A stretch of 64,000 bases of DNA from positions 51,518 to 115,517 of the forward strand of contig JBBDIJ010000002.1 in NCBI GenBank assembly GCA_040880485.1, in the 5' to 3' direction. Each line of letters starts with the position of its first letter. Within the stretch, counting starts at the first letter, position 1. Shown here piece by piece: positions 1 through 64,000 of the stretch. Source of the DNA: Balneolaceae bacterium. GTDB taxonomy: Bacteria > Bacteroidota > Rhodothermia > Balneolales > Balneolaceae. The notes under the pieces were generated by a model. It searched no databases. It was not told the origin of the DNA and worked only from the letters and a program-made list of their open reading frames with translations. The translations under genes were made by a program, and so were the position numbers.

Positions 1-103
1 GCCTACCTTAAGAAATATACCGGTTCGCTTCAGCCAAAGTAAGGGAGCGCCTGTGTAATCAGGAGTTGGGCAATCACCCGAATTTGTGATAGATTCCCTC
101 CTG

Positions 104-132
104 CCCGGCCATTAAAAGGCCGGTAATTTTTT
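104..132 (+). terminator. possible rho-independent terminator of a gene ending upstream of the window
   Basis: GC stem CCGGCC (105-110) pairs with GGCCGG (118-123) around a 7-nt loop and is followed by TAATTTTTT. Confidence 0.3.
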
Positions 133-197
133 AACGATCCGGCAGGTGCAGGAACCCCGTTCGGGCCGGCCGCCGGAGCCAGAAACCGGAGTAAAGT

Positions 198-371
198 ATG
201 GGATTAGGTGGTTTTGAGTGGCTGATTATTTTGTTGGTCATCGTCTTTCTTTTTGGTGCGAAACGGATTCCCGGACTGGCCAAAGGGCTGGGACAGGGGT
301 TTCGTGAATTTAAAAAAGCGAAGGATTCGGACGACTCCGAACTGGAGGATAAGAGAGAGGAAGATAGATGA
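198..371 (+). CDS. tatA: twin-arginine translocase subunit TatA/E (57 aa; below the ORF-track length cutoff)
   Basis: My own translation is [57 protein letters not shown]. It has the TatA architecture: N-terminal TM helix, hinge FG, amphipathic KxLGxxxxxFKKA helix and an acidic tail. A GGAG lies upstream. The stop overlaps the next ATG (ATGA). Confidence 0.75.
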
Positions 372-1336
372 CCTTTGCAGCATTCAGAGTGGGAGCAGCT
401 ACGAATTTCCATCGATTCTACCAGCCAAAAGCCGTACTGCTCGTACTTTTGGCCCCTTTTTTTCTGCAATGCAGTGCACCCGGACAGACCGATGTTACCT
501 TCCTGGTCGCCTCCGACATTCACTACGGGATCAGTGATTCGGTAGCAATGTATAATCGCCGGGCCATTGAGGAGATGAACCGCCTCCCAGGGACGCCCTG
601 GCCATTCGGAGGCGAGACCGACACGCCCAGAGGACTTCTCGTTTCGGGCGATATGACGGAGGATGGAGAGCCGGAAGAGTGGCAGGCCTTCCTGGAAGAT
701 TACGGACTTACCGGTGATAGAAGGCTGCAATACCCCGTCTATGAGGGCTTTGGCAATCACGACGGAGAGGTGGATGGAGCGGTTCGCAGCGGGATACGTG
801 AAAGAAACACGAACAGGCCTGGTGTGACGAACATTTCGGAAAACGGGCTCCACTACTCCTGGAGTTGGGACGACCTCCACATTGTGAACCTGAACAGTTA
901 CCCGAGCTACGAGTGGGATTCGGAGTGTGGCTGGTGCCACTACTTTACCCGATCGTTTCGGGAACCGGAGGAGAGCCTGCAGTTCCTGGAGAAAGATCTG
1001 GCCGAACAGGTGGGGCAGAGCGGCCGGCAGATCATTCTCTATTTCCACTACGGGTTTGACGATTGGGGCGACCTTTGGTGGACCGAACAGGAGCAGGAAG
1101 ATTTTTATGAGGCTATTCGGGACTACAACATTCTGGCCATATTCCACGGCCACTCTCACAACATTCAATTCAGCGAGTGGCGGAATATTCCGGTATTCTG
1201 TGTCGGGTCCACACAGAAGGAGTCGGGACCCGGAGAGTTCATGGCGGTACGTGTGACTTCCGACTCGCTCTATGTGGCGGAGCGTCGCACCGGTGAGTGG
1301 GGCCAGACTCTCGCATTACCCCGGTTTTCCGAGTAG
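368..1336 (+). CDS. secreted calcineurin-like metallophosphoesterase
   Basis: Hydrophobic N-terminal signal-like segment. Phosphoesterase motifs are present in order: [25 protein letters not shown]. Confidence 0.8.
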
Positions 1337-1477
1337 ATTTTTACTAAAATTTTTCTCACTATCCATCTTTCTTTACGGGTTGAACCGGCTGGTTGCCAAA
1401 GATGGAAGAGTCTGTACCGGCTGGCCTACTGCGATGGAAGAGCGGGTACCGGTAGTTAAAACGGATAAACAATCTAT

Positions 1478-2509
1478 ATGGGCATTACAGAAGAGCATTT
1501 CGGGAAGTTGAAAGATGGGCGTAAAGTGAGCCGATTTACGATAACCGGCGAAGGGGGTCTGGAGGTAAAGATTATTAATCTGGGTGGAATTATTACCTCT
1601 TTGAAAGTACCGGATCGCGAGGGCCGTTCAGGAAATGTGGTACTCGGATTCGACGATCTGGACACCTATCTGGCCGGCCACCCCTACTTCGGTGCACTTA
1701 TAGGCCGTTACGGGAACCGGATTGCCGGAGGAGAGTTTGAACTGGATGGCCGGGTCTACACGCTTGCCAAAAACGACGGTGAAAATCATCTTCATGGCGG
1801 GGAGATCGGGTTCGATAAGGTCTACTGGGAGGCGGAACCGTGTGCGGAGACCGCTCTGCGTATGACCTACCAGAGCCCGGACGGGGAAGAGGGCTATCCC
1901 GGAAATCTGGATGTGGAGGTGATCTATACAGTTGGACGGGAGAATGAACTCACTATCGGCTACAAAGCCATTACGGATAAGGCGACTCATGTGAACCTGA
2001 CGGCCCATAGCTATTTTAATTTGACGGCCGATCTCTCCCGTAGTATTCTGGAACACGAGGTACGCCTGAATGCAGACCGGTTCACCCCGGTGAATGAGAA
2101 CCTGATACCGACCGGAGAACTGCGGAGTGTACAGGGAACGCCGTTCGATTTCCGGGGAGCCCGGAGACCTGAAGAGCGGTACGATCAGGTGGATGGCGGG
2201 TATGATCACAATTTTGTACTGAACGGCGAGGAGGGTGTGCTTCGAAGTTCGGCGATGGTTCGTGATCCGTATAGCGGCCGCACACTGGAGGTGCTCACTA
2301 CGGAGCCCGGGATACAGTTCTATACAGGAAATTTTCTGGACGGTTCGCTAAAAAGTTCAGACGGAGTTCCGTTTGAGGTCAATTCCGGTTTCTGTCTTGA
2401 ACCGCAGCACTATCCGGATTCGCCCAATCAACCCGATTTTCCCTCGACGGTTCTGCTTTCCGGTGAGGAGTATCGCACGAAGACGATCTATCGGTTTGGT
2501 ACGGATTGA
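1478..2509 (+). CDS. galM: aldose 1-epimerase (mutarotase)
   Basis: 343 aa with GRYGNRIA, HLHGG, HSYFNL and FCLEPQHYPDSPN, which are characteristic of the aldose 1-epimerase family. Confidence 0.85.
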   Translation: MGITEEHFGKLKDGRKVSRFTITGEGGLEVKIINLGGIITSLKVPDREGRSGNVVLGFDDLDTYLAGHPYFGALIGRYGNRIAGGEFELDGRVYTLAKNDGENHLHGGEIGFDKVYWEAEPCAETALRMTYQSPDGEEGYPGNLDVEVIYTVGRENELTIGYKAITDKATHVNLTAHSYFNLTADLSRSILEHEVRLNADRFTPVNENLIPTGELRSVQGTPFDFRGARRPEERYDQVDGGYDHNFVLNGEEGVLRSSAMVRDPYSGRTLEVLTTEPGIQFYTGNFLDGSLKSSDGVPFEVNSGFCLEPQHYPDSPNQPDFPSTVLLSGEEYRTKTIYRFGTD

Positions 2510-2516
2510 TATGAGA

Positions 2517-2550
2517 CCGGCAAGGTGACAGGTCCTTGACGGTTTTTTTT
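2517..2550 (+). terminator. rho-independent terminator after galM
   Basis: Stem CCGGCAAGG (2517-2525) pairs with CCTTGACGG (2534-2542) with one mismatch, has an 8-nt loop, and is followed by T8 (2543-2550). Confidence 0.5.
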
Positions 2551-2576
2551 CGCTTTCAACAAATGGATACGCTCTT

Positions 2577-4331
2577 ATGGGAGTATTGGCATGGCTGGAC
2601 TGGGCCGTTATCGGCCTCTACTTTCTGCTGATTGGCGGGGTGGCCTGGTGGGTTATCCGGCAGGCACAGCAGACACCCGCCGACTACTTTTTGGCGGGTC
2701 GGCACCTCGGTTTCTTCATTGTGGGTGCATCTATCTTCTCTTCGAATATCGGTTCGGAGCACCTGGTCGGGCTTGCAGGTTCCGGCGCTACGGACGGGGT
2801 GGCCATGGCTCACTACGAGCTTCACGCCTGGTGTCTTCTGGTGCTGGGCTGGGTGATGGTTCCCTTCTACATTCGCTCCAAAGTGTTTACGATGCCGGAG
2901 TTTCTGGAGCGTCGCTTCTCTCCGCTTGCCCGTTCGCTTCTTTCCGGAATCTCGCTTATTGCCTATGTGCTCACCAAAATTGCGGTCGGAATCTTTGCCG
3001 GAGGAATCGTTTTCAGTGTGCTTATTCCCGAGCTGACGTTTATGGGGCTTAACAGCTTCTGGATCGGTTCCATACTGGTGATCCTGTTTACCGGAGCCTA
3101 TACGGTTCTTGGGGGATTGCGTGCGGTGGCATATACCGAGGCCATTCAGACCGTGGTACTCGTTTTCGGATCTCTGCTTGTGCTCTATTATGGCCTCCAG
3201 GCGATCGGGGGGTGGAACCGGCTCTACGAAATTGCGGGGCCGGAGATGTTCAACCTCTGGAAACCGCTGGTACCGGAGGGTGTGGAGAGTACCTGGGCAC
3301 CCGTACGGGAGGAGGGACGCATGGCATGGTACTTCAATAGTAATTACCCATGGCTGGGGATGCTTTTCGCTGCACCTATAGTTGGCCTCTGGTACTGGAC
3401 AACAGATCAGTATATTGTTCAGCGGGCTCTGGGCGCTGCCAATATACAGGAGGCACGACGCGGTAGTATTATGGCCGCATTTTTGAAACTGCTTCCGGTG
3501 TTCATTTTCATCATTCCAGGAATCATTACCTGGGCGCTGGCAGAGTCGGGCGAGATTGCGTCTTTGCAGCAGCATCTGGTTGGGCCGGACGGAGAGGTAA
3601 TTACAGAGAATGCACAGGCGGCTTTTCCCCTTCTGGTGACTCATGTTCTTCCGGTGGGAATTCGCGGGCTGGTGGTTGCCGGCCTGCTTGCGGCTCTCAT
3701 GAGTTCACTGGCCGGAGTCTTTAACGCCTCTTCTACTCTCTTTACGATGGACTTTTACAAGAAGTATCGGCCTGAGTCGTCCGAAGAGCGCCTCGTCTGG
3801 ATGGGCCGTCTTGCCACCATCATTATGGTGATCATTGGCCTCCTATGGATTCCTGTCATACAGGGAAGTCGCGGGCTATATGACTATCTGCAGGGGGTTC
3901 AGTCCTATCTTGCGCCGCCTATTTTCGTGGTCTTTTTCATGGGTATTTTCTACAAACGCCTGAATCGTGAAGGCTGTCTGGCGGCCCTGGGTGTCGGGAT
4001 GGCTATGGGCCTCTTCCGTCTGGCCGTCGATACACCGGTGATGTTGATCGACGGATTTGAATATGCAAACGGCAGTTTTCTGTGGGTGGTTAGCAATATC
4101 TTTTTTCAGTACTACAGTCTGCTCATTTTTATCACCTGTATTGTGGTGATGGTTGCCGTGAGCCTCGCCACTCCTCCTCCTGACGAGAAGCGCATAGCTG
4201 GCCTGACCTACTCGACCCTCTCGGAAGAGGATAAGCGTGAGAATCGATTGAGCTGGAACAGAAAAGATGTGATTCTCTCTGCACTTCTGATGATCCTGAT
4301 CGTGACCATCTACATCTACTTTAGTGGGTAG
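2577..4331 (+). CDS. sodium:solute symporter family transporter (SGLT-like)
   Basis: 584 aa, polytopic with about 13-14 hydrophobic segments, and an SSS-like GGLRAVAYTEAIQT region. It sits next to galM, suggesting sugar uptake. Confidence 0.85.
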   Translation: MGVLAWLDWAVIGLYFLLIGGVAWWVIRQAQQTPADYFLAGRHLGFFIVGASIFSSNIGSEHLVGLAGSGATDGVAMAHYELHAWCLLVLGWVMVPFYIRSKVFTMPEFLERRFSPLARSLLSGISLIAYVLTKIAVGIFAGGIVFSVLIPELTFMGLNSFWIGSILVILFTGAYTVLGGLRAVAYTEAIQTVVLVFGSLLVLYYGLQAIGGWNRLYEIAGPEMFNLWKPLVPEGVESTWAPVREEGRMAWYFNSNYPWLGMLFAAPIVGLWYWTTDQYIVQRALGAANIQEARRGSIMAAFLKLLPVFIFIIPGIITWALAESGEIASLQQHLVGPDGEVITENAQAAFPLLVTHVLPVGIRGLVVAGLLAALMSSLAGVFNASSTLFTMDFYKKYRPESSEERLVWMGRLATIIMVIIGLLWIPVIQGSRGLYDYLQGVQSYLAPPIFVVFFMGIFYKRLNREGCLAALGVGMAMGLFRLAVDTPVMLIDGFEYANGSFLWVVSNIFFQYYSLLIFITCIVVMVAVSLATPPPDEKRIAGLTYSTLSEEDKRENRLSWNRKDVILSALLMILIVTIYIYFSG

Positions 4332-4371
4332 TGAGTGCTTACTGTGTGGCTAAATGTACAACAGACGGGTG

Positions 4372-5163
4372 CTACGCTGTCCAGGGTTCGGTGCGGTACC
4401 CTTTTCCTTCTGTATAGTCCGTAACCCGAAAGATTGGCGAATCGGTTTCGTGATAGGCCATGATCGCGTAACCCTCTTTTAGCGCCAGGTCGGCAAGCTC
4501 CTTGCGCATCCTTGTCGATTGTTGGGGGTCGTAGTCATACTTGGCAGCATAGGTGCGGTTGATAGCCCCTTTGGTACCAATCACATCACCGGCCATCAGA
4601 AATCGCACACCATCGCTATGGAAGTGAAGGGCCAGAGAGTATTCCGTATGTCCACCGATGGTTTGTATCGTCACTTCGGGAATGGGCTTCTCTCCGTCTG
4701 CTACCGCTTCGATCTCCATCCGGGATTCCAGGAAGTAGAGGAACTCCAGGCGGGTTTCGTTGTCCGGTGTGCTCTCTGCATTGGTCAGTTTCTCCCACTC
4801 CTCACCCGATACCCGGAGAATAGCATCCGGAAAAGTGAGCTCCCAGAATCCGGAATCCCTGCCGGCGAGGCCACCCAGGTGGTCGATGTGGAGATGACTC
4901 ATAAAAATATCGGTGATATCTCCTTCGGCCAGGCCGTGCTTCTGCAGATTTTCAAGTAGTGTATTTGTGGATGTGTTCTCCCCGAACGACCCCAGGCCAG
5001 TATCGAACAGAATGTTTCGGGACCCGGTTTGGATCAAAAAGGGGTTAATGGAGAGCTTGAGTGATTGGCGGGCAGGAGGTTCATCCCGGGCAATCGGGTT
5101 GAACCGTTTGTCCAGGCCAACAGAGAAGGTGCCTTCATAGAGTGCTGCTGCCGTGGGCTTCAT
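4372..5163 (-). CDS. MBL-fold metallo-hydrolase
   Basis: HxHxDH motif (SHLHIDHLGG) plus downstream His/Asp ligands (GGHTEYS, AGD, YHE). Confidence 0.8.
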   Translation of the reverse strand: MKPTAAALYEGTFSVGLDKRFNPIARDEPPARQSLKLSINPFLIQTGSRNILFDTGLGSFGENTSTNTLLENLQKHGLAEGDITDIFMSHLHIDHLGGLAGRDSGFWELTFPDAILRVSGEEWEKLTNAESTPDNETRLEFLYFLESRMEIEAVADGEKPIPEVTIQTIGGHTEYSLALHFHSDGVRFLMAGDVIGTKGAINRTYAAKYDYDPQQSTRMRKELADLALKEGYAIMAYHETDSPIFRVTDYTEGKGYRTEPWTA

Positions 5164-6176
5164 CCCTTCTTGCCTCTCTTATCCTCATGCTTTTCATACG
5201 CTTCGATGATCTCACGCACCAAACGGTGCCGTACGACATCCCGCTGATCCAGATCGACAAACGAGATCCCTTCAATTTTGCTGAGTACATCTCGTATCGA
5301 GCTGAGTCCCGACTGCTGAGTGCGGGGGAGGTCGGTCTGGGTTACGTCACCGGTAATGATGGCACAACTGTTGAACCCGATCCGGGTCAGGAACATCTTC
5401 ATCTGGGTGTAGGTCGCATTCTGGGCTTCATCGAGAATGACAAAAGCGTTGTTCAACGTTCGGCCACGCATGTAGGCGAGAGGGGCGATTTCAATTACAT
5501 TTTTATCAAGTTGGTACTCCAGTTTGTCGAACTCGATCATCTCTTCGAGGGCGTCGTAGAGCGGTCGCAGGTAGGGGTCGATCTTCTCTTTTAGGTCTCC
5601 CGGCAAAAAACCCAGGTTTTCTCCCGCTTCTACAGCAGGACGGACCAGAATGATCTTCTTGATACGCCTCTGTTTGAGAGCCTGTACCGCCAGTGCGACC
5701 GATGTGAATGTTTTACCGGTACCCGCCGGTCCAATGGCAAAGACGATGTCGTTATTGACCGATGCTTTGACCAGCGCTCGCTGGCCGGGAGTTTTTGCCG
5801 CGACCACTTCACCGTTGTGAGTGTGAAGGATGATGTCTCCACTCTCCTTTTTGAACGGCTTTTCCGATGATTCGGCCGATTCGACTCTCTCTTCAAGGGC
5901 CAGCAGGGTTTCCAGGTCGGAGGCAGAGACCTGGCGGTTCTGTTTTGCCAGCACGATGAGCTCCCTGAAAATTCCTGTGAGCGTCTCTACCTCTTGACTG
6001 GGACCCAGCATCTTGATCCTGTTGCCGCGGGCTGTAACCTGAGTAGCGGGGAAAGCCCGATCGATGCGTGCAAGGTGTTCGTCGCGAAAACCGAAGATGA
6101 GGACCGGTTCAATATCTTCAATCATCAACTCCTGTTCATCTATGTCGCCCTGTTTTTCGATAGTAGTCCTATTCAA
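5160..6176 (-). CDS. phoH: PhoH-family ATPase
   Basis: Walker A GPAGTGKTF, Walker B FVILDEAQN, and PhoH-like C-terminal ITGDVTQTDLP. Confidence 0.85.
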   Translation of the reverse strand: MNRTTIEKQGDIDEQELMIEDIEPVLIFGFRDEHLARIDRAFPATQVTARGNRIKMLGPSQEVETLTGIFRELIVLAKQNRQVSASDLETLLALEERVESAESSEKPFKKESGDIILHTHNGEVVAAKTPGQRALVKASVNNDIVFAIGPAGTGKTFTSVALAVQALKQRRIKKIILVRPAVEAGENLGFLPGDLKEKIDPYLRPLYDALEEMIEFDKLEYQLDKNVIEIAPLAYMRGRTLNNAFVILDEAQNATYTQMKMFLTRIGFNSCAIITGDVTQTDLPRTQQSGLSSIRDVLSKIEGISFVDLDQRDVVRHRLVREIIEAYEKHEDKRGKKG

Positions 6177-6856
6177 CTTTGATTTGCAGTTTCCGCCAGT
6201 TTCCTGAGGGATTGAATACTCTCTGTAATGGATTCTGCCTGAAAGATGGCGGTACCGGCTACAAGGACTTCAGCGCCAGCCTTAACTGCTTTTCCAATAC
6301 TTTTCGGTCCTATGCCCCCGTCAATCTGAATCAGAAAATCTGCTTTTTCTTCACTGCGTATTTTTACAATCTCTTCGATCTTACGGCAGCTTTCAGGTAT
6401 GAACGACTGCCCGCCATAGCCGGGGTTCACACTCATAACAACGGCCATATCCATCATGTAGGTCACAGGCCGGATGGCGTCGCCGGGCGTCGCCGGGTTC
6501 AGTGCTACTCCGCACATGCAGCCGAGGGATCGAATCTGTTGCAGGGTTCGGTGCAGGTGGCGGCAGGTCTCCTGATGGACGGTTATCAGATCTGCACCCG
6601 CATCGGCGATGGACTCCAGCAGGTGTTCAGGTTCTTCTACCATCAGATGTACATCAATGAACAGATCGTCAGAAATGTCGGCAATGGATGCAATCACATC
6701 AGCACCAAAGGTGATGTTGGGTACAAAATTTCCATCCATCACATCACAATGAATCCAGGTTGCTCCGCCATCCACACATTGAAGAATCTCACTTTTCAGG
6801 GACGAAAAGTCAGCGGCAAGAATGGAGGGGGCGATGACAGGTAAAGAGTGGTCCAT
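6173..6856 (-). CDS. rpe: ribulose-phosphate 3-epimerase
   Basis: IAPSILAADF, HCDVMDGNFVPN and VMSVNPGYGGQSF motifs. 4-nt overlap with phoH. Confidence 0.9.
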   Translation of the reverse strand: MDHSLPVIAPSILAADFSSLKSEILQCVDGGATWIHCDVMDGNFVPNITFGADVIASIADISDDLFIDVHLMVEEPEHLLESIADAGADLITVHQETCRHLHRTLQQIRSLGCMCGVALNPATPGDAIRPVTYMMDMAVVMSVNPGYGGQSFIPESCRKIEEIVKIRSEEKADFLIQIDGGIGPKSIGKAVKAGAEVLVAGTAIFQAESITESIQSLRKLAETANQS

Positions 6857-6864
6857 CCGGGTCG

Positions 6865-7743
6865 TTATTCGTTTACTTCTTCAATGTCCGGATTGTCGGG
6901 TTCCTCATTGTCCAATTCATCCGGGTCCACATCTTCATTGCTGTTTTGCTCGTTATTTCCAGTGTCGATAATGGCACCTGCTTCATCTACCTCTTCGATG
7001 TCCAGACGCTCTGAAACGATGAGTGTAAGGTATTCTCCTTCTCTCATTTCGGCAGTGTCGGGAAGGTAGGAGATGATCGTGTAGGGGGCAAGGTCCTCTG
7101 CCTCCTCATAATGAATGTCTGACACGAACAGGCCGACCTCCCCAAGCCGCTGCTGCGCTTCATTCAGGTTCAAACCCGCAATTTCCGGTACCTGTACGAT
7201 TTCGTCACCAAGTCCGTCGCTCACGGTCAGGTCTACAACCGCTCCCTGATCTACTGTGTCTCCGGGGGCGAGAGACTGCCTTAACACGGTGTTCCGAAAC
7301 TCACCGGACTCCATGCTCACGCCTCCGAGGCTCAGGCCGTAATTTTCGATCTGTATCGTGGCATTCCGGAGAGACATTCCGGCTACATTCGGTACCACGG
7401 CGGTGGGCCGTATTGCAGTGTTTACGGTCAGGTAGATCTTGCGATTCGGTTTTACAATCTGTCTCGCGGGTGGGGCCTGATCGATAATGTAGTCGGCCGG
7501 ATAGGCGGTGTGTGCCCGACGATCCATCACTTCGAATCGGAATCCATAATCAGAGAGAACTTGCTCTGCCTCTTCCAGTGAGATCTTGGTTACATCCGGA
7601 ACCGTTACGCCTTCGTTATAATTTGTGTAGACAGGCATAATGAGCCGATCCAGGATCAATATGCCCAAACCACCCGCTACAATCAGGGAGATTGAGAGGA
7701 TATAGAACCATCTGTTTGTAAAAATAAACTTGATCCAATACAT
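6865..7743 (-). CDS. membrane-anchored PASTA-repeat protein
   Basis: N-terminal TM helix followed by three PASTA-like modules (VPDVTKISLEEAEQVLSDYGF, VPNVAGMSLRNATIQIENYGL, VPEIAGLNLNEAQQRLGEVGL) and an acidic tail. Confidence 0.7.
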   Translation of the reverse strand: MYWIKFIFTNRWFYILSISLIVAGGLGILILDRLIMPVYTNYNEGVTVPDVTKISLEEAEQVLSDYGFRFEVMDRRAHTAYPADYIIDQAPPARQIVKPNRKIYLTVNTAIRPTAVVPNVAGMSLRNATIQIENYGLSLGGVSMESGEFRNTVLRQSLAPGDTVDQGAVVDLTVSDGLGDEIVQVPEIAGLNLNEAQQRLGEVGLFVSDIHYEEAEDLAPYTIISYLPDTAEMREGEYLTLIVSERLDIEEVDEAGAIIDTGNNEQNSNEDVDPDELDNEEPDNPDIEEVNE

Positions 7744-7845
7744 ATGTACACCAAAATACGGGTTTCCCCGCTGAGAGTGAAAAGGGATTGCGAAAAGGAA
7801 ACGCCTGAAGAGAGGGAACTGGTGTCCGCGAAGAGTCAGTTTTTG

Positions 7846-9006
7846 TCAGAAGTTCAGCAGGACACTGAATCGCATCGTATTGGCGAGTGGGTGATCGTCT
7901 TCGAGGGCATAGATGTAGCTGAAGTCTACACCGAACATATTGTAGCGCAGGCCGGCACCCAGAGATATATATTCGCGATTCCCGTTCTCAGGATGTTCGT
8001 AGTAATATCCTGTGCGCAATGCGAACTGGTTGTTATACCAGTATTCGGCCCCGACGCCCACCATGAACTGCTGAAGGAGGCCCAATTCTACCATTTCACT
8101 TCCATTAAATCGTTCCAGACTGTTCCAGGAGCCGAAGAGTGCTCCAAAAGAGCTCATCGCTTCGTATGTCGTGTCGGTTCCGGTGACGGTCATCTCCGTT
8201 CTTGCCATCACCTTGGACAGATCTGTTGCCAGGGTGAGCCGGTTGATTCCATCCCTGTCCAGATCCGTTGTGTATGCACCGCCGATACGTAAAACAGTGG
8301 GGAGAGGATCCTTCTGGGCATTATCGGTGTATTGTACCCCGGGACCGATGTTGGAGATGCTGAGACCGGCCTTTAAATGTGCGTTTCGATTGAACATCAC
8401 GAATGCATCGGAGCGGTAAAGGCTGGCGAGATCCAGCCCAACCGTGGTTCCGGGATTGATTTTCTGCCCTCCCACATCTCCGTCGGCCAGGCTGCTGTAG
8501 ATGAAGCGCAGGCCCGTTCCAACTGCTAAATTTTCGTTCACTTCATATCCGTAGGAGAGGCCGGCTGCAAGTTCGTAACTGTTGAAGCGCCCTTGCTCGA
8601 TGCCCTGATTATCGGTCCGGATCTGCTCTCCCAGATTGAGAAAAGTGATGTGCCCGCCCACTGTTCCAATCCCTTCAATGTGGTACTTTCCGACCAGATA
8701 GTCATAAAAAAGGTCGGCATTAAAAGCCGGGAGCCAGCTTGCGTGTGTGATACTGATCTGATTGCCATGCTGCCAGGCAAGTCCAGCCGGATTCCAGAAG
8801 ATCGCATTTGCGTTGTCGGCAATGGCGACCCCCGTGCTTCCCATACCCGCAGCACGGGAATCGGGCTCAATCTGAAGGAAGGGGACCGCGGTGATACCCA
8901 CCTGGGCCTGAGCGGTAGTCCCCAGGATCGCAAGTGTGGCTGCGACCAGAAGGGTGGTGAGGATTCTGAATGGAGTTCTCATGACAAATCGGTCGTTGTT
9001 AGACAT
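7846..9006 (-). CDS. porV: PorV/PorQ-family type IX secretion outer-membrane beta-barrel protein
   Basis: Signal peptide, then AVPFLQIEPDSRAAGMGSTGVAIADNANAIFWNPAGLAW. This matches my memory of the conserved PorV/LptO N-terminal signature. Size is about 390 aa, with an aromatic C-terminal residue (LLNF). Confidence 0.65.
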   Translation of the reverse strand: MSNNDRFVMRTPFRILTTLLVAATLAILGTTAQAQVGITAVPFLQIEPDSRAAGMGSTGVAIADNANAIFWNPAGLAWQHGNQISITHASWLPAFNADLFYDYLVGKYHIEGIGTVGGHITFLNLGEQIRTDNQGIEQGRFNSYELAAGLSYGYEVNENLAVGTGLRFIYSSLADGDVGGQKINPGTTVGLDLASLYRSDAFVMFNRNAHLKAGLSISNIGPGVQYTDNAQKDPLPTVLRIGGAYTTDLDRDGINRLTLATDLSKVMARTEMTVTGTDTTYEAMSSFGALFGSWNSLERFNGSEMVELGLLQQFMVGVGAEYWYNNQFALRTGYYYEHPENGNREYISLGAGLRYNMFGVDFSYIYALEDDHPLANTMRFSVLLNF

Positions 9007-9130
9007 GCCTGAATGGCAATGTATGAAATTTTCCAGTAAAACGGATCGTAATCACTATAAACAAGCTTCTGAAAATATAATAGCTTCGGTTATTTAAATT
9101 GTCAAGTGAGCGACGTGCCTTTACGGGACA

Positions 9131-10309
9131 TTACATTCGCTCTACAACCATGGCTGATGCACCGCCACCGCCATTGCAGACCGCTGCACAACCGAGGTTT
9201 CCCCCGGTCCGGGCGAGTGCATGCAGGAGAGTGACCAGAATGCGGGCTCCGGAACAGCCGATCGGATGGCCGAGGCTCACTGCACCACCCTGGATATTGA
9301 CTATCTCAGGTGAGAGGTCAAGCAGATCCATGTTAGCCAGCGCTACAACAGAAAAAGCCTCGTTGATCTCATAAAGATCGATATCTGTTGTGGAGGCGCC
9401 GGCTCGCTTCAATGCTGCCGGGATGGCGTCCGCCGGTGCTGTCGTAAACCACTCCGGCTCTCGTGCCGTGCTTGCATGGCTCAAAATTTTCGCAATAGGT
9501 GCGAGCCCCAGGGAGGCGGCTCGATCTTTCGACATCAACAGGAGGCCAGCCGCACCGTCACTCAGAGTGCTGGCGTTGGCCGCCGTTACGCTTCCCTCAT
9601 TTTCAAATGCAGGTTTAAGCAGAGGGACCTTGTCGAAGCGTACCCGTCCGGGCTCTTCGTCATGCTCCATCATATAGGGTTCCTTGCCGCGTTCACGGAT
9701 TTTGATCCGGATGGTCTCTTCGTTGAACCACCCTTTCTCAATGGCTTCCTGTGCTCTCTTGTACGAACGAATGGCGTACTGATCCTGACGCTCCCGGCTA
9801 ATTTTTTTCTCCCTTGCACAGAGCTCTGCCGCACACCCCATGTGATAGTCGTTATATACGTCCCAGAGGCCATCTTTCAAAATCCCGTCCAGTGCCTCTG
9901 AATGCCCGAGACGGGCTCCAAATCGCTCCTTTGGAAGGTAGTAGGGGACTCGGCTCATGCTCTCCATGCCACCTGCAATGATACAGTTCGCCTGTCCTGC
10001 CCTTATCTGGTCGGTAGCGAGCATGACCGCTTTCATTCCGGAGGCACACACTTTGTTTACTCCGGTGGAGGGTGTCCGGTTCGGCAGCCCCCCTTTAAGT
10101 GCAGCCTGCCTGGCGGGAGCCTGGCCGCAACCGGCTGTTAACACCTGTCCCAGTAACACTTCATCGACTTCGTTCGGTGGAAGACCGGACTGTTTGATCA
10201 GTTCAAACAGGGCCATGCCACCAAGCTCCGGCGCACTGAATCCGGAGAGCCGGCCTCCCCAGGAGCCGATTGGAGTCCTCTTTGCCTGTACAACGACAAC
10301 CTCGTTCAT
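9131..10309 (-). CDS. acetyl-CoA C-acetyltransferase (thiolase II)
   Basis: Active-site Cys context VNKVCASGMKAV and C-terminal GHPIGCSGARI and NGGGGASAMVVE. Confidence 0.9.
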   Translation of the reverse strand: MNEVVVVQAKRTPIGSWGGRLSGFSAPELGGMALFELIKQSGLPPNEVDEVLLGQVLTAGCGQAPARQAALKGGLPNRTPSTGVNKVCASGMKAVMLATDQIRAGQANCIIAGGMESMSRVPYYLPKERFGARLGHSEALDGILKDGLWDVYNDYHMGCAAELCAREKKISRERQDQYAIRSYKRAQEAIEKGWFNEETIRIKIRERGKEPYMMEHDEEPGRVRFDKVPLLKPAFENEGSVTAANASTLSDGAAGLLLMSKDRAASLGLAPIAKILSHASTAREPEWFTTAPADAIPAALKRAGASTTDIDLYEINEAFSVVALANMDLLDLSPEIVNIQGGAVSLGHPIGCSGARILVTLLHALARTGGNLGCAAVCNGGGGASAMVVERM

Positions 10310-10327
10310 AGGCCGGTACCTGTTGGT

Positions 10328-11464
10328 TTAAAACGCCTGTTCAAGATCTTCAATCAGGTCTTCTATATCCTCAATGCCAACAGACAAGCGGATGAGGGAG
10401 TCTTTAAGCCCGCCCTTTTCCCGCATCTCTTTTGGTATGGAACCGTGGGTCATGGATGCAGGATGGCTGATCAGGGATTCAACTCCACCAAGACTCTCTG
10501 CAAGAGTAAAGATCCGGGTTTTTTGCATAAAGCGGATGGCAGACTCCATTGAATCTTCCTTGAGAGAGAAGGAGACCATGGCGCCGAAACCACTCATCTG
10601 CTTTGCAGCCAGCTTCTTTTGAGGGTGCGAATCGAGCCCGGGATAGTGGACTGTACCGCTTCCGGAGTGCTGCTCAAGGTAGCTTGCGATAGCTCCGGCG
10701 TTCTGCATGGCTCTTTCGACGCGTAGGCTCAGGGTTTTCACACCTCTTAGCAGCAGATAGCAGTCCATTGGGCCGGGAACAGCTCCTGTGGTCTTCACCT
10801 GAAACCGGATCTTCTCCATAAACTCCGGATTGGACGAGATGACCGCTCCCCCGATTACATCGGAGTGCCCTCCCAGGTATTTGGTCGTAGAGTGAACGAC
10901 GGCGTCGGCACCCAGTTTCAGAGGCTGTTGCAGGGCAGGGGAGGAGAATGTGTTATCCACCACTGTTAAAATCTCTCTCTCCCTGGCTATCTTTGCGATC
11001 TCTTCGATATCTGCAATGCGAAGCAGGGGATTGGTTGGGGTTTCTACCCAGATCATCCGGGTCTTCCTGTCCAGTGCATCAACTACATTCTGTACATCGG
11101 TCATATCTACAAAGCTGAAGCGAATGCCGAACGGCTCAAACACCTGTCGGAAGAGTCGGTAACTGCCACCATAGAGGTCGGCCGAGGAGATCACATGATC
11201 ACCGGGCCGAAGGGTCTTCATCACGGCATCGGCTGCGGCACACCCGCTGGCCAGGCAGGCACATTGATCGCCCTCTTCCAGCCCTGCGAGAAGTTTTTCA
11301 AGTGCTGTACGGGTAGGATTTCCTACACGCGCATAGTCGTACCCCTGGTTCACATTGGGCGCTTCCTGTACGAAGGTGGAGGTTTGAAAGATGGGCGGCA
11401 TGACCGCACCGGTCGTCTCTTCCGGTTTCTGTCCAAAATGGATGGTTCGGGTATTGAATTTCAT
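10328..11464 (-). CDS. Cys/Met-metabolism PLP enzyme (cystathionine gamma-synthase / beta-lyase / gamma-lyase family)
   Basis: PLP-lysine motif STTKYLGGHSDVIGG and family-typical length of 378 aa. The exact specificity cannot be decided by eye. Confidence 0.85.
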   Translation of the reverse strand: MKFNTRTIHFGQKPEETTGAVMPPIFQTSTFVQEAPNVNQGYDYARVGNPTRTALEKLLAGLEEGDQCACLASGCAAADAVMKTLRPGDHVISSADLYGGSYRLFRQVFEPFGIRFSFVDMTDVQNVVDALDRKTRMIWVETPTNPLLRIADIEEIAKIAREREILTVVDNTFSSPALQQPLKLGADAVVHSTTKYLGGHSDVIGGAVISSNPEFMEKIRFQVKTTGAVPGPMDCYLLLRGVKTLSLRVERAMQNAGAIASYLEQHSGSGTVHYPGLDSHPQKKLAAKQMSGFGAMVSFSLKEDSMESAIRFMQKTRIFTLAESLGGVESLISHPASMTHGSIPKEMREKGGLKDSLIRLSVGIEDIEDLIEDLEQAF

Positions 11465-11488
11465 CTGGAGCTTCTCGGAATAGAGGGT

Positions 11489-12724
11489 TTATAGGTTAAT
11501 ACGGTGTTCTATTGCGTCGGCTTCGGCGTTCAGGTCCAGCTGCCTGTAGACCTGATAGATGCTTCTCCAGATCTCCGGATTTTCAGGATTCCTGTCGGCA
11601 ATAGCTTCCCAGAGAGGCACCGAGCGGTGAAGCAGGACGTGTGCCCGCTCCCGGATTTGAGGTGACGGTTCCTGGCTGGTATGTGAGGCGAGGCGTAAGA
11701 GCGCGGCCGCACTGTTCTTGTAGAAAGAAGCGGCCAAATAGGTAAACTCATCAGGATCGGGATGCCGCTCCTGTACCACTCTCAGATGATCTTCAGCTTC
11801 CAGCAGCAACTCTTCGAGGCCAGGCCACTCTTCGGAAAGTACATCGCCAGTGCCGGCTGTGGCTGCATCTATGATCCCGTTGATTTCGGTCTGAATAAGA
11901 AAGTAGAGCTCTGTTGTAAGAGCTTCGTAGGTGTTGATGTTTTCAGGATGCTCTTCCGAAAGTTGGCGAAGCAGGGGGACAGAGTTGAAATGCTGGGCGG
12001 CAAGGATGTAGGCGTTGGCCAGGCCCATCGCCCAGGAGACATTTTCCGGATCCTGATCGTAAAGTGTTTCATAGGCCCTGATGGATCGGTCCAGTTGCCC
12101 CTCCTCCAGGTAAAGGAAAGCGAGCCTTTCTCTGAAATCGGCGGGAACCGGTTGCAAAGTCTCAGTCGCTTTTTCAAGCGTTTGCACGGCAAGGGACACA
12201 TCGCCGTGCCGGTAGTGCGCTGTTGATTTCAGCTTCCAGGTGGTACTGCTGTCGGGGTTGATGGCAAGTGCATTCTCGAAATGGTCCATCGCCATGCTAT
12301 ACATTAAACTGCCGGGGTCGTTGCCCTCCCTGGGCAGGCTTCGTACTGCAGCCCCCTGTTCCCGGGACCAGGAGGTGTAAATGACCTCTTTTCTCTTTTC
12401 GAGGAAGTTCTGATCCTCCCCGTTATCCGGTTCCAGCACGGCACGCATCTCCCGATAGTGCTGCAGCCTTAGAGCTGGTGGGTCGGTCGAGAAAGCCATA
12501 TCGGCCAGGATTTCCGCTTTCAGGATTCGTGCACCTGTATGGCCAGGATCGTCGGCAAGTATCCGGTTCACCTCAGCGAGTGCGGTTTCCGGCTGCCCAC
12601 TTTGAAACTGCTCTTTCGACTTCTCGAGTAGTTGCTGGTGATTGCCGCAAGATGCTAATAAAAAAAAGAACCCGACGGCGGGCAGCAAGCGCGCCAGTCG
12701 GGTTTTGATATCTCTGTTGATCAA
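11489..12724 (-). CDS. TPR-repeat lipoprotein
   Basis: Signal peptide with lipobox-like LLASCG. Repeated Ala/Tyr/Leu-spaced helical TPR-like units. Confidence 0.6.
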   Translation of the reverse strand: MINRDIKTRLARLLPAVGFFFLLASCGNHQQLLEKSKEQFQSGQPETALAEVNRILADDPGHTGARILKAEILADMAFSTDPPALRLQHYREMRAVLEPDNGEDQNFLEKRKEVIYTSWSREQGAAVRSLPREGNDPGSLMYSMAMDHFENALAINPDSSTTWKLKSTAHYRHGDVSLAVQTLEKATETLQPVPADFRERLAFLYLEEGQLDRSIRAYETLYDQDPENVSWAMGLANAYILAAQHFNSVPLLRQLSEEHPENINTYEALTTELYFLIQTEINGIIDAATAGTGDVLSEEWPGLEELLLEAEDHLRVVQERHPDPDEFTYLAASFYKNSAAALLRLASHTSQEPSPQIRERAHVLLHRSVPLWEAIADRNPENPEIWRSIYQVYRQLDLNAEADAIEHRINL

Positions 12725-12753
12725 TGTTGTGGTGCTCAGATTACAGGTTTGGG

Positions 12754-14079
12754 TTACTGCTCGGAACGTTCCAGAGCTTCTTCTGCCAGATCATCCAATC
12801 CCAGTCCGGTGTAGACCTGAAAGAGTGCGAACCAGTAGTTGTTTCTGTCCGGGCTCAGCTCGACTGCATTTTCATAATACTCACGGGCGTGTTCCAGCTG
12901 TTCCATACCAAGCTCGTCGTACTCCATTGCCTGGTCATTGTCCAGTGTATTGTTTCTCTTGTCAAAGAAGGAGGCGGCTCTGTTCTGATGAATCACGCCA
13001 AGAACATGCCACGGTTCTGGCATGTCGCCATCCAGTTCCACTGAGAGATTCAGGGCCTCCGTGGCTTCTATACTGAGCTCTTCGCCTTGCTGCTCCAGCT
13101 CCTCCGCTTTGGCCAGTAGTTCATCGATATGCTCCTGAAGGTCTGCCTGCTCCTGGCCGCTCAGGTCATCGAGCTGTTCCATTATGGACAAGGCCTGTCT
13201 GAATGTGGTGGAAGCGGGGATCAGATACTCCTGGTCCGCCAGGTGATAGATCTGTGATCCCAGGATATATTGGAATCGGGGGTTGTTCGGGTCGCTCTCT
13301 ACAAGACCACGTATGAGCGCGATCGCTTCATCGGCATTATCGAGACGCAGGTAAGCATCCGCAAGATATTGTATGAAAAGGTCTTCGTCGGGATACAGTT
13401 CTCTCGCTTCCAAAGAAAGATCCCGTGCATCTTCAAACCGCTCATGCATGAAGTAGGATCCAATCATATAGTCGTAGTCTTCCACCTGTGGCGGGTCCAG
13501 TCGGGGCATCGCCTCCTCGTAATACTCCATCGCACTCTGTGTATCTCCCTGTTGGTGCAGGATGGAGGAGAGTACGATGTAGCTGAGTGCGCTGTCCGGT
13601 TCAATGGTGATTGCATTCTTCAGGTGGCTTACTATCGCTTCATCCGGATTGGGTGTTTCGGCCCTCAGGCTGTCGCTCAGATAGATCTCTGCGGCGATGT
13701 TGTGTTCGGCCGACCAGAATTCAATGATAATCCCTTCGATCTCATTATATTCTGCAGGCGGTTCATCCTCCATCGACTCAAAATAACGGCGGGCCTCCTC
13801 CAGGGAGGAGCGCAGCTCCTGATAGTAGGGTATTCGGTCGGCAGGCGGCTGAATTGTACTTGCCATCATCCCGTACGAAACACCACGGTAGTAGTGTGCA
13901 AGTGCATTGGCCGGGTTTTCCTGCAGCGCTGAATCTGCTGCGGCCACAGCCTCTTCGTAGTTTAAGTTTTCAAAATGGGTTTTCACTTCACGCGTAATCG
14001 GATCCATCGGACTGCAACTCCAGAGCAGGCCGGCTGTAAGAAAGAGCAGGGTAATTGATCTCAGATTCATGTCGTACAA
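12754..14079 (-). CDS. TPR-repeat lipoprotein
   Basis: Signal peptide with LLWSCS lipobox. Multiple TPR-like units (ALAHYYRGVSYG, ALSYIVLSSILHQQGD and others). Confidence 0.6.
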   Translation of the reverse strand: MYDMNLRSITLLFLTAGLLWSCSPMDPITREVKTHFENLNYEEAVAAADSALQENPANALAHYYRGVSYGMMASTIQPPADRIPYYQELRSSLEEARRYFESMEDEPPAEYNEIEGIIIEFWSAEHNIAAEIYLSDSLRAETPNPDEAIVSHLKNAITIEPDSALSYIVLSSILHQQGDTQSAMEYYEEAMPRLDPPQVEDYDYMIGSYFMHERFEDARDLSLEARELYPDEDLFIQYLADAYLRLDNADEAIALIRGLVESDPNNPRFQYILGSQIYHLADQEYLIPASTTFRQALSIMEQLDDLSGQEQADLQEHIDELLAKAEELEQQGEELSIEATEALNLSVELDGDMPEPWHVLGVIHQNRAASFFDKRNNTLDNDQAMEYDELGMEQLEHAREYYENAVELSPDRNNYWFALFQVYTGLGLDDLAEEALERSEQ

Positions 14080-14374
14080 GTTGACTTAAGGTTTGGTTTG
14101 GAGCGACAGGGTGCACAACATTGGCCCGCTCTCGCTCCATACAGCGCAAGCTCAGTTTCAGGTGCTATGCGCGACTATTTCTGAACGATATGAAAGTAAT
14201 CATATAATGGGCGATCCGCAATAAACGTACAGGCTGTGGGTGCCGGTCGTGAAACACCGGCTCTGTCTGACCTGCATCTCTTTAACTGTATTAAAAGGTT
14301 GATCGTATACACTTTTTTTATGCAATTTACAGCCGATTGACCGATATGGATGAACCCCACACAAACGGAACGTT

Positions 14375-14758
14375 ATGAAAGACAGAAATATCGTCTATAC
14401 CGACAAGGCACCGGAAGCGATAGGCCCCTATAGCCAGGCCACAACTGCGGGAGGGTTTGTCTGGTGCTCCGGACAGATACCGCTGGACCCCCAAACGATG
14501 GAGATGGTTCAGGGGGATGTCTCTGTGCAGGCCAGACAGGTGATGGAGAACCTGAAACACGTTCTCTCCGAGGCCGGTAGCAGTTTCGGACGTGTCATTA
14601 AGTGCACTATCTATCTTGCTGACATGAAGGACTTTGCAAGTGTGAACGAGGTGTATGGCCACTACTTCCCGCAAGATCCTCCTGCGAGGGAGACGGTTGC
14701 TGTAAAGGAGCTTCCGAAGGGATCCAGAGTGGAGATCAGTTGCATCGCCCTTCAGTAA
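14375..14758 (+). CDS. ridA: RidA/YjgF-family enamine/imine deaminase
   Basis: 127 aa with APEAIGPYSQA, and ARETVAVKELPKGSRVEI near the C-terminus. Confidence 0.85.
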   Translation: MKDRNIVYTDKAPEAIGPYSQATTAGGFVWCSGQIPLDPQTMEMVQGDVSVQARQVMENLKHVLSEAGSSFGRVIKCTIYLADMKDFASVNEVYGHYFPQDPPARETVAVKELPKGSRVEISCIALQ

Positions 14759-14791
14759 CGCTGAGGGCAACTCTTCGACAAGGGCAGCCAT

Positions 14792-16747
14792 TTACAGGGG
14801 CGCTTCCGGCAGGATCCAACTCCTCTCTGTACGATTTCCAACACCGTCCAGAACGGTTAATGAAACACGATTCTCCTCTTCAGGTGTAAAACCGGGGAGG
14901 TAGAATGTGAGTCTCTCTTTTTCGGGATCATACTCCGTGATTCCGCGCAATCCATTTACACGTATTTCCGAGTGTTGATAATCGATTCCGGACATCTCGT
15001 CCAGTACCTCTATATGCACCACGTGGGCTCCGCCCAGAGTCTTCGCCATACGAGCCGGGCCCACTGTGGGAGGCTCCAGGTCCTCCAGAACGTAGAGCGT
15101 CTGCAGCTCGTTGAACCGGCCGCGGATTAGCTGGGTTCCACGGCTACTCCCCACCAGTGAATAACGTTCGCGCCTCTCATCGTAGCTATAGAGGCCGTAC
15201 CGGCTCACCTCTCCTGAAGCTGGTTCGTCGAGAATAAGCTGGATAGTCGCATGGGATTGAAGAGGGATACGCCCGGGGTGGAACCGTATGACCGGCAGAT
15301 CATCTATTTCTGAGAGTTCTACCTCCAGATTCAGGGTGTCGAACAGTGCCTTTTCAGAGAACTGAATCCGGAGAGAGGGCCGGGCAAGTTCGATAACCTG
15401 ATTTTCGTTGGGGGCCAGCTTCTTTCGAAGGATTCGGGTTGTGCTCTCCCGAGGGCCGCCGCTCTGTTCATCGCTCCGGTTCTCCCGGCAGATTCGCGCT
15501 CCGTTCAAAACGGAACTGTCCGGCTCATGAGGCGAGGGAGTGTGGAACAGTGGCTCGGGTTCTATTCGTTGTGCCTGGACAGGTGCAACCGGCCGGCACT
15601 GAAGATCTTCTTGTTTCTGAGGGGCGGGATAGGCCGGAATTCGCTCGATCTGGCCGGTAACCGGTTCAAATCGATCACGTACCTGAACGGACAAGCGCCC
15701 TGTAGCCCGGTTGCCGAAGTAGTCGGCGGCAATGATTTTGAGCTCGTGGTTGCCTTCAGGAAGATCCACCACACCTCTTCGGGCATCCGTTTGATAGAAG
15801 GGAAGCGAATTGCCATCGGTCACATAGAGGCGTTGATAACCCTGCCGCTGTTCTCTCAGCAGCTGAAAATCGCGATCGATAAACATTTGGGGTGCATCAT
15901 CATAGCTGAAATAGTTCTTTGTGCCGTGATACAGAGTGTCTGCTTCATGGATCAGGGTCAGCGTATATACGGCATAGACATTCGGGGTGTTGTTGGCCCT
16001 GTCGTGGGCGTTTACAGCCAGGCCAAAAGGACCATCAGTATCCATAGACCCGAAGTGAAACTCGCCGTCCCGGCGCTCCGGAAACAGGAGTTCGGTTCCC
16101 GCCGGCTGCAGGGTTTGCGGGTCCAGCCGGGTGACGGCAAGGGAGGAGAATACAGGTGGCAGGTTGTCATCAATAGACAGGTTGGTGAGCAGCGGGTTGA
16201 AGGGGTGGTTGTCGGGGGTACGCAGTTCAAAATGGAGATGGGGAGGCCCGACTCCGGTAGAACCTGTGTAGCCGATCCGCTCTCCCTGACGCACTGTAAA
16301 AGTGCCCGGTTCCACCCGCTCATCCATTTCGAATTGGTAGTCGGCCATTCGAATCGAATCGGCCCAGGCCTGCAGGTAGGGCTCGAATCGGTTCAGATGG
16401 GCATAGATAGAAAATGAGCCGTCTTCATGCTTCAGGGTGATCCCATTACCGTACCCTTTGGGGCCCGTCATGATACGATACACTTCCCCGTCTCTGGCGG
16501 CAAATACCTGGTATCCCTCTCTACCCCAGGTCCGAATGTCCAGGCCTGCATGAAAATGGGCAGAGCGCGTCTCTCCGAATGTGGAAGAGAGGTAGGGGCT
16601 GGCGTCGGTCGGCCAGAGATAGGCAGGGTTCTCCTCCAGAAAGGAGAGGTCCTGCGCAACGACTGCCACCCTGCCGGGCAGCAGATAGAGGAGAACAGAG
16701 AGCAGAAGCGTAAAGAGAGAATATTTCAATTCAGGCCACATCCACAT
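14792..16747 (-). CDS. M23-family metallopeptidase with a long C-terminal extension
   Basis: HAGLDI and GSTGVGPPHLHFEL zinc-ligand motifs in the N-terminal third. N-terminal TM/signal segment. Confidence 0.75.
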   Translation of the reverse strand: MWMWPELKYSLFTLLLSVLLYLLPGRVAVVAQDLSFLEENPAYLWPTDASPYLSSTFGETRSAHFHAGLDIRTWGREGYQVFAARDGEVYRIMTGPKGYGNGITLKHEDGSFSIYAHLNRFEPYLQAWADSIRMADYQFEMDERVEPGTFTVRQGERIGYTGSTGVGPPHLHFELRTPDNHPFNPLLTNLSIDDNLPPVFSSLAVTRLDPQTLQPAGTELLFPERRDGEFHFGSMDTDGPFGLAVNAHDRANNTPNVYAVYTLTLIHEADTLYHGTKNYFSYDDAPQMFIDRDFQLLREQRQGYQRLYVTDGNSLPFYQTDARRGVVDLPEGNHELKIIAADYFGNRATGRLSVQVRDRFEPVTGQIERIPAYPAPQKQEDLQCRPVAPVQAQRIEPEPLFHTPSPHEPDSSVLNGARICRENRSDEQSGGPRESTTRILRKKLAPNENQVIELARPSLRIQFSEKALFDTLNLEVELSEIDDLPVIRFHPGRIPLQSHATIQLILDEPASGEVSRYGLYSYDERRERYSLVGSSRGTQLIRGRFNELQTLYVLEDLEPPTVGPARMAKTLGGAHVVHIEVLDEMSGIDYQHSEIRVNGLRGITEYDPEKERLTFYLPGFTPEEENRVSLTVLDGVGNRTERSWILPEAPL

Positions 16748-17384
16748 GTAACGTTATGAGCTCCTCTCCAAGTGTGGCTGTGAGAGAATCTCCGGATTGA
16801 ACCGGCCCTACTCCACTCGGTGTGCCGGTATAGATCAGGTCGCCCGGCTGCAGAGTAAAGACTTCGGAGAGGTATCGTATGACTTCACGGACGGTGAAGA
16901 TCATATCTGAAGTGCTCTCCTGCTGACGGATCTCTCCATTCACATTCAGGGTGAGCTGCAGGTTCTGAAGGTCTCCCGCATCTTCCAGCCTGATGAATCG
17001 GCTGACGGGTGCGAAGGTGTCAAAACCCTTTGCAAGAGACCAGGGCGTGCCCTGGCTTTTTGCTTTCTGCTGGAGATCTCTGGCAGTGAAGTCGATGCCC
17101 ACAGCAACACCGGCTATGAGCGGCGCCACCTCGTCGTCTGTTACGTTTTTTCCGTGTCCGCCTACAGCAATGACCATTTCGATCTCATGGTGTACATCGG
17201 ATGAGCGGGAGGGAAGGAGAACCGGTTCCCCTTCGAAGATAACGGCACTGTTCGGTTTCAGGAACACCATCGGTTCCCGGGGGATGGCGGAGTTCATCTC
17301 TTTGGCGTGCAGCCTGTAGTTGAGGCCGATGCAGAAGATGTTATTGAGTCTGTGTGGCGCAAGGCCTGGAATGGGTCTGCTCAT
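16731..17384 (-). CDS. fumarylacetoacetate hydrolase family protein
   Basis: IFCIGLNY, HHEIEMVIAVG and GDLIYTGTPSGVGPV motifs typical of FAH-fold isomerases/decarboxylases. Confidence 0.8.
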   Translation of the reverse strand: MSRPIPGLAPHRLNNIFCIGLNYRLHAKEMNSAIPREPMVFLKPNSAVIFEGEPVLLPSRSSDVHHEIEMVIAVGGHGKNVTDDEVAPLIAGVAVGIDFTARDLQQKAKSQGTPWSLAKGFDTFAPVSRFIRLEDAGDLQNLQLTLNVNGEIRQQESTSDMIFTVREVIRYLSEVFTLQPGDLIYTGTPSGVGPVQSGDSLTATLGEELITLHVDVA

Positions 17385-17443
17385 GGGATCATTTGTGTGG
17401 TGGTCAGTTCTGCCTGTTATGAAAATCGGAAACCTGAGGACAT

Positions 17444-17475
17444 AAAAAAACCCTGCATCCTATTCGGATACAGGG
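17444..17475 (-). terminator. rho-independent terminator after rpmA
   Basis: On the minus strand, a 10-bp stem (17451-17460 with 17466-17475, one mismatch) is followed by a T7 run (plus-strand A7 at 17444-17450). Confidence 0.5.
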
Positions 17476-17500
17476 CTCTTCTCATTTGATTTGATCGGGT

Positions 17501-17755
17501 TCAGGAAGCCGGAACGATATTGACATACTTTCTGCCGTTCCGTGTGACAAACTGAACCTGGCCGTCGGCTGTAGCGAAGAGTGTATCGTCTCCTCCGCGC
17601 CCAACCAGTTCACCTGGGTGAAACTTGGTGCCGCGCTGGCGCACAATGATGTTTCCGGCACGGACCACCTGTCCGCCAGACTTCTTCACGCCAAGTCGTT
17701 TCGATTGGGAGTCACGTCCGTTTCGGGTTGAACCCTGACCTTTCTTGTGTGCCAT
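17501..17755 (-). CDS. rpmA: 50S ribosomal protein L27
   Basis: [25 protein letters not shown]-terminus is diagnostic. Confidence 0.95.
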
Positions 17756-17769
17756 AACTCAATCCTCCT

Positions 17770-18078
17770 TCAGGAGATTTTCTCAATTTGCAGTTGTGTC
17801 AACGGCTGCCTGTGTCCGCGTTTGACTTTGTAGCCCTTGCGGCGTTTTTTCTTGAATACGATGACTTTATCGGCTTTCAGGTGATCGACGATTTTGGCCT
17901 CTACCTTCGCTCCTTCGACTATCGGTTTGCCGAACTGAACCTCACCTTTTTTGTCTTTCAAAAGGAGAACGCGATCTACAGTCACCTTCTCCTCTTCCGT
18001 GTTCAGCCGGTTTACAAAAATCGTATCTTTTTCGGCAACCTTGTATTGATGCCCGCCAATCTCAATAACAGCGTACAT
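17770..18078 (-). CDS. rplU: 50S ribosomal protein L21
   Basis: MYAVIEIGGHQYKV is the canonical L21 N-terminus. The ORF-track start at 18102 adds 8 non-conserved residues, so I prefer the ATG at 18078. Confidence 0.9.
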   Translation of the reverse strand: MYAVIEIGGHQYKVAEKDTIFVNRLNTEEEKVTVDRVLLLKDKKGEVQFGKPIVEGAKVEAKIVDHLKADKVIVFKKKRRKGYKVKRGHRQPLTQLQIEKIS

Positions 18079-18237
18079 TGTGTCCTGATTAATTAAAAAC
18101 ATTCATTTTGTACCTTCTGCCACCGGCATGCAATGGACAGACAAGAAATATAAAACTTTACCTTCCTAAAAGAAAGGGGCGGTTGCTCCGAAATGAGGGG
18201 AAAAGTTCCTTTGGAACGTTTATTTTCAACAGAGCCC

Positions 18238-18477
18238 ATGAATAGCAACAACCGAGACGCGACCGATATGGAGATGAAGAAGGCACTTCCCGACCTGCAC
18301 AGACAAGCATTTGCACTCAAGAACCATAGCAATTTCCGCCGCGATGGAGGAAGGGCCTGGATCAGGGATTCGCAGCTATACGATGCGAGATGTGGTGAGA
18401 ACAGAAAACTGGAGACCATACACGAGCATCTGGACAAGCTCTCCAGCAGGGAAGGCGATTCTGGAAAAATGATTTAG
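18238..18477 (+). CDS. possible small hydrophilic protein (79 aa), unknown function
   Basis: Internal ATG of ORF 18193..18477. Codon usage looks genome-like (frequent GAG/AAG/CTG/GAC, G/C-rich third positions). It fills an otherwise empty 370-nt gap. No family recognised. Confidence 0.3.
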   Translation: MNSNNRDATDMEMKKALPDLHRQAFALKNHSNFRRDGGRAWIRDSQLYDARCGENRKLETIHEHLDKLSSREGDSGKMI

Positions 18478-19133
18478 CGTGCAGCACGAACCGGTTCAGC
18501 CCGATGGATTCCGGTCCGGTTTACGTGCCCCACATACTTTCCGATCACCCGGACATCCTCAAACATATCCGGTTCGATGACGATCTCATCATACTCTTCA
18601 TTGGCCGGCTCCAGTCGCAGACCGTTCTCGTCATAGTAGACCCGTTTCAGGCTGGTCTCTCCGTCGTACAGGACGGCGCCGATATCTCCGTCCGAAATAT
18701 CGGAATCCATGAGCAGGACGAAGTCTCCGTCGAAAATACCGGCATCCCTCATGCTCATACCCGATACACGCAGTGCAAAGATACGGTTCATGTCCGGGAA
18801 AATAGTCTGCAGGGTGATCTTGCCGAGGTCGGCTTCTACCGCTTCCTGTAAATACCCGGCAGCAATCAGTCCGCGAACCGGAATACCCGGAGTCTCTTTC
18901 TCTCTCTTTTTCTTCCTGAGGCGCGGGTGGAGGTCATATTCGTTGTCATCCTTTCTGACCAGATACTCCTTTTTCAGGAGTGCCTGAATATTCTGGGTTA
19001 CACTGTTGGGTGAGCGGTAGTCGAAGGCGTCCGCAATTTCGCGGTAGGTAGGCCAGACATCGTGCTCTTTCTTGTAGTCCAGAATGAAGTCGAAAAACTC
19101 CTTCTGTTTTCGGGTCAGTTGTGCGTTATCCAT
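18474..19133 (-). CDS. lexA: LexA-family transcriptional repressor (S24 peptidase)
   Basis: N-terminal winged-HTH (PTYREIADAFDYRSPNSVTQNIQALLKKEYL). S24 catalytic Ser context LRVSGMSMRDAGI and a downstream Lys (SLKR). Confidence 0.8.
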   Translation of the reverse strand: MDNAQLTRKQKEFFDFILDYKKEHDVWPTYREIADAFDYRSPNSVTQNIQALLKKEYLVRKDDNEYDLHPRLRKKKREKETPGIPVRGLIAAGYLQEAVEADLGKITLQTIFPDMNRIFALRVSGMSMRDAGIFDGDFVLLMDSDISDGDIGAVLYDGETSLKRVYYDENGLRLEPANEEYDEIVIEPDMFEDVRVIGKYVGHVNRTGIHRAEPVRAAR

Positions 19134-19214
19134 AGAGCCAGGTTATTGGTATATGCAATATATGTGTAAATAACGCAAATCGAAGGTGAATGCCAAACGG
19201 TAGTTGAAATTTTT

Positions 19215-20408
19215 TTATGGGTTGCCCAGCGGAGTAAAGGCCTGAATGCCGGTCAGCTCCCGGCCCAGTATAAGGCCATGTATATCGTAGGTGCCCTCAT
19301 AGGTGTTCACCGACTCCAGGTTTACCATGTGATGGATCACCCGGTACTCTCCGGTGATGCCGTTGCCCCCATGCATATCCCGGGCTGTTCGGGCGATCTC
19401 GAGAGCGGTATTCACGTTGTGCCGCTTGGCGAGCGATACCATCTGGTGATTGTCCCGGCCGGAGTCTTTGAGCGCGCCGATGCGCCAGGCGAGCATCTGC
19501 ATGGTGGTGATGGAGGTGGCCATGTTGGCCAGTTTGGTCTGTACAAGCTGTGTGGCCGACAGGGGCTGCCCAAACTGTTTACGATCCGACACGTAGTTCA
19601 GGGCGCGTTCAAAACAGTTTTCCGCCGCCCCGGTCGCACCCCAGACGATGCCGTACCGGGCGCTGTTCAGACACATGAAGGGCCCTTTGAGACCGCGGAT
19701 CTCCGGAAAGACGTTTTCGTCGGGTACGAACAGATCTTCGAAGATGAGTTCGCCGGTACTGGATGCACGAAGGCTCATCTTCTGTGTAGTGACCGGTGTG
19801 GAGAAGCCCTCCATGCCGCGCTCCACAAGAAACCCTCTGATCACGGGATCATCCCCCTTCTTCTCCCGGGTTTGGGCCCAGACGATGGCCAGGCCTGCGA
19901 TGGGTGCATTGGTGATCCACATCTTGGCCCCATTCAGGATATAGCCTCCGTCGGTTTTCATGGCACTGGTGACCATGGAGCCGGGGTCGGAACCGTGATC
20001 CGGTTCGGTGAGGCCAAAGCAGCCGATGAGTTCACCGTTGGCCAGCGAGGGCAGGAAACGTTTTTTCTGCTCTTCGGTGCCAAAGGTTTCAATAGGGTAC
20101 ATCACCAGGGAGGATTGAACCGACATGAAGGAGCGGTAGCCAGAGTCGACCCGCTCCAGTTCGCGTGCGATAAGACCGTAAGCAGTGTGGCTGGCGCCGC
20201 CTCCACCGTACTTCGGGCTCGATGCCGCACCCAGCAGACCCATGTCGCCCAGCTCTTTCGGAATCTCCGGGTCAAAATATCCCTCCTGATTCCCTTTCAG
20301 TGCGCGGGGTTCGAGATACTTCTGCGCATATTCGCGCGCACTCTCCATAATCATGCGTTCCTCTTCACCCAGTTCGGATTCGAAGAGTAAAATATCCTCT
20401 CTGTTCAT
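19215..20408 (-). CDS. acyl-CoA dehydrogenase, glutaryl-CoA dehydrogenase-like
   Basis: GCFGLTEPDHGSDPGSM and the C-terminal YEGTYDIHGLILGRELTG resemble glutaryl-CoA dehydrogenases. Confidence 0.85.
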   Translation of the reverse strand: MNREDILLFESELGEEERMIMESAREYAQKYLEPRALKGNQEGYFDPEIPKELGDMGLLGAASSPKYGGGGASHTAYGLIARELERVDSGYRSFMSVQSSLVMYPIETFGTEEQKKRFLPSLANGELIGCFGLTEPDHGSDPGSMVTSAMKTDGGYILNGAKMWITNAPIAGLAIVWAQTREKKGDDPVIRGFLVERGMEGFSTPVTTQKMSLRASSTGELIFEDLFVPDENVFPEIRGLKGPFMCLNSARYGIVWGATGAAENCFERALNYVSDRKQFGQPLSATQLVQTKLANMATSITTMQMLAWRIGALKDSGRDNHQMVSLAKRHNVNTALEIARTARDMHGGNGITGEYRVIHHMVNLESVNTYEGTYDIHGLILGRELTGIQAFTPLGNP

Positions 20409-20471
20409 TGTTCCTCCTGATTTATCATCTGTTTTTCAGTCTGTTCTGTTTTAATTCTGTCCTTCGGCCTG

Positions 20472-20825
20472 TTATCCGAAATTCCAGGTGACCCCGCGGC
20501 CCTTCTCCGGGTCGGGGAACTCCCAGCTCACCGCCCCCTGGTCGCAGACATACATACAGGTGCCACACTCGATACAGTCTTCTACCTGAAAATGGACGAC
20601 TCCATGGTCGTCGATGGTGTAGCAGTTGGCAGGACAGGTGGTGGTAGTGCCCCTGTGAGGGCAGGTGGAGTTACAGATGTCGGTGTTGACCTTAATGTGC
20701 GGCTTGAAATCACTTTTCGACTGATTCCGATAGCGCACCGTACCCAGGCGGCGGCTCAGTTCGGCCTGACTGTCGGATCTTTCACTGCTTTTTGGTTCGT
20801 TCCGGTTCACATCTATTCTACTCAT
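20472..20825 (-). CDS. fixX: FixX-type ferredoxin-like protein
   Basis: Cys clusters CPANCY and CIECGTCMYVC. 4-nt overlap with fixC. The N-terminal 20-25 residues may be over-extended. Confidence 0.7.
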   Translation of the reverse strand: MSRIDVNRNEPKSSERSDSQAELSRRLGTVRYRNQSKSDFKPHIKVNTDICNSTCPHRGTTTTCPANCYTIDDHGVVHFQVEDCIECGTCMYVCDQGAVSWEFPDPEKGRGVTWNFG

Positions 20826-22150
20826 AATGATCTCAACCCTTTTATCCCGACTTGTATCATCTCCCGCCAGGAGGCGTGTTCTTTCACAGATTCGGCAAAG
20901 AGCCTCCTCGCCTTTCGAGACGGTTCGTTACGAACAGAGAAGTATTTCTGGCCGAAGCTGCAGAGAAGTGGCGGAACCTTGCGGTAGAGAACCGGATCGT
21001 GTAGCAGCTCGACCGCACCCTGAAACCCGTTGATCTGTTTCATGACAAAGCTCTCGTCCAGTTTTTTCTGATACCCTTTCAGGACCGGCAGACCGAAGTC
21101 CTGCGCCTCATGGGCTTCAAGAATGGTCTCGGCCGCCAGCATGCCGGATCTCATCGCGAAGTCCATCCCCTGAATAGCTCTTCCGTTGTTCATGAGAAGG
21201 TGGGCTGCTTCACCGCATACCAGCAGGCCATCCATGCAGAGCTCTTTCGGAATCAGGTTTCGGTCTCCGGATGAGACTACATGGGAAGAGTACTCCACCG
21301 TTTCGCCGCCGGCAATCATATCGCGAATCACCGGATGCTCCTTGAATCGGGAAAGGATATCGTACGGTTTGTGGCCTTTTTCCCGCAAATCGTGCAGTCC
21401 AAGTACCAGGCCGATGGATACAGAGTCGCGGTTGGTGTACAGAAAACCGCCACCTTCTACACCCAGGGTCGAATCACCGACAAACTCGTACGTTACCCCG
21501 CTCTGCCCACGTAGCTGAAACCGGTTCTCCAGCACCTGGCGATCGAATCGTATAATCTCCTTGACCCCCGTCAGCATCGAGTCGTCCGGCACCCTGGAGT
21601 GCTGCAGGCCCACCTGGCGGGTGAGCAGATTATTCACTCCTTCGGCCAGAATGACAGATCGGGCCGGAAACGATTCGCCTCCGGCACGGATTCCAACGGC
21701 CCGGCCCTCTTCGATCAGGATCTCATCAACCAGTATACCCGTGGCAATCAGCGAACTGCCTGCGGCAGGGCCCTCTGAAATGGCCGCCTCCGTTTTTTCT
21801 GCCAGCCAGCGGTCGAAGCGGGAACGCAACACCGAAATCCCGGTCCAGGGTGGTGTGTCGAAACGTTCGGACTTGAAGTCCAGAGAGAATGCACTCTGGC
21901 TGTCCAGAAAGGAGAGCCTTCGGTGGTTGATGTAGCGTTCCCAGCCCGCCTCCTCTGTCTCGAATCCGGGCACCAGGCGGGAGAGATCCTCTCCCCAGAG
22001 GATACCACCCGAAACATTCTTTGCCCCCGGAAATTCCCCTCTCTCAACAAGCAGGAAGGAGAGGCCGCTGCGGGCCAGTGTCATTGCAGCCGAAAGCCCT
22101 GCCACACCCCCGCCTACAATAATACAGTCGAAAGTGTCATCCATCTCCAC
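20822..22150 (-). CDS. fixC: FAD-dependent electron-transfer-flavoprotein:quinone oxidoreductase FixC
   Basis: N-terminal dinucleotide fold DCIIVGGGVAGLSAA. About 440 aa, positioned between etfA and fixX. Confidence 0.8.
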   Translation of the reverse strand: MEMDDTFDCIIVGGGVAGLSAAMTLARSGLSFLLVERGEFPGAKNVSGGILWGEDLSRLVPGFETEEAGWERYINHRRLSFLDSQSAFSLDFKSERFDTPPWTGISVLRSRFDRWLAEKTEAAISEGPAAGSSLIATGILVDEILIEEGRAVGIRAGGESFPARSVILAEGVNNLLTRQVGLQHSRVPDDSMLTGVKEIIRFDRQVLENRFQLRGQSGVTYEFVGDSTLGVEGGGFLYTNRDSVSIGLVLGLHDLREKGHKPYDILSRFKEHPVIRDMIAGGETVEYSSHVVSSGDRNLIPKELCMDGLLVCGEAAHLLMNNGRAIQGMDFAMRSGMLAAETILEAHEAQDFGLPVLKGYQKKLDESFVMKQINGFQGAVELLHDPVLYRKVPPLLCSFGQKYFSVRNEPSRKARRLFAESVKEHASWREMIQVGIKGLRSL

Positions 22151-23129
22151 CTCGCTTTTTCAGCTCTTCAATGAGCAGTGGCAGGATCTTGTAGAGATCT
22201 CCGACCAGCCCTATATCGGCAATATCAAAAATAGGCGCATCGGGGTCTCTGTTAATAGCCACTATGAAATCACTGTTGATCATGCCGGCTACATGCTGAA
22301 TGGCCCCCGAAATCCCAACGGCAATGTAGAGTCGGGGGGAGACTACTTTTCCAGTCTGACCAATCTGAAGGGAGGGATCGAAGACGCCCGATTCAGTAAG
22401 GGCGCGTGAAGCCCCGATGGAGGCGTTCAGTAGTCCGGCCAGCTCTTCGATGAGTTGAACACCCTCCGGGTCCCGAACTCCCCTGCCGGCAGCAACGATT
22501 TTTTCAGCCTCGGCAAGGTTGGTTCTCTGTCCGTCGGGCATCAGCTGTTCCAGTAGCCGGGCGGTACGGTCACGATCGGGGTGCTTGACCTCGATGATCT
22601 CCGGTTCAGGCAGCGGGACCGGGCCTCCCGCCGGCGGGGCGGTGGAGGAGCCGGGCCGAACCGAGAGCAGCACCGGGGTCCCGTCAGCCGATACTCTGGC
22701 CAGAAAGCGGGATGCCATCACGGGACGCTTGCCCTCGGCACCCTCTTCTGTAAACGAATATGAAACGAGGTCGGGAAGTGCGGGTGCATCGAGTGCCGAA
22801 GCGAGGGCTCCGAGCATCTCGCGGCTGCTCTCGGAAGAGGGGAACACGGCGGCTTTCGGGGCAATCGTCCTCAGGGCCTGTTCAATCGCTTGCAAGTGGG
22901 GAGCGTTCAGTGGGCTCTCCAGGGCTTCCGATTGTACCCTCCAGATTCGGGACAGCCCCGCTCCCTCCAGCTTCTCTATTCTCTCTTTGCTTCCGGGGCC
23001 AATGACGAGCGCACCAGTTTGATAGCCGGCCTGCTGTGCCCGGGATTGGCACTCCCTGACCCATGAAAGAGTGGATGCCGAAATCTCTCCGTCCCGGCTG
23101 TCGAGACAAACCACAACCCATTCACTCAT
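22137..23129 (-). CDS. etfA: electron transfer flavoprotein alpha subunit
   Basis: C-terminal FAD-binding signature PRLYIAVGISGAIQHVAGM. Confidence 0.85.
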   Translation of the reverse strand: MSEWVVVCLDSRDGEISASTLSWVRECQSRAQQAGYQTGALVIGPGSKERIEKLEGAGLSRIWRVQSEALESPLNAPHLQAIEQALRTIAPKAAVFPSSESSREMLGALASALDAPALPDLVSYSFTEEGAEGKRPVMASRFLARVSADGTPVLLSVRPGSSTAPPAGGPVPLPEPEIIEVKHPDRDRTARLLEQLMPDGQRTNLAEAEKIVAAGRGVRDPEGVQLIEELAGLLNASIGASRALTESGVFDPSLQIGQTGKVVSPRLYIAVGISGAIQHVAGMINSDFIVAINRDPDAPIFDIADIGLVGDLYKILPLLIEELKKRGGDG

Positions 23130-23895
23130 TCAGATACTCCTCCGGCAGCAGCCGAAACATCTCCCGGACCAACTCTTCGGGTTCTCCTTCAAGTTTAACT
23201 CCCGCCTGCCGCCCCGGCTTCTCCTCTACGCTCCGGACCACAGTTCTGGCTTTCAGTTCTGCGGCCGACAGCCCGAGCTCCGATACTGGCGTGGTTTCCA
23301 GAGGCTTGCTCTTCGCTTGCATAATTCCTCTGAGCCCCGCAATACGCGGTTCGTTCATGTCGTTGGAGCAGGTGACCAGGCCGGGCGAGGGGAGGGCAAT
23401 GCGCTCTCTGCCCCGGTCGTCCTGCCGGGTAACTACCAACTCCTCCTCACTCCACTCCAGGGCTGTTGCATTCCCGACAAAAGGTACGCCAAGCTTCTGC
23501 GCGATCATGGCGCCCGCCAGGCCGGCGTCGCTGTCCTGAGACTGTTTTCCACAAAACACAAAGTCGAACTCCATCTTTTTAAGTGCTTCTGCCAGAAGGA
23601 TTGCAGAGTTGGCGGAGTCCATCTCGTCTGGAGAGATGTCTGTAACAATATGCAGGGCCCGATGAGCTCCCATCGCCAGTGCTTTGCGGATCGTTTCACT
23701 GGCCGATTCCGGCCCGGCAAGCAGCAGGCTAACTTCTCCGCCGTGCTTCTCCGTTAAAACAAGGGCCGCTTCCACTGCAGACGCATCGTATGCGTTAAGC
23801 ACCATCCGGCTCATATCCGGCTTCAACTCTCCACCTTCCAGTCGGGCAGGGGCTTCGATATCGGGTACCTGTTTGATGCAGACGACTATGTTCAT
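23122..23895 (-). CDS. etfB: electron transfer flavoprotein beta subunit
   Basis: The canonical N-terminus MNIVVCIKQVPD begins at the ATG at 23895. The 65 residues upstream in the ORF track are low-complexity and I did not accept them. Confidence 0.85.
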   Translation of the reverse strand: MNIVVCIKQVPDIEAPARLEGGELKPDMSRMVLNAYDASAVEAALVLTEKHGGEVSLLLAGPESASETIRKALAMGAHRALHIVTDISPDEMDSANSAILLAEALKKMEFDFVFCGKQSQDSDAGLAGAMIAQKLGVPFVGNATALEWSEEELVVTRQDDRGRERIALPSPGLVTCSNDMNEPRIAGLRGIMQAKSKPLETTPVSELGLSAAELKARTVVRSVEEKPGRQAGVKLEGEPEELVREMFRLLPEEYLNE

Positions 23896-24032
23896 TTTGT
23901 GAGGAGAAGGTGAAGCGTTTATTCGCCCTAATCTAATACAATTGGGAGGCAGGGTAAAGCGTCTAATGGGTGTCCGTTGTGAATCTGAATTCTGGTCACT
24001 ATCTTGCAAAAACCCTGATTTGCCAATCGCTG

Positions 24033-24950
24033 ATGTTCCGATTGAAACAATTTTTTCCTTTCGCCGCCCTCCTGTCTCTGCTCTGTTCATGTAATGTGTT
24101 CGAGGTAGATGACGGCCTAGTCTATCCGGACCGGATCGATCCGCTTAGCCTCTCCCAACTACAGGAGCTAAACAGCACGTTTCACGAGCTAAACGATGGA
24201 CACATCTGCTCTACACTCAATATCTATGGGCTTACCGGATTTAGCCGCATCCTCTTTCCGGAGAACGGCACACCCTGTGAGAACCGGCAGGTGGTTCGCA
24301 TAGAGATGAACCGCCCCGATACGCTGGCCCGCGCGGCGCGGGAGGCACTCTTGCTGAACCGGGATTTTACGGGTGTCCAGGACCCGTCCCGACTTCAGGT
24401 ACTCGCAATGGAGGATCTGAGGGGGTGTGTCATCTGTGAAGGGCCCGATATAGACAGCCGCGCCATTGAGTGGAAGGTGGTCTTTGAAGGCCAACAGGTG
24501 AACGGTTTACCGATTCACGATACACGAATCACAGTGGTGATGGACGCACACGGGGTGAACCGGATCTGGGGAAACTGGTACCCTGAGTTCTATGTGCCGG
24601 AGAATCCCAACTACGAGCTCTCCAGGGCGATGGATATGCTGGACGGCGAGACACTTCGATGGGCCGGAGATGAGGGTGAGGTTGTAATGTATGATGTCTC
24701 AAGAGAGGATCTCTCCTCGAACGGTACCCGAATGGTTGTTCCCTTTCGTACCGACAAAGACCGACTGGAGCTCCGTACCGGCTGGCTGATCCATGTAAAT
24801 CACGACGGCGGTTTGTCCAGCGGCCTGCGGGTGGTCGTGGACATGATGGATGGCCGCCTGCTGCTGGTCACTCCTCGAAGTGAGGGAGTAGAACCGGGCC
24901 TGCCTGACGATACGATCGCAACGGATGAGACCGAAATACTACCCCGGTAA
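24033..24950 (+). CDS. hypothetical lipoprotein
   Basis: An internal ATG gives MFRLKQFFPFAALLSLLCSCN (signal peptide plus lipobox Cys). No family recognised. Confidence 0.5.
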   Translation: MFRLKQFFPFAALLSLLCSCNVFEVDDGLVYPDRIDPLSLSQLQELNSTFHELNDGHICSTLNIYGLTGFSRILFPENGTPCENRQVVRIEMNRPDTLARAAREALLLNRDFTGVQDPSRLQVLAMEDLRGCVICEGPDIDSRAIEWKVVFEGQQVNGLPIHDTRITVVMDAHGVNRIWGNWYPEFYVPENPNYELSRAMDMLDGETLRWAGDEGEVVMYDVSREDLSSNGTRMVVPFRTDKDRLELRTGWLIHVNHDGGLSSGLRVVVDMMDGRLLLVTPRSEGVEPGLPDDTIATDETEILPR

Positions 24951-24974
24951 CGCTTCATGGTTTGATTCGGAAAC

Positions 24975-26243
24975 TTGTATATTGGGCGCTCTTGCAAGGA
25001 AATGAACGAGATGAAGCTTCCGGAACAGAATAGCATAGCCAACCGCCTCTCTATCGGCCTTACAGCACTGCTGGCCGGTACTCTCTTCTTTACGATGGTT
25101 CGGGATGCGGATCTCGGCGAGCGGGTGGTAGCGATGCGCTACTTTCTGTTCGGTATGGCCGGGCTGATCGCCTTTATTCTGCCCTATCTCTCCTTTCCCG
25201 ATCGCAAAACTGTCTGGATTCAACTCCTGAACCTCTCTCCCAACTCGATATGGCGCCACTATCTGAAGGGGCAGCGCATGGTGTGGGGAATCGGACTGGT
25301 TCCGGTAGTGGTCATCGCCCTGGGGGGCACAGAGTGGCCAGAAGGCGATCTGGCAGATCGGGGCTTGTTGCTTGTTTACGGCGTTTTGTTCCTGACTGGC
25401 CTGTGGCTCTACGCTTCAACCCGGTATCTGCAGGTGGGGGCCAGCTCTCAGGAGTGGCAGGAGGGGGAGAAGGGCAGGGAGGCACGTCAGTCTCTATCGG
25501 CCATAGCCAAGTACCCGGTGGACCCGGGCTCCATACCCAGCTTGCTGGTTTCGGGAAAGGTATCCGTTCTGGGGATGATGGGGGTGGTTTCAGGCGCCTT
25601 CCTCAACGCATTTTTCGGATTGGCCGGGGAAGCGGGGATCGCTCTGTTGATGGCACTGGCCGGCCTGGCCGCGGCTCGACTTCCGGCAAGGTCGGCTGAT
25701 CGTTTTTTCTATCGAACCCACGCTTTTTTCGGTGAGTTTTTCGGTAGCGGTTCCGATGCAGGCAGTGGACGGGAGCCTGTCCGGCCGCACCAGCTCTGGT
25801 GGATACCGGTGCGATGGACAGCACACAGCTGGGCGTTTACCCTGCAGCTCGATCGGAAAATACCGGCTGGCCGCTGGGTCGCTCTGGGGCACCTGTTCGT
25901 ATGGGTAGTGGCCTACCAGAGACCGGGTGAGGAGGCTATGTATATCCTGTGGCTGCTTTTCGCGCTCCTTCATCATACTCTGCTGCTCTTTACCGCCAAT
26001 GCATCGCTCGCTCCGGTCTGGTGGCTCAGACATCTTGACCGGCTCTCTGAATGGGTCTGGACCCGTTTCTGGGTTCAGGTTCGATGGCTGCTTCCCCTGC
26101 TTGCCAGCATGGCTCTCATGATGGGCCTTTTCGGCCTTTTCAGCTGGAGTATGATTTTTCAGGCAGGCCTCTTCTACCTCGGAACCGCCCTGCTTGCCGC
26201 GGTTCTGATTCACTTGAGACATGAACGACGCTGGATCTCCTGA
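24975..26243 (+). CDS. polytopic membrane protein, possible permease partner of the downstream ABC ATPase
   Basis: About 10 hydrophobic segments rich in Leu, Trp and Gly. The stop lies 1 nt before the ABC ATPase start. The start codon is uncertain. Confidence 0.5.
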   Translation: MYIGRSCKEMNEMKLPEQNSIANRLSIGLTALLAGTLFFTMVRDADLGERVVAMRYFLFGMAGLIAFILPYLSFPDRKTVWIQLLNLSPNSIWRHYLKGQRMVWGIGLVPVVVIALGGTEWPEGDLADRGLLLVYGVLFLTGLWLYASTRYLQVGASSQEWQEGEKGREARQSLSAIAKYPVDPGSIPSLLVSGKVSVLGMMGVVSGAFLNAFFGLAGEAGIALLMALAGLAAARLPARSADRFFYRTHAFFGEFFGSGSDAGSGREPVRPHQLWWIPVRWTAHSWAFTLQLDRKIPAGRWVALGHLFVWVVAYQRPGEEAMYILWLLFALLHHTLLLFTANASLAPVWWLRHLDRLSEWVWTRFWVQVRWLLPLLASMALMMGLFGLFSWSMIFQAGLFYLGTALLAAVLIHLRHERRWIS

Positions 26244-26244
26244 T

Positions 26245-26919
26245 ATGCAGAACAGAATGGATAAAGAACCCTCAATAGTGGTCGAATCGGTTACCAAGCA
26301 GTACACCGCCGGCAAACCGATATTCACCGAAATTTCCGAAGAGTTCCGGCCCGGGGAAGCGGTAGGCCTCACCGGGCCCAACGGCTCCGGAAAGACGACT
26401 TTTCTGAGGCTCCTGTCGGTGAATACGTTCCCGACATCGGGACAGGTTCTCTATGGCGGCCAGAATATTCATGAGAAGCCCTGGAACTATCTGCAGCATG
26501 TGGGGCTGGTTCACGACGAGGAGAGCCTTCCCACCTATCTTACTGCTGTCGAGTTGCTGGAGTGGGTGCTCAGGGCGCGAAATGCATGGGATGAGAATTC
26601 AGAAGGGCGAATCAGCGAACTGTTTGACCGTCTGGAACTGGATGAATCTCGTACCGATCCGGTGGGAACCTACTCTACCGGCATGAAAAAAAAGGCACAG
26701 ATTGCAGCCGCACTGATCGCCCGGCCCAGAGTGCTTGTTCTGGATGAGCCGCTGAGGGGGTTGGATGTGACCGCGAGAAAGCGTGCTATCGAGCTCTTTT
26801 CCGAAGAAGTGAATCGGGGAGCTATCTTTCTTATGGCAAGCCATGCAGGGGAAGAGTTGGAGAGGCTGGCAGGTAGAATCATGAAGTTCCCGCTCGAACA
26901 GGAACCGGTTCCGGGCTGA
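26245..26919 (+). CDS. ABC transporter ATP-binding protein
   Basis: Walker A GPNGSGKTT, signature-like YSTGMKKK, Walker B VLVLDEP. Start chosen at the ATG at 26245, just after the upstream stop. Confidence 0.8.
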   Translation: MQNRMDKEPSIVVESVTKQYTAGKPIFTEISEEFRPGEAVGLTGPNGSGKTTFLRLLSVNTFPTSGQVLYGGQNIHEKPWNYLQHVGLVHDEESLPTYLTAVELLEWVLRARNAWDENSEGRISELFDRLELDESRTDPVGTYSTGMKKKAQIAAALIARPRVLVLDEPLRGLDVTARKRAIELFSEEVNRGAIFLMASHAGEELERLAGRIMKFPLEQEPVPG

Positions 26920-26990
26920 ACGGGTTATAACCGGCAGGATCCATTTTGTCATGGACTGAACCGATCCGCCAGACCTGTATGTATGCGTCG

Positions 26991-27944
26991 TCACTCCTTT
27001 TTCTCGCCTTGTTGCTCTTCGGTTTCGGAGGGTTCTTCTTCCGATACGACTGCACGGATTTTTTCTCTGAGCACGACAAAACTGTAGGGGAGTATGGTTC
27101 CGCCATACCGGTCGGTATAGACCTGCGTGAAGACTGCACCTAACAGGATGGTAAGTACGTTATAGTAGACCCAGATGATAAAGATGACCAGGGTGCCGGC
27201 TGCCTTGTAGGTGGCCTGAAGTCCGGTGGTGGAGAGATAGAAGCCAATCAGATATTTACCCAGCAGGAAGAGGAGGGTGGTAACGGTGGCTCCCACAAAT
27301 ATATGCTTCCAGGAGACGTTGACGTCGGGAAGGATTCTGAAAATGAGGGCAAAGAAGGTGATTGCAAAGCCCAGGGTGGTGATTTGGGTCAGTATCCGGT
27401 AGAAGTCGACCTGAATAAACGGAACCAGATCGAAGATCAGTGCAGCCAACAATGCAATCATCGCTTCCGCAATCAATGAGGAGAGAAGCAGAAGGCTTAT
27501 CACGATGACCATCCCGAATGAGAGGAGCCGGTTCAGCAGGAATTTCCAGACAGAGCTGATTTTTACCTCTGTGACGTTCCAGATGCTGTTCAGGCTTAAT
27601 TTGAGCTGGTTTATTACGGTGGTGGCTCCGAATATGATGATAAGTGTTGCGAAGATGGTGGTAACGATGCTACCGGACTGCAACGAGTGTTCGTTCAGAA
27701 ACTGCATCAGGTTTTCTGCCATGTCGCCGCCCAGCAGCTCTTTGATCTGCTCTTTGATCTGTTCGGAGAGAACCTCCTCGCTTATAAAGATGCCGGACAG
27801 GGCTACAATGATGAGAAAGATGGGAGCGATAGAGAATATGGTGTAGAAGGCGATGGCCGCTCCCATCGTCATAATATCGTCATCCAGAGCTTTGTTCAGG
27901 GTATCCAGAATGAGGTGTCCGATCTGTTTGGCCAGATTGATCAT
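26991..27944 (-). CDS. YihY/BrkB-family membrane protein
   Basis: About 6 TM segments and an N-terminal DDIMTMGAAIAFYTIFSIAP motif typical of the YihY family. Confidence 0.75.
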   Translation of the reverse strand: MINLAKQIGHLILDTLNKALDDDIMTMGAAIAFYTIFSIAPIFLIIVALSGIFISEEVLSEQIKEQIKELLGGDMAENLMQFLNEHSLQSGSIVTTIFATLIIIFGATTVINQLKLSLNSIWNVTEVKISSVWKFLLNRLLSFGMVIVISLLLLSSLIAEAMIALLAALIFDLVPFIQVDFYRILTQITTLGFAITFFALIFRILPDVNVSWKHIFVGATVTTLLFLLGKYLIGFYLSTTGLQATYKAAGTLVIFIIWVYYNVLTILLGAVFTQVYTDRYGGTILPYSFVVLREKIRAVVSEEEPSETEEQQGEKKE

Positions 27945-29113
27945 TCTTTGATGCCGAGTTCTCTCTTCAGGCTCCCGAGCACGGTTTCCACCTCTTCAGG
28001 GGTGTTGTAGAAGTGGGGCGATATGCGAAGCATTCCCTCCCTGTCCGAGATGGCAATCTTCTGCTTTTGAAGAGCAGCCGTTATAGAGGAAGCTTCTTTA
28101 CCGGCAGGGGGAGTGAACGTCACGATGCCTCCCCTCTGGCCGGGGTCCAGAGGCGTGGCCAGACGGCACTCGTTCCAGCTCTCAATGGTTTCGGTAAGAG
28201 TCCGCGTGAGCGACGAAATGTGCTGTTCGATTTTCAGGTAACCGGCGTTGGACAGCGTTTTGAGGGACCGGTTCAACCCGATGATTCCGATGATGCCGGG
28301 TGTGCCCGTTTCCAGGCGCCGGGCGGTGTCGAGCCAGGGCTGTTCGTACAGATGCATCTTCAGGGGGTCTTCAACCGAGAGCCAGCCCGTCCGGGGAGGG
28401 TCGAACTGATCTTTCAATTGGTCGGACAGATATAGAAAACCGGCTCCCATGGGGGCCATAAGCCACTTGTGACCGCCCGTGGCTACGGCATCGATCCGGG
28501 CGCTTTGAACGTCGATGGCGCCGGCGCCCAGATGCTGGATCGCATCAACGACAAAGAGGATATTGTGTTCGCTGCAGAACTGCCCAATCGCTTTCAGGTC
28601 GGCCCGATGGCCGGTCTGGTACTGCACAGCACTGATGCTGAGCAGGCGGGTGGAGGGGGTGATCGCCTTCACCAGGTCCTCTGTTTCTATGCGTCCATTC
28701 CTGTTTTTTAAAATTCTTAGAGTAACCCCCCGCCTCTCCAGTGCACGCCAGGGCTGGATGTTCGCGGGGAACTCCAGATTGTTGAGCAGGATCTCGTCTC
28801 CCTTGTTCCAGCGTATCCCTTCTGCAATAATATTGAGGCCGTCGGATGTGTTGCGGGTAAAGGCGATCTGGTCGGTAGAGGGAGCTCCTATGAGCCCGGC
28901 AATCCGGCCGCGGCACTCGGCGATGGCCTGCTGCGAGCCCTCGAAGAGGTTGAACGGACCACGGTTTCGTACTCTCAGATGACGGTGGATCTCGTTGCAA
29001 ACCGTGCTGGAGAGAGGGCTCACGGCTGCATGGTTCATCCAGATCACACCCTCCCTGGTGTGTGGAAAGTCCTCTCTCAAAATGCCGAGGTGCGGGGCAA
29101 GGGGAGATGTCAT
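27941..29113 (-). CDS. class V aminotransferase / cysteine-desulfurase-like PLP enzyme
   Basis: PLP-lysine context ATGGHKWLMAP, about 390 aa. 4-nt overlap with the yihY-like gene. Confidence 0.8.
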   Translation of the reverse strand: MTSPLAPHLGILREDFPHTREGVIWMNHAAVSPLSSTVCNEIHRHLRVRNRGPFNLFEGSQQAIAECRGRIAGLIGAPSTDQIAFTRNTSDGLNIIAEGIRWNKGDEILLNNLEFPANIQPWRALERRGVTLRILKNRNGRIETEDLVKAITPSTRLLSISAVQYQTGHRADLKAIGQFCSEHNILFVVDAIQHLGAGAIDVQSARIDAVATGGHKWLMAPMGAGFLYLSDQLKDQFDPPRTGWLSVEDPLKMHLYEQPWLDTARRLETGTPGIIGIIGLNRSLKTLSNAGYLKIEQHISSLTRTLTETIESWNECRLATPLDPGQRGGIVTFTPPAGKEASSITAALQKQKIAISDREGMLRISPHFYNTPEEVETVLGSLKRELGIKE

Positions 29114-29161
29114 GAGTGCGATTCTGTAGGGTTGCGGGGTTTATAACGGGCGTGTCGTATG

Positions 29162-29740
29162 TTACTCTTCTGATTCGATATGGGCAACCCCGGCCGTAAC
29201 GGCGAACTTCATCACATCGGCCGGTGGAAGAACGAGCGGTCGTATCCGATCCCGGCTCACCAGAAACAGGTTTCCGGAGAAGTTGTAGGAGTGTGGGCAG
29301 TAGACTGCTACACGGTTTTCCAGTGAGAGGATGGAGAGGTCCTCCTCTGTGATAAATCCGATGCGATCCAGGCCCTCGGCCAGGGTAAAGAGAACCGGTT
29401 TGTTGAACTTTTTCTTATCACTCACAAAGGCAGCGGTAAGGTCCCGCAGGGCGTTGTAGAGAATTTTGATGAGTGGGGTGCGCGCCATCAACCGTTCCAT
29501 GAGGCTGAAGAGGGGCCGGGAGAATGCGCGTGAAACCAGAAAGCCGAGCAGTGTGATGAGGGTGATGGCGGTCAGGATTCCCAGGCCGGGGATCTGAACG
29601 GAGAGCCAGTTGAAGAGCAGCCGGTTGAAGAGGTCGTTCGCCCAGTCGATGAGTAGAAGAACGATGGCGAAGGTGGCGAATACAGGAAAGATAAAGAGGA
29701 GGCCTCGAAAGAAGAAGTTGAGCAGTTTCTTGAGAATCAT
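29162..29740 (-). CDS. DUF502-family membrane protein
   Basis: Two N-terminal TM helices followed by a PLIKILYNALRDL-type segment. I prefer the ATG at 29740 (MILKKLL...) over the track start at 29803. Confidence 0.6.
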   Translation of the reverse strand: MILKKLLNFFFRGLLFIFPVFATFAIVLLLIDWANDLFNRLLFNWLSVQIPGLGILTAITLITLLGFLVSRAFSRPLFSLMERLMARTPLIKILYNALRDLTAAFVSDKKKFNKPVLFTLAEGLDRIGFITEEDLSILSLENRVAVYCPHSYNFSGNLFLVSRDRIRPLVLPPADVMKFAVTAGVAHIESEE

Positions 29741-29919
29741 GGGTCCGAGAGTCAGGTTCAGGGTTTCGTATCGTGTTTGCGCCGTGGCGGTCAGGGTGTG
29801 CACAATATATGGTGTTCGTAATATACAGACAGCAGGGGAGAATCGGGGAAGAGCCGGATGAGGTTCATCCCGTTTTTTTCTATCTTCAGGGCTTCGTAAA
29901 AAGGCTCAAAAGAACTGTC

Positions 29920-32589
29920 ATGACCCAGAAATCATCCGACCTGATTCGCCAGGAGTTTTTCGATTTTTTTCGGGAGAAGGAGCACCTGATTACAGAGGGT
30001 GTGCCTGTAGTACCGCAGAACGATCCCACGCTACTCTTTATCAATGCTGGTATGAACCCTTTCAAACCGATCTTTCTCGGGGAGAAGAAGGGTGTCCGGG
30101 ATGGAGGTAAGCTCTGGAGGCGCGCAGCCAATACGCAGCGTTGCATCCGTGTGAGTGGAAAACACAACGATCTGGAAGAGGTGGGGCACGATACGTACCA
30201 TCACACTCTGTTCGAAATGCTGGGGAACTGGTCTTTTGGAGATTACTTCAAGAAGGAGGCGATCTCCTGGGCCTGGGAGCTGCTGGTGGATCGTTGGGGG
30301 CTGGAACCCGACCGGCTCTATGCAACCGTTTTTGAAGGCAGCGAAGGGGAGGGTATTCCGGCTGATGAGGAGTCGATCGCTCTCTGGAAGAGCGAAACCG
30401 GAATCCGTCCCGATCAAATCCTCCGTTTTGGAAAGAGAGACAATTTCTGGGAGATGGGAGAGGCGGGCCCCTGTGGCCCCTGTTCGGAGGTTCATATAGA
30501 CCTTCGGCCGGATAGCGAGAGAAAAAAGGTGCCCGGCAGCGAGTTGGTCAATCAGGACGACCCAAGAGTGATGGAGATCTGGAATCTGGTCTTCATTCAG
30601 TATAATCGCAGGGAGGATGGATCTCTCGAGAAGCTGCCGGCACAGCACGTGGATACCGGAATGGGCTTCGAGAGGATCTGTGCGGTTCTGCAGGGCAAGC
30701 GATCCAATTACGATTCAGACATCTTTGCACCGCTTCTGGATGCCATATCAGAGATGGCGGGGCGGAAATATGGTACTGATGAGAGAAGTGATATCGCTAT
30801 GCGCGTGATTACCGATCATATACGAGCCGTCGCTTTTCCGATTGCCGATGGGGCTTCACCATCCAATGAGGGGAGGGGTTTTGTGATCCGCCGCATTCTT
30901 CGAAGAGCGGTGCGGTATGGCTGGGACAGGCTGGAGTTCAGGGAGCCATTCCTCTACAAGCTGGTGCCGGTTCTGGCCGGTCAGTTCTCAGCTCTCTTTC
31001 CTGATCTGAAAGCGCAGGAAGAGTACGTTTCGGGGGTGGTGCATTCGGAGGAGAAGAGTTTTCTTAAGACTTTGGGACAGGGAATCGAGCTGTTTGAACA
31101 GATGTCTGCAGGTGGAGAGCTGACTGGAGAAGATGCGTTTCGCCTGCATGACACCTACGGGTTTCCGATAGACCTGACACGGCTGATGGCTCGTGAGAAG
31201 GGTATCGATGTAGATACGCATCGTTTCGAGGAGCTCATGCAGGAGCAGAAACAGCGCGCTCGCGCAGCCGGAAGGTTTGGTGCAGCAGGTGGTGGTACCG
31301 ATGGCTGGACCATCCTTACGAATACCGATACTTCATTTGAGTTTGTAGGTTACGACCGGTTGAGTGCCGAAGTGGAGGTCACGGGCGTTTCTGCGGAAGG
31401 GAAACATCCGGCTCTGAAACTGAACCGATCTCCGTTTTATGCCGAGAGCGGTGGGCAGGTGGCCGATACCGGATGGCTTACACAGGAGAAAGGTGGCGGC
31501 CGGATGGAGGTTCTGGATGTGCAGAAGAGTGGTGACGGATTTATTCATGTAGTGGATCAATTGCCGGAGGATCTTTCGGGAGAGTGGGTAGCGGAGGTAG
31601 ATGCGAATCGGCGGCGGGAGATCAGCCGCCATCACACGGCGACCCATCTGATGCACGCCTGCTTGCGTGAGGTGTTGGGCGAACACGTGGTTCAAAAGGG
31701 TTCACTTGTAGACACGGGACGGCTTCGTTTCGACTTCTCACACTTCGAACCTGCCACTTCTGAAGAGCTGAATCGTATAGAAGCGATGGTGAATGAGAGG
31801 ATCAGGGAGAATATTCCGAAACAGGAGGAGCGGGATGTTCCGATTGAGGAGGCACGGAAGAGGGGAGCGATGATGCTCTTTGGTGAAAAGTATGGGGAGA
31901 GGGTGCGGATCATTACATACGACAGCCGTTTCTCTATAGAGCTTTGCGGTGGGACCCATGTAGGTGCAACCGGAGAGATCGGCTATTTTCGGTTTCTGAA
32001 CGAATCTTCTGCATCGGCCGGAATCAGGCGGGTAGAGGCTGTCGTCTCCCGCTCCGCGGACTCTCTGCTTCGAAGCGAGAAGGAGTTGACGGAACGTATT
32101 CGGCAGGAGTTGGGAGCGCAGAAGGATCCCCTGGAAGCACTCTCCGAGCTTCGTGAAGAGCGCCGGCAGCTGGAGCGCTCTCTTCAGTCGCTTGAACAGA
32201 AGATGGCTTCAGGGCGTCTGGACACTCTCCTGTCCAGTGCGGAGGAGGTGAATGGGGTCCGGCTGGTGTGCGGCGAAGTGGAGGGTGCAGATATGGATAC
32301 ACTCAAGCAGATGGGCTACGATGCGCTGGAGAAACTGAAAAGCAGCGGGGGAGTGGTGCTTCTCTCGAACGATCAAAGCGAAAAAAAGGTCTATTTAATG
32401 GCTGCGATGACCCCGGATTTGAACGAGAAGGGATTGAAAGCGGGAGCTCTGGTCTCTGAACTGGGCCGTATCATTGGCGGAGGTGGAGGGGGGCAACCCT
32501 CGCTCGCTACGGCAGGGGGGCGGCTGCCGGAGAAGTCGGGAGAAGCCCTGAAACGAGCCAAAGAGTGGTTTGAGGAGCATCTTATGTAA
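29920..32589 (+). CDS. alaS: alanine--tRNA ligase
   Basis: HHTLFEMLGNWSFGDYFK, editing-domain HTATHLMH and CGGTHV, and C-terminal DHHA1-like GGGGGQP. The conserved N-terminus MTQKSSDLIRQEFFDFF starts at 29920. Confidence 0.95.
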   Translation: MTQKSSDLIRQEFFDFFREKEHLITEGVPVVPQNDPTLLFINAGMNPFKPIFLGEKKGVRDGGKLWRRAANTQRCIRVSGKHNDLEEVGHDTYHHTLFEMLGNWSFGDYFKKEAISWAWELLVDRWGLEPDRLYATVFEGSEGEGIPADEESIALWKSETGIRPDQILRFGKRDNFWEMGEAGPCGPCSEVHIDLRPDSERKKVPGSELVNQDDPRVMEIWNLVFIQYNRREDGSLEKLPAQHVDTGMGFERICAVLQGKRSNYDSDIFAPLLDAISEMAGRKYGTDERSDIAMRVITDHIRAVAFPIADGASPSNEGRGFVIRRILRRAVRYGWDRLEFREPFLYKLVPVLAGQFSALFPDLKAQEEYVSGVVHSEEKSFLKTLGQGIELFEQMSAGGELTGEDAFRLHDTYGFPIDLTRLMAREKGIDVDTHRFEELMQEQKQRARAAGRFGAAGGGTDGWTILTNTDTSFEFVGYDRLSAEVEVTGVSAEGKHPALKLNRSPFYAESGGQVADTGWLTQEKGGGRMEVLDVQKSGDGFIHVVDQLPEDLSGEWVAEVDANRRREISRHHTATHLMHACLREVLGEHVVQKGSLVDTGRLRFDFSHFEPATSEELNRIEAMVNERIRENIPKQEERDVPIEEARKRGAMMLFGEKYGERVRIITYDSRFSIELCGGTHVGATGEIGYFRFLNESSASAGIRRVEAVVSRSADSLLRSEKELTERIRQELGAQKDPLEALSELREERRQLERSLQSLEQKMASGRLDTLLSSAEEVNGVRLVCGEVEGADMDTLKQMGYDALEKLKSSGGVVLLSNDQSEKKVYLMAAMTPDLNEKGLKAGALVSELGRIIGGGGGGQPSLATAGGRLPEKSGEALKRAKEWFEEHLM

Positions 32590-32653
32590 TCTTTTGAATT
32601 TTTGGGTATCTTTCTCGACTACCAGCAATTAATACGATAACAGACGTATCTGC

Positions 32654-33754
32654 ATGAGCAATAAAAATGAAGAACAGGTTCTGTTTACGCCCATAGGCCT
32701 GGAGAATAACAGTACAGAGAAGATTGAAAAAGCCGTAGAACTGCCCGAGCCTACGAAGAAGACCCATGACGAGCTGGGTCTTTCGGACCGTGATGTGGTG
32801 AATATGTTCGATTCGATGTATCTCCAGAGGCGCTTCGAGGAGCGTGCGATGCAGATGTATCAGAAGGGCAAATTTGGAGGGTTTCTTCATCTTTACATTG
32901 GCCAGGAAGCGGTTTCAACAGGCACGGTGTGGGCTCTGAATGATGATGATGATATCATTACAGCCTATCGGGACCACTGCTGGGGGCTGTCGAGAGGTGT
33001 AACACCCCGGGAGGGGATGGCCGAGCTCTACGGGAAGGCGGCAGGCTGTTCGAAGGGGAAGGGGGGATCTATGCATTTTGCGAAGGTAGAGAACCATTTT
33101 TGGGGTGGTTACGGTATTGTTGGTGGGCACATTCCGCTCGGAACCGGAATCGCATTTGCGAACAAGTACCAGGAGAATGGGCGGGTGACCGCCTGTTTCC
33201 TGGGAGATGGCGCCGTCCATCAGGGGGTACTGCATGAGGTGATGAATATGAGCCAGCTCTGGAAGCTTCCCTGCATCTTTGCAGTCGAGAACAACGGTTA
33301 CGCGATGGGTACATCGGTACGGCGCCACAGTGTTGGCGAGATTCATGAGCGTGCCGCTGCCTACAGGATGAAGAGTGCCGTGATAAACGGTATGGATGTC
33401 TTTTCGGTCTATGAGAAGATGAAGGAGATTGCCGGGGAGATGAGAAAGGATCTGGAACCGTGGTTTGTAGAGATCCGGACCTATCGCTATCGCGGCCACT
33501 CTATGTCGGACCCTCAGACGTACCGGACCAAGAAGGAGCTGGAGGAGTATCAGAGTATAGACCCCGTTGAGCGCCTGAAAACCTACATTCTGGAGAAGGG
33601 GCTGGTAACGGAGAAGAAAATGGAGAAGATGACAGACAAGGTAGAAGAGAAAATTCTGGCGGCAGTCGAATTTGCAGAGAATGCAGATTTCCCGGACCCG
33701 GAAGCTCTCTACGAAGATATGTTTGTCGAAGAGAACCCGGTGTTCCACAAGTAG
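32654..33754 (+). CDS. pdhA: pyruvate dehydrogenase E1 alpha subunit
   Basis: ThDP-binding GDGAVHQG...NNGYAMGT and YRYRGHSMSDP motifs. Confidence 0.9.
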   Translation: MSNKNEEQVLFTPIGLENNSTEKIEKAVELPEPTKKTHDELGLSDRDVVNMFDSMYLQRRFEERAMQMYQKGKFGGFLHLYIGQEAVSTGTVWALNDDDDIITAYRDHCWGLSRGVTPREGMAELYGKAAGCSKGKGGSMHFAKVENHFWGGYGIVGGHIPLGTGIAFANKYQENGRVTACFLGDGAVHQGVLHEVMNMSQLWKLPCIFAVENNGYAMGTSVRRHSVGEIHERAAAYRMKSAVINGMDVFSVYEKMKEIAGEMRKDLEPWFVEIRTYRYRGHSMSDPQTYRTKKELEEYQSIDPVERLKTYILEKGLVTEKKMEKMTDKVEEKILAAVEFAENADFPDPEALYEDMFVEENPVFHK

Positions 33755-33804
33755 CGTCCCGCTGCTTAGTTGAATTTATAAATCTAACCTGATTATAGAA
33801 GAAG

Positions 33805-34788
33805 ATGGCAATTATTCAATTCAGAGAAGCATTGCGTCAGGCACTCGATGAAGAGATGGAGCGGGACGAGAGTGTGTTCGTAATGGGTGAAGAGGTGGCC
33901 GAATATAACGGTGCCTATAAAGTGACTGAAGGCCTGCTGGAGAAGTACGGATTCAAACGGATGATCGATACTCCGATTTCGGAGCTGGGCTTTGCCGGTA
34001 TAGGAGCCGGCGCTGCCATGAATGGGCTCCGTCCCGTCATCGAGTTTATGACGTTCAACTTTGCCGTACTGGCTGCCGACCAGATTATCAACCACGCCTC
34101 CAAGGTGCGGTATATGCTGGGTGGGCAGGTGAAAGTTCCCGTGGTCTATCGCGGCCCTAACGGCTCTGCCGGCCAGCTGAGTGCGACCCATTCGGTGGCT
34201 TACGATGCGATGTACGCCCACTTTCCGGGACTCAAGGTGATTCAGCCTTCCGAGCCGGATGATGCCAAAGGCTTGTTGAAGTCTGCGATTCGGGACGACA
34301 ATCCGGTCCTTTTCATGGAGTCCGAGCAGATGTACGGGCTTAAGGGAGAGGTGTCGGAAGAGGAGGATTATTTAATACCTATCGGTAAAGCGAAGGTGAA
34401 ACGGGAAGGCTCCGACGTAACAGTCGTGGCTCACGGCAAGATGTATCACGTGGCAAAAAAGGCGGCGGAAGAGCTGGCCAAAGAGGGTGTAGAGGTGGAA
34501 CTGATCGATCCTCGAACCATTAAGCCTCTGGATATCGATACCATCATTCAATCGATCAAAAAGACCAACCGCTGTGTGGTGGTCGATGAGGCACACCCTT
34601 ATGGAGGGCTGGCTGCCGAGGTCGGTTTCCTGCTGCAACGTGAAGCGTTTGACTGGCTGGACGCTCCCGTGGCGCGGGTCACTCTTCCGGATGTGAACGC
34701 CCCCTTTGCAAAAAACCTGCTTGATCTCTGGCTGCCGAATGCAGGAGATGTCGTGGAGGCTGTCAATGCAGTGCTCTACCGAAACTGA
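33805..34788 (+). CDS. pdhB: pyruvate dehydrogenase E1 beta subunit
   Basis: FVMGEEVAEYNGAYKVT, DTPISELGFAGIGAGAA. 327 aa. Confidence 0.9.
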   Translation: MAIIQFREALRQALDEEMERDESVFVMGEEVAEYNGAYKVTEGLLEKYGFKRMIDTPISELGFAGIGAGAAMNGLRPVIEFMTFNFAVLAADQIINHASKVRYMLGGQVKVPVVYRGPNGSAGQLSATHSVAYDAMYAHFPGLKVIQPSEPDDAKGLLKSAIRDDNPVLFMESEQMYGLKGEVSEEEDYLIPIGKAKVKREGSDVTVVAHGKMYHVAKKAAEELAKEGVEVELIDPRTIKPLDIDTIIQSIKKTNRCVVVDEAHPYGGLAAEVGFLLQREAFDWLDAPVARVTLPDVNAPFAKNLLDLWLPNAGDVVEAVNAVLYRN

Positions 34789-34895
34789 GAGCCGGGTGTT
34801 ACCTCTTTGTGGATGTTTGAGTACCTTCCCGTTGGGTGCATTAAACACCGGCGCTGAATCGATTCATATTTACTGAACCTTAATCGGACTGGACT

Positions 34896-36143
34896 ATGGC
34901 TGTAAAAATTGAGATGCCCAAACTGAGCGATACAATGGAGGAGGGGGTGATCGCAAAATGGAACGTGAAGGAGGGAGATCAGGTGCATTCCGGAGATGTG
35001 ATCGCCGAGGTGGAGACCGACAAGGCGACCATGGAGGTTGAGGTTTTTGACGACGGTCAGGTTTTGAAGATCCTGGCCGGGGAGGGAGATGCAATTCCCC
35101 TTGGCGGTGGCATTGCCATTATAGGTGAAGAGGGAGAAGATATCAGCGACTTGCTGGAACAGAATGGAGAGAAAGCCGATAAAGAACCGGCTCCGGAGAA
35201 GAAGAAAAAGAAGTCAGATAGTCCTGCTTCTGAAACAAAGAATAAACAGGACTCAAAGGGTACGAAAGAGAAGGATTCAACCGAGCCGTCTTCTAAGGAG
35301 AACGGACGGCTTAAGGCCTCACCGCTGGCTAAAAAGATGGCCGAGGAGCGGGGAATTGATCTGAACCGGGTAGAGGGAAGTGGCCCGGAGGGGAGAGTGG
35401 TACGGAAAGATATTGAAGAGTTTAAAGAGAGTGCCGGCAGGTCTGCTGCCACATTTGAACCCGCAGAGAGTGAAGAAATTCGTGTCTCTCAGATGCGCAA
35501 GACCATCGCACGGCGCCTCTCCGAGAGTAAGTTCGGAAGCCCGCACTTTTATGAAACGGTAGATATCGATATGAGTTCGGCTGTGGAGGCGAGGGACCGG
35601 ATCAATGAGGTGAGCGATGTGAAGATCAGCTTTAACGACATCGTTGTGAAAGCGTGTGCTGCCGCTCTGAGGCGACATCCCGATATCAACAGCTCCTGGA
35701 AGGGGGATACCATCCTTCAGCATGGCGACGTGCATGTGGCCGTCGCTGTTGCTGTAGAAGAGGGGTTGATGACTCCGGTGATACGACATACAGATCAGAA
35801 AAACCTGCGGCAGATCTCTGCAGAGACGCGTGAACTTGCGGGACTGGCCAGAGACCGGAAACTTTCACCTGAGCAGATGGAGGATAGCACCTTTACCATC
35901 AGCAACCTGGGGATGTTCGGAATTGAAGAGTTTACGGCGATTATCAACCCGCCCAACGCCGCTATACTGGCTATTGGGGCGATCCGGGATGTACCGGTCG
36001 TAAAGGGAGGCGAAGTGGTTCCCGGCAAGCGAATGAAAGTTACGCTCTCCAGTGATCACCGTATCGTGGATGGAGCGAAAGCCGCCCGGTTTTTGAATAC
36101 TCTGCAACAGATGCTGGAGAACCCGCTATCGATGCTTTTCTGA
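34896..36143 (+). CDS. pdhC: dihydrolipoamide acetyltransferase E2
   Basis: Lipoyl-lysine motif VETDKATMEVE, Lys/Glu/Ser linker, E3-binding domain (ASPLAKKMAEERGIDL), catalytic SSDHRIVDGA. Confidence 0.9.
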   Translation: MAVKIEMPKLSDTMEEGVIAKWNVKEGDQVHSGDVIAEVETDKATMEVEVFDDGQVLKILAGEGDAIPLGGGIAIIGEEGEDISDLLEQNGEKADKEPAPEKKKKKSDSPASETKNKQDSKGTKEKDSTEPSSKENGRLKASPLAKKMAEERGIDLNRVEGSGPEGRVVRKDIEEFKESAGRSAATFEPAESEEIRVSQMRKTIARRLSESKFGSPHFYETVDIDMSSAVEARDRINEVSDVKISFNDIVVKACAAALRRHPDINSSWKGDTILQHGDVHVAVAVAVEEGLMTPVIRHTDQKNLRQISAETRELAGLARDRKLSPEQMEDSTFTISNLGMFGIEEFTAIINPPNAAILAIGAIRDVPVVKGGEVVPGKRMKVTLSSDHRIVDGAKAARFLNTLQQMLENPLSMLF

Positions 36144-36234
36144 TCCGAGATTGTGAGGTTTAGCTGCAGGTCTACCCGTTAGCATTGTGAAACCTGTTAG
36201 ATAAATCGGCCTTGGCTGCCGAATAAAGTTGTAA

Positions 36235-36267
36235 AAGCCGGCTTAAGAAATGGAGCCGGCTTTTTTT
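36235..36267 (+). terminator. rho-independent terminator of the pdh operon
   Basis: Perfect 9-bp stem AAGCCGGCT (36235-36243) pairs with AGCCGGCTT (36254-36262). It has a 10-nt loop and a T7 run. Confidence 0.65.
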
Positions 36268-36275
36268 ATGCCCTT

Positions 36276-36388
36276 CTGAAAAATTCTAATAATTGTAAAA
36301 AGCTTTTCTACACTCTTTTAAACGCAATAAATGGTAAAACGCACAGCTTCTTTAAACATTAGAATTTTATAATGTTAGAAAATTCTAA
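36276..36388. promoter_or_regulatory. cluster of three dyad sites (TTAGAA-N2-TTCTAA type) upstream of the orphan DUF4402-like gene
   Basis: CTGAAAAATTCTAA (36276-36289), TTAGAATTTTATAA (36359-36372) and TTAGAAAATTCTAA (36375-36388). The last has perfect inverted arms TTAGAA/TTCTAA and recurs exactly at 45395-45408. Confidence 0.4.
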
Positions 36389-36462
36389 TATATTAAACTC
36401 AAGCTCAATAAAGAGACCGACAACGCACGCAGGCACCAGCCACGACTCAGGAGGCAGCCACA

Positions 36463-36897
36463 ATGAAAATTCAAAGAAATTACCGTTTTGCTGCTGCCGC
36501 CATTCTGGTTGCCATGCTTTCGCACCTCTCCGTGGTACAGGCACAAAACTCGGTACAGGCTGTCATGCAGGTATCGGTAGAAGTTGTGTCCGGTGCAACG
36601 ATCCTGAGCAGTTTTAACGAAGACATTTCTGAGCAACTCTATTCGAACGAATCCAGCCAGATCCATTTTGGAGAGTACACGATTACAGTACCGAAAGGGG
36701 CAGAGTTCGCCGCAACAACCGAGAGAGAGGTAAGAATGGATGGCCACGCGGGTTCATTCACTATTCAATCCAAAATGGCTGGCAAGAGCGGTACGGACGG
36801 CAGCGTTACCTTCGAAATCAGTGGCTCCGCCAACGGGTCAGATCTTGCAGCAGGTCATTACAGCGGACGTCAGATTGCCACAGTCGTCTATTATTGA
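36463..36897 (+). CDS. secreted DUF4402/spore-coat-U-like fimbrial-subunit-like protein (orphan, convergent)
   Basis: Signal peptide ending VQAQ. AGGAGG lies 8 nt before the ATG. The mature part begins with alternating hydrophobics (VQAVMQVSVEVV) and the protein ends GHYSGRQIATVVYY. That is the G-x-Y-x-G...Y C-terminal pattern I associate with DUF4402. Confidence 0.5.
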   Translation: MKIQRNYRFAAAAILVAMLSHLSVVQAQNSVQAVMQVSVEVVSGATILSSFNEDISEQLYSNESSQIHFGEYTITVPKGAEFAATTEREVRMDGHAGSFTIQSKMAGKSGTDGSVTFEISGSANGSDLAAGHYSGRQIATVVYY

Positions 36898-39551
36898 CCC
36901 GCGGGCTCTGACTGAGTTTCGGGTACCACACTAATCTCGAGCCCCTCTACAAAGTCGCCTTCGGGCAGGGCACGTACCTTAAATTGAAGCCGGTCGGGGT
37001 TCGAACGTGCATTCAGGAAGGTGAGCTGCGCAGGGTCGATGGCCAGTTCATACTCTCCCGGCGGAATCTCATAGGCGTAAAAACTGCCGTCGGAGTAGGT
37101 ACGTAACTCTTCAGAATAGGGTTCTGCCCCATCTCCGGCATCCGTCTGGTTCAAAAAGAGACGGACACCCGGCAGCGGGTTCCTTCCCTCCTCCGTGTAG
37201 ATAAAAATACGGCCGTCCACGACACCGGACATATAGAGCGGTACATCGATCTGTTTATACTGGTTGGGATCGGTCACCAGGGAGAATTGATCGAATTGCG
37301 GCACGTGCATAGGGTTCAGAAGTGCCCCCTTGTTCACCGACAAGTTATACTGCCGGTAGGGCTGAAGCTGTGTGATGTAGGTGACCCCGTCTTTCTGCGA
37401 GATTACACCGCCACCTCTCTCAATTCTTACGGCGTTTCCGGGCTGTAGCTCGTCGCCATCGTCGTAAGTACCGTTATTGTTGTTGTCCACGTACATGCGA
37501 ATGGCCAGGGCCGACCGGCCGACCTGCTGGCGGTTGGAGGTCAAAAACTGGCCGTTATTAGAGTCGTATCCCAATGAGCCCCGAAGGCTCTGTGTGAACA
37601 CGGTATTGCCCGCTGTGCTCCGAAGATTGGAGTTGGATCGAACGGAACTGAAGTCGAATGTGAGGCCAAACCGCAAGTAGGTAAAGCCTCCGATGAAGTT
37701 TCGTCCCAGGGCGGCCTGAAAACGGCCCCGGTCAAATAGGCTCCGCCCTGCATGGATCTCCAGGTCTTCCAGGCTGTTTCGCGCCGGAGCATAGGTCATC
37801 TGCCCTCTCAGGTAGAGGCCGCGTAAAACGGGATGAACCTCACGGCTTCTCGAAAAACTGTAGGAGCCCGATCCCTGTATCCGTGAGGAGGTAGTAGGGC
37901 TGATTCCGAATGCACCGGTCTGGGTATCGCGGTAACTCATACGGACATTCATCCGCCCCAATCTGCTGTTGAGCTCTATGCGATATCGCGTGGTATTCAC
38001 CGAAACCCGGTTGTCGTGCGTAAGGGTGAGTCTCAGGAAAAGCGGGAATGAATCGGAGAGTGGTATTGGAGTAAAGATAGCCGATTGGATTCGGCTTCGG
38101 CTCCGCCCCGTATTGTAGATACCTCCGAGCTCGGAGAAGTGTGTATAGTCCAGCTGAAAACTTGCCGAAGAGGGGTAGATAACACTACTGTTCAGGCGGT
38201 AAAATCGTGCAGGTGCGGCCTCTACTGTAACCAGATAGTTGGTCATCAGCCTGGCAGAGAGTGCCGTACTGATGGTGGGAAGTTCGTCATGATACGCACT
38301 GAAATACTCTACATTGGCCCGGCCGGTCAGCCAGTTGGTGAAACCCGTGGTCACGGTGCCGTGTCCCATCCAGCTTCTCAGAGAAGTTCCCGGAAGGGGG
38401 GTGTCCATGCGTCCTGCATTCAGAGAGTAGTTTACCTCGCCGGGTGGAAGAAAGTTGAACGGGATCTGCAAACGAGCCTGACGTTCACTCATCTGGCCTG
38501 AGGCCCCATAGGTGCGTACGGTATATTGTGAAATGCCGTATGTGAGAGGCACCCGAAACTGATAGTACCCGTCTTCACTGGTCATTTGATAGTCGATCAG
38601 AGTGTTGTTGCGATAGATTTCAATTTCGGAGGAGGGGGCGGCCGTTCCGGTAAAGAGGTAGTCGTCATAGATGTATCGGGGTTCAATCGGGTCATTGGTG
38701 ATCTGAATCCCGGTGTAGGCTGCCGGCAACAGCCCGTCGGAGGTGCTTTGGCCTGCAGTAATCCGGCTCACCCACTCATTATCCCGAATTCCATAACGCC
38801 AGCGCAGGTTGCTGGAGCGCAGTGTGGAGGCGCTTTGTGAAAAATTACCAAAGAGGCTACCCTGGAGGTCCCCTCCCATCACTTCCGATCCGATACTGCC
38901 TGAGAAGAGATAGCTTGAATTGGTTTGGGAGATATTAGCCGATAGACTGTAGTCCAGGAATCCCGTGTTGAACCGGTTTTGCTGCCGGTCGAATCGCAGT
39001 GGGTAGTACTCCATGTAGATCTGCTGCTGCCGTCGGGTCAGCTGTTCGCGGCGCAGCTCCCGGTTTCGTCGTGCAACCACTGGCATAGTATCGTCAGACT
39101 CAAGAATAAGGCCCAGTGTGTTGAAATCGGGGATAAAGCGGAGCCCGAACAGCTCTTCAAACAGGTCCGGGTGAAGGTAGTAGTCGAGCTGCTCTATCAG
39201 AAAGTCGTTAGCCTCGAACTCAATACGTACGTCGCCCAGTGTGGCGGTGCGGCTATTGAAGTCGATGCGGTAGCGCCCGCGGTCCAGATACTCTCCCGTG
39301 ATCTGCAACCGGCCGTTCCTCACTTCGTAATCGATCTGCAGCAAGCTGAACACCTCTGTGACCGGGATGTAGAACTCCTCGCCGGTATAGAAGGAAGAGA
39401 TGTAGCTGTTTATGACTCCTGCATGGCGGAAATGGAGGAAAACTTCATCGGTATCCGCTACCTGCGCAGAGGCGTTATTTACCGGTCCCCACGCGAGAAA
39501 GAGGATGGCAACAAAGAGAACCCGGTGTATGGTTCTGCGAGGGGCATTCAC
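36891..39551 (-). CDS. usher-like outer-membrane assembly protein with atypical C-terminal beta-sandwich domains
   Basis: GTG start overlaps the chaperone stop (GTGA), and a signal peptide is present. TGTAAPSSEIEIYRNNTLIDYQMTSEDGYYQFRVPLTYGISQYTVRTYGASGQMSERQARLQIPF resembles the conserved usher plug/middle signature. A long Ser/Arg/Tyr-rich alternating-strand region looks barrel-like. The C-terminus has DNNNNGTYDDGDE (SdrD-B/Cna-B-like) and a carboxypeptidase-regulatory-like segment (TYSDGSFYAYEIPPGEYEL). Confidence 0.5.
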   Translation of the reverse strand: MNAPRRTIHRVLFVAILFLAWGPVNNASAQVADTDEVFLHFRHAGVINSYISSFYTGEEFYIPVTEVFSLLQIDYEVRNGRLQITGEYLDRGRYRIDFNSRTATLGDVRIEFEANDFLIEQLDYYLHPDLFEELFGLRFIPDFNTLGLILESDDTMPVVARRNRELRREQLTRRQQQIYMEYYPLRFDRQQNRFNTGFLDYSLSANISQTNSSYLFSGSIGSEVMGGDLQGSLFGNFSQSASTLRSSNLRWRYGIRDNEWVSRITAGQSTSDGLLPAAYTGIQITNDPIEPRYIYDDYLFTGTAAPSSEIEIYRNNTLIDYQMTSEDGYYQFRVPLTYGISQYTVRTYGASGQMSERQARLQIPFNFLPPGEVNYSLNAGRMDTPLPGTSLRSWMGHGTVTTGFTNWLTGRANVEYFSAYHDELPTISTALSARLMTNYLVTVEAAPARFYRLNSSVIYPSSASFQLDYTHFSELGGIYNTGRSRSRIQSAIFTPIPLSDSFPLFLRLTLTHDNRVSVNTTRYRIELNSRLGRMNVRMSYRDTQTGAFGISPTTSSRIQGSGSYSFSRSREVHPVLRGLYLRGQMTYAPARNSLEDLEIHAGRSLFDRGRFQAALGRNFIGGFTYLRFGLTFDFSSVRSNSNLRSTAGNTVFTQSLRGSLGYDSNNGQFLTSNRQQVGRSALAIRMYVDNNNNGTYDDGDELQPGNAVRIERGGGVISQKDGVTYITQLQPYRQYNLSVNKGALLNPMHVPQFDQFSLVTDPNQYKQIDVPLYMSGVVDGRIFIYTEEGRNPLPGVRLFLNQTDAGDGAEPYSEELRTYSDGSFYAYEIPPGEYELAIDPAQLTFLNARSNPDRLQFKVRALPEGDFVEGLEISVVPETQSEPAGQ

Positions 39552-40378
39552 TCAATTTCAAACGTTGTCGAGTGTGAAACCGGCGGCATCTGAATCAGGT
39601 TTCTTGATGAGATATCGCTTCTGGACGATTCAAATGTCACTTCAGCTCTGTAGGTTCCGGCTCCCAGGTCAGTAGCCTGGAATTCGCTTCGGTGATGGTT
39701 GCGGAAATAGACGGAAGTGGAGCTGTTCTGCTCCTGAACAAGCTGGTCGTTGCTGTTGTAGATGCGCACCGTTGCACTCCCCAGAAAGGGGGCGGAACCG
39801 GTTCTCTCCACATCGGTAAATATCATCAGCTGGTCGTTGTTCGTTTCGGCGCTCACGCTGTGGATCTGAAGGCCGGTGTTCGGACTTCCGACTTCAAGTA
39901 GTACGGCTGTAATCTGGTCGACCTGAAATGCCACCCTTGCGGTGACCCCTTCCGTCTCTTCTCCGATCGGTGGGGTTACCATGTTGGAGGAGACTCTCAT
40001 CCGGGTCCAGTAGATACCATCCTCCAGGTTTCCGGGGGGACGTCCCACGAGGCGAACGGTCTGTCGTTGTCCGGGTTGCAGCACAAAGGTAGTGGGGAAG
40101 GCTCGGAGCCACTCCTGCAGGGAGTACCGCTCTTCTGCCTCCCCGTCGTCGTAGTTGAGGGTCACATTGCCGTTCTCGTCGGTTTGCGGATAGGCGAATT
40201 CGAAGGAGAGGCGCACCTCGACCGGCTCATTAGCCGGATTGGAGACATAGAAGGAGCCGACGCCGGAGCTCTTTTCGAGAAAAACGGCGGTAGGAGAAAT
40301 AGTGACCTGAGCCAGTGCAGTGCCTGCGGAGAGAAGAAGAAGCACTATTCCGGAGAGAAGTAGTCGTTTGGGTTTCAT
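39548..40378 (-). CDS. PapD-like periplasmic fimbrial chaperone
   Basis: Signal peptide ending ALAQ. VTISPTAVFL...FYVSNPANEPVEVRL...FPTTFVLQPGQRQTVRLV parallels the PapD N-domain pattern (IxPTRxI, LxVxN, PPxxxLxPGxxQxVR). The length fits two Ig-like domains. Confidence 0.5.
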   Translation of the reverse strand: MKPKRLLLSGIVLLLLSAGTALAQVTISPTAVFLEKSSGVGSFYVSNPANEPVEVRLSFEFAYPQTDENGNVTLNYDDGEAEERYSLQEWLRAFPTTFVLQPGQRQTVRLVGRPPGNLEDGIYWTRMRVSSNMVTPPIGEETEGVTARVAFQVDQITAVLLEVGSPNTGLQIHSVSAETNNDQLMIFTDVERTGSAPFLGSATVRIYNSNDQLVQEQNSSTSVYFRNHHRSEFQATDLGAGTYRAEVTFESSRSDISSRNLIQMPPVSHSTTFEIE

Positions 40379-40455
40379 GGGTTCGTTTCGTGAATGTCTT
40401 GCCCTGCCTGACGGTTGGAAAAGTCTGTAAAAAATGAGCTACCGCAATTATAATC

Positions 40456-40490
40456 AAAAAAAAGGCTCCATGAAATGAAGCCTTTTTTTT
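40456..40490 (-). terminator. hairpin terminator/attenuator between the major-subunit gene and the chaperone gene
   Basis: A8-GGCTCCA-TGAAA-TGAAGCC-T8: a 7-bp stem with one mismatch, flanked by an A8 and a T8 run. It lies in the 137-nt gap after the stop at 40516. Confidence 0.55.
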
Positions 40491-40515
40491 CTGATTTTCC
40501 GTACGTTCTATCGGT

Positions 40516-41031
40516 TTAGATACCAGTGTATTGAACCGTTATAGTCAGGTTCGACCCGTTCGTGTTGGTGGTGCTGTAATCTCCCGCTACAGTAGCTGCG
40601 TCCAATGCTCCACCAACCGTGAATACCAGAGGGCCAGTTGAAAGATCGAAATCGGTTCCAGCCGGCAGTACCTCGGTGTTGCCGCTATTTTCGAAGATGG
40701 AGGGAGTAAAGGTCAGGGTGTTGGTACCGTCACCATCGGCCAGTGTGGCTGTTCCGAAGGATATGGCGGCATTTGCATCTCCGGCAACTGTAAAAGCACC
40801 GGTCTGAGCGTTCTCCCCGACATTTTCATCGGGGTCGTCGCTCGCGTTGGCGTTCAGATAGGCGCCGCTATTCTGAGAGATGGTTCCGAAATTAACGTTT
40901 GTAATGTCGGAGAACGTAATAGCAGCCTGAACGTCTGCCGCTACCTCGATATCCTGAGTGGATTGAGCCTGTGCCTGTACAGTAAATACGATGGCGATTA
41001 CCAGGATCGGGGCAATGATTAATTTATTCAT
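40516..41031 (-). CDS. DUF4402-like secreted protein, candidate major filament subunit
   Basis: The ATG at 41031 gives MNKLIIAPILVIAIVFTVQAQAQ (signal peptide). The mature protein is Ala/Thr/Gly/Asn-rich with NVNFGTI, GAFTVAGD and a C-terminal GDYSTT...LTITVQYTGI. It has its own upstream region and downstream terminator. Confidence 0.6.
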   Translation of the reverse strand: MNKLIIAPILVIAIVFTVQAQAQSTQDIEVAADVQAAITFSDITNVNFGTISQNSGAYLNANASDDPDENVGENAQTGAFTVAGDANAAISFGTATLADGDGTNTLTFTPSIFENSGNTEVLPAGTDFDLSTGPLVFTVGGALDAATVAGDYSTTNTNGSNLTITVQYTGI

Positions 41032-41098
41032 GGTCTGTAGGATTGGTTGCGCGTTTAAAATCTTCAATGAAAGTTTATTGCTATTTTCGGTGCCGCCC

Positions 41099-41116
41099 AA
41101 GTTAGAAGCCTTTAAT
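41099..41116. promoter_or_regulatory. proximal copy of an 18-nt repeat AAGTTAGAAGCYTTTAAT upstream of the major-subunit gene
   Basis: AAGTTAGAAGCCTTTAAT, with one mismatch to the copy at 41209-41226. It contains the dyad-like TTAGAAGCCTTTAA. Confidence 0.4.
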
Positions 41117-41208
41117 TAACAAGCTCTAATGTCAGTAGCTTTCCGTTTTTAACCCATGCATTTTTTTCTGTAGATATAGAGATGATATCAGGTTCCCTGC
41201 CCAATCCA

Positions 41209-41226
41209 AAGTTAGAAGCTTTTAAT
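41209..41226. promoter_or_regulatory. distal copy of the 18-nt repeat; its minus-strand reading contains TAACTTTG
   Basis: AAGTTAGAAGCTTTTAAT, one substitution away from the perfect palindrome TTAGAAGCTTCTAA. The reverse complement of 41207-41214 is TAACTTTG, which matches the Bacteroidetes -7 consensus TAnnTTTG. Confidence 0.4.
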
Positions 41227-41261
41227 ATATACGATGCATGAGGGTGAGTAGAAAAGTGGAC

Positions 41262-41798
41262 TCAATCGTAGAGGATGTCGAGTACAATCTCTCCGGAGTA
41301 GGTTGCATTCGGGATATTGCCGACCTCTACTTCACCATAGAGATAGAGGAATACAGAGGACCAGTTCTGCCCCGGTGCGTTGGGAGGGGGCTGAATGGTA
41401 ACATCCTCCGTTGGGAGTGTGAAGGGGCGAGCCAGCCTGTAATCATTCACGCCGAAATCGACCAGAGCCGCCTCCATCCGGATAGGTATGGTGGCCGTAA
41501 TCGCCGGGTCGGTGGCGGTCAGCCTCTCGGGAAGGTTCAGCGTGAAGTGCAATCGCTGGCCTGTGAGGCCATTGATTCCGAATACGCCCATGCCCATATC
41601 TCCGAGTTCAACCCGGCTTATACCATTGCCAGCCACGACGCTCCCGAAGGAGAGGTTGCTCTCTACAGTGGCATTGACCTCCGAGGGGACCTCAATCTCT
41701 ACGGTCAGGAACTGGCCACTGAGTTGAGGGGGTACCCAGAGGGAGAGCAGTAGTGTGAGAATGGGTACCGGGAGGGTGTGTGTCACCTTCCTACACAT
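41262..41798 (-). CDS. DUF4402-like secreted protein (minor subunit candidate)
   Basis: Signal peptide ending LSGQ. SNLSFGSVV and C-terminal ATYSGEIVLDILYD. 8-nt overlap with the upstream gene. Confidence 0.5.
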   Translation of the reverse strand: MCRKVTHTLPVPILTLLLSLWVPPQLSGQFLTVEIEVPSEVNATVESNLSFGSVVAGNGISRVELGDMGMGVFGINGLTGQRLHFTLNLPERLTATDPAITATIPIRMEAALVDFGVNDYRLARPFTLPTEDVTIQPPPNAPGQNWSSVFLYLYGEVEVGNIPNATYSGEIVLDILYD

Positions 41799-42399
41799 CG
41801 GCCTGTTCGTAATAGATGGTTACCGTAATGGTGCCCTGGTAGTATCCGGCGTCCACATTTCCGACGTCGATGGTTCCGTAGAGGTAGAGGTATGCGTTCT
41901 CGTTCACCAGGCTCTGATCGAAATCAAGCGTTGGAGGGGGTGGGGGAGGCCCGGGAGCGTTTTGCAGCCGTCCCAGTATGGGGAATCGGGCGTTTGAAAA
42001 GTTGTTGACGACCGGAATGTACTGGGAGTCGCCCAGGTTGTTCTCTCCTCTGTTGGCATAAGCTGCCTGCAAGTTGAAAGGGATGCTGCAGGAGGGGTCT
42101 CCGCTGCAGGCGGCATTCCCTTCGAGAAGGAGCTCTCCGTCTGCCTCTATCTGAACAAAGGCATCCAGATAGTTTACACCTGTGACCATCAGGGCTTTCG
42201 CCTGGGGCAGTTCCACTTCATAGAGGCCGCCACCAGTTACAATGGGCCCTTCAAAGACCAGGTCATCCAGAGAGAGCTGGTCGAGTGTGATGGTATAGCT
42301 CTCATACTGGCTGAAAGAGAGCTCCTGCCCGAATCCGCTCTTTGCCACAAAAACAAGCATCAGAGAAGCGGCAAGGATATGTTTGCAGAAGTGCCTCAT
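41791..42399 (-). CDS. DUF4402-like secreted protein with Cys pair and poly-proline insert
   Basis: Signal peptide ending GFGQ. C-terminal GYYQGTITVTIYYEQADV, plus CSGDPSC and APGPPPPPPT inserts. The track start at 42402 is TTG. I use the adjacent ATG at 42399, which shares one nt with the upstream stop. Confidence 0.45.
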   Translation of the reverse strand: MRHFCKHILAASLMLVFVAKSGFGQELSFSQYESYTITLDQLSLDDLVFEGPIVTGGGLYEVELPQAKALMVTGVNYLDAFVQIEADGELLLEGNAACSGDPSCSIPFNLQAAYANRGENNLGDSQYIPVVNNFSNARFPILGRLQNAPGPPPPPPTLDFDQSLVNENAYLYLYGTIDVGNVDAGYYQGTITVTIYYEQADV

Positions 42400-42977
42400 C
42401 AATTGTACTCCACTTCCAATGTAAACTCCCCTTCATAGGCTCCGGTGGTGGCGTCTTCCAGATTGACGAGCCCTCCGATCCAGAGGTAGAATTGGCCTTC
42501 TTCGTTAAACTGATACTCCCGGCTGTCCGGCTCCAAAACCTCCGCCGTGTCCTGTTCGTCGAGATAATTTCCAGCTACATCGAACCGGATGCCAAGAAGG
42601 CCGGTGCGCTCGATGTTTACCATTTCCCGATTGCGCAGCCAGGTGACCTGAAACGAGGAACCAGGTGATCCCTGGGCCACCATCTTTCCCGCCCTGGGGC
42701 TCAGAACCGGGTCTATATTCAGCTCCCTCTGATCTGCTTGCAATTCACTGAAATCCATACCCTGTAGCGTGACCACTTCAAGCGACTGCAATACGCTGGC
42801 ACTCACCTGAATGGTAATGATCTCCTGCTTTCTGTCCTCGCTCTGGGCGGCCAGTTTTGAGGGAAACAGAAAGGCCGGAACAAGACAAAGAAACCATGCC
42901 ACAGGAAGCAAATTATGCAAACTCACTTGTATCCCGACGGAGAGAAGAACCGGCTTTATTTTGTTGCGAAAATTCAT
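42399..42977 (-). CDS. DUF4402-like secreted protein (minor subunit candidate)
   Basis: C-terminus GAYEGEFTLEVEYN matches the GxYxGxFxVxVxYN ending I recall for DUF4402 proteins. Long N-terminal signal/anchor ending KLAAQ. The track start at 42992 is TTG, so I prefer the ATG at 42977. Confidence 0.5.
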   Translation of the reverse strand: MNFRNKIKPVLLSVGIQVSLHNLLPVAWFLCLVPAFLFPSKLAAQSEDRKQEIITIQVSASVLQSLEVVTLQGMDFSELQADQRELNIDPVLSPRAGKMVAQGSPGSSFQVTWLRNREMVNIERTGLLGIRFDVAGNYLDEQDTAEVLEPDSREYQFNEEGQFYLWIGGLVNLEDATTGAYEGEFTLEVEYN

Positions 42978-43058
42978 GCCCAAAGATCGCAAGAAGCAGA
43001 CGCGTCCCCTAATTAAGCTTTTTTAACACGAACCCTGATCGGCTACAGTGAAGCCACC

Positions 43059-44111
43059 CTACTCATAGATACTTGTGGCCGTGTATTTGCGGCCGGCGCC
43101 GTTTACGTTGGCTGATGCTTTTTTTGCATACTCTATGGCCTGGCAGTCGTACTGAATGTTCACGTTACCGCTAATACCGACATCCATAGTTCCTATATCA
43201 TTTGTATTACCGATCAGCATCGAACCGTTAATACTGGGGGTCCCCTTGGCAGAGAGGGAGAAGGCGTTTTCGAAGATCACCAGGCCGTTGAATGTAAAGT
43301 TCCCTCCCAGATCCAGCTCACCTTCCATCTCCAGCTCTCCGTTGGTCCGGATTACCAGGATACCATATCCCTCACTGGCACCACCCTTTAGTTGGGTAGA
43401 GGAGGTGACAAAGAAGACACCGGGATTATCGGCAGAGCCAAGAGGTTCATTCACGTTACCTCCGAGAAACTGTGCCCCAGGTTGCTCCTCCAGCCTTTGA
43501 ATCATTTCTGTGACATCATCGAAGTTGAGAGCAGGGTCGACCTCGATTGCGGGATCTCCATCAATCTGGCTGGCATATCCCTCCACTTTATCTTCGCCTT
43601 CGGCGCTCTGTACCGCTACACCGGGCCCATCTTCACAAGTCATGCTGGCGTCATTGCCGCTAATGGATGCAGAAGCTCCGTCTATGCCGAAGGTAAAATC
43701 GTCGGTAGCGATACCGATCGCCCCATTGAAATCCGGTAAGAAGTGCAACTCCTGAAGTTGATAGGTGACGTTGATCGACTGTTCCTGGTCGCCCACGGTA
43801 CCTGTAGCACGGAGGCGGTAGGTTACGTCATCTTCGTCGGCCGGGTCGGCGCAGTAGATAAACTGCACGATGGCGGTTCCCTCATCCAGCGCGTAGGTCA
43901 GGCTGCCGTCCTGGGTGCACACTGTCTCGTCCTGCATCATCTGGTGAATCGTGAGCTCCAGGGCAGAGTGTGCGATATTAGAGGATTGGGTGCGTTCAGC
44001 GTATCCGGTACTGTGCCGGGAAAGGCCCAGAACCGTGTCCTGAAGGCCCGATTGTGTGATTCCGACGGAGAGAAGCACGCCGGATACGATAATGAGCATG
44101 GCACGTCCCAT
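43059..44111 (-). CDS. PilX-N-like pseudopilin-like protein with beta-helix-like C-terminal part
   Basis: N-terminus MGRAMLIIVSGVLLSVGITQSG followed by NIAHSALELTIHQM resembles the PilX N-terminal domain. The C-terminal GYGILVIRTNGELEMEGELDLGGNFTFNGLVIFENAFSLSAKGTPSINGSMLIG resembles the repetitive end of PilX-like proteins. Confidence 0.45.
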   Translation of the reverse strand: MGRAMLIIVSGVLLSVGITQSGLQDTVLGLSRHSTGYAERTQSSNIAHSALELTIHQMMQDETVCTQDGSLTYALDEGTAIVQFIYCADPADEDDVTYRLRATGTVGDQEQSINVTYQLQELHFLPDFNGAIGIATDDFTFGIDGASASISGNDASMTCEDGPGVAVQSAEGEDKVEGYASQIDGDPAIEVDPALNFDDVTEMIQRLEEQPGAQFLGGNVNEPLGSADNPGVFFVTSSTQLKGGASEGYGILVIRTNGELEMEGELDLGGNFTFNGLVIFENAFSLSAKGTPSINGSMLIGNTNDIGTMDVGISGNVNIQYDCQAIEYAKKASANVNGAGRKYTATSIYE

Positions 44112-44171
44112 ATCAGCTCCATTTCATTTTCAGGTTATAGGTCATTTCATTCTTCACGGCTGGAACCGGTT

Positions 44172-44825
44172 TTAGAGGTCCAGGTTGGGCGGTACAATGG
44201 TTTTTCGCCATTGGGAGGCGGGAAACCGCACCTCCCCGCCCGGCATACCCACCCCTTCCCGGGGCTGGGTCTCTACAAATATTTCGATCCGTCGTATTTC
44301 ACTCATGTCAGATGCGGCTATCGGGAACGTCATTGGAGTATTGCTGCCAGCAGTATAGTACTGCAGTTCAAAACGTGTAACCCCAATTCCGATGTTGGTA
44401 ACTTCGTCCGTGGTGGCCCCGGTCACAATGCTGCCACCCGGGGTGTCAATCACCATATTACTGGAGACGATTCGCTGGAGAATTCGGTGATCCGGGTTTC
44501 CGCTTCCGGGAACCATCTGGTCGGTGTAACCCCACATGACAATCGGAGGATTTCCGGCAAGGACCGGATCGGCTTCTACGTTGGCTTCAAATGCGATGGT
44601 GTCGGGTGTGGCCAGAAAAATTGGAGAAGAGATTGCTCCATCGATATCATAACCGGCTTTCTGGAAGTCGAATAGAAGCATCTCGTAAACCGCTTCTATA
44701 TGGGTTTTGGACATCTCATGAAGTGCAAGGTCGGAGGAGTGCTGGCCCAGACGCAGATTGAGTGTGGCGATCATCAGGATCAGCACACCTGAAATGATAA
44801 AGCTCATTGAGAGTCCGAGGTTCAT
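44172..44825 (-). CDS. PilW/GspJ-like pseudopilin-like protein
   Basis: Single N-terminal hydrophobic helix (MSFIISGVLILMIATLNL). LLFDFQKAGYD and VTRFELQYYTAG...IRRIEIFVETQ resemble minor-pilin beta-sheet signatures. There is no GFTLIE motif. Confidence 0.35.
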   Translation of the reverse strand: MNLGLSMSFIISGVLILMIATLNLRLGQHSSDLALHEMSKTHIEAVYEMLLFDFQKAGYDIDGAISSPIFLATPDTIAFEANVEADPVLAGNPPIVMWGYTDQMVPGSGNPDHRILQRIVSSNMVIDTPGGSIVTGATTDEVTNIGIGVTRFELQYYTAGSNTPMTFPIAASDMSEIRRIEIFVETQPREGVGMPGGEVRFPASQWRKTIVPPNLDL

Positions 44826-44837
44826 ACCTTTACTTCC

Positions 44838-45356
44838 TCAGTCGTGATTGTAGGTTCGTACATAGGCCACCCGAACAGGATTGGTCAGAGAGGGGTTGGT
44901 TACCGTGACCACCATTCGTTTATGCCGGGTACGTATAGTGGTGGGAGTGGCCGGATCGTCCTCCGTAACATAGTGTACCTCTGCTGAAATCTCATACGGG
45001 CCCAGGTTGGTATCCATCACCTCTTCCCAGCCGTGGTACCCTTCATATGAAGCTATATCGCTGCGGTTGCCTGCCGTCGTATGGGGGAAATTGGGGGCGG
45101 CAAACTCTTCGGGCATCTGAATCGGAATGTGTCCATCTACTGTAACACTGTCGAAGGGACGCAGGAGGGCCTCCTCAATCAGATCCTGGCCCAGAGTGAC
45201 CGCCAGCATCTCCACTTCCGACGCCACCTGCTGTTGGGTGTTGGAGAGCATATAGCGATTGGTGGATAGAAGAATGATCGAGAAAATCACCATCGCCCCC
45301 ACCACCTGTATCACTTCTGCGTATCCGTTCATATCATTTCCGTTATGAGCTGTCAT
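44838..45356 (-). CDS. PilV-like pseudopilin-like protein
   Basis: N-terminus MTAHNGNDMNG-YAEVIQVVGAMVIFSIILL: a Gly followed by a hydrophobic helix, with Glu at +3 rather than the canonical +5. Small globular C-terminal part. Confidence 0.35.
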   Translation of the reverse strand: MTAHNGNDMNGYAEVIQVVGAMVIFSIILLSTNRYMLSNTQQQVASEVEMLAVTLGQDLIEEALLRPFDSVTVDGHIPIQMPEEFAAPNFPHTTAGNRSDIASYEGYHGWEEVMDTNLGPYEISAEVHYVTEDDPATPTTIRTRHKRMVVTVTNPSLTNPVRVAYVRTYNHD

Positions 45357-45394
45357 GAAGGCCCCGACACTGCAATGAGTTCGGTACCTTTTTA

Positions 45395-45408
45395 TTAGAA
45401 AATTCTAA
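45395..45408. promoter_or_regulatory. dyad TTAGAAAATTCTAA upstream of the pseudopilin-like genes
   Basis: An exact copy of the site at 36375-36388 (the identical stretch is the 15-mer TTAGAAAATTCTAAT). It lies about 40-50 nt upstream of the ATG at 45356, in the 153-nt gap after the adhesin gene. Confidence 0.4.
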
Positions 45409-45509
45409 TGAATTAGGTTCAATCTACAAAATTTCATCAGTAATTCCATCCTGATCATTCAATGTGAACGTAAATGTTATCGTAGTCAATACATTTCATA
45501 CATACCGAC

Positions 45510-48500
45510 CTATTCAATACGAGTCATCTTTCGGTTTAATACCCCTTCCGAAGTCACCAGGCGAACAAAATAGACTCCGCTGGCGATCGACCCTCCGTTC
45601 CACGGCAGTTCATAGTATCCCGCCTCCTGCCGTCCGCGGAGCACGGTCTGAACCCTGCGTCCCAGAATATCGTAGATCTCGATGCGGACATCGGTTTCCA
45701 CCGGCAGGCCATAACGAAGTGTGGTTGATCCGGCAAAAGGGTTTGGATAGTTGCTCTGTAACACCAGGTGATCAGGTATTCCGGCCGCGTCGGCTCCAGG
45801 GTCTATCACCATGACAAAACGGGCCTCACTACGCAGGCCGGTAATCTTGCGAACCAGACTGAATGAACCGGGACGATTCACGTGCGGTTTGGCAGCCCCT
45901 GCCGATGAGAGCGTAAAATCGTACCAGCTGTTCTGCCTCATATCCACTTCGCCTCCGGTATTGCGGTCAATTAGCCGGAGCGACCACTCCTGCGGGAGAT
46001 TTTCAAGTTCCGGCCAGGAGAGGGTGGCTTCTCCCTCCATCCAGTTGCCGTTACGAACCCCACCCACCTGAATCGGAATTTCTATGGTTCGGCCAAACCG
46101 GCGCGGCAAGTTGCGGATCGCCAGTTCGGTGCCGTCATCCAGAAGAGAGTAGACCTCTACCCAGGTATCGGTTCCAAACGGGAGGAGGCGGTAGGCATCC
46201 TGGTCGTCCAGCTTGTTGCTGCCCCCCTCCGTGAAGGAGAAGTGCGTGGATTGGGAGAGTCCGTCTGATGTGAGCTCGAGTGCAATCACGGGTGGACTCT
46301 CCGGCTCTGCGGATTCGCGATAGAAAGTTCCGCCTGTGGTTTTAGAGACTTTGCGAACCCGGAGGGAAGGAGCCCCGTTTCCGTTTGCCTTGACCCAGAA
46401 TCCCTGGAAAGGGGCAATTTTACCCGACCCGAGCGAGCCAGCCGACCCGTTCCATGTGAGATATTGGCCGCTTGTTTCGTCCCACACGTAGATCGTGTTG
46501 TTCATGTTCGTTTTTTGCCAGGTTCCGTCGTCCCAGTCGATGGCAGCAGCGAAGGGGTTGGCCACCAGGTTCCAGCCCGTGTCGGCCACGGCAGTGTACG
46601 TAACCGGAAGGGCGACCTCGGTTCCGTTTCCGTCATGCTCCTCTCCGGTCACCTCCAGTGTTTGAGGCAGCGGGTCGTTGTAGCGATTGTCTTCCGGGAT
46701 ATCCCCGAAAAAATATACGAAGTAGCCGCGACCTGGTGTGACCGTGTCTGAGGCATCGGCAGGTGCCCTCCAGCGCTGATTGTCGGTCCCCGGGTGAGAC
46801 TCCTGATACCAGAGTACGTTCGGTTGCAGTGTGTCGCTCTCCGTATCGTAGAGGTCGGCACCGGGATAGCCCTGTGTGAGGGTTCCACCCAGAAGGTCAG
46901 AGACGCTGGATATGATCGGGCTGCCGAGCAGTCTCCAACCCCGATTTCCTGATATCTCCCTCTGCATCCGGAGGTTTTCCGTAGTGCCTGATTTGTTGTT
47001 GGCCACCAGGCTATAGCCAGATGGGATATCCAGTAGCCCATTCTGCAGTGTGAGTGTGCCGTTCACCACCAGGTCGTTGTTAAATGTGACCGATACACCG
47101 TTGTTGATAGTGAGGTTATGGATCGGGCTGAACCCGCTCACTTCCTGCGCAGCGGTTCCGTTGAACTCAACATCGGTGTCGGTGAGCAGAATGTTTGAAG
47201 TGGTTGCATCGATGCTGCCTCCAAATCGAAAGGTAGATCCGTTTCCGGATAGGTTACCGTCAATAGTGATCTGGTCAATCATGACCAGTTCGGATCCCGT
47301 TTCATTATTCAACGTCTGTCCGGTGTTGACGCTCAGGTTCAATGAGGCCTCCAGATAACCCTCGTTCACAACATCACTCTGAATAAAAATCTGATCTCCT
47401 ACAAGGTTGGTCGAGTCGGAAATCGTCAGACCTCCTGCCCGCTCCAGATAGATATCAGAGGTACCAGCTGTAATGTTTTTGATATTAATCGGGCCAAATA
47501 GCTCAACTGTCGCTTCGTCGGCAATTAGCGTCCCGCTTCCTGAAATCTCCTGGTGGATCGTCAAAAGACGTCCGGAGTTGAGATTGATGGTTGCATCCTG
47601 GTGGATCACCAGAAAGTCGATCTCGACATCCAGCTCATCAATGAGCGGAAAGTTTTGACTTTCAGCCGGATTGGTCGGAATGATGACTACCTGGCCTGTA
47701 GTTGGAACTCCAAGTTCCCAGTTTCCTGCCTGCTCCCAGATTCGACTATTTGCGGGGTTCCCTCCGGCGCTGGTCCATGTGTTGAACTGTGTAACGCTGA
47801 TCACTGCGTCGTTGGTGATGGCACTGCTGTTGACGGTTCCAGTAACGGTCACCGACTCCATTGCCATACCAGCGGTCAGGGTGGCGGTGTAGATCCCACC
47901 CCCCTGATTGGTAACGGCAGAGAGTGAGCTGTTGCTGCCACCGTCGTCCAGGGTCACGGTGTCGTCTCCCTGGGTTCGAAGGTTTCCAAAGGCGTCCCGA
48001 ACTTCAACGGTGATGGTGGTGTTGTCTGTCCCGTCGTTCTGGAGGAAGGAGGTGGCTGGGGTGATGGTGGTTGTGGCGGTACTGGCCGGACCGGCGACGA
48101 CGGTGAACAATTCACTGGTTCCGCTCTCCGAAAAGCCCGATCGTCTTGCGGAGATCGAAAAATTGCCGGCGGAAGAGAGTGTAACACTGTGGGTGTTCAG
48201 AACACCCTCTGTGAAGGTAGCAGTGGTGCCGCTGCCGGACGAGATGGTTCCGCTTGAAGTGATGACCGTGGTAGCTCCGCTACCATCAAACGACTCCACA
48301 ATGTTGTCAAAAGCGTCGAGAGCAGTGATCCGTATCGGAAAGATCACACCTGCGGTCTGCTCTCCAATGGTCCCGCCTGTTTCCGCCTCCACCAGAAAGG
48401 TGGTGAGGGCGCCAAAGGTAAAGTTGACCAGCACATTTCCGGAAGTGATTGTCTGGCTGTTTACACTGGCGCCAATCTCGAAATTTCCTACCTCACCGGG

Positions 48501-50537
48501 AGCGGTAATTGTGGCACTCCAGGTACCGTTGCCTGTATAGACAGGGGTGCTGATAGTGAGCTCAGCGGCCAGGTCAAAGATCTGGACCAGGTTCTGGTCG
48601 TCCTCTATCGGGTTGCCAAATTCGTCTCTTAGCTGAACCGTCACTTCTGCCTCGCTGGAGCCGTCGGCAATCAGAGTGTCTGTGTCGATAGTGATAATAG
48701 AGCTATCGGGATCGGCCGCCGCGGCCGAAACGGTGAATTCATTGGATGTGCCGGTCTGAGGCCCGTCGTTGTTCACAACGAAAACCGTGTGTGTGCCGCT
48801 CTCGATGAGGGCCACCGGATGGGTCGCAATTCCGTCGGTAAAAGGGATGGTGGTATTGGTGGCGCCGGACAGGGTGCCGGTAGTGGAGAGGGTGACTTCT
48901 CCGTTAAATTCATCAATCAGGTTGTTGTTGCCGTCCACCGCACGAATCGAGAGGTCGAATGTCTCGCCAGCTGTTTTGGAGGAAATGATCTCCTCATTTC
49001 CATTCACCAGCTCCCAAATGTTAAACCGGGAGAGTTTACCACTCTCCACGACTATAAATGGAATACTTGTCGTACTCTGCAAGTCAGTACTCACCGCTTC
49101 CAGCCGATACTCCAACGTTGAGTCGGGAGGCTGGTCCACTGCGATGTTGTCGAACACCGACCGCCCCTCGATGTCGGTGTCTACCGAGGTGGTGCTCAGG
49201 TGGAAGCTACCGTTACTGTGATTGATCCGAATCAGGTTCAGCTCCACCGTGCGTCCTGCCTCCTGGACCAGGTTTTCCCAGGCGTCCACCAGGCGGACAA
49301 TGGGCGGTGGTTCAATGGTGCTCTGCCGGTTGGCAGATCGGGGTAGGGTGGTAAAGATCAGGCTGTCGGCTGCGGCCGGCACAATGGTAACAGGATCTGA
49401 AGTGATGGAGAGAAGGCCGGGTGCGGTGAATCGGAGGTCTATCTCGCTCGCCAGGGTGTGGAACAGGTCATTGAAATCGTACTGGGCCGAGCTGTTTTCC
49501 AGGCTGGTGGTTCCCTGCAAGGTTCCACTGCCGGATAGCCGGGCTGCGGTTACGGTTCGGGCAACCCCGTCGGTTACGCGGTTGCCAAAGTTGTCATGGA
49601 CCTCTACCCGGAAGAGGTCCATCACCTCGCCGGCATCATATTGCGGGCTGGCGCCCAGGTCGGAGGGTTGATCGGTGAGCACGAGCCGGGTCGCTTCAGC
49701 CGGTACAACTTCGATCTCACCGGAAGGGAAGGGCGTGAGGCCGGTGATCTGAGCGCGGATGTTGGCCGTTCCTGTTCGTGCACCAATCATTGTGGCGGCC
49801 TCCCCATCCCCGGCGGCTACCAGGTCGGCCTGTTGAATCTCTCCGGTAATATTGGTCAGATCCCAGGTGGCCGATCCGGGCGATTTAAAGTTGTTGAACT
49901 GGTCCCGCACCACAGCATAGACGTCCAGGGAGTTTCCGGCTGGCAACTCCTGGAATGCGACGAGGGAGCCACTACCGTCGGGGGCTGATTCCACCCGTAC
50001 ACCCGCGTCGGCACCGGCCACTTTGGTGACCTGTGCAAAGCTGGTGGAACCCACCGCAATGGCAGGACCCGATGCGGTGACATTGAAGTCTCCCAGATGG
50101 GTACCGCTGGTCGGCCGAAGCCGGAAATTGGAAAAGGTGGCCTGGCCGGCTCTTCTTGGCGGGTCATTGCTCGTTGACGTTACCTGAAAGGTGATGGTGG
50201 AAGCGGTCCGGCTCACATACTGGATGGCGAGTTTCGTGTTGCCGTTGAAGCCGGGCGCCACATTGATCGCAACGGCAGGGGCCGTTCCGCCGGTATCCCA
50301 TTCAAATCCACTGGGCGCGTTAAAACGGATTTCACCCAGCACGACCTGTCCCGCCGAGGTTTCGGTTATCACAGGGCCGTTCATCAGGGTGTTGTATGTA
50401 CCACCGACGTTATCTGCACTGATGATCACGGGGGTGGCCGGCTGCACCTGTTGTGCATCGGACACAGCGGCTCCTGCAAGCATGCCGAGAGTCAGCATCA
50501 GAAGGGTGGAAAGAGCGGTTGAAATGCGGAGGTTCAT
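45510..50537 (-). CDS. giant (1675 aa) Ig-repeat surface adhesin, T9SS cargo
   Basis: Signal peptide MNLRISTALSTLLMLTLGMLAGAAVSDAQ. Seven roughly evenly spaced D-x-(F/W/N)-x-N motifs (VRDQFNNF, VHDNFGNR, VDAWENL, VDGNNNL, LRDEFGNP, LDAFDNI, VRDAFGNL) are typical of bacterial Ig-like repeats. The middle is Asn/Gly/Thr/Ile-rich and beta-helix-like. The C-terminus is a T9SS sorting domain. Confidence 0.8.
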   Translation of the reverse strand: MNLRISTALSTLLMLTLGMLAGAAVSDAQQVQPATPVIISADNVGGTYNTLMNGPVITETSAGQVVLGEIRFNAPSGFEWDTGGTAPAVAINVAPGFNGNTKLAIQYVSRTASTITFQVTSTSNDPPRRAGQATFSNFRLRPTSGTHLGDFNVTASGPAIAVGSTSFAQVTKVAGADAGVRVESAPDGSGSLVAFQELPAGNSLDVYAVVRDQFNNFKSPGSATWDLTNITGEIQQADLVAAGDGEAATMIGARTGTANIRAQITGLTPFPSGEIEVVPAEATRLVLTDQPSDLGASPQYDAGEVMDLFRVEVHDNFGNRVTDGVARTVTAARLSGSGTLQGTTSLENSSAQYDFNDLFHTLASEIDLRFTAPGLLSITSDPVTIVPAAADSLIFTTLPRSANRQSTIEPPPIVRLVDAWENLVQEAGRTVELNLIRINHSNGSFHLSTTSVDTDIEGRSVFDNIAVDQPPDSTLEYRLEAVSTDLQSTTSIPFIVVESGKLSRFNIWELVNGNEEIISSKTAGETFDLSIRAVDGNNNLIDEFNGEVTLSTTGTLSGATNTTIPFTDGIATHPVALIESGTHTVFVVNNDGPQTGTSNEFTVSAAAADPDSSIITIDTDTLIADGSSEAEVTVQLRDEFGNPIEDDQNLVQIFDLAAELTISTPVYTGNGTWSATITAPGEVGNFEIGASVNSQTITSGNVLVNFTFGALTTFLVEAETGGTIGEQTAGVIFPIRITALDAFDNIVESFDGSGATTVITSSGTISSGSGTTATFTEGVLNTHSVTLSSAGNFSISARRSGFSESGTSELFTVVAGPASTATTTITPATSFLQNDGTDNTTITVEVRDAFGNLRTQGDDTVTLDDGGSNSSLSAVTNQGGGIYTATLTAGMAMESVTVTGTVNSSAITNDAVISVTQFNTWTSAGGNPANSRIWEQAGNWELGVPTTGQVVIIPTNPAESQNFPLIDELDVEIDFLVIHQDATINLNSGRLLTIHQEISGSGTLIADEATVELFGPINIKNITAGTSDIYLERAGGLTISDSTNLVGDQIFIQSDVVNEGYLEASLNLSVNTGQTLNNETGSELVMIDQITIDGNLSGNGSTFRFGGSIDATTSNILLTDTDVEFNGTAAQEVSGFSPIHNLTINNGVSVTFNNDLVVNGTLTLQNGLLDIPSGYSLVANNKSGTTENLRMQREISGNRGWRLLGSPIISSVSDLLGGTLTQGYPGADLYDTESDTLQPNVLWYQESHPGTDNQRWRAPADASDTVTPGRGYFVYFFGDIPEDNRYNDPLPQTLEVTGEEHDGNGTEVALPVTYTAVADTGWNLVANPFAAAIDWDDGTWQKTNMNNTIYVWDETSGQYLTWNGSAGSLGSGKIAPFQGFWVKANGNGAPSLRVRKVSKTTGGTFYRESAEPESPPVIALELTSDGLSQSTHFSFTEGGSNKLDDQDAYRLLPFGTDTWVEVYSLLDDGTELAIRNLPRRFGRTIEIPIQVGGVRNGNWMEGEATLSWPELENLPQEWSLRLIDRNTGGEVDMRQNSWYDFTLSSAGAAKPHVNRPGSFSLVRKITGLRSEARFVMVIDPGADAAGIPDHLVLQSNYPNPFAGSTTLRYGLPVETDVRIEIYDILGRRVQTVLRGRQEAGYYELPWNGGSIASGVYFVRLVTSEGVLNRKMTRIE
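45513..45767 (-). other. T9SS C-terminal sorting domain (type A) of the giant adhesin
   Basis: The last 85 aa are LVLQSNYPNPFAGSTTLRYGLP...IEIYDILGRRV...GYYELPWNG...SGVYFVRLVTSEGVLNRKMTRIE. They carry the NYPNPF, IYDxxGR and GVYFVRL hallmarks. Confidence 0.7.
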
Positions 50538-50598
50538 ATACGGTTCACACTCCTGCTAAAGTTTCTGTAAATTAAGCAGATATCGCCCCCAAAGGGAA

Positions 50599-50612
50599 TT
50601 AGAATACTTTAA
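50599..50612. promoter_or_regulatory. degenerate dyad-like site in the divergent adhesin / rhamnose-operon promoter region
   Basis: TTAGAATACTTTAA, preceded by a C-rich tract (CGCCCCCAAAGGGAA) as in the copies at 41099 and 41209. Only one arm is conserved. Confidence 0.25.
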
Positions 50613-50625
50613 GAGTAGCCAAGGT

Positions 50626-51336
50626 ATGAAAGGAGTAGTGCTTGCAGGCGGGACCGGCTCCCGGCTCTATCCGTTGACAAAAGTAACCAACAAGCATCTG
50701 TTGCCCATCGGAGACCGCCCGATGATCTACTATCCGATCGGGAAATTGACGGAAGCGGGCGTGGAAGAGATACTGATCGTTACGGGAACCGAGCACATGG
50801 GGGATGTGGTGAATCTGTTGGGTTCGGGACGGGCGTTCAACTGCCGGTTCACCTACAAGGTACAGGAGGAGGCGGGTGGCATTGCACAGGCCCTTGGCCT
50901 TGCAGAGAATTTTGCGGGAGGCGATCCGGTGGCGGTCATTCTGGGTGATAATATCTTTCAGGATTCGATCGCTCCCATGGTGCAAAGCTGGTCGGGAAAG
51001 GGGGCCAAAGTGCTTCTGAAGGAGGTTCCGGACCCGGAGAGGTTTGGCGTTGCCGAGGTACGGGGACATAAAATCGTGAGCATCGAAGAGAAGCCGGGGA
51101 AACCGAAGTCGAAGCTTGCAGTAACCGGAGTCTACCTCTACGACAACAGGGTATTCGATTATATCCGCTGCCTGAAACCTTCGGGCAGGGGAGAGTTCGA
51201 GATCTCGGAAGTCAATAACCGCTATATCGAAGAGGGGGCTATGGAGTTCGAAATTCTGAAGGGGTGGTGGACGGATGCGGGAACCATGCCCTCCTACCGT
51301 GCTGCAAACAGCCTGGTGTCGGGGGGCGGAGCGTGA
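50626..51336 (+). CDS. rfbA: glucose-1-phosphate thymidylyltransferase (short form)
   Basis: MKGVVLAGGTGSRLYPLT N-terminus (GxGxRL nucleotidyltransferase motif). First gene of an rml operon. Confidence 0.8.
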   Translation: MKGVVLAGGTGSRLYPLTKVTNKHLLPIGDRPMIYYPIGKLTEAGVEEILIVTGTEHMGDVVNLLGSGRAFNCRFTYKVQEEAGGIAQALGLAENFAGGDPVAVILGDNIFQDSIAPMVQSWSGKGAKVLLKEVPDPERFGVAEVRGHKIVSIEEKPGKPKSKLAVTGVYLYDNRVFDYIRCLKPSGRGEFEISEVNNRYIEEGAMEFEILKGWWTDAGTMPSYRAANSLVSGGGA

Positions 51337-52226
51337 AAAAACTGCTCGTGACCGGCGCCGGCGGGCAGCTGGGCCGGGAGTGGATGGAGAGTATGGCTCA
51401 GAGCGAAACGCTCTTCGGGCCGGAGGGGAGTTTGCAGGTCCCGGAGATTGTCGGATGCGGTTCTGCCGAACTGGACATTACCGACCGCCCGACGCTCCGG
51501 GAAAAACTGGACAGGGAGCAGCCCGACCTGATTGTGAACTGTGCTGCCTGGACCGATGTGGATGGCGCACAGGAGCATCCCGATGACGCCCGCCGGGTGA
51601 ACCGGGACGGCGTATTTAATCTGGCAGAGTGGTGTGCCGGGCGGGGTGCAATTCTGGTTCACTACTCTACCGACTACATCTTTGCCGGAACGGATGCAGA
51701 CAGACTCACCTACCCCGGGGGCTACCCCGAAGAGGCGCCGGCCTCTCCGGTGAACCTGTATGGAGAGAGCAAACTGGCGGGCGAGCAAGAGCTGGAGCGA
51801 TCGGGAGCTCCCTATCTGCTGATTCGGGTCTCCTGGCTATGCGGGGCCCATGGCCAAAATTTTGTAAAGACGATGCTGGAGCTCGGAAAAGCGGGGAAGC
51901 CACTGCGCGTTGTGGACGACCAGTGGGGGAGCCCGGCATATTGCACCGATGTGGTATTAAATACGATTCGGCTGTTGCAAGCGCGGCAGAGGGGTGTCTG
52001 GCACCTCAGCTCCCGCGGAGTCACGACCTGGTATCATTTTGCGGAGGCGATTTTCGAGGAAGCGGGTATAAAAGCCGACCTGATACCCGTTACCTCCGAA
52101 GAGTATCCGCGTCCGGCACCGCGTCCCACCTGGTCCAAATTGGAGACGGGAAAGCTGGAGGCAATGACTGAAACCCGCCTGCCGGAGTGGAGAGCCGGGC
52201 TAAGAACGCTGCTGGATCGGTTGTAA
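51333..52226 (+). CDS. rfbD: dTDP-4-dehydrorhamnose reductase
   Basis: A GTG start overlapping the rfbA stop (GTGA) gives VKKLLVTGAGGQLG (Rossmann fold). YSTDYIF and YGESKLAGE (YxxxK) motifs are present. Confidence 0.85.
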   Translation: MKKLLVTGAGGQLGREWMESMAQSETLFGPEGSLQVPEIVGCGSAELDITDRPTLREKLDREQPDLIVNCAAWTDVDGAQEHPDDARRVNRDGVFNLAEWCAGRGAILVHYSTDYIFAGTDADRLTYPGGYPEEAPASPVNLYGESKLAGEQELERSGAPYLLIRVSWLCGAHGQNFVKTMLELGKAGKPLRVVDDQWGSPAYCTDVVLNTIRLLQARQRGVWHLSSRGVTTWYHFAEAIFEEAGIKADLIPVTSEEYPRPAPRPTWSKLETGKLEAMTETRLPEWRAGLRTLLDRL

Positions 52227-52405
52227 TCAGGGTTGGCATTTAATCGGAACAGAGACCCCAAACTGATGAAAGAATTTCCTATTCTTGACCCTTCTGACTC
52301 ATTTTCAGATGTAACTCGCCTGCACTCCTGCAGTAGTGAATGGCCGGCGTAAAATGCGACCAGTCGCCGGATGGATGAAAATTTAATTATGAAGAAACGG
52401 AACGG

Positions 52406-52954
52406 ATGAAGTGGCAACCGACCGACATAGAGGGCGTCTCGATCCTGGAGCCGTCTGTACACCGAGACTCAAGAGGATACTTTTTTGAGAGTTTTCGTCA
52501 GGAGGATCTGCGAATGAGGGGCCTGGATATCGACTTTGTGCAGGACAACTGTTCGCAATCTGTACGGGGAACCGTACGGGGCCTCCACTATCAGATCGGG
52601 ACAGCTGCACAGGCGAAACTGGTGCTGGTGGTTCGCGGTGTCATTCTGGATGTGGCGGTGGATCTGCGCAAGAGCTCTCCCTCTTTCGGATCGTACGTTC
52701 AGGCAGAACTCAGCGAAGAGAACCATCGGCTTCTGTTTGTCCCGGAGGGGTTCGCTCACGGCTTTTCGGTCCTCTCTGAGGATGCTGTGGTATGCTATAA
52801 ATGCAGTCACTCGTATGATCCGGATCTGGAAAGGGGAGTGCGCTGGAATGATCCGGTGCTTGGGATCGACTGGGGGGTCCCGGACCCGCTGCTGTCGGAA
52901 AAAGACCGGGCACAGCCTCTGTTTAAAGAGTTGCTTCCGGAGGATCTCTTTTGA
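52406..52954 (+). CDS. rfbC: dTDP-4-dehydrorhamnose 3,5-epimerase
   Basis: HRDSRGYFFESF, RGLHYQ and VPEGFAHGF motifs. Confidence 0.9.
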   Translation: MKWQPTDIEGVSILEPSVHRDSRGYFFESFRQEDLRMRGLDIDFVQDNCSQSVRGTVRGLHYQIGTAAQAKLVLVVRGVILDVAVDLRKSSPSFGSYVQAELSEENHRLLFVPEGFAHGFSVLSEDAVVCYKCSHSYDPDLERGVRWNDPVLGIDWGVPDPLLSEKDRAQPLFKELLPEDLF

Positions 52955-53068
52955 GAGTGCAGCAGCCGGAACCTGGCTTCGTTTATCCGATGGTTTTCTG
53001 TCGGAGAGCATATTTTCCGCCAACAGGAAGGCATCAATAAACCGGAATCAAAAGTGTGGTAAGAAGTA

Positions 53069-54064
53069 ATGAAACTGATTGTAACTGGCGGTGCGGGATT
53101 TATCGGGTCGAACCTGATTCTCTACCTGCATGAAGAGTTTCCCGATATAGAGATTTTCAATCTCGACAAACTGACCTACGCGTCTGATATAGGTTATCTG
53201 AAGCCACTGAAAAATTCGTTGCGTTACCGGTTTGCGAGAATCGACCTCGCCGACCGCAATGCATTGAGAACCGCTTTGCAGCGCTGGGTTCCTGACGGAG
53301 TGATTCATCTTGCGGCGGAGTCTCATGTGGACAAATCGATTCAGGGACCGGAGCCTTTTGTCTGGTCGAACCTTGTGGGAACTTACAATATACTGGATGA
53401 GTGCAGGCAGCTCTGGAGTGAAACGGAGGGAGAGAGTAGCCCGTCACATCGCTTTCTGCACGTCTCTACTGATGAGGTGTATGGGAGCCTGGGCGGGGAG
53501 GGTACTTTTGATGAAAGTTCTCCGTATAACCCGAGCTCACCCTATTCGGCGACCAAAGCGGGGAGTGATCTGCTCGTTAAATCCTACTACCGAACGTATG
53601 GAATGAACGTGGTTCTTACCCACTGCTCCAATAACTTTGGCCCTCATCAGCATGCAGAAAAGCTGATTCCGACGGTGATTCGCAAAGCGTTGGCCGGGGA
53701 GTCGATTCCGGTGTATGGGTCGGGTGAGAATGTGAGAGACTGGATCTATGTGGGGGATCACTGCCGGGCACTGGTTTCCGCTTTCCTGAATGGCGAGAAG
53801 GGTGCCAGGTACAATATTGGTGGTAACAACGAGTGGAAAAATATAGATCTGGTTCACCGCATTTGTGAAATTCTGAATCGGGAGCGTGGCGACGGGCCGG
53901 ATGGGGACTTTGCAAATCTGATTACTCATGTAGAGGACCGTCCAGGTCACGACTGGAGATATGCGATAGACAGCTCCCGCATTCGAAAAGAGCTGGGCTG
54001 GAAGCCGGACGGTTCATTCGACGAGCGGCTTGCCGAAACCGTTCGTTGGTATCTGGAACACTAA
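53069..54064 (+). CDS. rfbB: dTDP-glucose 4,6-dehydratase
   Basis: MKLIVTGGAGFIGSN, VSTDEVYG and YSATKAGSD (YxxxK) motifs. Confidence 0.9.
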   Translation: MKLIVTGGAGFIGSNLILYLHEEFPDIEIFNLDKLTYASDIGYLKPLKNSLRYRFARIDLADRNALRTALQRWVPDGVIHLAAESHVDKSIQGPEPFVWSNLVGTYNILDECRQLWSETEGESSPSHRFLHVSTDEVYGSLGGEGTFDESSPYNPSSPYSATKAGSDLLVKSYYRTYGMNVVLTHCSNNFGPHQHAEKLIPTVIRKALAGESIPVYGSGENVRDWIYVGDHCRALVSAFLNGEKGARYNIGGNNEWKNIDLVHRICEILNRERGDGPDGDFANLITHVEDRPGHDWRYAIDSSRIRKELGWKPDGSFDERLAETVRWYLEH

Positions 54065-54083
54065 TCCTGAAGATTGGAGTGAA

Positions 54084-54551
54084 ATGGCCCCAAAAAAATT
54101 CTGGCTCATGAAATCGGAACCCGACGCCTACAGCATCGAGGACCTGGAGCGGGATGGCAGAGAGCCCTGGGACGGCATTCGTAACTATGAGGCGCGAAAC
54201 TTCATGCGCGACCAGATGGCGGTGGGAGACCGCGCACTCTTCTACCACTCCAACGTGAAGCCTCCAGTGATTGCCGGTCAGATGGAGATCTGCAGCAAAC
54301 CCTACCCCGATCCGACCCAGTTCGACCCGGATAGCAAATATTTTGACCCGAAGAGCTCCGAACAGGAGCCGCGGTGGATGCTGGTGGATGTGAAGTTTGT
54401 GAGCCGTTTCGATTCACCGGTCATTCGAGACAGCCTTAAAAGCGACCCTTTGTTAAGCGAGATGATGATTTTCAAACGAAACCGTCTCTCTATTACACCC
54501 GTTACAGAACAGGAGTACAGAAAAGTACTGGAACTGGCCGGGGAGATGTAG
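54084..54551 (+). CDS. EVE-domain (PUA-like) protein
   Basis: The internal ATG gives MAPKKFWLMKSEPDAYSIEDL...WDGIRNYEARNFMRD...GDRALFYHS, the typical EVE/thymocyte-nuclear-protein-like N-terminus. Confidence 0.75.
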   Translation: MAPKKFWLMKSEPDAYSIEDLERDGREPWDGIRNYEARNFMRDQMAVGDRALFYHSNVKPPVIAGQMEICSKPYPDPTQFDPDSKYFDPKSSEQEPRWMLVDVKFVSRFDSPVIRDSLKSDPLLSEMMIFKRNRLSITPVTEQEYRKVLELAGEM

Positions 54552-54619
54552 ACGGAACCTAACCGTATTTTGTGTAAATTGGCGCCCGAAACCAACTGAA
54601 TGTGACGAATCTTGCGGGT

Positions 54620-55840
54620 ATGGGGAAAAGTGTAGATGAGATGCAGCTTCGAACCAGGGGAATTCTCCCGGTACAGAAGCTGAAGTTACTCTGCGAAGCC
54701 GGGGTCATTCGAGCCCGTGAAGGGGCTCCCATTCAGGAAGATCAGTTTCAGCCCAATTCGATCGATCTGAGGCTGGGCCTGGTGGCCCATCGAGTGCGTT
54801 GCAGTTTTCTTCCGGAGAGCGAGGCGGTTGAAGAGAAGATCGGGAAACTGCATCACTACACCTTTTCGATTGAGGACGGGGCCATACTGGAACCCAACTG
54901 TGTCTATATTATTCCGTTACTCGAAGAGATCTACCTGCCGGAAACCCACTTTCCACCCCAGCAGAAACTTTTTAACGGTGAGGAGAGAGGAGAGGGGTTT
55001 CGCCTTGTCTCTACCGATCACCTGACGGCCAAGACCAATCCGAAGAGCACTACGGGCCGGCTCGATATCTTTACACGTGTGATTACCGACTACTCCCACC
55101 GGTTCGAGGAGATCGAGCGTGGATACCGCGGGAAACTCTATCTGGAAGTGGTCCCCAAATCCTTTCCGGTGAAGGTTCGAACCGGACAGCGCCTGAATCA
55201 GCTTCGGGTTCGACACGGGCAGGAGGTGATCTCCGATCAGGATCTGCTTCGGATTCACAATAGCGAACCGCTGCTTTACGACGGAGCCGGGAATCCGCTC
55301 CCCATGGATCAGGTAAAGGTGAACAATGGCCTGTTTCTGAGTGTAAATCTGCCTGCCGGAGGGGATGGTGAAGTTGTAGGGTATAAAGCCAGGAAGCATC
55401 GGGACATGATAGACCTCGACAGGATTGACCACTATGCCGTGGAAGATTTCTGGGAACCGATCAGCTGCCGCAAGAAGGATCAGGTGATTCTTGAACCGGA
55501 GGCCTTCTATATCTTCGCTTCGAAGGAGCGCTGCCGAATACCGTTCGACCTGGCTGCAGAAATGATTGCCTACGATACCGGATCAGGTGAATTGCGTACC
55601 CACTATGCCGGTTTTTTTGACAGCGGTTTCGGGGGAAGCGTGAAGGATGGAGGCGCGCGCGCGGTTCTTGAGGTTCGGTCACACGACGTCCCATTTCTGA
55701 TCGAGGATGGGCAAACCTTCTGCAGTATGCGGTTTGAACCCAATACCGAAACGCCTGAAGTGGTCTACGGAACCGGAGCGACAGGAAGTAACTATCAGGG
55801 TCAGGGACTCAAACTGGGAAAGCACTTCAGAAAACCGTGA
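54620..55840 (+). CDS. dcd: long-form 2'-deoxycytidine 5'-triphosphate deaminase (dUTPase-fold)
   Basis: About 400 aa with two dCTP-deaminase-like halves (NSIDLRLG, and NPKSTTGRLDIFTRV in the first half; FDSGF, VLEVRSHDVPFLIEDGQ in the second). The start is uncertain (GTG 54602, ATG 54620 or ATG 54641). Confidence 0.65.
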   Translation: MGKSVDEMQLRTRGILPVQKLKLLCEAGVIRAREGAPIQEDQFQPNSIDLRLGLVAHRVRCSFLPESEAVEEKIGKLHHYTFSIEDGAILEPNCVYIIPLLEEIYLPETHFPPQQKLFNGEERGEGFRLVSTDHLTAKTNPKSTTGRLDIFTRVITDYSHRFEEIERGYRGKLYLEVVPKSFPVKVRTGQRLNQLRVRHGQEVISDQDLLRIHNSEPLLYDGAGNPLPMDQVKVNNGLFLSVNLPAGGDGEVVGYKARKHRDMIDLDRIDHYAVEDFWEPISCRKKDQVILEPEAFYIFASKERCRIPFDLAAEMIAYDTGSGELRTHYAGFFDSGFGGSVKDGGARAVLEVRSHDVPFLIEDGQTFCSMRFEPNTETPEVVYGTGATGSNYQGQGLKLGKHFRKP

Positions 55841-56556
55841 ATCTCTTTTACGCAGAACCGGAATTGATAGCCGGGTCCAGCCTGATCCTGGAGGGCCCTG
55901 AGTTTCACCACGCGTTCAAGGTGCTTCGCATGCAGCGCGGGGATGTAATACGACTAACAGATGGCAAGGGGATCATCTACAGTGGTGTGGTGGCAGGGGT
56001 CGAGAAACGTTCTGCGCGAATCGAGATCGAAGAGAAGCGGGAGGGTGCCGACCTCCGGCCGCGCTATTCAGTGGCAGTAGGTAACATTCGACAGCGCAGC
56101 CGGATAGAGTTTGCCATCGAAAAAGCAGTAGAGCTGGGTGTCCGGCAATTTCTTCTTTTTAATGGAGATCACAGCGAGAAGGGAGGGGTGAAATTGGAAC
56201 GGCTTCATACGGCGGCTCTTTCGGCGATGAAGCAGAGTTTACGCAGCTGGCTGCCGGGGGTAAGACACTGTGATTCGTTGGAGAGGCTGCTGGATGAGTC
56301 TCCATTCGCTCCTGTTTATATGGCTGATGAGACCCTGGATATGGCTGCGGATCCGATCCGGAGTGAACAGGAACAGGATGAACCCCTTCTTGTCATCGGG
56401 CCGGAGGGAGGTTTTTCGGAAATGGAGAGAGCGTTGCTAAAGGCCAGAAAAGCGAAGGGGTTCTCGCTCGGGTGCGCCCGCTTGCGAACAGAAACGGCTG
56501 TATTAGCAGCGCTTTGCAAATTCAACACAAATGCAGAGGCCTCACAGGATCATTGA
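55837..56556 (+). CDS. rsmE: 16S rRNA (uracil1498-N3)-methyltransferase
   Basis: A GTG start overlaps the dcd stop. N-terminus MNLFYAE...HHAFKVLRMQRGD and C-terminal LLVIGPEGGFSEME are typical RsmE motifs. Confidence 0.8.
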   Translation: MNLFYAEPELIAGSSLILEGPEFHHAFKVLRMQRGDVIRLTDGKGIIYSGVVAGVEKRSARIEIEEKREGADLRPRYSVAVGNIRQRSRIEFAIEKAVELGVRQFLLFNGDHSEKGGVKLERLHTAALSAMKQSLRSWLPGVRHCDSLERLLDESPFAPVYMADETLDMAADPIRSEQEQDEPLLVIGPEGGFSEMERALLKARKAKGFSLGCARLRTETAVLAALCKFNTNAEASQDH

Positions 56557-58451
56557 GGGTCCAGGTTGATACCGGCCTGGGCCGAGAAAGCTGCCAGTTG
56601 ATCGACTTCGTCCCACAGTTCCATCGCTCTGCTAAGGATATCGTTAAATTCGTTGATAATCGGATAATAGTACTCCATTCCCCAAACTCGCCGCGCCAGT
56701 TCTGCCTTTAGCCGTCCTTCGATCAACCAGAGGGCATCCTCGTACTGACTCCGTGTAATGGTTAGTCCGTCTTCCTCATGAACTGGTGACTCCAGATCCT
56801 CTACAAATACCATTCCCAGGCTATTCAGGCTGGCCGTGAAGCGTTCGAGCTGGTCGTCCGGCCAGCGATACTCTGACTGAAAGCGGTTGAAATCACTCTC
56901 CCAGTCCGCTCTGAAGTCGCTCCCCTGACGGTCCATGAACTCCAGGGCAAAGCTGCTGAGTGCCCCATTGCTGATGATGAAGTTGAAGAGTTCATTGGAG
57001 ATGGTGGTGTCGATGGGTACAATGAAGTCGGGGACAATACCGCCGCCGCCATAGACTTCCCTCCCGCCAGTGGTAGTGAATCGCAGGGAGTCGGGTACAT
57101 GATCTATAAATTGTTCTACATCGGCCCTGCCGGTATCGCGATTGTAGATCTCGTAGACGTATGCTTCCCGGCCGTTCTCATAAGGTTTTTGAATCAACCG
57201 CCCGGACGGTGTAAGGTAGCGGGAGATGGTTACACGGATGTTACTATTGTCCACAAGTTCATATTGCTGCTGTACGAGTCCCTTCCCAAAGGTTCGTCTA
57301 CCAACGATGAGTCCGCGGTCGTGATCCTGAACTGCTCCACTCACAATTTCACTGGCCGAGGCGGAGCCTTCATTGACCAGCATGATGACGGGGAGGTCCT
57401 TGAATAAGCCGTCCCTTCGAGATACTACCTGCTGTTCGAACCGCGCGTGGCGGCTCTCTGTGGAGACGAGTCGGGTTCCCCTGGGAAAGAACTCTTCTGC
57501 AATAGCGATCGCCTGGCTCAGGTACCCGCCGGGATTGTTTCGGAAATCAACGACCAGCCGCTCCATCCCCTCATCGGTAAGGTCGGCGGTGGCAGACAGG
57601 AATTCATCATGGGTTGTAGCTGCAAACCGGTTGATTTTGATGTATCCTGTCCGATCATCCAGCATGTAACTTGCATCGATGGTCGTAATGGGGATGTCGT
57701 CCCGCACTATGGTGAAATTGAGTCTGTTGGAGAGTCCCGGGCGGTAGATGGTTACGTCCACTTCGGTACCTGCCGGGCCTCGCAAAAGATGAACGACATC
57801 GTCGTTGGTGAGGCCGATGGCACTGCTGTCATTGATCTCAATAATGCGGTCGCCCGAAATAATTCCGAGCTGGTCACTGGGCCCTCCGGAGATCGGTGTG
57901 ACTACTGTAATTGTGTCCTGCATGATACTGAACTGTATGCCAATCCCCTGGAAGCGCCCTTCAAAATCTTCCTGCATTCGTTCGCTGTCTTCAGGTTCTA
58001 TATATACGGAGTGTGGATCCAGCCCTGTAAACATGCCGCGGAGCGCACTTTCAGTAAGCATCCCCATATCCTTCTCCGGGAATTTATTGGCAATGTAAAG
58101 ATAGGCTTCCTCGAACCGGTTGACTGATTCCCGGACCGAGCTTAAATCCAGATCGGTAAATATAGTATCGAGCGGGGTCCCTTCGAGGTCTGCCACTTCC
58201 ATTTCCTCAGTTTCCGCCTCTTCCTCTTCGGTGAAGGCACGGACAAATGCGAGCATACTGTTTTTGTGGAGTTCATTGATATCGGTTTCCCCCACGTAGT
58301 TATCTACAATTCGGTTATGAGTCTGAACATATTTTGTCAGATTGATCTGATGATCATTCTCTACGTAGACCTGATCGATACCGGCCAGCCAGACAATGGA
58401 GAGAAGAACAACAGCTATAAGATTGGGAGCGATAAACTTTTTGAAACTCAT
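56550..58451 (-). CDS. S41-family carboxyl-terminal processing peptidase with PDZ domain
   Basis: N-terminal TM anchor, PDZ-like GGPSDQLGIISGDRIIEIND, catalytic Ser context NEGSASASEIVSGA and Lys context RRTFGKGLVQ. Confidence 0.85.
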   Translation of the reverse strand: MSFKKFIAPNLIAVVLLSIVWLAGIDQVYVENDHQINLTKYVQTHNRIVDNYVGETDINELHKNSMLAFVRAFTEEEEAETEEMEVADLEGTPLDTIFTDLDLSSVRESVNRFEEAYLYIANKFPEKDMGMLTESALRGMFTGLDPHSVYIEPEDSERMQEDFEGRFQGIGIQFSIMQDTITVVTPISGGPSDQLGIISGDRIIEINDSSAIGLTNDDVVHLLRGPAGTEVDVTIYRPGLSNRLNFTIVRDDIPITTIDASYMLDDRTGYIKINRFAATTHDEFLSATADLTDEGMERLVVDFRNNPGGYLSQAIAIAEEFFPRGTRLVSTESRHARFEQQVVSRRDGLFKDLPVIMLVNEGSASASEIVSGAVQDHDRGLIVGRRTFGKGLVQQQYELVDNSNIRVTISRYLTPSGRLIQKPYENGREAYVYEIYNRDTGRADVEQFIDHVPDSLRFTTTGGREVYGGGGIVPDFIVPIDTTISNELFNFIISNGALSSFALEFMDRQGSDFRADWESDFNRFQSEYRWPDDQLERFTASLNSLGMVFVEDLESPVHEEDGLTITRSQYEDALWLIEGRLKAELARRVWGMEYYYPIINEFNDILSRAMELWDEVDQLAAFSAQAGINLDPQ

Positions 58452-58580
58452 TTACGAAAACCGGTCATTTAAAAAAAGTGCGTGGGTGACGGAAGATAAA
58501 AATCCCCGCCCTATACTGGTGAACGAACCGCAAGGTGCGTTCATTATACATATACAAGCCTCAAAATGCTATATCTGCGG

Positions 58581-60020
58581 TTACAGGATGTAGTGACTCA
58601 GATCCTTGTCTTTAATAAGGTCTTCCAACTGCCTGTTCACATAGGCTTTGTCGATCGTAATATCTCCGGACGGGATATCATCGGGAACGGCAAACAGGAG
58701 ATCTTCCAGCAGGGAGGAGAGGATGGTGTGCAGGCGGCGTGCACCGATGTTCTCTACCCTGTCGTTTACTTCGGCTGCAATGTGTGCAATCTCACGGATC
58801 GCCTCATCATCGAATTGGATCTGAACATCTTCCGAAGCGAGCATCGCCTGATACTGCTTGGTTAGTGCATTTTTAGGCTTCGTAAGAATATCGTAAAAGT
58901 CCGCTTCAGTCAGTGAATCAAGTTCCACCCGAATGGGAAAGCGGCCCTGAAGTTCCGGAATCAGGTCGGAAGGGCGGGTAATATGAAATGCTCCCGATCC
59001 GATAAAGAGGATATGGTCTGTTTTCACCATACCATGCCTTGTGCTCACATTGCTACCCTCTACAATAGGAAGAAGGTCTCTCTGCACTCCCTGCCGGCTA
59101 ACATCGGGGCCGGATTTGCCGCTGGTGCCCGGACTATCTGCCACTTTGTCGATCTCGTCAATAAAGACGATCCCCTGGTTCTGTACCCGTTCCAGGGCTT
59201 CCTGGGTCGCGGCTTCGTGATCGATCAGTTTTTCGGACTCCTCTTCGAGCAAAATCTCCCGTGCTTCCCGGATCGGAAGGGTACGTTTGACCCGTTTGCC
59301 CCCCCGCGAGAGATTGCCCAGCATATCCTGCAAGTTGATTCCCATCTCCTCCATTCCCATGGGCCCAAAGAGCTGCATCATCGGCTTTTTGGAAGAACTT
59401 ACTTCGATCTCGATCTTCCGGTCCTCAAGCTCACCATTCCGGAGTTTTTCACGAAAGCGTTTACGGGTGCGCTCATTCAGTTCACCGTCATCGGCACGAT
59501 CCGGGTCAAATCCGGCGTCGTCGTTCTGGGTTCCGGCTCTCTCCTGGCCCGGTCTTGACTTCACAGGCGGGATCAGAATATCGAGGATTCTCTCCTCCAC
59601 AATGGCTGCTGCCTTCTCCTGCACGCGCTCCTGCATCTCCTGCTTGACCATGTTGACGGCCACGTCGGTCAGATCCCGGATCATCGACTCTACATCACGG
59701 CCCACATACCCTACCTCTGTAAACTTGGAAGCCTCTACCTTGATGAAGGGGGCGCAGGCCAGCCGTGCAAGCCTTCTGGCGATCTCGGTTTTTCCAACTC
59801 CGGTAGGGCCAATCATAAGTATGTTGTTGGGAATGATCTCGTCCCGAATGTCCGGATCGGCGTTCAGGCGCCTCCACCGGTTTCGAAGGGAGATGGCTAC
59901 AGATCGCTTGGCCTCTTTCTGCCCTATAATATAGGTATCCAGTTCCGCAACAATCTGATGTGGTGTAAGGTTACTCTCTTTGACAGGTGTACTGCCTTTG
60001 GTTGTGGACGCTTTACTCAA
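58581..60020 (-). CDS. hslU: ATP-dependent protease ATPase subunit HslU
   Basis: [21 protein letters not shown], Walker [16 protein letters not shown], Walker [10 protein letters not shown]. Confidence 0.95.
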
Positions 60021-60561
60021 TGGTTAAAAGGGTTAGATTGTGATTCGTATAGATGTCGATGTCGGCGGCAATATGCAGGGACTCCTCTACTATCTTCTTT
60101 GCCGACAGGTCGGGAGCGTGCTTCTTGAGGGCACGAGCTGCGGCCAGAGCATAGGACCCGCCGCTGCCAATGGCCAGTACATGGTCGTCCGGTTCAATCA
60201 CATCTCCCTGTCCGGATACGAGAAGGGCCATTTCTCTGTCCATAACGACCAGAAGGGCTTGCAGTTTCTGCAAGTATTTATCCTTGCGCCACTCTTTTGC
60301 GAGTTCGACAGCCGCTCTTTGAAGATTGCCGTTATAGCTGTTTAATTTCTCCTCGAACCGTTCAAAAAGTGTAAAGGCATCGGCTGTAGATCCTGCAAAA
60401 CCGGCCAATATGGCGCCGTCCTGTAGCTTGCGTACCTTTCGAACCGTTGCTTTCATAACGGTTTTGTCCAGCGTCGCCTGGCCGTCCCCGCCTATAGCGA
60501 CCTCTCCATTGTGAATGACACCGATTACGGTGGTTGCGTGAAGTTGACTGAGATCTGTCAT
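60013..60561 (-). CDS. hslV: ATP-dependent protease subunit HslV
   Basis: The ATG at 60561 gives [28 protein letters not shown], a short pro-sequence before the catalytic Thr. The track extension to 60708 is Thr/Ser/Arg-rich, not protein-like, and overlaps the RNase G 3' end. Confidence 0.9.
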
Positions 60562-60571
60562 GCGTCTGTCT

Positions 60572-62293
60572 CTATCCGTTTTGTGTCTGGCCTCTTTTTG
60601 GGCGTTCGGAGCGCCCGTCGTTCCCGTTACTCTTGTCGTAGTAGTCGAGTTGCTCGCTTGAAGAGCTGCTCTCTTCGACTTCGTAGAGTTTTTCGTGCGC
60701 AGCCTCAATCGCCTGATCGATTTCTTCTCCCCGGATTACGATGTCGGTGATGTCTATCTCCGACCCGGAAAGGGTGACCTTGAACTCGTTTAGGGAGATC
60801 TTTTCGTCAGTAATCAGGGAGATCCTGGTATGATAACGTACCATCCACTTCCAGCGTGTGCTCAAAAAGCCTTTTGTGAGATAGGACTTCAGAAAAGGGT
60901 TGATGTAGATGTCGAGTGATCGATAGTCGGAGTTGTGGCTGAACTTGTTAAGCCATCCCTCTATATCGGTAACAATGGTGTTGCGAGTAACCACAGTTCC
61001 CGTACCGCCACACATCGGACACACTTTGGATACGGAGTTCAGAACACTGGGCCGTATCCGCTGCCTGGTGATCTGGACAAGACCAAAGTCGCTCATTCCG
61101 ATCACATTGGTCTTGGCCTGATCTTTTTTGAACTCCTTCATCAGTTCATCATAGATCTTCTTGCGGTTCTTGTCTTCCCGCTGATCGATGAAGTCCACAA
61201 CAATGATACCACCAATATCCCTGAGACGCAGTTGTTTGGCGACCTCTCTTGCAGCCTCCAGATTCGTTTTCAGTGAGTTATCCTCCTGGCGCTGTTTGGC
61301 AGCGTAGGGTCCGGAGTTCACATCCACCACAAACATCGCTTCGGTCTGTTCGAATATAAGATATCCGCCGGAAGGCATACGCACTCTCGGACTGAAGATG
61401 GAGTTGACCTCTCCGGTGATTCCTACATGGTCAAAAATGTGCTCTTTGTCCTTGTATAGCTGGACATTGGGAACCATTTGGGGGGCTATACGTGATACGT
61501 ATCCCTGAATCGACTTGTATAATTTATAGTCGTCGATGAGGACCCGGTCGTAATTCTTGGCAAATAGATCCCGGACCAGACTTTCGGTCATGTCCAGGTC
61601 TTTGTGAAGCAGGGTGGGGGGCTTTGCACTCTCCAGCTTGTCCAGAATGCTCTCCCACTTTTTGAGCACATTCCGCATGTCGTCTTCCAGTGCCTCCTTA
61701 TCCTGCCCTTTGGCAACGGTCCGTACAATGACCCCGAACCCGTCCGGAAGCATGGAACCCACAATCCCTTTCAGGCGTTTGCGCTCCTTGTGATTGCTGA
61801 TTTTTCTGGAGACCGCAATGTACTCTCCCATGGGGATCAGGACCAGAAAACGGCCTGCAATGGTAATATCTGTGGAGACCCGCGGCCCTTTCGATCCGAT
61901 CGGTTCCTTGACGATCTGAACCAGTGCACGTTGATCGGTATTAAGCAGCTTTCCCGCCAGTGCCTGCTTTTCGTAATTGGAGAGTTTTTCAAACTTTTCA
62001 AGCTGCTTCTCCGCGTGCTGGCTGATGCTCTTTTCACCATTCAGCATCTTCAGATACATGCCAAGATGGTCTCCGGCATCGGAAAAGTGGAGGAAAGCGT
62101 CTTTGGGCATTCCCACATCGATGAAAGCGGCTCGAATGCCACTCATCACTTTGTGAACGCGGCCGAGATAGATATCTCCGACCGTGCGCTGATTGTCCTC
62201 AGACTCAATAAATACCTGGGCGAGTTCTCCGTTCTCTATAAGTGCAATTCGGTTCTGTTTTCCCGAAGAGTGTATAATAATCTGGTTTTTCAT
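60572..62293 (-). CDS. rng: ribonuclease G/E family endoribonuclease
   Basis: N-terminus [25 protein letters not shown]1 domain ([24 protein letters not shown]), catalytic region VVDVNSG...IIVVDFID, and Zn-link CPMCGGTG. Start chosen at the ATG at 62293. Confidence 0.85.
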
Positions 62294-62657
62294 GCAGGTA
62301 CGCACAGTTATTGCGCACCAAGCTCTGCCGTAACCATCTGCTGCAGATGTCAAAAAGCGTATTCAATTCAATATCAAAAGCTGATCTCACGGGACCGCAA
62401 GCAGAGCTTGAGCGGACATCATTATCATTCCTGTTTTGGTTACCGTATGGTGCAGGTGAGACCTGATCCGGATTCAGGAGAGATGAAGGGTATACCGGCC
62501 CGCGGCTGAGCGCGGAAGCGATCCATATAAAAAGCCGGTATTTCGGTGTCAAGTCTTTAATAAACAATTGTTTGCATCTCAAATAATCATCCGGACAGGG
62601 AACCACTGTTCCAACCTGCAATATAGCAGATTGTTTATTAAACGTAAGGCCCTGCTT

Positions 62658-63932
62658 TCAGGGCTCCTGCGGAACCCGCCGAATAGAGGCTCCTACACGG
62701 TTCAATTTACTCTCCAACATTTCATAGCCCCGATCCAGGTGGTAGATTCTTAATACGTGTGTGGTTCCTTTGGCCACCATGCCGGCCAGTACAAGGCTTA
62801 CGCTTGCACGCAGGTCGGTACTCATCACCGAGGCACCACTCAATTGCGTGCCGCCCCGTATTGAGACACTATTGTCATCCATGTTCAGATCGGCACCGAG
62901 TCGTTTCAGTTCCGGTACATAGCTGAACCGGTCGTGATAGATCATGTCGGTTACCGTGGAGGGGCCGTCCGCCTGCGTCATCATCGTGGCCCACTGTGCC
63001 TGCAGGTCGGTGGGAAAACCGGGATAGATCGCTGTGGTTACCGAAACGGCTCGCAGGGGTTCCTGAGCCCGGACCGAGATGGTCTCTCCTTCGGCTTTAA
63101 CCTCTGCCCCTGTGAGTTGCAGCATACGCGTAAACTGCCCCAGCTCTTCCGGGTCGGTGTCGGTCAGGGTGATATCCGAGCCGGTACTCATGGCAGCGGC
63201 TATCATGAAGGTTCCTGTTTCAATCCTGTCGGGCGCGTTCCGAAGCGGTACAGAGTTCAGTTTTTCTACCCGCCGGATGGTCAGGGTATCTGTGCCTACC
63301 CCTTCGATATCGGCCCCCATCTTCTGCAGGGCTCTGCAGAGCAGTGCTACATCCGGTTCCCGTGCCGCATTCTGAATGGTAAACTGTTTGGTTCGAAGGA
63401 CAGCTGCGAGGATGAGGTTTACCGTGGCCCCCACACTACTCGGGTTCAGTGTATAACGACCTCCCTCGAGTATGGGTGCAGGACACTCCGCAATCACATA
63501 CCCTTCGTCCAGCGAGATCTTCATGCCCATCGCCTCCAGGCCTTTCAGGTGGAGGTCCACCGGGCGTGGACCCCACGCACACCCTCCCGGAAGGGATACT
63601 TTTGCCTGACACTCGCGCCCTAAAAGGGCTCCCAGCATATAGAAAGAGGCGCGCATTCGTCGTACCAGTTCATACTCGGCTACCGGCCGGTTCAGCCCGG
63701 AGGGATCGATGATGAGCCGGTTCTCCTCCTCAAGAAACCGAACGTCCGTTCCTGTAGCACCTATGACGCTGTTAAACGTATAGATATCCTTCAGTTTGGG
63801 TATATGGGTGATCTCCGTGGGGCCGTCCGCCAACAGAGCGGCAGCCATCAGGGGGAGGGCTGCATTTTTTGAGCCGCTGACCGGAATTGTGCCGGAGAGC
63901 GTTGTAGGTCCTTCAACTATGAATTTGTCCAA
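62658..63932 (-). CDS. murA: UDP-N-acetylglucosamine 1-carboxyvinyltransferase
   Basis: SGSKNAALPLMAAALL and the active-site Cys context LPGGCAWGPRPVDLH. 424 aa. Confidence 0.9.
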   Translation of the reverse strand: MDKFIVEGPTTLSGTIPVSGSKNAALPLMAAALLADGPTEITHIPKLKDIYTFNSVIGATGTDVRFLEEENRLIIDPSGLNRPVAEYELVRRMRASFYMLGALLGRECQAKVSLPGGCAWGPRPVDLHLKGLEAMGMKISLDEGYVIAECPAPILEGGRYTLNPSSVGATVNLILAAVLRTKQFTIQNAAREPDVALLCRALQKMGADIEGVGTDTLTIRRVEKLNSVPLRNAPDRIETGTFMIAAAMSTGSDITLTDTDPEELGQFTRMLQLTGAEVKAEGETISVRAQEPLRAVSVTTAIYPGFPTDLQAQWATMMTQADGPSTVTDMIYHDRFSYVPELKRLGADLNMDDNSVSIRGGTQLSGASVMSTDLRASVSLVLAGMVAKGTTHVLRIYHLDRGYEMLESKLNRVGASIRRVPQEP

Positions 63933-64000
63933 TGGGAATGTTTCTTTTCGGTGTGGTTAGATTTTTCTATTTCGGGATCGCTCTCTTCTGTTCGGGTTGA

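Follow-up and report, generated by a model that had tools for sequence, protein, structure and literature searches.

The window, a 64-kb stretch of a Balneolaceae MAG, contains a run of 11 genes that lies between rmlA, which starts at 50626 and flanks the adhesin side, and the pdh operon, which closes with an intrinsic terminator behind pdhC (Table 1). All 11 open reading frames of the original prediction were recovered at or near their predicted coordinates, as were the overlaps of 4–8 nt that join the usher and chaperone genes, s178 and s203, and s203 and s197. Both predicted boundaries were also found, with rmlA at the expected start and the pdhC terminator (hairpin 36233–36264), whose 11-nt arms, AAAAGCCGGCT/AGCCGGCTTTT, form a perfect inverted repeat around a loop of 10 nt and are followed by a T-run. 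Inside the locus we identified no T9SS core gene and no PilB/C/D/Q-like gene, in keeping with the predicted absence of a prepilin peptidase, PilB/PilC/PilQ and the T9SS core. Outside the locus, at 7846–9006 of the window, there is a PorV-like gene. The cluster is real and Balneolaceae-wide. Because its rml and pdh flanks are kept in relatives and its GC content is unremarkable, the co-located genes originally described as an island constitute a conserved chromosomal locus, and the acquisition that the word suggested does not hold.

Table 1. Features of the locus, in window coordinates.
Feature	Position	Strand	Description
pdhC intrinsic terminator	36233..36271	+	downstream limit of the locus
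double dyad	36359..36388		two adjacent copies, 75–104 nt upstream of s144
s144	36463..36897	+	144 aa, predicted secreted DUF4402-like subunit; converges on usher gene
usher	36891..39551	-	886 aa, outer-membrane, short form without SPOR tail; signal peptide
chaperone candidate	39548..40378	-	276 aa, periplasmic, PapD-like
terminator-like hairpin	40456..40490	-	strong; between s194 and chaperone genes
s194	40516..41031	-	171 aa, DUF4402-like; own promoter region and own terminator
s194 promoter/operator region	41096..41225	-	dyad 41212–41225 plus direct repeat
s178	41262..41798	-	178 aa, putative DUF4402-like minor subunit
s203	41791..42402	-	203 aa, putative DUF4402-like minor subunit with proline-rich insert
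s197	42399..42977/42992	-	~167–192 aa, putative DUF4402-like minor subunit; start codon uncertain
pp350	43059..44111	-	350 aa, predicted PilX/GspK/ComZ-like minor-pilin fold, leaderless
pp217	44172..44825	-	217 aa, predicted GspJ/XcpW/EpsJ-like minor-pseudopilin fold, leaderless
pp172	44838..45332	-	164 aa from likely start (ORF 44838–45356, 172 aa); first trio protein
perfect dyad TTAGAAAATTCTAA	45395..45408		63 nt upstream of likely pp172 start
adhesin	45510..50537	-	1675 aa; signal peptide, invasin/Big_1 Ig repeats, C-terminal module, T9SS type A sorting domain

Most window proteins fell below Pfam/NCBIfam thresholds when searched singly, and the family assignments given here rest on orthologues, profile–profile comparison and structure prediction. 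By these routes the families originally guessed were recovered, with the exception of SCPU and N_methyl, for which no match was obtained.

As predicted, the five small proteins all belong to one DUF4402-like superfamily, judged from Pfam matches in orthologues and from hhalign. DUF4402 (PF14352) was matched by 17 of 39 s194/s144 orthologues, with a best E-value of 5.4e-11; the s144 protein itself is sub-threshold (E 0.0092), s197 gives E 0.075, and s194 has no Pfam match of its own, its positional orthologues matching instead (for example, a 200-aa protein at locus L085). Against the s194/s144 family, hhalign returned probabilities of 99.3 for s197 (E 1e-20), 98.0 for s178 (E 1.9e-13) and 96.7 for s203 (E 4.7e-10). 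The s178 orthologous group is kept in distant loci, and the gene order s197-s203-s178-s194-chaperone-usher is retained even where the usher is only 30–36% identical; s144 overlaps the 3′ end of the usher gene by 7 nt. None of the window proteins or s194/s144 orthologues matched SCPU, and kinship to Csu/CupE-type archaic pili is therefore unproven. An alternating hydrophobic strand, DIEVAADVQAAITF, follows the signal peptide of s194, and two features, this N-terminal strand and family membership, suggest donor-strand complementation. s194 is probably the major fibre subunit. The hairpin behind it has a 16-pair stem between A8 and T8, and this strong terminator, together with the gene's own promoter region, would yield more subunit than assembly factors.

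The usher was identified, in agreement with the original prediction, through its full-length orthologues (40–52% identity), which match PF00577 (Usher) above the Pfam cut-off of 27.1 bits (P0068, 43.2 bits, E 3.2e-11; P0025, 33.7 bits) over profile positions 40–212, the plug region. The window protein's own Pfam matches are limited to a TcfC E-set (0.069) and CarboxypepD_reg (7e-4). The family is not wholly unrecognised, since NCBI already names a homologue from Rhodonellum "fimbria/pilus outer membrane usher protein"; most of its members carry a peptidoglycan-binding SPOR tail at the C-terminus. At its stop, the chaperone gene shares 4 nt with the start of the usher gene. Here the predicted PapD-like character stood as a similarity to PapD_N, but not as an above-threshold match of the window protein (E 0.0067; 16.8 bits, cut-off 23), and the matches in 23 of 38 orthologues are all weak (best 1.1e-5). 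Sequence profiles of the chaperone, usher and subunits gave no match in the PDB.

The giant adhesin matches Invasin_D3 (E 8.7e-26), and its residues 1597–1671 constitute the sorting domain that had been expected (Por_Secre_tail/TIGR04183, E 4e-12). Residues ~1070–1675 are conserved beside chaperone–usher (CU) sets, including those of the distant loci L085 and L087 (32–34% identity, E 1e-72), a C-terminal stretch of ~600 aa; the conserved C-terminal module of ~530 aa had no counterpart in Pfam or among PDB sequences. Of 58 usher-centred loci, 43 have the adhesin upstream of their CU set, distant Bacteroidota-like ones among them; at L085 the end of the giant T9SS gene coincides with the start of the first subunit gene, and at L087 it stops 10 nt short.

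The three genes following the adhesin had been described as a pseudopilin-like trio, a description that held for the folds of two of the proteins. Both pp217 and pp350 model confidently as minor pseudopilins. The AF2 model of pp217 (pLDDT 90.7, pTM 0.80) has a predicted helix at residues 3–55 and then two β-sheets, and each of its top 16 Foldseek matches is either a GspJ-type pseudopilin or Thermus TTHA1219 (probability 0.94–1.0, with modest TM-scores of ~0.4–0.6); no Pfam family was found in 32 orthologues, and the family seems confined to Balneolaceae. That of pp350 (pLDDT 82, pTM 0.73) comprises a helix at residues 3–60, a β-sheet and a β-solenoid-like domain, and its best Foldseek match is ComZ (6qvi; E 7e-5, probability 0.99, TM-score only 0.24), followed by β-solenoid ice-binding proteins. 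DUF4900 was matched by 7 of 29 pp350 orthologues (best 3.6e-11), and a distant relative, P0358, carries PilX_N (E 9.7e-7). The PilV-like label given to pp172 found no support: neither Pfam nor the PDB gave a match, and its profile showed no similarity to those of pp217 and pp350. Counted from its likely true start at 45332, on which the NCBI call and orthologues agree, pp172 carries a hydrophobic helix at its N-terminus and conserves an acidic residue at position 6; this terminus reads M-x-G-Y-S-E in an alignment of 32 orthologues. Prepilin signals were likewise not borne out, as all three trio proteins lack a class III signal, a conserved G(-1)/E(+5) and an N_methyl match, and in neither the window nor 2.4 Mb of flanks did we see a pilus motor, a platform protein, a secretin or a prepilin peptidase.

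We counted neighbourhoods in 58 usher-centred and 49 trio-centred loci. All three modules (adhesin, trio and CU set) adjoin one another in 29 of 58 related loci; they are thus neighbours beyond the window, and their proteins fall into the guessed families and not into unrelated ones. Of the 58 usher-centred loci, 33 include the trio. Conversely, the CU set is missing from 28 of the 49 trio-centred loci and also occurs without trio or adhesin; sets without a trio, with or without the adhesin, were found in Rhodohalobacter, Balneola and all three distant loci examined. The trio keeps its internal gene order in 108 of 120 cases and, where it is in the locus, is without exception placed between the adhesin and s197. 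Other chromosomal sites hold this mobile, paralogous cassette as well. The three modules are separable, so their co-location does not show a single integrated machine.

What the modules do have in common is a dyad in their non-coding gaps, as originally claimed. The dyad TTAGAA-NN-TTCTAA, searched with ≤1 mismatch, has four matches in the 64 kb, all in non-coding gaps of the locus (36359, 36375, 41212 and 45395), against 0.10 expected from shuffles, none of 100 of which reached four. The double dyad recurs with 16-nt spacing upstream of the s144 orthologue in five loci (L003, L004, L009, L013 and L014), and a dyad-type site (≤2 mismatches) lies within 120 nt of 14 of 15 s144 orthologues. In the s194 promoter region there is a direct repeat, GCTTCTAACTT(T/G)GG, at 41206–41219 and 41096–41109, and s194 orthologues share a conserved upstream element, "TTAATTAA..CTCTAACTTGG"; in pp172 orthologues, stand-alone trios included, the dyad is ~40–66 nt upstream. 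Across ~160 related loci (2.4 Mb), a dyad was present ≤150 nt upstream of 24% of s194/s144-like, 15% of pp172 and 8% of s197 genes, compared with 1.4% (8/568) of other genes with an intergenic gap and none of 86 chaperone genes, and most remaining dyads lie 150–260 nt upstream of the same gene classes. The dyad thus sits specifically upstream of trio and DUF4402 genes. Instead of an operator, it may represent a type of promoter. TAACTTGG, its right arm plus downstream bases, resembles the Bacteroidota -7 promoter box, TAnnTTTG.

We consider it probable that this is a surface-adhesion locus ancestral to Balneolaceae, in which three modules of distinct mechanism share one transcription direction and one cis-regulatory element. 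A DUF4402 chaperone–usher fibre as its core is the best reading. Subunits would cross the inner membrane by Sec, be captured by the PapD-like chaperone and be polymerised at the outer-membrane usher by donor-strand exchange, with s194 as the putative major subunit, s197, s203 and s178 as three distinct minor subunits and s144 as an extra one; these roles and steps we infer. The adhesin would be exported by a T9SS encoded elsewhere, and the trio would be an inserted cassette, ordered like minor-pilin tip or priming complexes. The dyad suggests co-regulation; mechanistic integration or cooperation of the modules is unproven.

That three unrelated surface systems are mere neighbours through inherited synteny, the dyad being a general envelope-gene promoter feature of AT-rich gaps, seems unlikely to us. 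Adjacency within one family can be inherited in this way, the pdh and rml housekeeping operons are equally conserved alongside, the modules are also found separately, and the likeness of the dyad to the -7 box would fit. Against this, other gapped genes are preceded by a dyad 6- to 17-fold less often, gapped chaperone genes never are, and within the window the dyad is confined to the locus, while the giant T9SS gene abuts or nearly abuts the first subunit gene at L085 and L087 and its C-terminal module persists with the CU set at 32–36% identity. Improbable, too, is one integrated hybrid apparatus that couples the leaderless trio, the DUF4402 fibre and the T9SS adhesin both physically and functionally; the trio could, for example, be a tip-like complex anchored in the inner membrane that serves the usher fibre or adhesin display and needs neither a classical type IV pilus motor nor a prepilin peptidase. 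The invariable, co-directional position of the trio with short gaps, its sharing of the dyad with DUF4402 genes even when it stands alone, the missing class III signals, the lack of nearby pilus machinery and the apparent restriction of the pp217 family to Balneolaceae, where the CU locus is widespread, all point this way, but more than half of the trio loci (28/49) have no CU genes nearby, and CU sets do without the trio in Rhodohalobacter, Balneola and the three distant loci. Chaperone–usher fibres are assembled at the outer membrane, and no studied system is known to need pilin-like parts in the inner membrane. It is very unlikely that the DUF4402/chaperone/usher set deposits a surface coat and not a thin pilus, with adhesin and trio unrelated, as myxobacterial spore coat protein U-type systems deposit a coat or sheath: the four to five conserved subunit paralogues, the SPOR tails and the lack of a two-domain tip adhesin gene after the usher in the window would suit a coat, but SCPU is not matched and the layout of major subunit and terminator is typical of fimbrial operons.

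Each part of the proposed adhesion locus is of a known kind; their combination has not previously been described, and we noted no earlier description of a persistent linkage of such an adhesin to a chaperone–usher operon. The adhesin resembles the SprB/RemA-type T9SS cargo of Bacteroidota in being large, repetitive and Ig-like with a type A C-terminal sorting domain, and a PorV-like gene is present in the window; it differs in having no link to gliding genes and in its C-terminal module without Pfam or PDB match. The trio parallels GspI-J-K (XcpV-W-X, EpsI-J-K) and PilV-W-X in order (small, J-like, K-like) and in size (164/217/350 aa), the predicted fold of pp217 matching XcpW/EpsJ and pp350 having the long N-terminal helix, β-sheet, large insert and PilX_N link of GspK/PilX-type proteins. 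Unlike these systems, it lacks the class III signal peptide, G(-1), E(+5) and N_methyl, has no gene for a major (pseudo)pilin, ATPase, platform, secretin or prepilin peptidase nearby, begins with a protein without family match and is a multi-copy, often stand-alone cassette. Among competence-pilus minor pilins of Thermus thermophilus, TTHA1219 (5g23/5g24) is one of the best matches of pp217 and ComZ the best of pp350, ComZ and pp350 both being pilin-like with a large β-solenoid-type insertion; in Thermus the two genes lie side by side and are ordered like pp217-pp350. Sequence identity is ~10–13%, however, and the Thermus proteins have prepilin signals and are encoded beside the major pilin in a locus for a DNA-uptake pilus, whereas the trio has a CU fibre set and a T9SS adhesin as its neighbours.

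The CU set is comparable to archaic (sigma) CU pili (Csu of Acinetobacter baumannii, CupE of Pseudomonas aeruginosa), which likewise combine small secreted β-sandwich subunits with a PapD-like chaperone and an usher; its subunits also end in G-x-Y...Y and begin with an alternating hydrophobic strand. It departs from them in matching DUF4402 and not SCPU, in a gene order that opens with three minor subunits and has the major one immediately ahead of the chaperone, in having no two-domain tip adhesin gene behind the usher, and in the C-terminal SPOR domain on most ushers of the family; at the sequence level, no similarity of its proteins to CU proteins of solved structure was detectable. Archaic CU systems are the class recognised as phylogenetically widespread, for which two papers name Proteobacteria, Cyanobacteria and Deinococcota (PMC9452303, PMC10104325), whereas the hosts of the sets described here are Balneolaceae and Bacteroidota.

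The surface locus between the pdh and rml operons is conserved and, in our reading, a probably co-regulated adhesion locus of three modules: a chaperone-usher (CU) fibre system whose subunits are DUF4402 proteins, a T9SS adhesin whose linkage to it is old, and a separable, leaderless cassette with the pseudopilin fold. The 886-aa protein is 100% identical to a hypothetical protein from a Balneolaceae MAG, and the window corresponds to contig JBBDUZ010000020.1 of GCA_040903645.1. All eleven ORFs named in the original prediction were found, with the overlaps and short gaps described there, as were the flanking pdh terminator and rml start; the start of the 172-aa gene (pp172, first of the trio of pilin-shaped proteins) was corrected, and that of the gene for the supposedly abundant subunit, s194, was set, by orthologues and the NCBI gene calls. 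The assemblage itself is real, but the notion of an acquired island was rejected, given even composition (GC 0.49-0.61, not distinct from the flanks), conserved flanks and the fact that no repeats, tRNA or mobile genes were seen. No known RNA elements were found when the intergenic gaps were compared with Rfam, and a sigma-70 promoter scan was uninformative (13 sites versus 8.8 expected). Sequence change is much faster in the surface locus than in the housekeeping genes beside it; between the window and its closest relative (L013), for example, the surface-locus proteins are 37-53% identical, and PdhC and PdhB 73-84%.

Positions of features in the window and in related loci (L numbers).
Feature	Sequence	Coordinates (strand)	Detail
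PorV-like gene	window	7846-9006 (-)	~30 kb from the locus
End of pdhA/B/C	window	36233-36271	perfect hairpin and T-run
Usher gene	window	36891-39551 (-)	
Chaperone gene	window	39548-40378 (-)	
Hairpin 3' of s194	window	40456-40490	16 pairs, flanked by A8 and T8
s194, start	window	41031	
pp172, start	window	45332	product MNGYAE...
Adhesin gene	window	45510-50537 (-)	
Adhesin C-terminal module	window	45738-47720 (-)	residues ~940-1600
rmlA-D, start	window	50626	
Dyad, two sites	window		upstream of s144
Dyad, one site	window		upstream of s194
Dyad, one site	window		63 nt upstream of pp172
147-aa ORF	L018	5146-5589 (-)	directly after usher
Usher with SPOR domain	L001	10001-14392	
Four extra genes after ~1000-aa usher	L037	12931-17718	
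Second subunit and chaperone pair	L013	13617-15130	3' of usher
Second subunit and chaperone pair	L017	13674-15190	3' of usher
Tandem trio duplication	L037	825-6374	
Tandem trio duplication	L066	1300-6625	
Tandem trio duplication	L062	1262-6520	
Tandem trio duplication	L110	6507-11071	

When the eleven window proteins were scanned against Pfam and NCBIfam, significant matches were returned for the giant adhesin alone, and the other ten gave no family match or sub-threshold hints. The predicted family names were therefore plausible guesses in need of independent evidence, although the parts list proved largely right. Profile searches of the PDB with the chaperone, the usher, the DUF4402 subunits, the three trio proteins and the adhesin C-terminal module gave no meaningful match.

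For the five small proteins (s197, s203, s178, s194 and the convergently encoded s144), the DUF4402 profile (PF14352) remained sub-threshold in the window, at E 0.0092 for s144 and E 0.075 for s197. Among 39 orthologues of s194 (171 aa) and s144 (144 aa), 17 matched the same profile (best 5.4e-11), and hhalign against the s194/s144 profile gave probabilities of 99.3 for s197, 96.7 for s203 and 98.0 for s178; precomputed DUF4402 matches also stand at the corresponding operon positions in three related loci (L085, L086 and L087). All five thus form one DUF4402-like superfamily, as had been proposed. Each of the four co-directional subunit genes has an orthologous group of its own, and the order s197-s203-s178-s194-chaperone-usher is kept at usher identities down to 30-36% in those same three loci. 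The window holds an operon with a presumed major subunit, minor subunits and adjoining chaperone and usher genes. The small subunits carry signal peptides and an alternating hydrophobic N-terminal strand, which, with their family membership, is indirect evidence for an incomplete Ig fold that a donor strand would complete. The gene for s194 has an upstream region of its own and is followed by a hairpin. In pap- and fim-type operons, such a separate upstream region and a terminator are the classic means of over-producing the major subunit relative to chaperone and usher; by analogy, s194 would be made in excess over both, as the major fimbrial subunit. The expected SCPU family (PF05229) was matched by none of the window proteins at E<=10 and was not among the top families of the 39 subunit orthologues; we therefore speak of a CU system with DUF4402 subunits and do not assign it to the archaic Csu/CupE class. 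Full-text literature searches found no paper mentioning DUF4402 and nothing relevant on DUF4900, on pili of Balneolaceae or Gracilimonas, or on chaperone-usher systems in Bacteroidetes. Our results assign DUF4402 a definite role that can be put to the test, that of providing the subunits of a CU fibre system in Balneolaceae and in Bacteroidota (for example Rhodonellum and Bacteroidales MAGs).

At least 135 usher homologues were identified, mostly in Balneolaceae, with others in Cyclonatronum, Rhodonellum (Cytophagales) and Bacteroidales MAGs. The 886-aa window protein itself gave no direct match to the Pfam Usher family (PF00577) and a sub-threshold match to the TcfC E-set (E 0.069). Among 18 diverse homologues, six matched PF00577 at E<=0.1, and two full-length orthologues with 40-52% identity to the window protein exceeded the cut-off of 27.1 bits (P0068, 43.2 bits, E 3.2e-11; P0025, 33.7 bits). 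The match spans profile positions 40-212, the plug region, corresponding to window residues ~290-430. Together with the NCBI name of the Rhodonellum psychrophilum member, 'fimbria/pilus outer membrane usher protein', these orthologues bear out the usher assignment. Usher orthologues in Balneolaceae are mostly 1000-1490 aa long with a C-terminal, peptidoglycan-binding SPOR domain (e.g. in L001, P0013 and P0068), and the window usher is a short form without it; we know of no usher-SPOR fusion in the studied chaperone-usher systems. Loci with ~1000-aa ushers (L037, L054 and L009) also have four extra co-directional genes between usher and pdh, encoding about 610, 170, 266 and 500-580 aa, which are absent from the window.

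The 276-aa protein is a candidate for a periplasmic, two-domain PapD-like chaperone: PapD_N was matched by 23 of 38 orthologues (best E 1.1e-5), the window protein stayed below the cut-off (16.8 versus 23 bits, E 0.0067), and neither PapD_C nor a PDB entry was matched. A T9SS-type tail on the chaperone was considered and set aside. Por_Secre_tail was matched weakly by 19 of the 38 orthologues (alignment A3, best 6e-5), and none of the three orthologues tested matched it at E<=0.01; the weak matches probably reflect generic beta-sandwich similarity of the predicted C-terminal domain. The closest relatives, L013 and L017, encode a second DUF4402 subunit and chaperone pair 3' of the usher, and the window chaperone is closer to their second chaperone copy than to the first.

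The giant adhesin matched Invasin_D3 (E 8.7e-26) and Big_1, and its predicted T9SS sorting domain was recovered above cut-off by two profiles, TIGR04183 at residues 1597-1671 (45.9 versus 23 bits, E 4e-12) and Pfam Por_Secre_tail (PF18962; 30.9 versus 27 bits). Conservation extends beyond this 75-aa domain to the C-terminal ~600 aa, and the N-terminal Ig part varies. In the distant loci L085 and L087, where a giant protein is encoded directly next to the CU operon, this C-terminal stretch shows 32-34% identity (E 1e-72), which makes the pairing of adhesin and CU operon the oldest linkage in the locus and this module the part that co-persists with the operon. By eye, the module looks like a beta-helix-like stretch with a W/G-rich domain behind it, and neither a Pfam family nor a PDB sequence was matched by it. 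The locus contains no T9SS core gene, as predicted. PorV is a shuttle component of the T9SS, and a gene for a PorV-like outer-membrane protein (precomputed PF19572) lies elsewhere in the window, which therefore does hold one T9SS part, though outside the locus. The lasting linkage of a T9SS adhesin to a CU operon suggests that two export routes are coordinated for adhesion.

The trio had been described as PilV-, PilW- and PilX-like, and for two of its members the fold supports this. The predicted model of pp217 (pLDDT 90.7, pTM 0.80; helix 3-55) had as its top 16 Foldseek matches exclusively GspJ-type proteins (XcpW, EpsJ) or Thermus TTHA1219, at probabilities of 0.94-1.0. The AlphaFold2 model of pp350, based on a 36-sequence alignment (pLDDT 82, pTM 0.73), consists of a helix (residues 3-60), a sheet of four strands and a domain resembling a beta-solenoid; its best PDB match was the Thermus competence pilin ComZ (E 7e-5, probability 0.99), followed by beta-solenoid ice-binding proteins and then, weakly, EpsI. 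Both models show the ~55-residue N-terminal helix packed on a beta-sheet of type IV pilin-like minor (pseudo)pilins. PilX_N (PF14341) was not matched by the window pp350 or 29 orthologues, seven of which matched DUF4900 (best 3.6e-11). An exhaustive profile search (E 4.7e-15) yielded a distant pp350 relative, P0358, a Nitrospira/Manganitrophaceae 'pilus assembly PilX N-terminal domain-containing protein', that does exceed the PilX_N cut-off (29.1 versus 25.5 bits), and two Balneolaceae homologues are labelled 'PilX N-terminal' in UniRef. The support does not extend to pp172, which has a conserved N-terminal hydrophobic helix opening M-x-G-Y-S-E, no Pfam or PDB match and, in profile comparison, no relationship to pp217 or pp350; gene context suggests that it too may be a pilin. 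The order small, J-like, K-like is that of GspH/I-J-K and PilV-W-X operons.

The prepilin signal is absent. The three proteins open with the helix itself (M-x-G-Y-S-E, M-N-x-G-x-x-T-S and M-G-R-A-M-L), with no basic leader, conserved G(-1) or E(+5) of a class III signal; the N-terminal G is replaced by D in some copies (type B, below) and is not conserved in pp217 orthologues. No pilin family, including N_methyl, was matched by the trio proteins or their orthologues, apart from a single noise match to N_methyl (PF07963, E 0.55). By the signal-peptide criterion these are therefore not prepilins, although two have the pilin fold. No pilus or T2SS machinery (ATPase, platform, secretin, prepilin peptidase or major pilin) was seen in the 64-kb window, in keeping with the predicted absence of prepilin peptidase and PilB/PilC/PilQ, and canonical motifs of prepilins and of the T2SS-E ATPase, sought by regular expression in the window and across 2.4 Mb from related loci, a sample of few genomic regions, did not occur there. 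In some related loci, among them the four in the table, the trio is duplicated in tandem, the type A copy opening M-x-G-Y-S-E... and the second copy, type B, M-N-D-F-S-D... (139/196/~455 aa), followed by an extra secreted protein of ~130 aa. With this family-restricted cassette, one has to ask how, or indeed whether, proteins that have a pilin fold and lack a prepilin signal polymerise.

We collected 80 Balneolaceae loci by a profile scan with an 8-sequence usher alignment, one genome per species; with three distant loci added, 58 were informative. Upstream of the CU set, 29 of the 58 carry both adhesin and trio, 14 the adhesin only (including L085, re-scored by hand because of an ORF-boundary artefact), four a trio with no visible adhesin, and 11 neither (the Rhodohalobacter type, with men genes upstream). 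Where present in the locus, the trio always lies between adhesin and s197. The predicted association of three modules thus holds in those 29 loci, but in a trio-centred set from a metagenome scan (49 informative loci), CU genes lie directly downstream of the trio in 21 and not in 28. Stand-alone trios occur in at least four unrelated contexts, never adjoining recognisable pilus machinery. In 108 of 120 cases the three trio genes keep their order. The cassette is separable: it often, though not invariably, stands between adhesin and CU set. The pdh operon is a conserved neighbour, as is rmlA in many of the loci; this indicates inherited synteny, so adjacency alone is no proof of function.

The trio and the subunit genes are linked by a conserved 14-nt dyad, TTAGAA-NN-TTCTAA (TTAGAAAATTCTAA). 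As predicted, it recurs in the non-coding gaps: with at most one mismatch, it occurs four times in the window, always within the locus, against 0.10 expected from shuffles. Upstream of s194 the dyad is accompanied by a direct repeat of GCTTCTAACTT(T/G)GG. The related loci (2.4 Mb) contain 85 dyads, and 28/117 s194/s144-like, 17/110 pp172 and 6/77 s197 genes have one within 150 nt upstream. Among genes preceded by a gap of 60 nt or more, the figures are 8/568 for other genes and 0/86 for chaperone genes. The dyads left over are mostly located 150-260 nt upstream of the s194/s144-like, pp172 and s197 classes, and stand-alone trios have the dyad as well. Allowing up to two mismatches within 120 nt upstream, we found the dyad at 93% of s144 orthologues, 58% of s194, 34% of pp172, 22% of s197 and 26% of adhesin genes, and at 0-9% of internal operon and pdh genes. 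It lies 17-85 nt from start codons and hence overlaps or abuts promoters; its right arm with the next bases (TAACTTGG) resembles the Bacteroidota -7 box. Whether operator or part of a special promoter, the dyad is the strongest evidence that trio and DUF4402 genes form one regulon. In L018, a 147-aa ORF at the position of s144 has the look of an AraC-type HTH protein, with a dyad 84 nt upstream, and is a possible regulator candidate.

In a more far-reaching reading, leaderless trio, DUF4402 CU fibre and T9SS-delivered giant adhesin would form one composite adhesion apparatus of Balneolaceae under a dedicated, dyad-recognising regulator. The GspJ/GspK-like trio would then need no prepilin peptidase and perhaps no type IV pilus motor, and there would be cross-talk among three envelope-assembly pathways so far held independent. 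We regard such an apparatus as improbable. For the three-module adhesion locus that we favour, the conserved dyad provides a handle on the regulator and on the conditions of attachment of these halophilic and marine bacteria, and experiments are feasible because the locus is present in strains in culture (Gracilimonas tropica DSM 19535, Aliifodinibius salipaludis WN023 and Balneola sp. EhC07).

Each module is of a known kind; the locus is set apart by subunits of the DUF4402 class, by the SPOR tail that ushers of its relatives carry, by a trio lacking leaders and by the dyad that its genes share. Balneolaceae and Bacteroidota are not among the groups listed for archaic CU pili in two papers (PMC9452303, PMC10104325). 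By analogy, the fibre system described here would work as archaic Csu/CupE pili do, but with subunits of the DUF4402 rather than the SCPU family.

Follow-up and report, generated by a model that had tools for sequence, protein, structure and literature searches.

What coordinates the promoters of a pilus locus, and is the AT-rich dyad that recurs in the gaps of the locus studied here the site at which such coordination could take place? The locus lies in a stretch of Balneolaceae DNA of 64,000 nucleotides (the window), and a preliminary description of it had read the dyad as the operator of one dimeric regulator. The first gene of the locus encodes an orphan secreted subunit of 144 aa with a weak DUF4402 match (36463..36897, forward strand). 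On the reverse strand follow the genes for an 886-aa outer-membrane usher (36891..39551), a putative periplasmic chaperone (276 aa, 39548..40378; weak PapD_N match), which adjoins the usher in all compared loci, and the major subunit (171 aa, 40516..41031), which has a signal peptide and belongs to cluster 0, found at this position in 59 loci. Three minor subunit genes (178, 203 and 197 aa; 41262..42992) and three 'pseudopilin-like' genes (350, 217 and 172 aa; 43059..45356), whose products have an N-terminal hydrophobic helix and gave no family match, lie between the major subunit and a 1675-aa Ig-like adhesin (45510..50537), which contains Invasin_D3, Big_1 and Por_Secre_tail (the T9SS C-terminal sorting domain) and is syntenic in most compared loci. 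In its AF2 model (pLDDT 81.6) the 886-aa protein folds like the FimD/PapC ushers, which were its top Foldseek matches (E from 3e-27, probability 1.0). The region had been called an island; its G+C, however, is like that of the flanks, and both gene order and neighbours (2-oxoacid dehydrogenase, alaS and rml) are conserved family-wide. Rather than foreign DNA, it is a chaperone-usher pilus locus, syntenic across the family and joined to a T9SS adhesin.

The regulatory dyad unit is a 14-bp palindrome, TTAGAA-NN-TTCTAA, with the core TTAGA-N4-TCTAA, frequently extended to ATTAGAA-NN-TTCTAAT. The eight sites reported earlier are all present with the sequences quoted for them: two exact copies of TTAGAAAATTCTAA (36375-36388 and 45395-45408), whose identity does reach the 15-mer TTAGAAAATTCTAAT, TTAGAATTTTATAA (36359-36372), TTAGAAGCCTTTAA (41102-41115), TTAGAAGCTTTTAA (41212-41225), TTAGAATACTTTAA (50599-50612), and the dyad-like CTGAAAAATTCTAA (36276-36289, overlapping the class A element) and TTAAGCTTTTTTAA (43013-43026). 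Six of them fit TTARAANNTTYTAA at ≤1 mismatch; those at 36276 and 43013 fit the dyad poorly, and lie within elements (classes A and F) conserved at orthologous positions in relatives. As had been described, the dyad precedes five transcription units, namely those of the orphan subunit, the major subunit with chaperone and usher, the minor subunits, the pseudopilin-like genes and the adhesin. Such recurrence could in principle be the chance reappearance of an AT-rich word in AT-rich gaps, as the locus gaps have a G+C of 0.39 and the window 0.53, and one to three mismatches had to be allowed for several of the eight sites. However, the 1,064 nt of locus gaps contain six matches to TTARAANNTTYTAA at ≤1 mismatch, while Markov-1 simulations of the same gaps, which supply the AT-matched background, average 0.11 and reach six in 0 of 2,000 runs. 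Whole-window shuffles predict 0.27 matches to TTAGAANNTTYTAA at ≤1 mismatch, and six distinct sites are found. The hexamer TTAGAA occurs 10 times on both strands of the 64 kb, against 22 expected, and nine of these occurrences are inside pilus-locus gaps. The scan of the window's other 30 gaps (3,328 nt) returned no match to TTARAANNTTYTAA at ≤1 mismatch (Fisher p = 2e-4), in agreement with the earlier inspection by eye, and the motif is not frequent in unrelated AT-rich intergenic DNA.

The sites are also conserved in orthologous loci. Among 80 Balneolaceae loci compared for dyads at orthologous positions, the dyad was found upstream of the orphan subunit in 28 of 29 (up to 97% of orthologous promoters), of the major subunit in 42 of 59 and of pp172 (pseudopilin-like genes) in 17 of 27, and a relaxed form precedes sub197 (minor subunits) in 22 of 51. 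The figure for all other genes is 18 of 187, with 1 of 64 for the chaperone and 1 of 39 for E1a. Dyad positions persist even at a protein identity between genomes of only 40-55%. Across 1.5 Mb of Balneolaceae sequence, strict matches are nearly all at pilus-locus promoters and 52 of 60 are intergenic, compared with 12.5% of the DNA. In a composition-matched control with 60 palindromes, the median score is 2 and that of TTAGAA 52; next come TTAAAG and TTAAGA, which are themselves variants of this site. A metagenome scan for the dyad gave, among the matches listed, unrelated DNA only. Chance is refuted by the simulations, the control and the positional conservation, and keeps practically no probability. 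These results support the dyad as a real, locus-specific, promoter-associated cis-element, and its family-wide conservation is the pattern expected of a shared transcription-factor binding site. The 14-bp palindrome has the form used by dimeric HTH regulators. We propose, with a probability of roughly 0.6, that a single dimeric, sequence-specific transcription factor, encoded outside the locus, binds the dyads and coordinates the pilus locus and the T9SS adhesin.

At the major-subunit promoter the dyads lie ahead of a -33-like box. Here the class D element (41102..41129, reverse strand) is a 28-bp double dyad, TTAGAGCTTGTTAA abutting TTAAAGGCTTCTAA on the gene strand, and itself abuts a -33-like TTG. 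In the form TTAGAnnnnTTTAATTAAAnnnnTCTAAcTTGG it is present in 54 loci, ~90 nt upstream of the major-subunit start, and its outer arm TTARA, which was not used in picking the sites, is conserved in 43-48 of the 54. The predicted core promoter of the operon (41069..41100, reverse strand) consists of the TTG (41100-41098), a 20-nt spacer and TAAACTTTC (41077-41069); the TTG-N20-TAnnTTT block follows the double dyad at a fixed distance in the 54 loci and agrees with the -33/-7 layout of Bacteroidetes sigma-A promoters, -33 TTTG / -7 TAnnTTTG (PMC9723704). This consensus matches the promoters flanked by dyads and not the dyads themselves, and TAnnTTTG is weakly enriched in Balneolaceae upstream regions overall. 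An upstream copy, class E (41206..41229, reverse strand; TATATTAAAAGCTTCTAACTTTGG on the gene strand), lies 110 bp upstream of class D, the two being direct repeats with a spacing of 110. Thirteen loci have an exact copy of its element cATTAAAGAAnTCTAAA, which precedes class D by 97-112 nt (mode 110).

At the orphan-subunit promoter the dyads lie next to a -7-like box. Two of them in tandem, TTAGAATTTTATAA-TG-TTAGAAAATTCTAA (36359..36388, forward strand), have a 16-bp period and overlap the predicted boxes of the core promoter, and the exact period recurs in 28 of 30 orthologous promoters when at least 20 of 27 specified bases are required. The proximal dyad is directly adjoined by TATATTA (36389..36395, forward strand), a -7/-10-like sequence that we infer to be a promoter box; relatives have the consensus TATATTG, nearly all compared orphan promoters conserve the box, and in relatives the start codon is as little as ~20 nt downstream. 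Behind class C, TATATTG conforms to TAnnTTGY, a flavobacterial variant of the -7 box (PMC9723704), and also to the TATATT box of E1a promoters. It could be argued from these contacts that the dyad, or its TCTAA(T/C) arm, is a part of the promoter: an extended -33/-35 or UP-like element, recognised either by RNA polymerase or by an alternative sigma factor for surface-structure genes. A promoter-like box always adjoins the right arm (class D, TCTAAC-TTGG; classes C and G, TTCTAA-TATATTG; class A, TTCTAATnnTTGTAAAA), so that some of the conservation may be due to the promoter itself; TCTAAT resembles the -35-like TGTAAT of E1a promoters, the sites are AT-rich, those of class D are at -40 to -60, where UP elements lie, and no regulator gene was found in or adjoining the locus in 81 genomes. 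However, the dyad abuts the -7-like box in C and G, while in D the two are separated by 24 nt that include a TTG, and this variable distance between classes argues against a fixed-position promoter element. Palindromy, tandem copies and copies 100-110 bp upstream are foreign to sigma or alpha-CTD sites, composition-matched AT-rich palindromes show no enrichment, and the house-keeping promoters of E1a and alaS are without the dyad. We consider a promoter part rather unlikely, and the binding of a dimeric factor the better account of these sites.

Upstream of the tandem dyads lies the auxiliary class A element, AAATTCTAATAATTGTAAAA (36281..36300, forward strand), which consists of one dyad arm (TTCTAAT) plus TTGTAAAA. 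The 36276 site, previously taken for a dyad, is part of this different, more strongly conserved 20-bp element, AAATTCTAATnnTTGTAAAA. Class A is exact to TTCTAATNNTTGTAAAA in 16 loci, is present at ≤3 mismatches in 26 of the 28 loci having the orphan gene, and always precedes the proximal dyad by 96-100 (or 110-111) nt; in alignment A2, class A and the dyad are the only conserved blocks and the 57 intervening columns are unconserved. It is the most conserved element and is asymmetric, and may have another binder. Pilus loci are often phase-variable, and the paired elements ~100-110 bp apart at two promoters, together with the 11-nt perfect inverted repeat that class A forms with the distal dyad arm 67 nt away, would suit a phase-variation or architectural system, whether a promoter-inverting site-specific recombinase or a methylation/Lrp switch of the Pap kind, acting on two sets of sites ~100 bp apart. 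Against this, no recombinase or methylase gene is found in or near the locus in 81 genomes, the inter-repeat segment (67-80 bp) is too short and has no recognisable promoter, and its orientation is the same in closely related genomes (e.g. L007 and L009). Moreover, the sites are without GATC or another methylation motif, and D and E are direct, not inverted, repeats. Such a system is improbable.

The remaining promoters have the sites of classes F, G and H. Upstream of the minor-subunit genes, this genome has a degenerate class F site (43007..43026, reverse strand; TTAAAAAAGCTTAATTAGGG on the gene strand); its orthologous consensus is cTCTAATTAAAAnnnnTTAACTGG, and in Balneola it is a double dyad, TTAGAAcgTTCTTA then TTAAAAagaaTTAAC, followed by TGG. 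Class G, a single perfect dyad upstream of the 172-aa gene (45395..45408, reverse strand; TTAGAATTTTCTAA on the gene strand), has an orthologous counterpart in relatives, where dyad and TAT(a)TT precede the start codon by 10-65 nt. Class H (50599..50612, reverse strand) reads TTAAAGTATTCTAA and then ttcccTTTGG on the adhesin strand, within the 88-bp adhesin/rmlA divergent region; its orthologues are few, with L060 having TTAGAGtgGTCTAA ~95 nt upstream of its adhesin gene. Several sites are near start codons (class G 38 nt from the annotated ATG, class H 13 nt from the rmlA ATG) and palindromes could form hairpins, as would be expected if the sites acted as RNA, in a leader structure or as an sRNA target in 5' UTRs. 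Yet there is no Rfam match, and for 18 orthologous leaders RNAalifold gives a consensus of -1.2 kcal/mol and next to no covariation. Any hairpins would have AU-only stems and 2-nt loops, and class D, upstream of the predicted -33 box, would stay untranscribed. A role as RNA is very improbable, and DNA binding by a dimeric factor is retained as the likelier explanation.

The sites have partial counterparts in several known systems. If the PrfA box of Listeria is taken as TTAACANNTGTTAA, it and the Balneolaceae dyad are both 14-bp palindromes with outer TTA...TAA triplets and a 6-2-6 layout, and the 5-4-5 form of FNR sites is that of TTAGA-N4-TCTAA. All promoters of one virulence gene cluster carry the PrfA box, ~40 nt upstream of the TSS; the proximal class D dyad would, by predicted boxes, be centred at ~-43.5. 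In contrast to Crp/Fnr-family sites (PrfA, FNR class II), the inner bases differ, the dyads also occur as abutting pairs, 16-bp-period tandems and -33/spacer overlaps, and no Crp/Fnr gene is linked to the locus. Within one promoter, NarL/FixJ (LuxR-type HTH) response regulators bind heptamers that are inverted, single or directly repeated, and they can activate as well as repress; ATTAGAA-NN-TTCTAAT has the 7-2-7 form of NarL-type sites. The consensus TTAGAAnnTTCTAA satisfies the published RcsB box, TN(G/A)GAN4TC(T/C)NA, from which both increased and decreased transcription has been reported. However, the best-conserved bases here are the outer TTA/TAA, and G4/C11 vary to A/T, whereas GA/TC are the bases read by RcsB, and no response-regulator gene is linked to the locus. 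As for enterobacterial chaperone-usher fimbriae, activators of the Rns/CfaD type bind both a proximal and a distal site there, and in the pap switch two sets of sites lie ~100 bp apart. Common to them and the Balneolaceae locus are a promoter-proximal site with a second site ~100-110 bp upstream, and, in the reading proposed here, one factor for several cluster promoters. The enterobacterial regulators named are encoded in or beside the operon, and are of AraC type acting on asymmetric AT-rich sites or depend on Dam methylation (pap); unlike these, the Balneolaceae sites are palindromic, without GATC, and the locus has no regulator.

Its gene content agrees in this respect with the preliminary description. 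The only nearby HTH gene, of AraC type in L017, is part of a paa operon. Of the proposal that the dyads are operators of a regulator, the shared cis-element stands, while the notion of single operators does not, since double, tandem and phased upstream elements occur. Nor can one simple model of operator-mediated repression fit all sites, because these have two positions relative to the predicted core promoter, upstream of -33 or overlapping -33 and the spacer. At the major-subunit promoter, one or two abutting dyads would lie immediately upstream of the -33 TTG, and the minor-subunit and adhesin promoters appear to share this layout; judged by the predicted boxes, the dyad centres would be at ~-43.5 and -57.5, the class II/class I position of an activator. 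At the orphan and pseudopilin-like promoters, the dyads would abut the -7 box (TATATTG) and cover ~-13 to -42, again by predicted boxes, and a protein bound there would occlude or replace sigma contacts, as a repressor might. These activator and repressor assignments depend on boxes predicted against a loosely defined house-keeping promoter consensus of Balneolaceae. The fixed positions of classes A and E, ~100-110 bp upstream, would fit factors that bind cooperatively or loop the DNA. With activator-like and repressor-like positions in one locus, a single factor could act oppositely on the structural operons and the accessory genes, and might thereby turn the structural operons on while the accessory genes are off, or the reverse.

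The gaps of the pilus locus, which runs from an orphan subunit gene to an adhesin gene (36463-50537), carry repeated copies of a 14-bp palindrome, TTAGAA-NN-TTCTAA. The best-supported reading of these dyads is that they would be the binding sites of one dimeric regulator encoded elsewhere. All eight sites listed in the preliminary description are present at the positions it gave, and two of them (36375-36388 and 45395-45408) are perfect 6-2-6 palindromes. The TTAGAA hexamer occurs 10 times on the two strands of the 64 kb, against 22 expected, and nine of the ten occurrences lie in gaps of the locus. A search for TTAGAANNTTYTAA with at most one mismatch returned six distinct sites, where 0.27 matches were expected. 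Against an AT-matched background, the six sites in the 1,064 nt of locus gaps compare with a simulated mean of 0.11, and none of 2,000 simulations reached six. The remaining gaps of the window (3,328 nt) contain zero sites, which bears out the earlier by-eye impression that the dyad is absent from other intergenic regions, and a further 10 kb to the right on the same contig holds neither a dyad nor a regulator gene. A weak dyad with two mismatches (TTAGATTTTTCTAT, 63957-63970) lies at the window edge, 25 nt upstream of a gene of EPSP-synthase fold (MurA/AroA-like), and is probably due to chance.

The genes served by these gaps appear to encode a chaperone-usher pilus system that sequence libraries do not recognise. 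Downstream of the 2-oxoacid dehydrogenase genes E1a, E1b and E2 (32654-36143, forward strand) lies the gene for an orphan 144-aa secreted subunit (36463-36897, forward strand), with a weak DUF4402 match (E 0.009). On the reverse strand follow the genes for an 886-aa protein (36891-39551), a 276-aa protein with a weak PapD_N match (39548-40378; E 0.007), which is the putative chaperone, and a 171-aa secreted protein, the major subunit (40516-41031). Further along the same strand are three more subunit-like genes (41262-42992), three genes whose products start with a hydrophobic helix (43059-45356) and the gene for a 1675-aa Ig-like adhesin with a T9SS sorting domain (45510-50537); rmlA, rmlD, rmlC and rmlB then run on the forward strand from 50626. 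The central proteins of the locus gave no sequence match in the PDB and no NCBIfam match, the chaperone and subunits having nothing beyond the weak Pfam hits, and structure search alone was informative. The 886-aa protein is 100% identical to one recorded as hypothetical in a Balneolaceae MAG. Its AlphaFold (AF2) model (pLDDT 81.6) aligned along the full length with the FimD and PapC ushers, taking in the barrel and the flanking domains (Foldseek E 3e-27 to 1e-16, probability 1.0). This predicted usher fold therefore points to the regulated genes as a chaperone-usher pilus system beside a T9SS adhesin. Many relatives have an usher with a C-terminal SPOR domain. A homologue of the T9SS protein PorV is encoded at 7846-9006, 28 kb from the locus and with no dyad upstream, and fits a functional T9SS serving the adhesin. 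A literature search returned nothing on DUF4402 and nothing relevant to the motif.

A profile search with the usher identified 80 Balneolaceae loci, from Rhodohalobacter, Gracilimonas, Balneola, Fodinibius/Aliifodinibius, Halalkalibaculum and many MAGs, whose ushers are 38-55% identical to that of the window. As mapped by tblastn with the window proteins, the order in nearly all loci is adhesin, three helix-proteins, three minor subunits, major subunit, chaperone and usher, and about 30 of the loci have the orphan-subunit gene after the usher on the opposite strand. The flanks usually hold the 2-oxoacid dehydrogenase genes and alaS, and often rml. This shared gene order and neighbourhood indicates that the locus is a core, vertically inherited part of Balneolaceae genomes. 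The preliminary description had called it an island, a label that has to be dropped: G+C is about 0.53 across the window and does not deviate at 36-51 kb (0.52-0.59, like the flanks), a Pfam search of the window proteins found no mobility genes, and the locus is syntenic, with the same neighbours, in 80 Balneolaceae genomes. Some loci vary in detail. In 13 Gracilimonas-type loci (including L036, L037, L041-L044, L049, L055, L074, L078 and L080, at about 13.6-15.1 kb) the usher is closely followed, on the opposite strand, by rpoN, encoding sigma-54, in the slot taken in other genera by the orphan subunit and the genes for 2-oxoacid dehydrogenase; the dyad sites showed no sigma-54 promoter motif. 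Two loci, L012 and L016 (about 13.6-15.2 kb), have a second major-subunit and a second chaperone gene between the usher and the orphan subunit, so that the assembly genes are partly duplicated.

These 80 loci, together with the window, provided 1.505 Mb for comparison, 12.5% of it intergenic. The strict dyad (at most one mismatch) occurs 60 times, 52 of them intergenic, and nearly all of these 52 are at promoters of the pilus locus. Among 60 palindromes with the same arm composition, TTAGAA gave 52 intergenic matches in 35 loci, compared with a median of 2; the runners-up, TTAAAG (19) and TTAAGA (16), are variants that occur in the same sites. The explanation that AT-richness alone produces the pattern is ruled out by these composition-matched palindromes together with the AT-matched simulations. 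A relaxed dyad was found within 200 nt upstream of the orphan subunit in 28 of 29 loci, of the major subunit in 42 of 59, of the first helix-protein gene (pp172) in 17 of 27 and of the first minor-subunit gene (sub197) in 22 of 51, as against 18 of 187 other genes, one of 64 chaperone genes and one of 39 E1a genes. The dyad is thus enriched at promoters of linked genes and rare elsewhere, in the 1.5 Mb around the locus and in 74 kb of this genome, and its sites are kept at orthologous positions while the flanking non-coding DNA diverges. From the 52-to-2 control and the positional counts it follows that neither ground for doubt raised in the preliminary description holds, as the motif is not frequent in unrelated AT-rich gaps and the sites are conserved in orthologous loci. 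The consensus across loci is palindromic, with two equivalent half-sites. In L203, a distant relative outside Balneolaceae, the gene order of the locus is kept and no N2-spaced dyad was found. In two loci a Bac_transf (PF02397) sugar-transferase gene adjoining alaS likewise has a dyad shortly before it (L031, 21761-21774; L045, 20698-20711) and may be an extra regulon member; the dyad is not clearly present in two other genomes with the same gene.

Sorted by the gene they precede, the sites fall into classes with a layout of their own. At the major subunit (class D; TTAGAnnnnTTTAATTAAAnnnnTCTAAcTTGG, 54 loci) the element is a 28-bp palindrome of two abutting 14-mers, at 41102-41129 in the window, and its outer arm, which was not used in finding the sites, is kept in 43-48 of the 54 loci. 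It is followed at fixed distance by TTG, 20 nt, TAnnTTT and a purine-rich block, an arrangement that matches, in sequence, the Bacteroidetes sigma-A layout. The -7 box of Flavobacterium spans -12 to -5 (PMC9723704); applying this span to class D would centre the two dyads near -43.5 and -57.5 relative to the start site predicted by the -7-like box. A second copy (class E, 41206-41229) lies 110 bp upstream of class D in the window as a 21-nt direct repeat of it, and 97-112 bp upstream in 12 other loci. The minor-subunit element (class F; cTCTAATTAAAAnnnnTTAACTGG) has the same layout as class D and is a full double dyad in Balneola; the window copy (43007-43026) is degenerate. At the adhesin (class H) a single dyad is followed by TTTGG, with support from one other locus only. 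TAnnTTTG is weakly enriched in Balneolaceae upstream regions (59 occurrences, against 43 for its reverse complement), and the promoter boxes were therefore derived from local alignments.

The orphan subunit and pp172 are arranged differently. Upstream of the orphan subunit (class C) two dyads with an exact 16-bp period, and in some loci a third unit, are followed directly by TATATTG in 28 of 30 loci. Because the gap from TATATTG to the start codon can shrink to about 20 nt, this motif is most likely the -7 box, and it fits both the TAnnTTGY variant and the TATATT of E1a promoters. Counted from this -7-like box, the class C dyads would cover about -13 to -42, with the two centres at the orphan promoter near -19.5 and -35.5. 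At pp172 (class G) a single dyad, perfect in the window, is followed by TAT(a)TT; the dyad centres of classes C and G would be at about -19.5 and -35.5 from the predicted start sites. Upstream of the orphan subunit there is also class A (AAATTCTAATnnTTGTAAAA, 36281-36300), which contains the site first noted at 36276. No other element is conserved as well: 16 loci have an exact copy, and near-exact copies are found in 26 of 28. Its distance upstream of the proximal dyad is always 96-100 or 110-111 nt, and the DNA between the two is unconserved. Across genera, AAATTCTAATAATTGTAAAA (36281-36300) is conserved more strongly than the dyads. It is asymmetric, with TTCTAAT and TTGTAAA in direct orientation 9 nt apart, and its binder or role need not be that of the dyads. 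Two further patterns were seen near these genes. Shortly before the start codon, the orphan-subunit leader has a 17-nt direct repeat whose copies are spaced 18 nt apart (36427-36461; ACGCAGGCACCAGCCAC and ACTCAGGAGGCAGCCAC); the repeat is GC-rich, in contrast to the remainder of the gap. In 13 loci (including L029, L036, L041-L046, L055, L062, L073 and L078) a second conserved promoter-like pattern, GTAACA-N13-18-CTCTT, resembling an ECF-sigma -35/-10 pair, lies between the adhesin stop and pp172, 60-185 nt upstream of pp172 and upstream of the class G dyad; it has 3 other intergenic matches in 1.5 Mb and is not evident in the window.

This anatomy also bears on what else the dyads could be. 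Palindromes in leaders may act as RNA elements, a reading rejected on two negative results: Rfam gave no match with E < 0.3 in the region, and RNAalifold on 18 orthologous orphan leaders gave a consensus of -1.2 kcal/mol, with a double change in one of seven pairs. An invertible-promoter switch was likewise rejected, as D and E are direct repeats and the sole inverted pair (class A and the dyad) encloses 67 nt; no recombinase gene was found in 81 loci. Nor is the dyad a fixed promoter element, since its distance to the -7-like box varies between classes.

With the dyads read as operators of one dimeric regulator, we searched for that protein. Pfam on all 56 ORFs of the window identified LexA (18474-19133) as the only transcription factor, so that the earlier statement that no regulator gene lies within the locus is upheld, and extends to the window, LexA excepted. 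The region upstream of LexA (19134-19214) has no TTAGAA dyad and holds an AT-rich stretch (TTACACATATATTGCATATA). Clustering of 555 unlabelled neighbour proteins from the 81 loci revealed no conserved regulator. One candidate, a 147-aa HTH_18 protein (AraC-type, MarA-sized) in L017, takes the place of the orphan gene and is preceded by a dyad-like word. Its homologues are scarce (only 3 among 5.8 billion proteins), and it was rejected because in another contig it lies beside paaABC and the conserved upstream word differs. A metagenome scan with ATTAGAANNTTCTAATAT gave, among the matches listed (at least 120 loci), none with genes of the pilus locus; these matches are unrelated, mostly AT-rich DNA. 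In four of the loci (L114, L143, L157 and L170; 59-65% G+C) ATATTAGAAnnTTCTAAT overlaps the promoter of a gene for a 118-aa ArsR/SmtB-like HTH protein, and in four others (L101, L106, L115 and L174) it precedes RND-efflux membrane-fusion or outer-membrane genes. These copies look like operators of unrelated regulators using the same word, and its occurrence at ArsR-like and RND-efflux promoters of GC-rich bacteria means that no transcription-factor family can be named from the word alone.

Known site types offer leads to the family rather than tests of it. TTAGAAnnTTCTAA fits the published RcsB box, TN(G/A)GAN4TC(T/C)NA, position by position, although conservation in Balneolaceae is strongest at the outer TTA/TAA; no LuxR-type response regulator was found linked to the locus. 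The PrfA box, 14 bp long and about 40 nt upstream of start sites, shares the geometry of a 14-bp palindrome upstream of the start. The proximal class D dyad, at about -43.5 from a start site predicted by the -7-like box, would be close to the class II position of Crp/Fnr sites (centre near -41.5), whereas the class C and G centres (about -19.5 and -35.5) do not fit. By analogy, the RcsB and PrfA likenesses may lead to a NarL/FixJ-type or a Crp/Fnr-type factor.

We propose that a single dimeric regulator acts on these promoters in two ways. The upstream position of the dyad at the D, F and H promoters would suit activation, its overlap with the promoter at C and G would suit repression, and the constant 100-110 bp spacing of A and E may result from cooperative binding or from looping. 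What is observed is the motif with its specificity, conservation and fixed geometry, and from this we infer protein binding. The earlier proposal of one dimeric regulator coordinating the whole island is partly supported: a single regulator is the most probable reading, and the island label falls. In kind, several promoters sharing a palindromic site for one regulator would be ordinary for bacteria, and as a candidate regulon motif the dyad is unusually well backed by comparative data. A far more elaborate reading, to which we give little credence, is that the dyads, the 16-bp tandem period and the elements 96-111 bp upstream form a looped nucleoprotein switch, through which one master regulator exerts reciprocal control over two sets of genes, structural (adhesin, major and minor subunits) and accessory (pseudopilin-like genes and orphan subunit). 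Together these would build a hybrid organelle, specific to Balneolaceae and never described, in which a T9SS-secreted adhesin tips or partners a chaperone-usher pilus. If true, the looped switch would add a new circuit of pilus regulation to those of the Bacteroidota/FCB group.

The motif, its position weight matrix and the fixed geometry provide bait for pull-down or DAP-seq, and the regulon could be defined by whole-genome scans. Since chaperone-usher pili have been described mainly from Proteobacteria, understanding the control of this locus gains in value. The dyads would give a concrete cis-regulatory code, testable in culturable species, for an uncharacterised surface-appendage locus conserved throughout the Balneolaceae, an understudied family of halophilic, marine and soda-lake members of the Bacteroidota/FCB group.

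What the first reader, a model, noticed from the sequence alone, without database searches (positions are those of the whole stretch)
36463..42977. Chaperone-usher-like pathway built on five DUF4402/spore-coat-U-like subunits in a T9SS-bearing lineage
Five small secreted paralogues (144-203 aa) each have a signal peptide. Each mature N-terminus is an alternating-hydrophobic strand (for example DIEVAADVQAAITF, VQAVMQVSVEVV, FLTVEIEVPSEV). They are encoded with a PapD-like two-domain periplasmic protein and an 886-aa usher-like protein whose start overlaps the chaperone stop. This resembles the archaic (sigma/Csu-type) chaperone-usher pili, whose subunits belong to the spore-coat-U fold. In my knowledge, archaic CU systems are described mainly in Proteobacteria and a few other phyla. 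Bacteroidota-type organisms are instead known for sortase-like type V pili and T9SS. A CU-like fibre made of DUF4402 proteins in this lineage would therefore give DUF4402 a function and extend the CU pathway's distribution.
Basis: partly seen in the sequence, partly recalled or inferred. Interest (0 to 1): 0.8.

Follow-up and report, generated by a model that had tools for sequence, protein, structure and literature searches.

The report
Divergent chaperone-usher pilus operon in Balneolaceae
This Balneolaceae locus encodes a very divergent chaperone-usher pilus machine whose fibre subunits are DUF4402 proteins, which suggests a role for that uncharacterised family and puts this pilus pathway in the Bacteroidota-related bacteria, where the literature I could search does not report it.

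Summary

- **Usher.** The 886-aa protein models confidently (pLDDT 84.6) as an usher: N-terminal domain, 24-strand barrel with a plug between strands 6 and 7, and two C-terminal domains. Its 19 best PDB matches are all FimD or PapC (E 1e-28 to 1e-9).
- **Chaperone.** The 276-aa protein models (pLDDT 89.5) as a two-Ig-domain PapD-like chaperone. It carries the superfamily's invariant proline and the arginine typical of non-classical chaperones.
- **Subunits.** The five small secreted proteins are paralogues. All end in a conserved beta-strand with a penultimate Tyr. Their orthologues match Pfam DUF4402. Three classes align end to end with spore-coat-U (Csu-type) pilins, and in the two alignments I inspected the N-terminal strand sits in register with the mapped CsuA/B donor strand.
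- **Distribution.** The operon is found in at least 346 species genomes; the 80 retrieved are nearly all Balneolales (a few MAGs carry other labels), and a Rhodonellum (Cytophagales) relative exists.
- **Placement.** It is nearest the archaic class but much further from it than archaic is from classical. The subunits lack the archaic cysteine pair, and there is no CsuE-like tip adhesin gene.

Donor-strand exchange itself is inferred, not shown. Verdict: a new variant of a known kind, of moderately high interest.

The parts
36891..39551 (-). Outer-membrane usher, 886 aa with a signal peptide. Predicted domains: N-terminal domain 35-152, linker helix 157-175, barrel strands 1-6 at 194-285, plug at 296-363, barrel strands 7-24 at 373-663, and C-terminal domains at about 680-877.
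   Evidence: AF2 model has pLDDT 84.6. The 19 best Foldseek PDB hits are all FimD or PapC, E 1e-28 to 1e-9. Six of 40 family members hit Pfam Usher, best E 3.2e-11. Orthologue P0025 passes the Pfam gathering score, 33.7 against 27.1 bits. hhalign against archaic ushers gives 94.9%, E 4.3e-8 over 496 columns.
39548..40378 (-). Periplasmic PapD-like chaperone, 276 aa, two Ig-like domains. Its stop overlaps the usher start by 4 nt.
   Evidence: AF2 model has pLDDT 89.5. Foldseek hits include EcpB, CfaA, SafB, PapD, Caf1M, CupB2 and CsuC at E 1e-8 to 1e-6 across both domains. Eight of 31 orthologues hit PapD_N. P95 aligns with CsuC Pro59 and R126 with CsuC Arg89. Some sources name orthologues 'fimbrial biogenesis chaperone' or 'PapD'.
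40456..40490 (-). Terminator-like hairpin plus T-run between the variable subunit gene and the chaperone gene. Candidate attenuator that would set the ratio of major subunit to machinery.
   Evidence: Found (16-pair stem). An equivalent hairpin lies within 200 nt upstream of the chaperone gene in 46 of 62 related loci, against 3 of 248 control windows, with differing sequences.
40516..41031 (-). Hypervariable DUF4402/SCPU-like subunit, 171 aa (the ORF extends to 41100). Candidate major shaft pilin.
   Evidence: Only 2 hits in the 5.8-billion-protein search. The slot is occupied by a 160-215-aa ORF in 58 of 61 loci, most carrying the same kind of C-terminal strand (50 of 61 loci by the strict pattern), often with no BLAST similarity to the window's protein. 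Eleven of 27 detectable orthologues hit DUF4402. hhalign against SCPU is 96.1% untrimmed and 38.8% (P 3e-4, 132 columns) with signal peptides removed.
41099..41222 (-). Two copies of AA(A/G)GCTTCTAACTT, 110 nt apart, in the 230-nt spacer upstream of the variable subunit gene. Each contains a TAnnTT(T/G)G-like box. Candidate promoter or operator; function not tested.
   Evidence: Sequence read. These are the only two matches in the 64-kb window, against 0.01 expected.
41262..41798 (-). Conserved minor subunit, 178 aa, DUF4402/SCPU-like.
   Evidence: Orthologues in 61 loci. Paralogous to the 203-aa class (99.7%) and the 197-aa class (98.5%). Trimmed hhalign against SCPU gives 88.1%, P 3e-6, end to end. 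Penultimate aromatic residue in 57 of 63.
41791..42402 (-). Conserved minor subunit, 203 aa, with a Cys-x6-Cys loop and a poly-Pro insertion. Overlaps both neighbouring genes.
   Evidence: Orthologues in 61 loci. Paralogy shown. Twenty-eight of 82 members of the combined 178-aa and 203-aa classes hit DUF4402. Only the C-terminal strand aligns with SCPU.
42399..42992 (-). Conserved subunit, 197-aa ORF (192 aa from the ATG at 42977). The clearest DUF4402 member.
   Evidence: Sixty of 61 orthologues hit DUF4402, best E 1.9e-9. Penultimate Tyr in 60 of 61. Trimmed hhalign against SCPU gives 64.5%, P 6e-5, end to end, with I11/V13/A15/V17 aligned to CsuA/B V6/V8/L10/I12.
36463..36897 (+). Fifth small secreted paralogue, 144 aa, convergent with the usher gene. 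Orphan subunit, role unknown.
   Evidence: Signal peptide, N-terminal strand and C-terminal G-x-Y-x-G...Y-x motif are present. Orthologues sit at the same position in 15 loci. Links to the other classes are weak: 94% to the 197-aa class over the C-terminal 35 columns only, and DUF4402 at E 0.009.
43059..45356 (-). Three membrane-anchored, pseudopilin-like genes immediately upstream on the same strand: p350 at 43059-44111, p217 at 44172-44825 and p172 at 44838-45356 (likely start 45332). Whether they belong to the system is uncertain.
   Evidence: Syntenic in about 30 loci. N-termini resemble prepilins, for example M-x-G-Y-S-E-V-L-Q followed by a hydrophobic helix. Only sporadic hits to DUF4900, HpsC and PilV. 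Unrelated to the subunits. Absent from the Cytophagales-type loci.
45510..50537 (-). 1675-aa Invasin_D3/Big_1-repeat protein with a T9SS C-terminal sorting domain, upstream on the same strand. Whether it belongs to the system is uncertain.
   Evidence: Pfam hits. Homologues are found in 31 of the retrieved loci, upstream of the operon in those inspected. A different large secreted protein, with Por_Secre_tail or Ice_binding, also directly precedes the operon in the distant loci L083-L085.

Best explanation
The locus encodes a working chaperone-usher (CU) pathway of a very divergent type.

**Proposed mechanism**
1. Sec exports the five small DUF4402-type subunits to the periplasm.
2. The 276-aa PapD-like chaperone captures each subunit. 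It supplies a beta-strand to the subunit's incomplete Ig-like fold and holds the subunit's C-terminal carboxylate through the conserved F1-strand arginine (R126).
3. Chaperone-subunit complexes dock on the 886-aa usher, a 24-strand plugged barrel in the outer membrane.
4. At the usher, the N-terminal alternating strand of the incoming subunit replaces the chaperone strand (donor-strand exchange), and the growing fibre is threaded out.

**Proposed roles**
- The hypervariable gene next to the chaperone (171 aa) is the abundant shaft pilin. A conserved hairpin after it would attenuate read-through into the chaperone and usher genes.
- The three conserved upstream subunits (197, 203 and 178 aa) and the convergent 144-aa gene would be minor, adaptor, tip or terminator subunits.

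**Shown versus inferred**
- Shown here: usher fold and topology, chaperone fold and signature residues, paralogy of the subunits, their DUF4402 identity, remote similarity to SCPU pilins, and operon conservation.
- Inferred: donor-strand complementation and exchange, fibre formation, and which subunit is major.
For: - **Usher.** AF2 pLDDT is 84.6, with 6 + 18 barrel strands and a 6-strand plug inserted after strand 6. The top 19 PDB fold hits are FimD or PapC only. Pfam Usher hits occur in orthologues.
- **Chaperone.** AF2 pLDDT is 89.5. Two-domain matches to most known CU chaperones. P95 and R126 align with CsuC Pro59 and Arg89, residues described as the superfamily-invariant proline and the non-classical carboxylate anchor in PMC4654587.
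- **Subunits.**
  - Mutual homology at 91-99.7% by hhalign.
  - DUF4402 hits in 60/61, 11/27 and 28/82 orthologues.
  - The C-terminal strand ends one residue after a conserved aromatic in 60/61, 49/61, 57/63, 18/27 and 13/16.
  - The 178-, 197- and 171-aa classes align end to end with SCPU pilins at P 3e-6 to 3e-4. Negative controls score 0.1-0.4% probability. The known SCPU-versus-classical pilin pair scores 47.8%.
  - The N-terminal I/V/A/V residues align with CsuA/B V6/V8/L10/I12. Mutating V8, L10 and I12 abolishes polymerisation.
- **Operon logic.** Overlapping genes. Conserved order in most of 80 loci. Conserved attenuator-like hairpin in 46/62 loci against 3/248 controls.
Against: - No subunit structure or chaperone-subunit complex was modelled, so the missing strand and groove are not demonstrated.
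- Sequence links to known CU classes are weak once signal peptides are removed: chaperone against archaic 60.8% (P 8e-5) and subunits 39-88%.
- The window's own proteins fall below every Pfam threshold.
- The subunits lack the Cys16-Cys62 pair conserved in archaic pilins, and there is no two-domain tip adhesin gene.
- The chaperone model's single best fold hit is a Gram-positive WxLIP protein, not a CU chaperone.
- The CsuC domain-2 anchor Arg174 has no conserved counterpart.
- There is no expression or imaging evidence.
Confidence: 0.75

Rival explanations
1. The same CU machinery does not build a discrete pilus. Instead it assembles an amorphous or very thin surface polymer or coat, comparable to the Caf1 capsule of Yersinia or the spore-coat-U layer of Myxococcus (this comparison is from my own knowledge).
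For: The subunits are SCPU-like. There is no two-domain adhesin gene. The putative major subunit is hypervariable, like an exposed coat antigen.
Against: Four to five distinct, conserved subunit classes in fixed order are more typical of a composite fibre with tip and adaptor subunits than of a homopolymeric coat. Nothing here tells the two morphologies apart.
Confidence: 0.12
2. The usher-like barrel and PapD-like protein export or display DUF4402 proteins as monomers or non-covalent assemblies, without donor-strand exchange. In that case the N-terminal strand is simply the first strand of a complete fold.
For: The incomplete fold was not tested. Similarity to SCPU pilins is only remote. The Cys pair is absent.
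Against: The N-terminal strand aligns in register with the experimentally defined CsuA/B donor strand in two classes independently. The strictly fixed C-terminus fits carboxylate anchoring by the chaperone arginine. As far as I know, no usher acts on non-polymerising cargo.
Confidence: 0.08
3. The 276-aa protein is a WxLIP-like cell-surface or peptidoglycan-binding protein rather than a chaperone, and the cluster is not a CU system.
For: WxLIP is the top Foldseek hit at E 6.7e-10. Three of 31 orthologues hit Pfam WxLIP_PGBD weakly.
Against: - Most other top hits are CU chaperones covering both domains.
- The CU signature Pro and Arg are conserved and aligned.
- The gene is translationally coupled to a bona fide usher.
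- WxL loci belong to Gram-positive bacteria (my knowledge).
Confidence: 0.03
4. The small proteins are Bacteroidota type V (FimA/Mfa-like) pilins or T9SS cargo, and their position next to the usher is coincidental.
For: The lineage has T9SS substrates: the neighbouring 1675-aa protein carries Por_Secre_tail.
Against: - No lipobox cysteine follows the signal peptides.
- There is no Por_Secre_tail, FimA or Mfa Pfam hit in any subunit class.
- Their family is DUF4402 with SCPU-like remote similarity.
Confidence: 0.02

Closest known systems
Archaic (sigma) chaperone-usher pili: Csu of Acinetobacter baumannii, CupE of Pseudomonas aeruginosa
   Same: - Several small subunit genes followed by a chaperone gene and an usher gene with overlapping ends.
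- Of the known classes, the usher and chaperone profiles are closest to archaic: usher 94.9% (E 4e-8), chaperone 60.8-92.6%.
- The chaperone has the superfamily proline and the non-classical F1 arginine.
- Subunits align end to end with SCPU pilins, including the donor strand and a C-terminal motif of the form G-x-Y-x-(D/G)-hydrophobic-x-hydrophobic-x-hydrophobic-x-(F/Y).
   Different: - Subunits match Pfam DUF4402, not SCPU.
- No Cys16-Cys62 equivalent.
- No CsuE-type two-domain adhesin gene after the usher.
- The putative major subunit sits last, not first, among the subunit genes.
- The distance to archaic (usher E 4e-8) is far greater than archaic to classical (E 9e-38).
- Most orthologous ushers carry a C-terminal SPOR or TPR extension.
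- The host phyla are Balneolota and Bacteroidota, not the Proteobacteria, Cyanobacteria and Deinococcota listed in PMC4654587 and PMC10104325.
Classical chaperone-usher pili (Fim, Pap of E. coli)
   Same: - Same usher architecture, with FimD and PapC as the best structural matches.
- Two-domain chaperone.
- Penultimate Tyr at the pilin C-terminus, and Gly 14 residues from the end in two of the window's five subunits.
- A terminator after the major pilin gene, as after papA (my knowledge).
   Different: - Profile similarity is weak: usher 25%, chaperone 0.6-6%, pilins 0.6-10%.
- No conserved basic residue in chaperone strand A1, where classical chaperones have Arg8 (PapD numbering).
Alternative CU pili (ECP, CFA/I)
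   Same: EcpB and CfaA are the best-ranked CU chaperones in the fold search. The invariant proline aligns with EcpB Pro60.
   Different: No significant profile match to EcpB, EcpE or EcpC. The subunit family is different.
Pfam DUF4402 (PF14352)
   Same: Orthologues of four subunit classes match it. The 197-aa class does so in 60 of 61 members.
   Different: The family has no assigned function and no paper in the searched library mentions it. The window's own copies score below its gathering threshold.

Membership tests
Chaperone-usher pathway (superfamily) | Outer-membrane usher: 24-strand beta-barrel with a plug domain inserted between strands 6 and 7, a periplasmic N-terminal domain and C-terminal domains | tested here: met
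   AF2 model topology. The 19 top PDB fold hits are FimD or PapC, E 1e-28 to 1e-9. Pfam Usher hits occur in orthologues.
Chaperone-usher pathway (superfamily) | Periplasmic two-Ig-domain PapD-like chaperone with the invariant proline kinking strand D1 | tested here: met
   AF2 model and Foldseek hits. The invariant P95 lies between strands 91-94 and 97-100 and aligns with CsuC Pro59 and EcpB Pro60.
Chaperone-usher pathway (superfamily) | Subunits with an incomplete Ig-like fold completed by a donated strand (donor-strand complementation and exchange) | not tested
   Both structure-prediction jobs went to the usher and chaperone, and complexes cannot be modelled with these tools. Indirect support only: the N-terminal strand is in register with the CsuA/B donor strand, and the C-terminus is fixed.
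Archaic (sigma) CU class | Usher and chaperone group with sigma-class members | tested here: inconclusive
   Archaic is the nearest known class. However, it is much more distant than archaic is from classical (usher E 4e-8 against 9e-38). No phylogenetic tree was built.
Archaic (sigma) CU class | Subunits belong to the spore-coat-U family (Pfam SCPU, PF05229) | tested here: not met
   No SCPU Pfam hit in any class; the hits are to DUF4402. Only remote profile-profile similarity to SCPU, P 3e-6 to 3e-4.
Archaic (sigma) CU class | Conserved cysteine pair in the pilin domain (Cys16-Cys62 of CsuA/B) | tested here: not met
   The mature 144-, 171-, 178- and 197-aa proteins contain no cysteine. Cys16 aligns with Leu or Ile. 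The 203-aa protein has an unrelated C-x6-C loop.
Archaic (sigma) CU class | Non-classical chaperone signature: conserved Arg in strand F1 that anchors the subunit carboxylate | tested here: met
   R126 is conserved in at least 90% of orthologues and aligns with CsuC Arg89. The feature is defined in PMC4654587. The domain-2 partner Arg174 has no conserved counterpart, and Tyr196 lies beyond the aligned region.
Archaic (sigma) CU class | Two-domain tip adhesin gene (CsuE-like, about 330 aa) downstream of the usher gene | tested here: not met
   All seven intact archaic reference loci have this gene. Here the usher gene is followed by a convergent 144-aa gene.
Classical CU class | Chaperone with a conserved basic pair (Arg8 and Lys112 in PapD) and Fimbrial-family pilins | tested here: not met
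   No conserved basic residue in strand A1. hhalign against classical chaperones gives 0.6-6% and against classical pilins 0.6-10%.
Pfam DUF4402 | Match to PF14352 | tested here: met
   This holds for the orthologue classes: 60/61, 11/27 and 28/82 at E <= 0.01, best 1.9e-9. The window's own copies are sub-threshold, and the 144-aa class barely matches (1/16).
Type V (FimA/Mfa) pili of Bacteroidota | Lipoprotein pilin precursors (lipobox Cys) and FimA/Mfa folds | tested here: not met
   The subunits have type I signal peptides with no Cys after the cleavage site. No FimA or Mfa Pfam hits.

The most novel reading that the evidence does not exclude
This is a previously unrecognised, deep-branching fourth class of the chaperone-usher pathway, native to the Balneolota/Bacteroidota lineage.

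- Its pilins are the DUF4402 family.
- Its ushers are usually tethered to peptidoglycan or to partner proteins through C-terminal SPOR or TPR modules.
- Its operon is functionally tied to the large T9SS-secreted adhesin encoded just upstream, and in Balneolaceae also to three pseudopilin-like proteins. That would link two otherwise separate surface-assembly routes.
Probability: 0.3. Interest if true: 0.75.

Novelty: new variant of a known kind. Interest (0 to 1): 0.6.

Why it matters
- It would give DUF4402, a domain of unknown function, a concrete role as a pilin.
- It would move the chaperone-usher pathway into the Bacteroidota-related phyla. Reviews describe their fimbriae as type V and their surface proteins as T9SS-dependent, and they do not list these phyla among CU hosts.
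- The clade is large: about 2,200 usher clusters at 50% identity score E <= 1e-30. It is mostly annotated as 'hypothetical', 'SPOR domain-containing protein' or even 'FtsN', so many genomes are probably mis-annotated.
- Because it is so distant from all three known classes, it could help root CU evolution and test which features of donor-strand exchange are universal.
- Ushers fused to SPOR or TPR modules would be an unusual link between pilus assembly and the cell wall.

Tried and rejected
- **Single-sequence searches of the window's proteins gave nothing usable.** Pfam and NCBIfam hits were all sub-threshold. Searches of PDB sequences with the usher and chaperone, singly and as profiles, found nothing relevant. 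The 197-aa class profile found no PDB relative.
- **hhalign against single sequences found nothing convincing.** This covers subunit profiles against CsuA/B alone and usher or chaperone profiles against FimC, FimD, EcpB or EcpC alone. Small reference profiles built from 7 archaic plasmid loci and 4 E. coli operons were needed.
- **My first profile-profile scores were inflated by signal peptides.** After trimming, the subunit-SCPU probabilities fell from 94-96% to 39-88%, and the chaperone-archaic probability fell from 92.6% to 60.8%. I report the trimmed values as the honest ones.
- **The encoding-contig look-up of the Rhodonellum usher failed.** I used its 63-65% identical relatives instead.
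- **The three upstream genes are not further subunits.** p172, p217 and p350 show no profile similarity to the subunits.
- **Their synteny is not evidence of function.** The pyruvate dehydrogenase genes on the other side are equally syntenic.
- **Horizontal transfer is unlikely.** GC content is uniform across the window and the locus is syntenic across the family.

Full report
**1. What is there**

The window comes from a Balneolaceae metagenome-assembled genome. The usher and chaperone are 100% identical to NCBI proteins WD529_02250 and WD529_02255, and the phylum is Balneolota, in the FCB group.

Ten genes sit on the minus strand with short gaps or overlaps:

| Coordinates | Product |
|---|---|
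| 45510-50537 | 1675-aa repeat protein |
| 44838-45356, 44172-44825, 43059-44111 | three membrane-anchored proteins (p172, p217, p350) |
| 42399-42992, 41791-42402, 41262-41798, 40516-41031 | four small secreted proteins (197, 203, 178 and 171 aa) |
| 39548-40378 | 276-aa protein |
| 36891-39551 | 886-aa protein |

A fifth small secreted protein (144 aa, 36463-36897) is encoded on the plus strand. It converges on the 886-aa gene and overlaps its stop by 7 nt.

**2. The 886-aa protein is an usher**

- On its own the protein matches nothing above threshold.
- It has a large family. There are 135 word-index hits. A full HMM scan of 1.84 billion representatives finds 2,187 clusters at E <= 1e-30 and 5,198 at E <= 1e-3.
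- Six of 40 diverse members hit Pfam Usher, best E 3.2e-11. The 52%-identical orthologue P0025 passes the curated cut-off.
- An AlphaFold2 model built on the 40-sequence alignment has mean pLDDT 84.6. Its strand map is an N-terminal domain (35-152), a helix, six barrel strands (194-285), a six-strand sandwich (296-363), eighteen more barrel strands (373-663) and C-terminal beta domains (about 680-877).
- That gives 24 barrel strands with the plug between strands 6 and 7. This is the PapC/FimD topology (established knowledge).
- Foldseek against the PDB returns FimD and PapC as all of the top 19 hits, E 1e-28 to 1e-9, over 500-950 aligned columns. LptD and porins follow only at about 1e-6.

**3. 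The 276-aa protein is a PapD-like chaperone**

- Eight of 31 orthologues hit PapD_N, best E 1e-5. Some sources already call orthologues 'fimbrial biogenesis chaperone' or 'P pilus assembly chaperone PapD'.
- The AF2 model (pLDDT 89.5) has two beta-sandwich domains.
- Foldseek gives two-domain matches at E 1e-8 to 1e-6 to EcpB, CfaA, SafB, PapD, Caf1M, CupB2, CsuC, DraB and FimC. The single best hit is an enterococcal WxLIP protein at E 6.7e-10.
- In a profile alignment to seven archaic chaperones, the invariant P95 aligns with CsuC Pro59. P95 lies at the break between strands 91-94 and 97-100.
- In the same alignment the nearly invariant R126 aligns with CsuC Arg89.
- PMC4654587 describes these as the only residue invariant across all CU chaperones, and the carboxylate-anchoring arginine characteristic of archaic and alternative chaperones.
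- No conserved basic residue occupies strand A1, where classical chaperones carry Arg8.
- The CsuC domain-2 anchor Arg174 has no conserved counterpart, and Tyr196 lies beyond the aligned region.

**4. The small proteins are paralogous DUF4402/SCPU-like subunits**

I collected orthologues from 80 related loci.

*Paralogy (profile-profile)*

| Pair | Probability |
|---|---|
| 171 to 197 | 99.3% |
| 178 to 203 | 99.7% |
| 178 to 197 | 98.5% |
| 203 to 197 | 96.1% |
| 144-aa class to the others | 87-94%, over short stretches only |

The three upstream membrane proteins are unrelated to the subunits.

*Pfam DUF4402 hits in orthologues*

| Class | Members hitting DUF4402 |
|---|---|
| 197 aa | 60 of 61 |
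| 171 aa | 11 of 27 |
| 178 + 203 aa | 28 of 82 |
| 144 aa | 1 of 16 |

*C-terminus.* Every class ends in an alternating strand with a penultimate aromatic residue, usually Tyr: 60/61, 49/61, 57/63, 18/27 and 13/16. It is preceded by G-x-Y-x-G. A penultimate Tyr with Gly at position -14 is the classical pilin C-terminal signature (my knowledge). A fixed C-terminus is what carboxylate anchoring by the chaperone requires.

*N- and C-terminal conservation.* The first strand after the signal peptide and the last strand are among the best-conserved segments.

*Comparison with SCPU pilins.* I used a profile of 15 SCPU pilins from archaic operons, with signal peptides removed.

| Class | Probability | P | Extent |
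|---|---|---|---|
| 178 aa | 88.1% | 3e-6 | end to end |
| 197 aa | 64.5% | 6e-5 | end to end |
| 171 aa | 38.8% | 3e-4 | end to end |

For comparison, the known SCPU-versus-classical pilin pair scores 47.8%. Unrelated controls score 0.1-0.4%, and these subunits against classical pilins score 0.6-10%.

*Donor strand.* In both the 197-aa and 171-aa alignments the N-terminal I/V/A/V residues pair with CsuA/B V6/V8/L10/I12. Replacing the first 12 residues of CsuA/B abolishes its polymerisation, and alanine substitutions of V8, L10 and I12 were used to confirm that this segment is the donor strand.

*Differences from archaic pilins.* CsuA/B Cys16 aligns with Leu or Ile, and the mature subunits have no cysteine pair. 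No PDB sequence relative exists.

**5. Operon logic and distribution**

- The order 197-203-178-[variable subunit]-chaperone-usher recurs in most of the 80 loci retrieved. These span Rhodohalobacter, Gracilimonas, Balneola, Fodinibius/Aliifodinibius and Halalkalibaculum, and 346 species genomes had a relative.
- The slot next to the chaperone holds a 160-215-aa ORF in 58 of 61 loci. Most carry the same kind of C-terminal strand, but often with no BLAST similarity to the window's 171-aa protein. That protein has only two database relatives.
- A hairpin plus T-run follows this gene in the window (40456-40490). An equivalent one occurs in 46 of 62 loci against 3 of 248 control windows, with different sequences.
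- Hypervariability plus an attenuator-like terminator is the pattern of a major pilin gene such as papA (my knowledge). I therefore propose the 171-aa protein as the shaft subunit. This is an inference.
- A Rhodonellum (Cytophagales, Bacteroidota) usher is 33% identical to the window's. Loci of its 63-65% identical relatives show three small genes, a DUF4402 gene, a 276-289-aa gene and an 881-883-aa usher gene. The system therefore also occurs in Bacteroidota proper.

**6. Placement among known classes**

I built small reference profiles from seven archaic operons on plasmids, four classical E. coli K-12 operons, and Ecp.

| Comparison | Result |
|---|---|
| This usher vs archaic | 94.9%, E 4e-8, 496 columns |
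| This usher vs classical | 25% |
| This usher vs Ecp | no match |
| This chaperone vs archaic | 60.8% trimmed (92.6% untrimmed) |
| This chaperone vs classical or Ecp | under 1% trimmed (4-6% untrimmed) |
| Archaic vs classical ushers | 99.9%, E 9e-38 |
| Archaic vs classical chaperones | 96.9%, E 1.5e-10 |

The system is therefore nearest the archaic class but lies well outside the archaic-classical spread. The reference profiles are shallow, so this is a distance argument and not a phylogeny.

Further differences from archaic systems:
- The subunits match DUF4402 rather than SCPU.
- There is no Cys pair.
- There is no CsuE-type adhesin gene, whereas one follows the usher gene in all seven intact archaic reference loci.
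- The putative major subunit sits last among the subunit genes.
- Most orthologous ushers are 1,100-1,500 aa, with a SPOR domain about 110 residues after the last usher domain, or with TPR repeats. The window's usher lacks this extension.

**7. Literature**

- PMC4654587 and PMC10104325 list archaic CU systems in alpha- to delta-Proteobacteria, Cyanobacteria and Deinococcus-Thermus. They restrict classical and alternative systems to beta- and gamma-Proteobacteria.
- No paper in the searchable library mentions DUF4402.
- No held paper connects CU pili with Bacteroidota or Balneolaceae.
- The library is incomplete, so this is absence in what I could search, not proof of absence.

**8. Verdict**

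- The locus is a genuine, conserved and highly divergent chaperone-usher system with DUF4402 subunits.
- The machinery (usher and chaperone) is demonstrated at the level of confident structure prediction and signature residues.
- Donor-strand exchange and fibre formation are inferred from homology, sequence pattern and context.
- It is a new variant of a known kind, not a new kind of system.
- Interest is moderately high, for three reasons. It suggests a function for a DUF. It extends CU pili to a superphylum thought to rely on type V pili and T9SS. It also reveals a large clade that is annotated as hypothetical, SPOR-domain or 'FtsN' proteins.

Noticed in passing
window 43059-45356 (-): Three conserved membrane-anchored proteins (350, 217 and 172 aa) lie between the T9SS protein and the pilus subunit genes. 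Their N-termini look like prepilins or pseudopilins, for example M-x-G-Y-S-E-V-L-Q followed by a hydrophobic helix, or MGRAMLII... as in PilX. Database support is limited to sporadic hits to DUF4900, HpsC and PilV. In locus L033 the trio sits downstream of the usher gene instead, and some loci carry duplicates.
   Followed up: partly
window 45510-50537 (-); L083 1-4761; L084 1575-4853: A very large secreted protein directly precedes the operon on the same strand. In the window it has Invasin_D3/Big_1 repeats plus a T9SS Por_Secre_tail. In the distant Cytophagales-type loci it is a 3018-aa Por_Secre_tail protein or a 1092-aa Ice_binding protein. This may be a functional link between a T9SS adhesin and the CU fibre, or it may be coincidence.
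   Followed up: partly
homologues P0002-P0049 etc.; for example P0013 residues 992-1054: Most orthologous ushers are 1,100-1,500 aa. They carry a SPOR (peptidoglycan-binding) domain after the last usher domain, followed by about 400 unannotated residues. Others (P0090) carry TPR repeats instead. Databases name them 'SPOR domain-containing protein' or 'cell division protein FtsN'. The window's usher lacks the extension.
   Followed up: partly
window 41099-41112 and 41209-41222 (-): A 14-nt direct repeat, AA(A/G)GCTTCTAACTT, occurs only twice in the window. Both copies lie in the spacer upstream of the hypervariable subunit gene, and each contains a box that resembles the TAnnTTTG -7 promoter element of Bacteroidota.
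   Followed up: partly
L012 11617-13130; L016 11674-13190: Two related loci carry a second variable subunit gene plus a second chaperone gene downstream of the usher gene, before the convergent 144-aa gene.
   Followed up: no
window 40516-41031 (-): The database holds two versions of the putative major subunit from two Balneolaceae MAGs. One is 100% identical to the window's (WDZ29_00615) and the other 96% identical (WD529_02260). The window's usher and chaperone match the WD529 records at 100%. This hints at faster change in the major subunit even between very close strains.
   Followed up: no
window 32654-36143 (+): Pyruvate dehydrogenase E1-alpha, E1-beta and E2 genes flank the locus. They are as syntenic across Balneolaceae as the pilus genes, so conserved neighbourhood alone is not evidence of functional linkage in this region.
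   Followed up: yes
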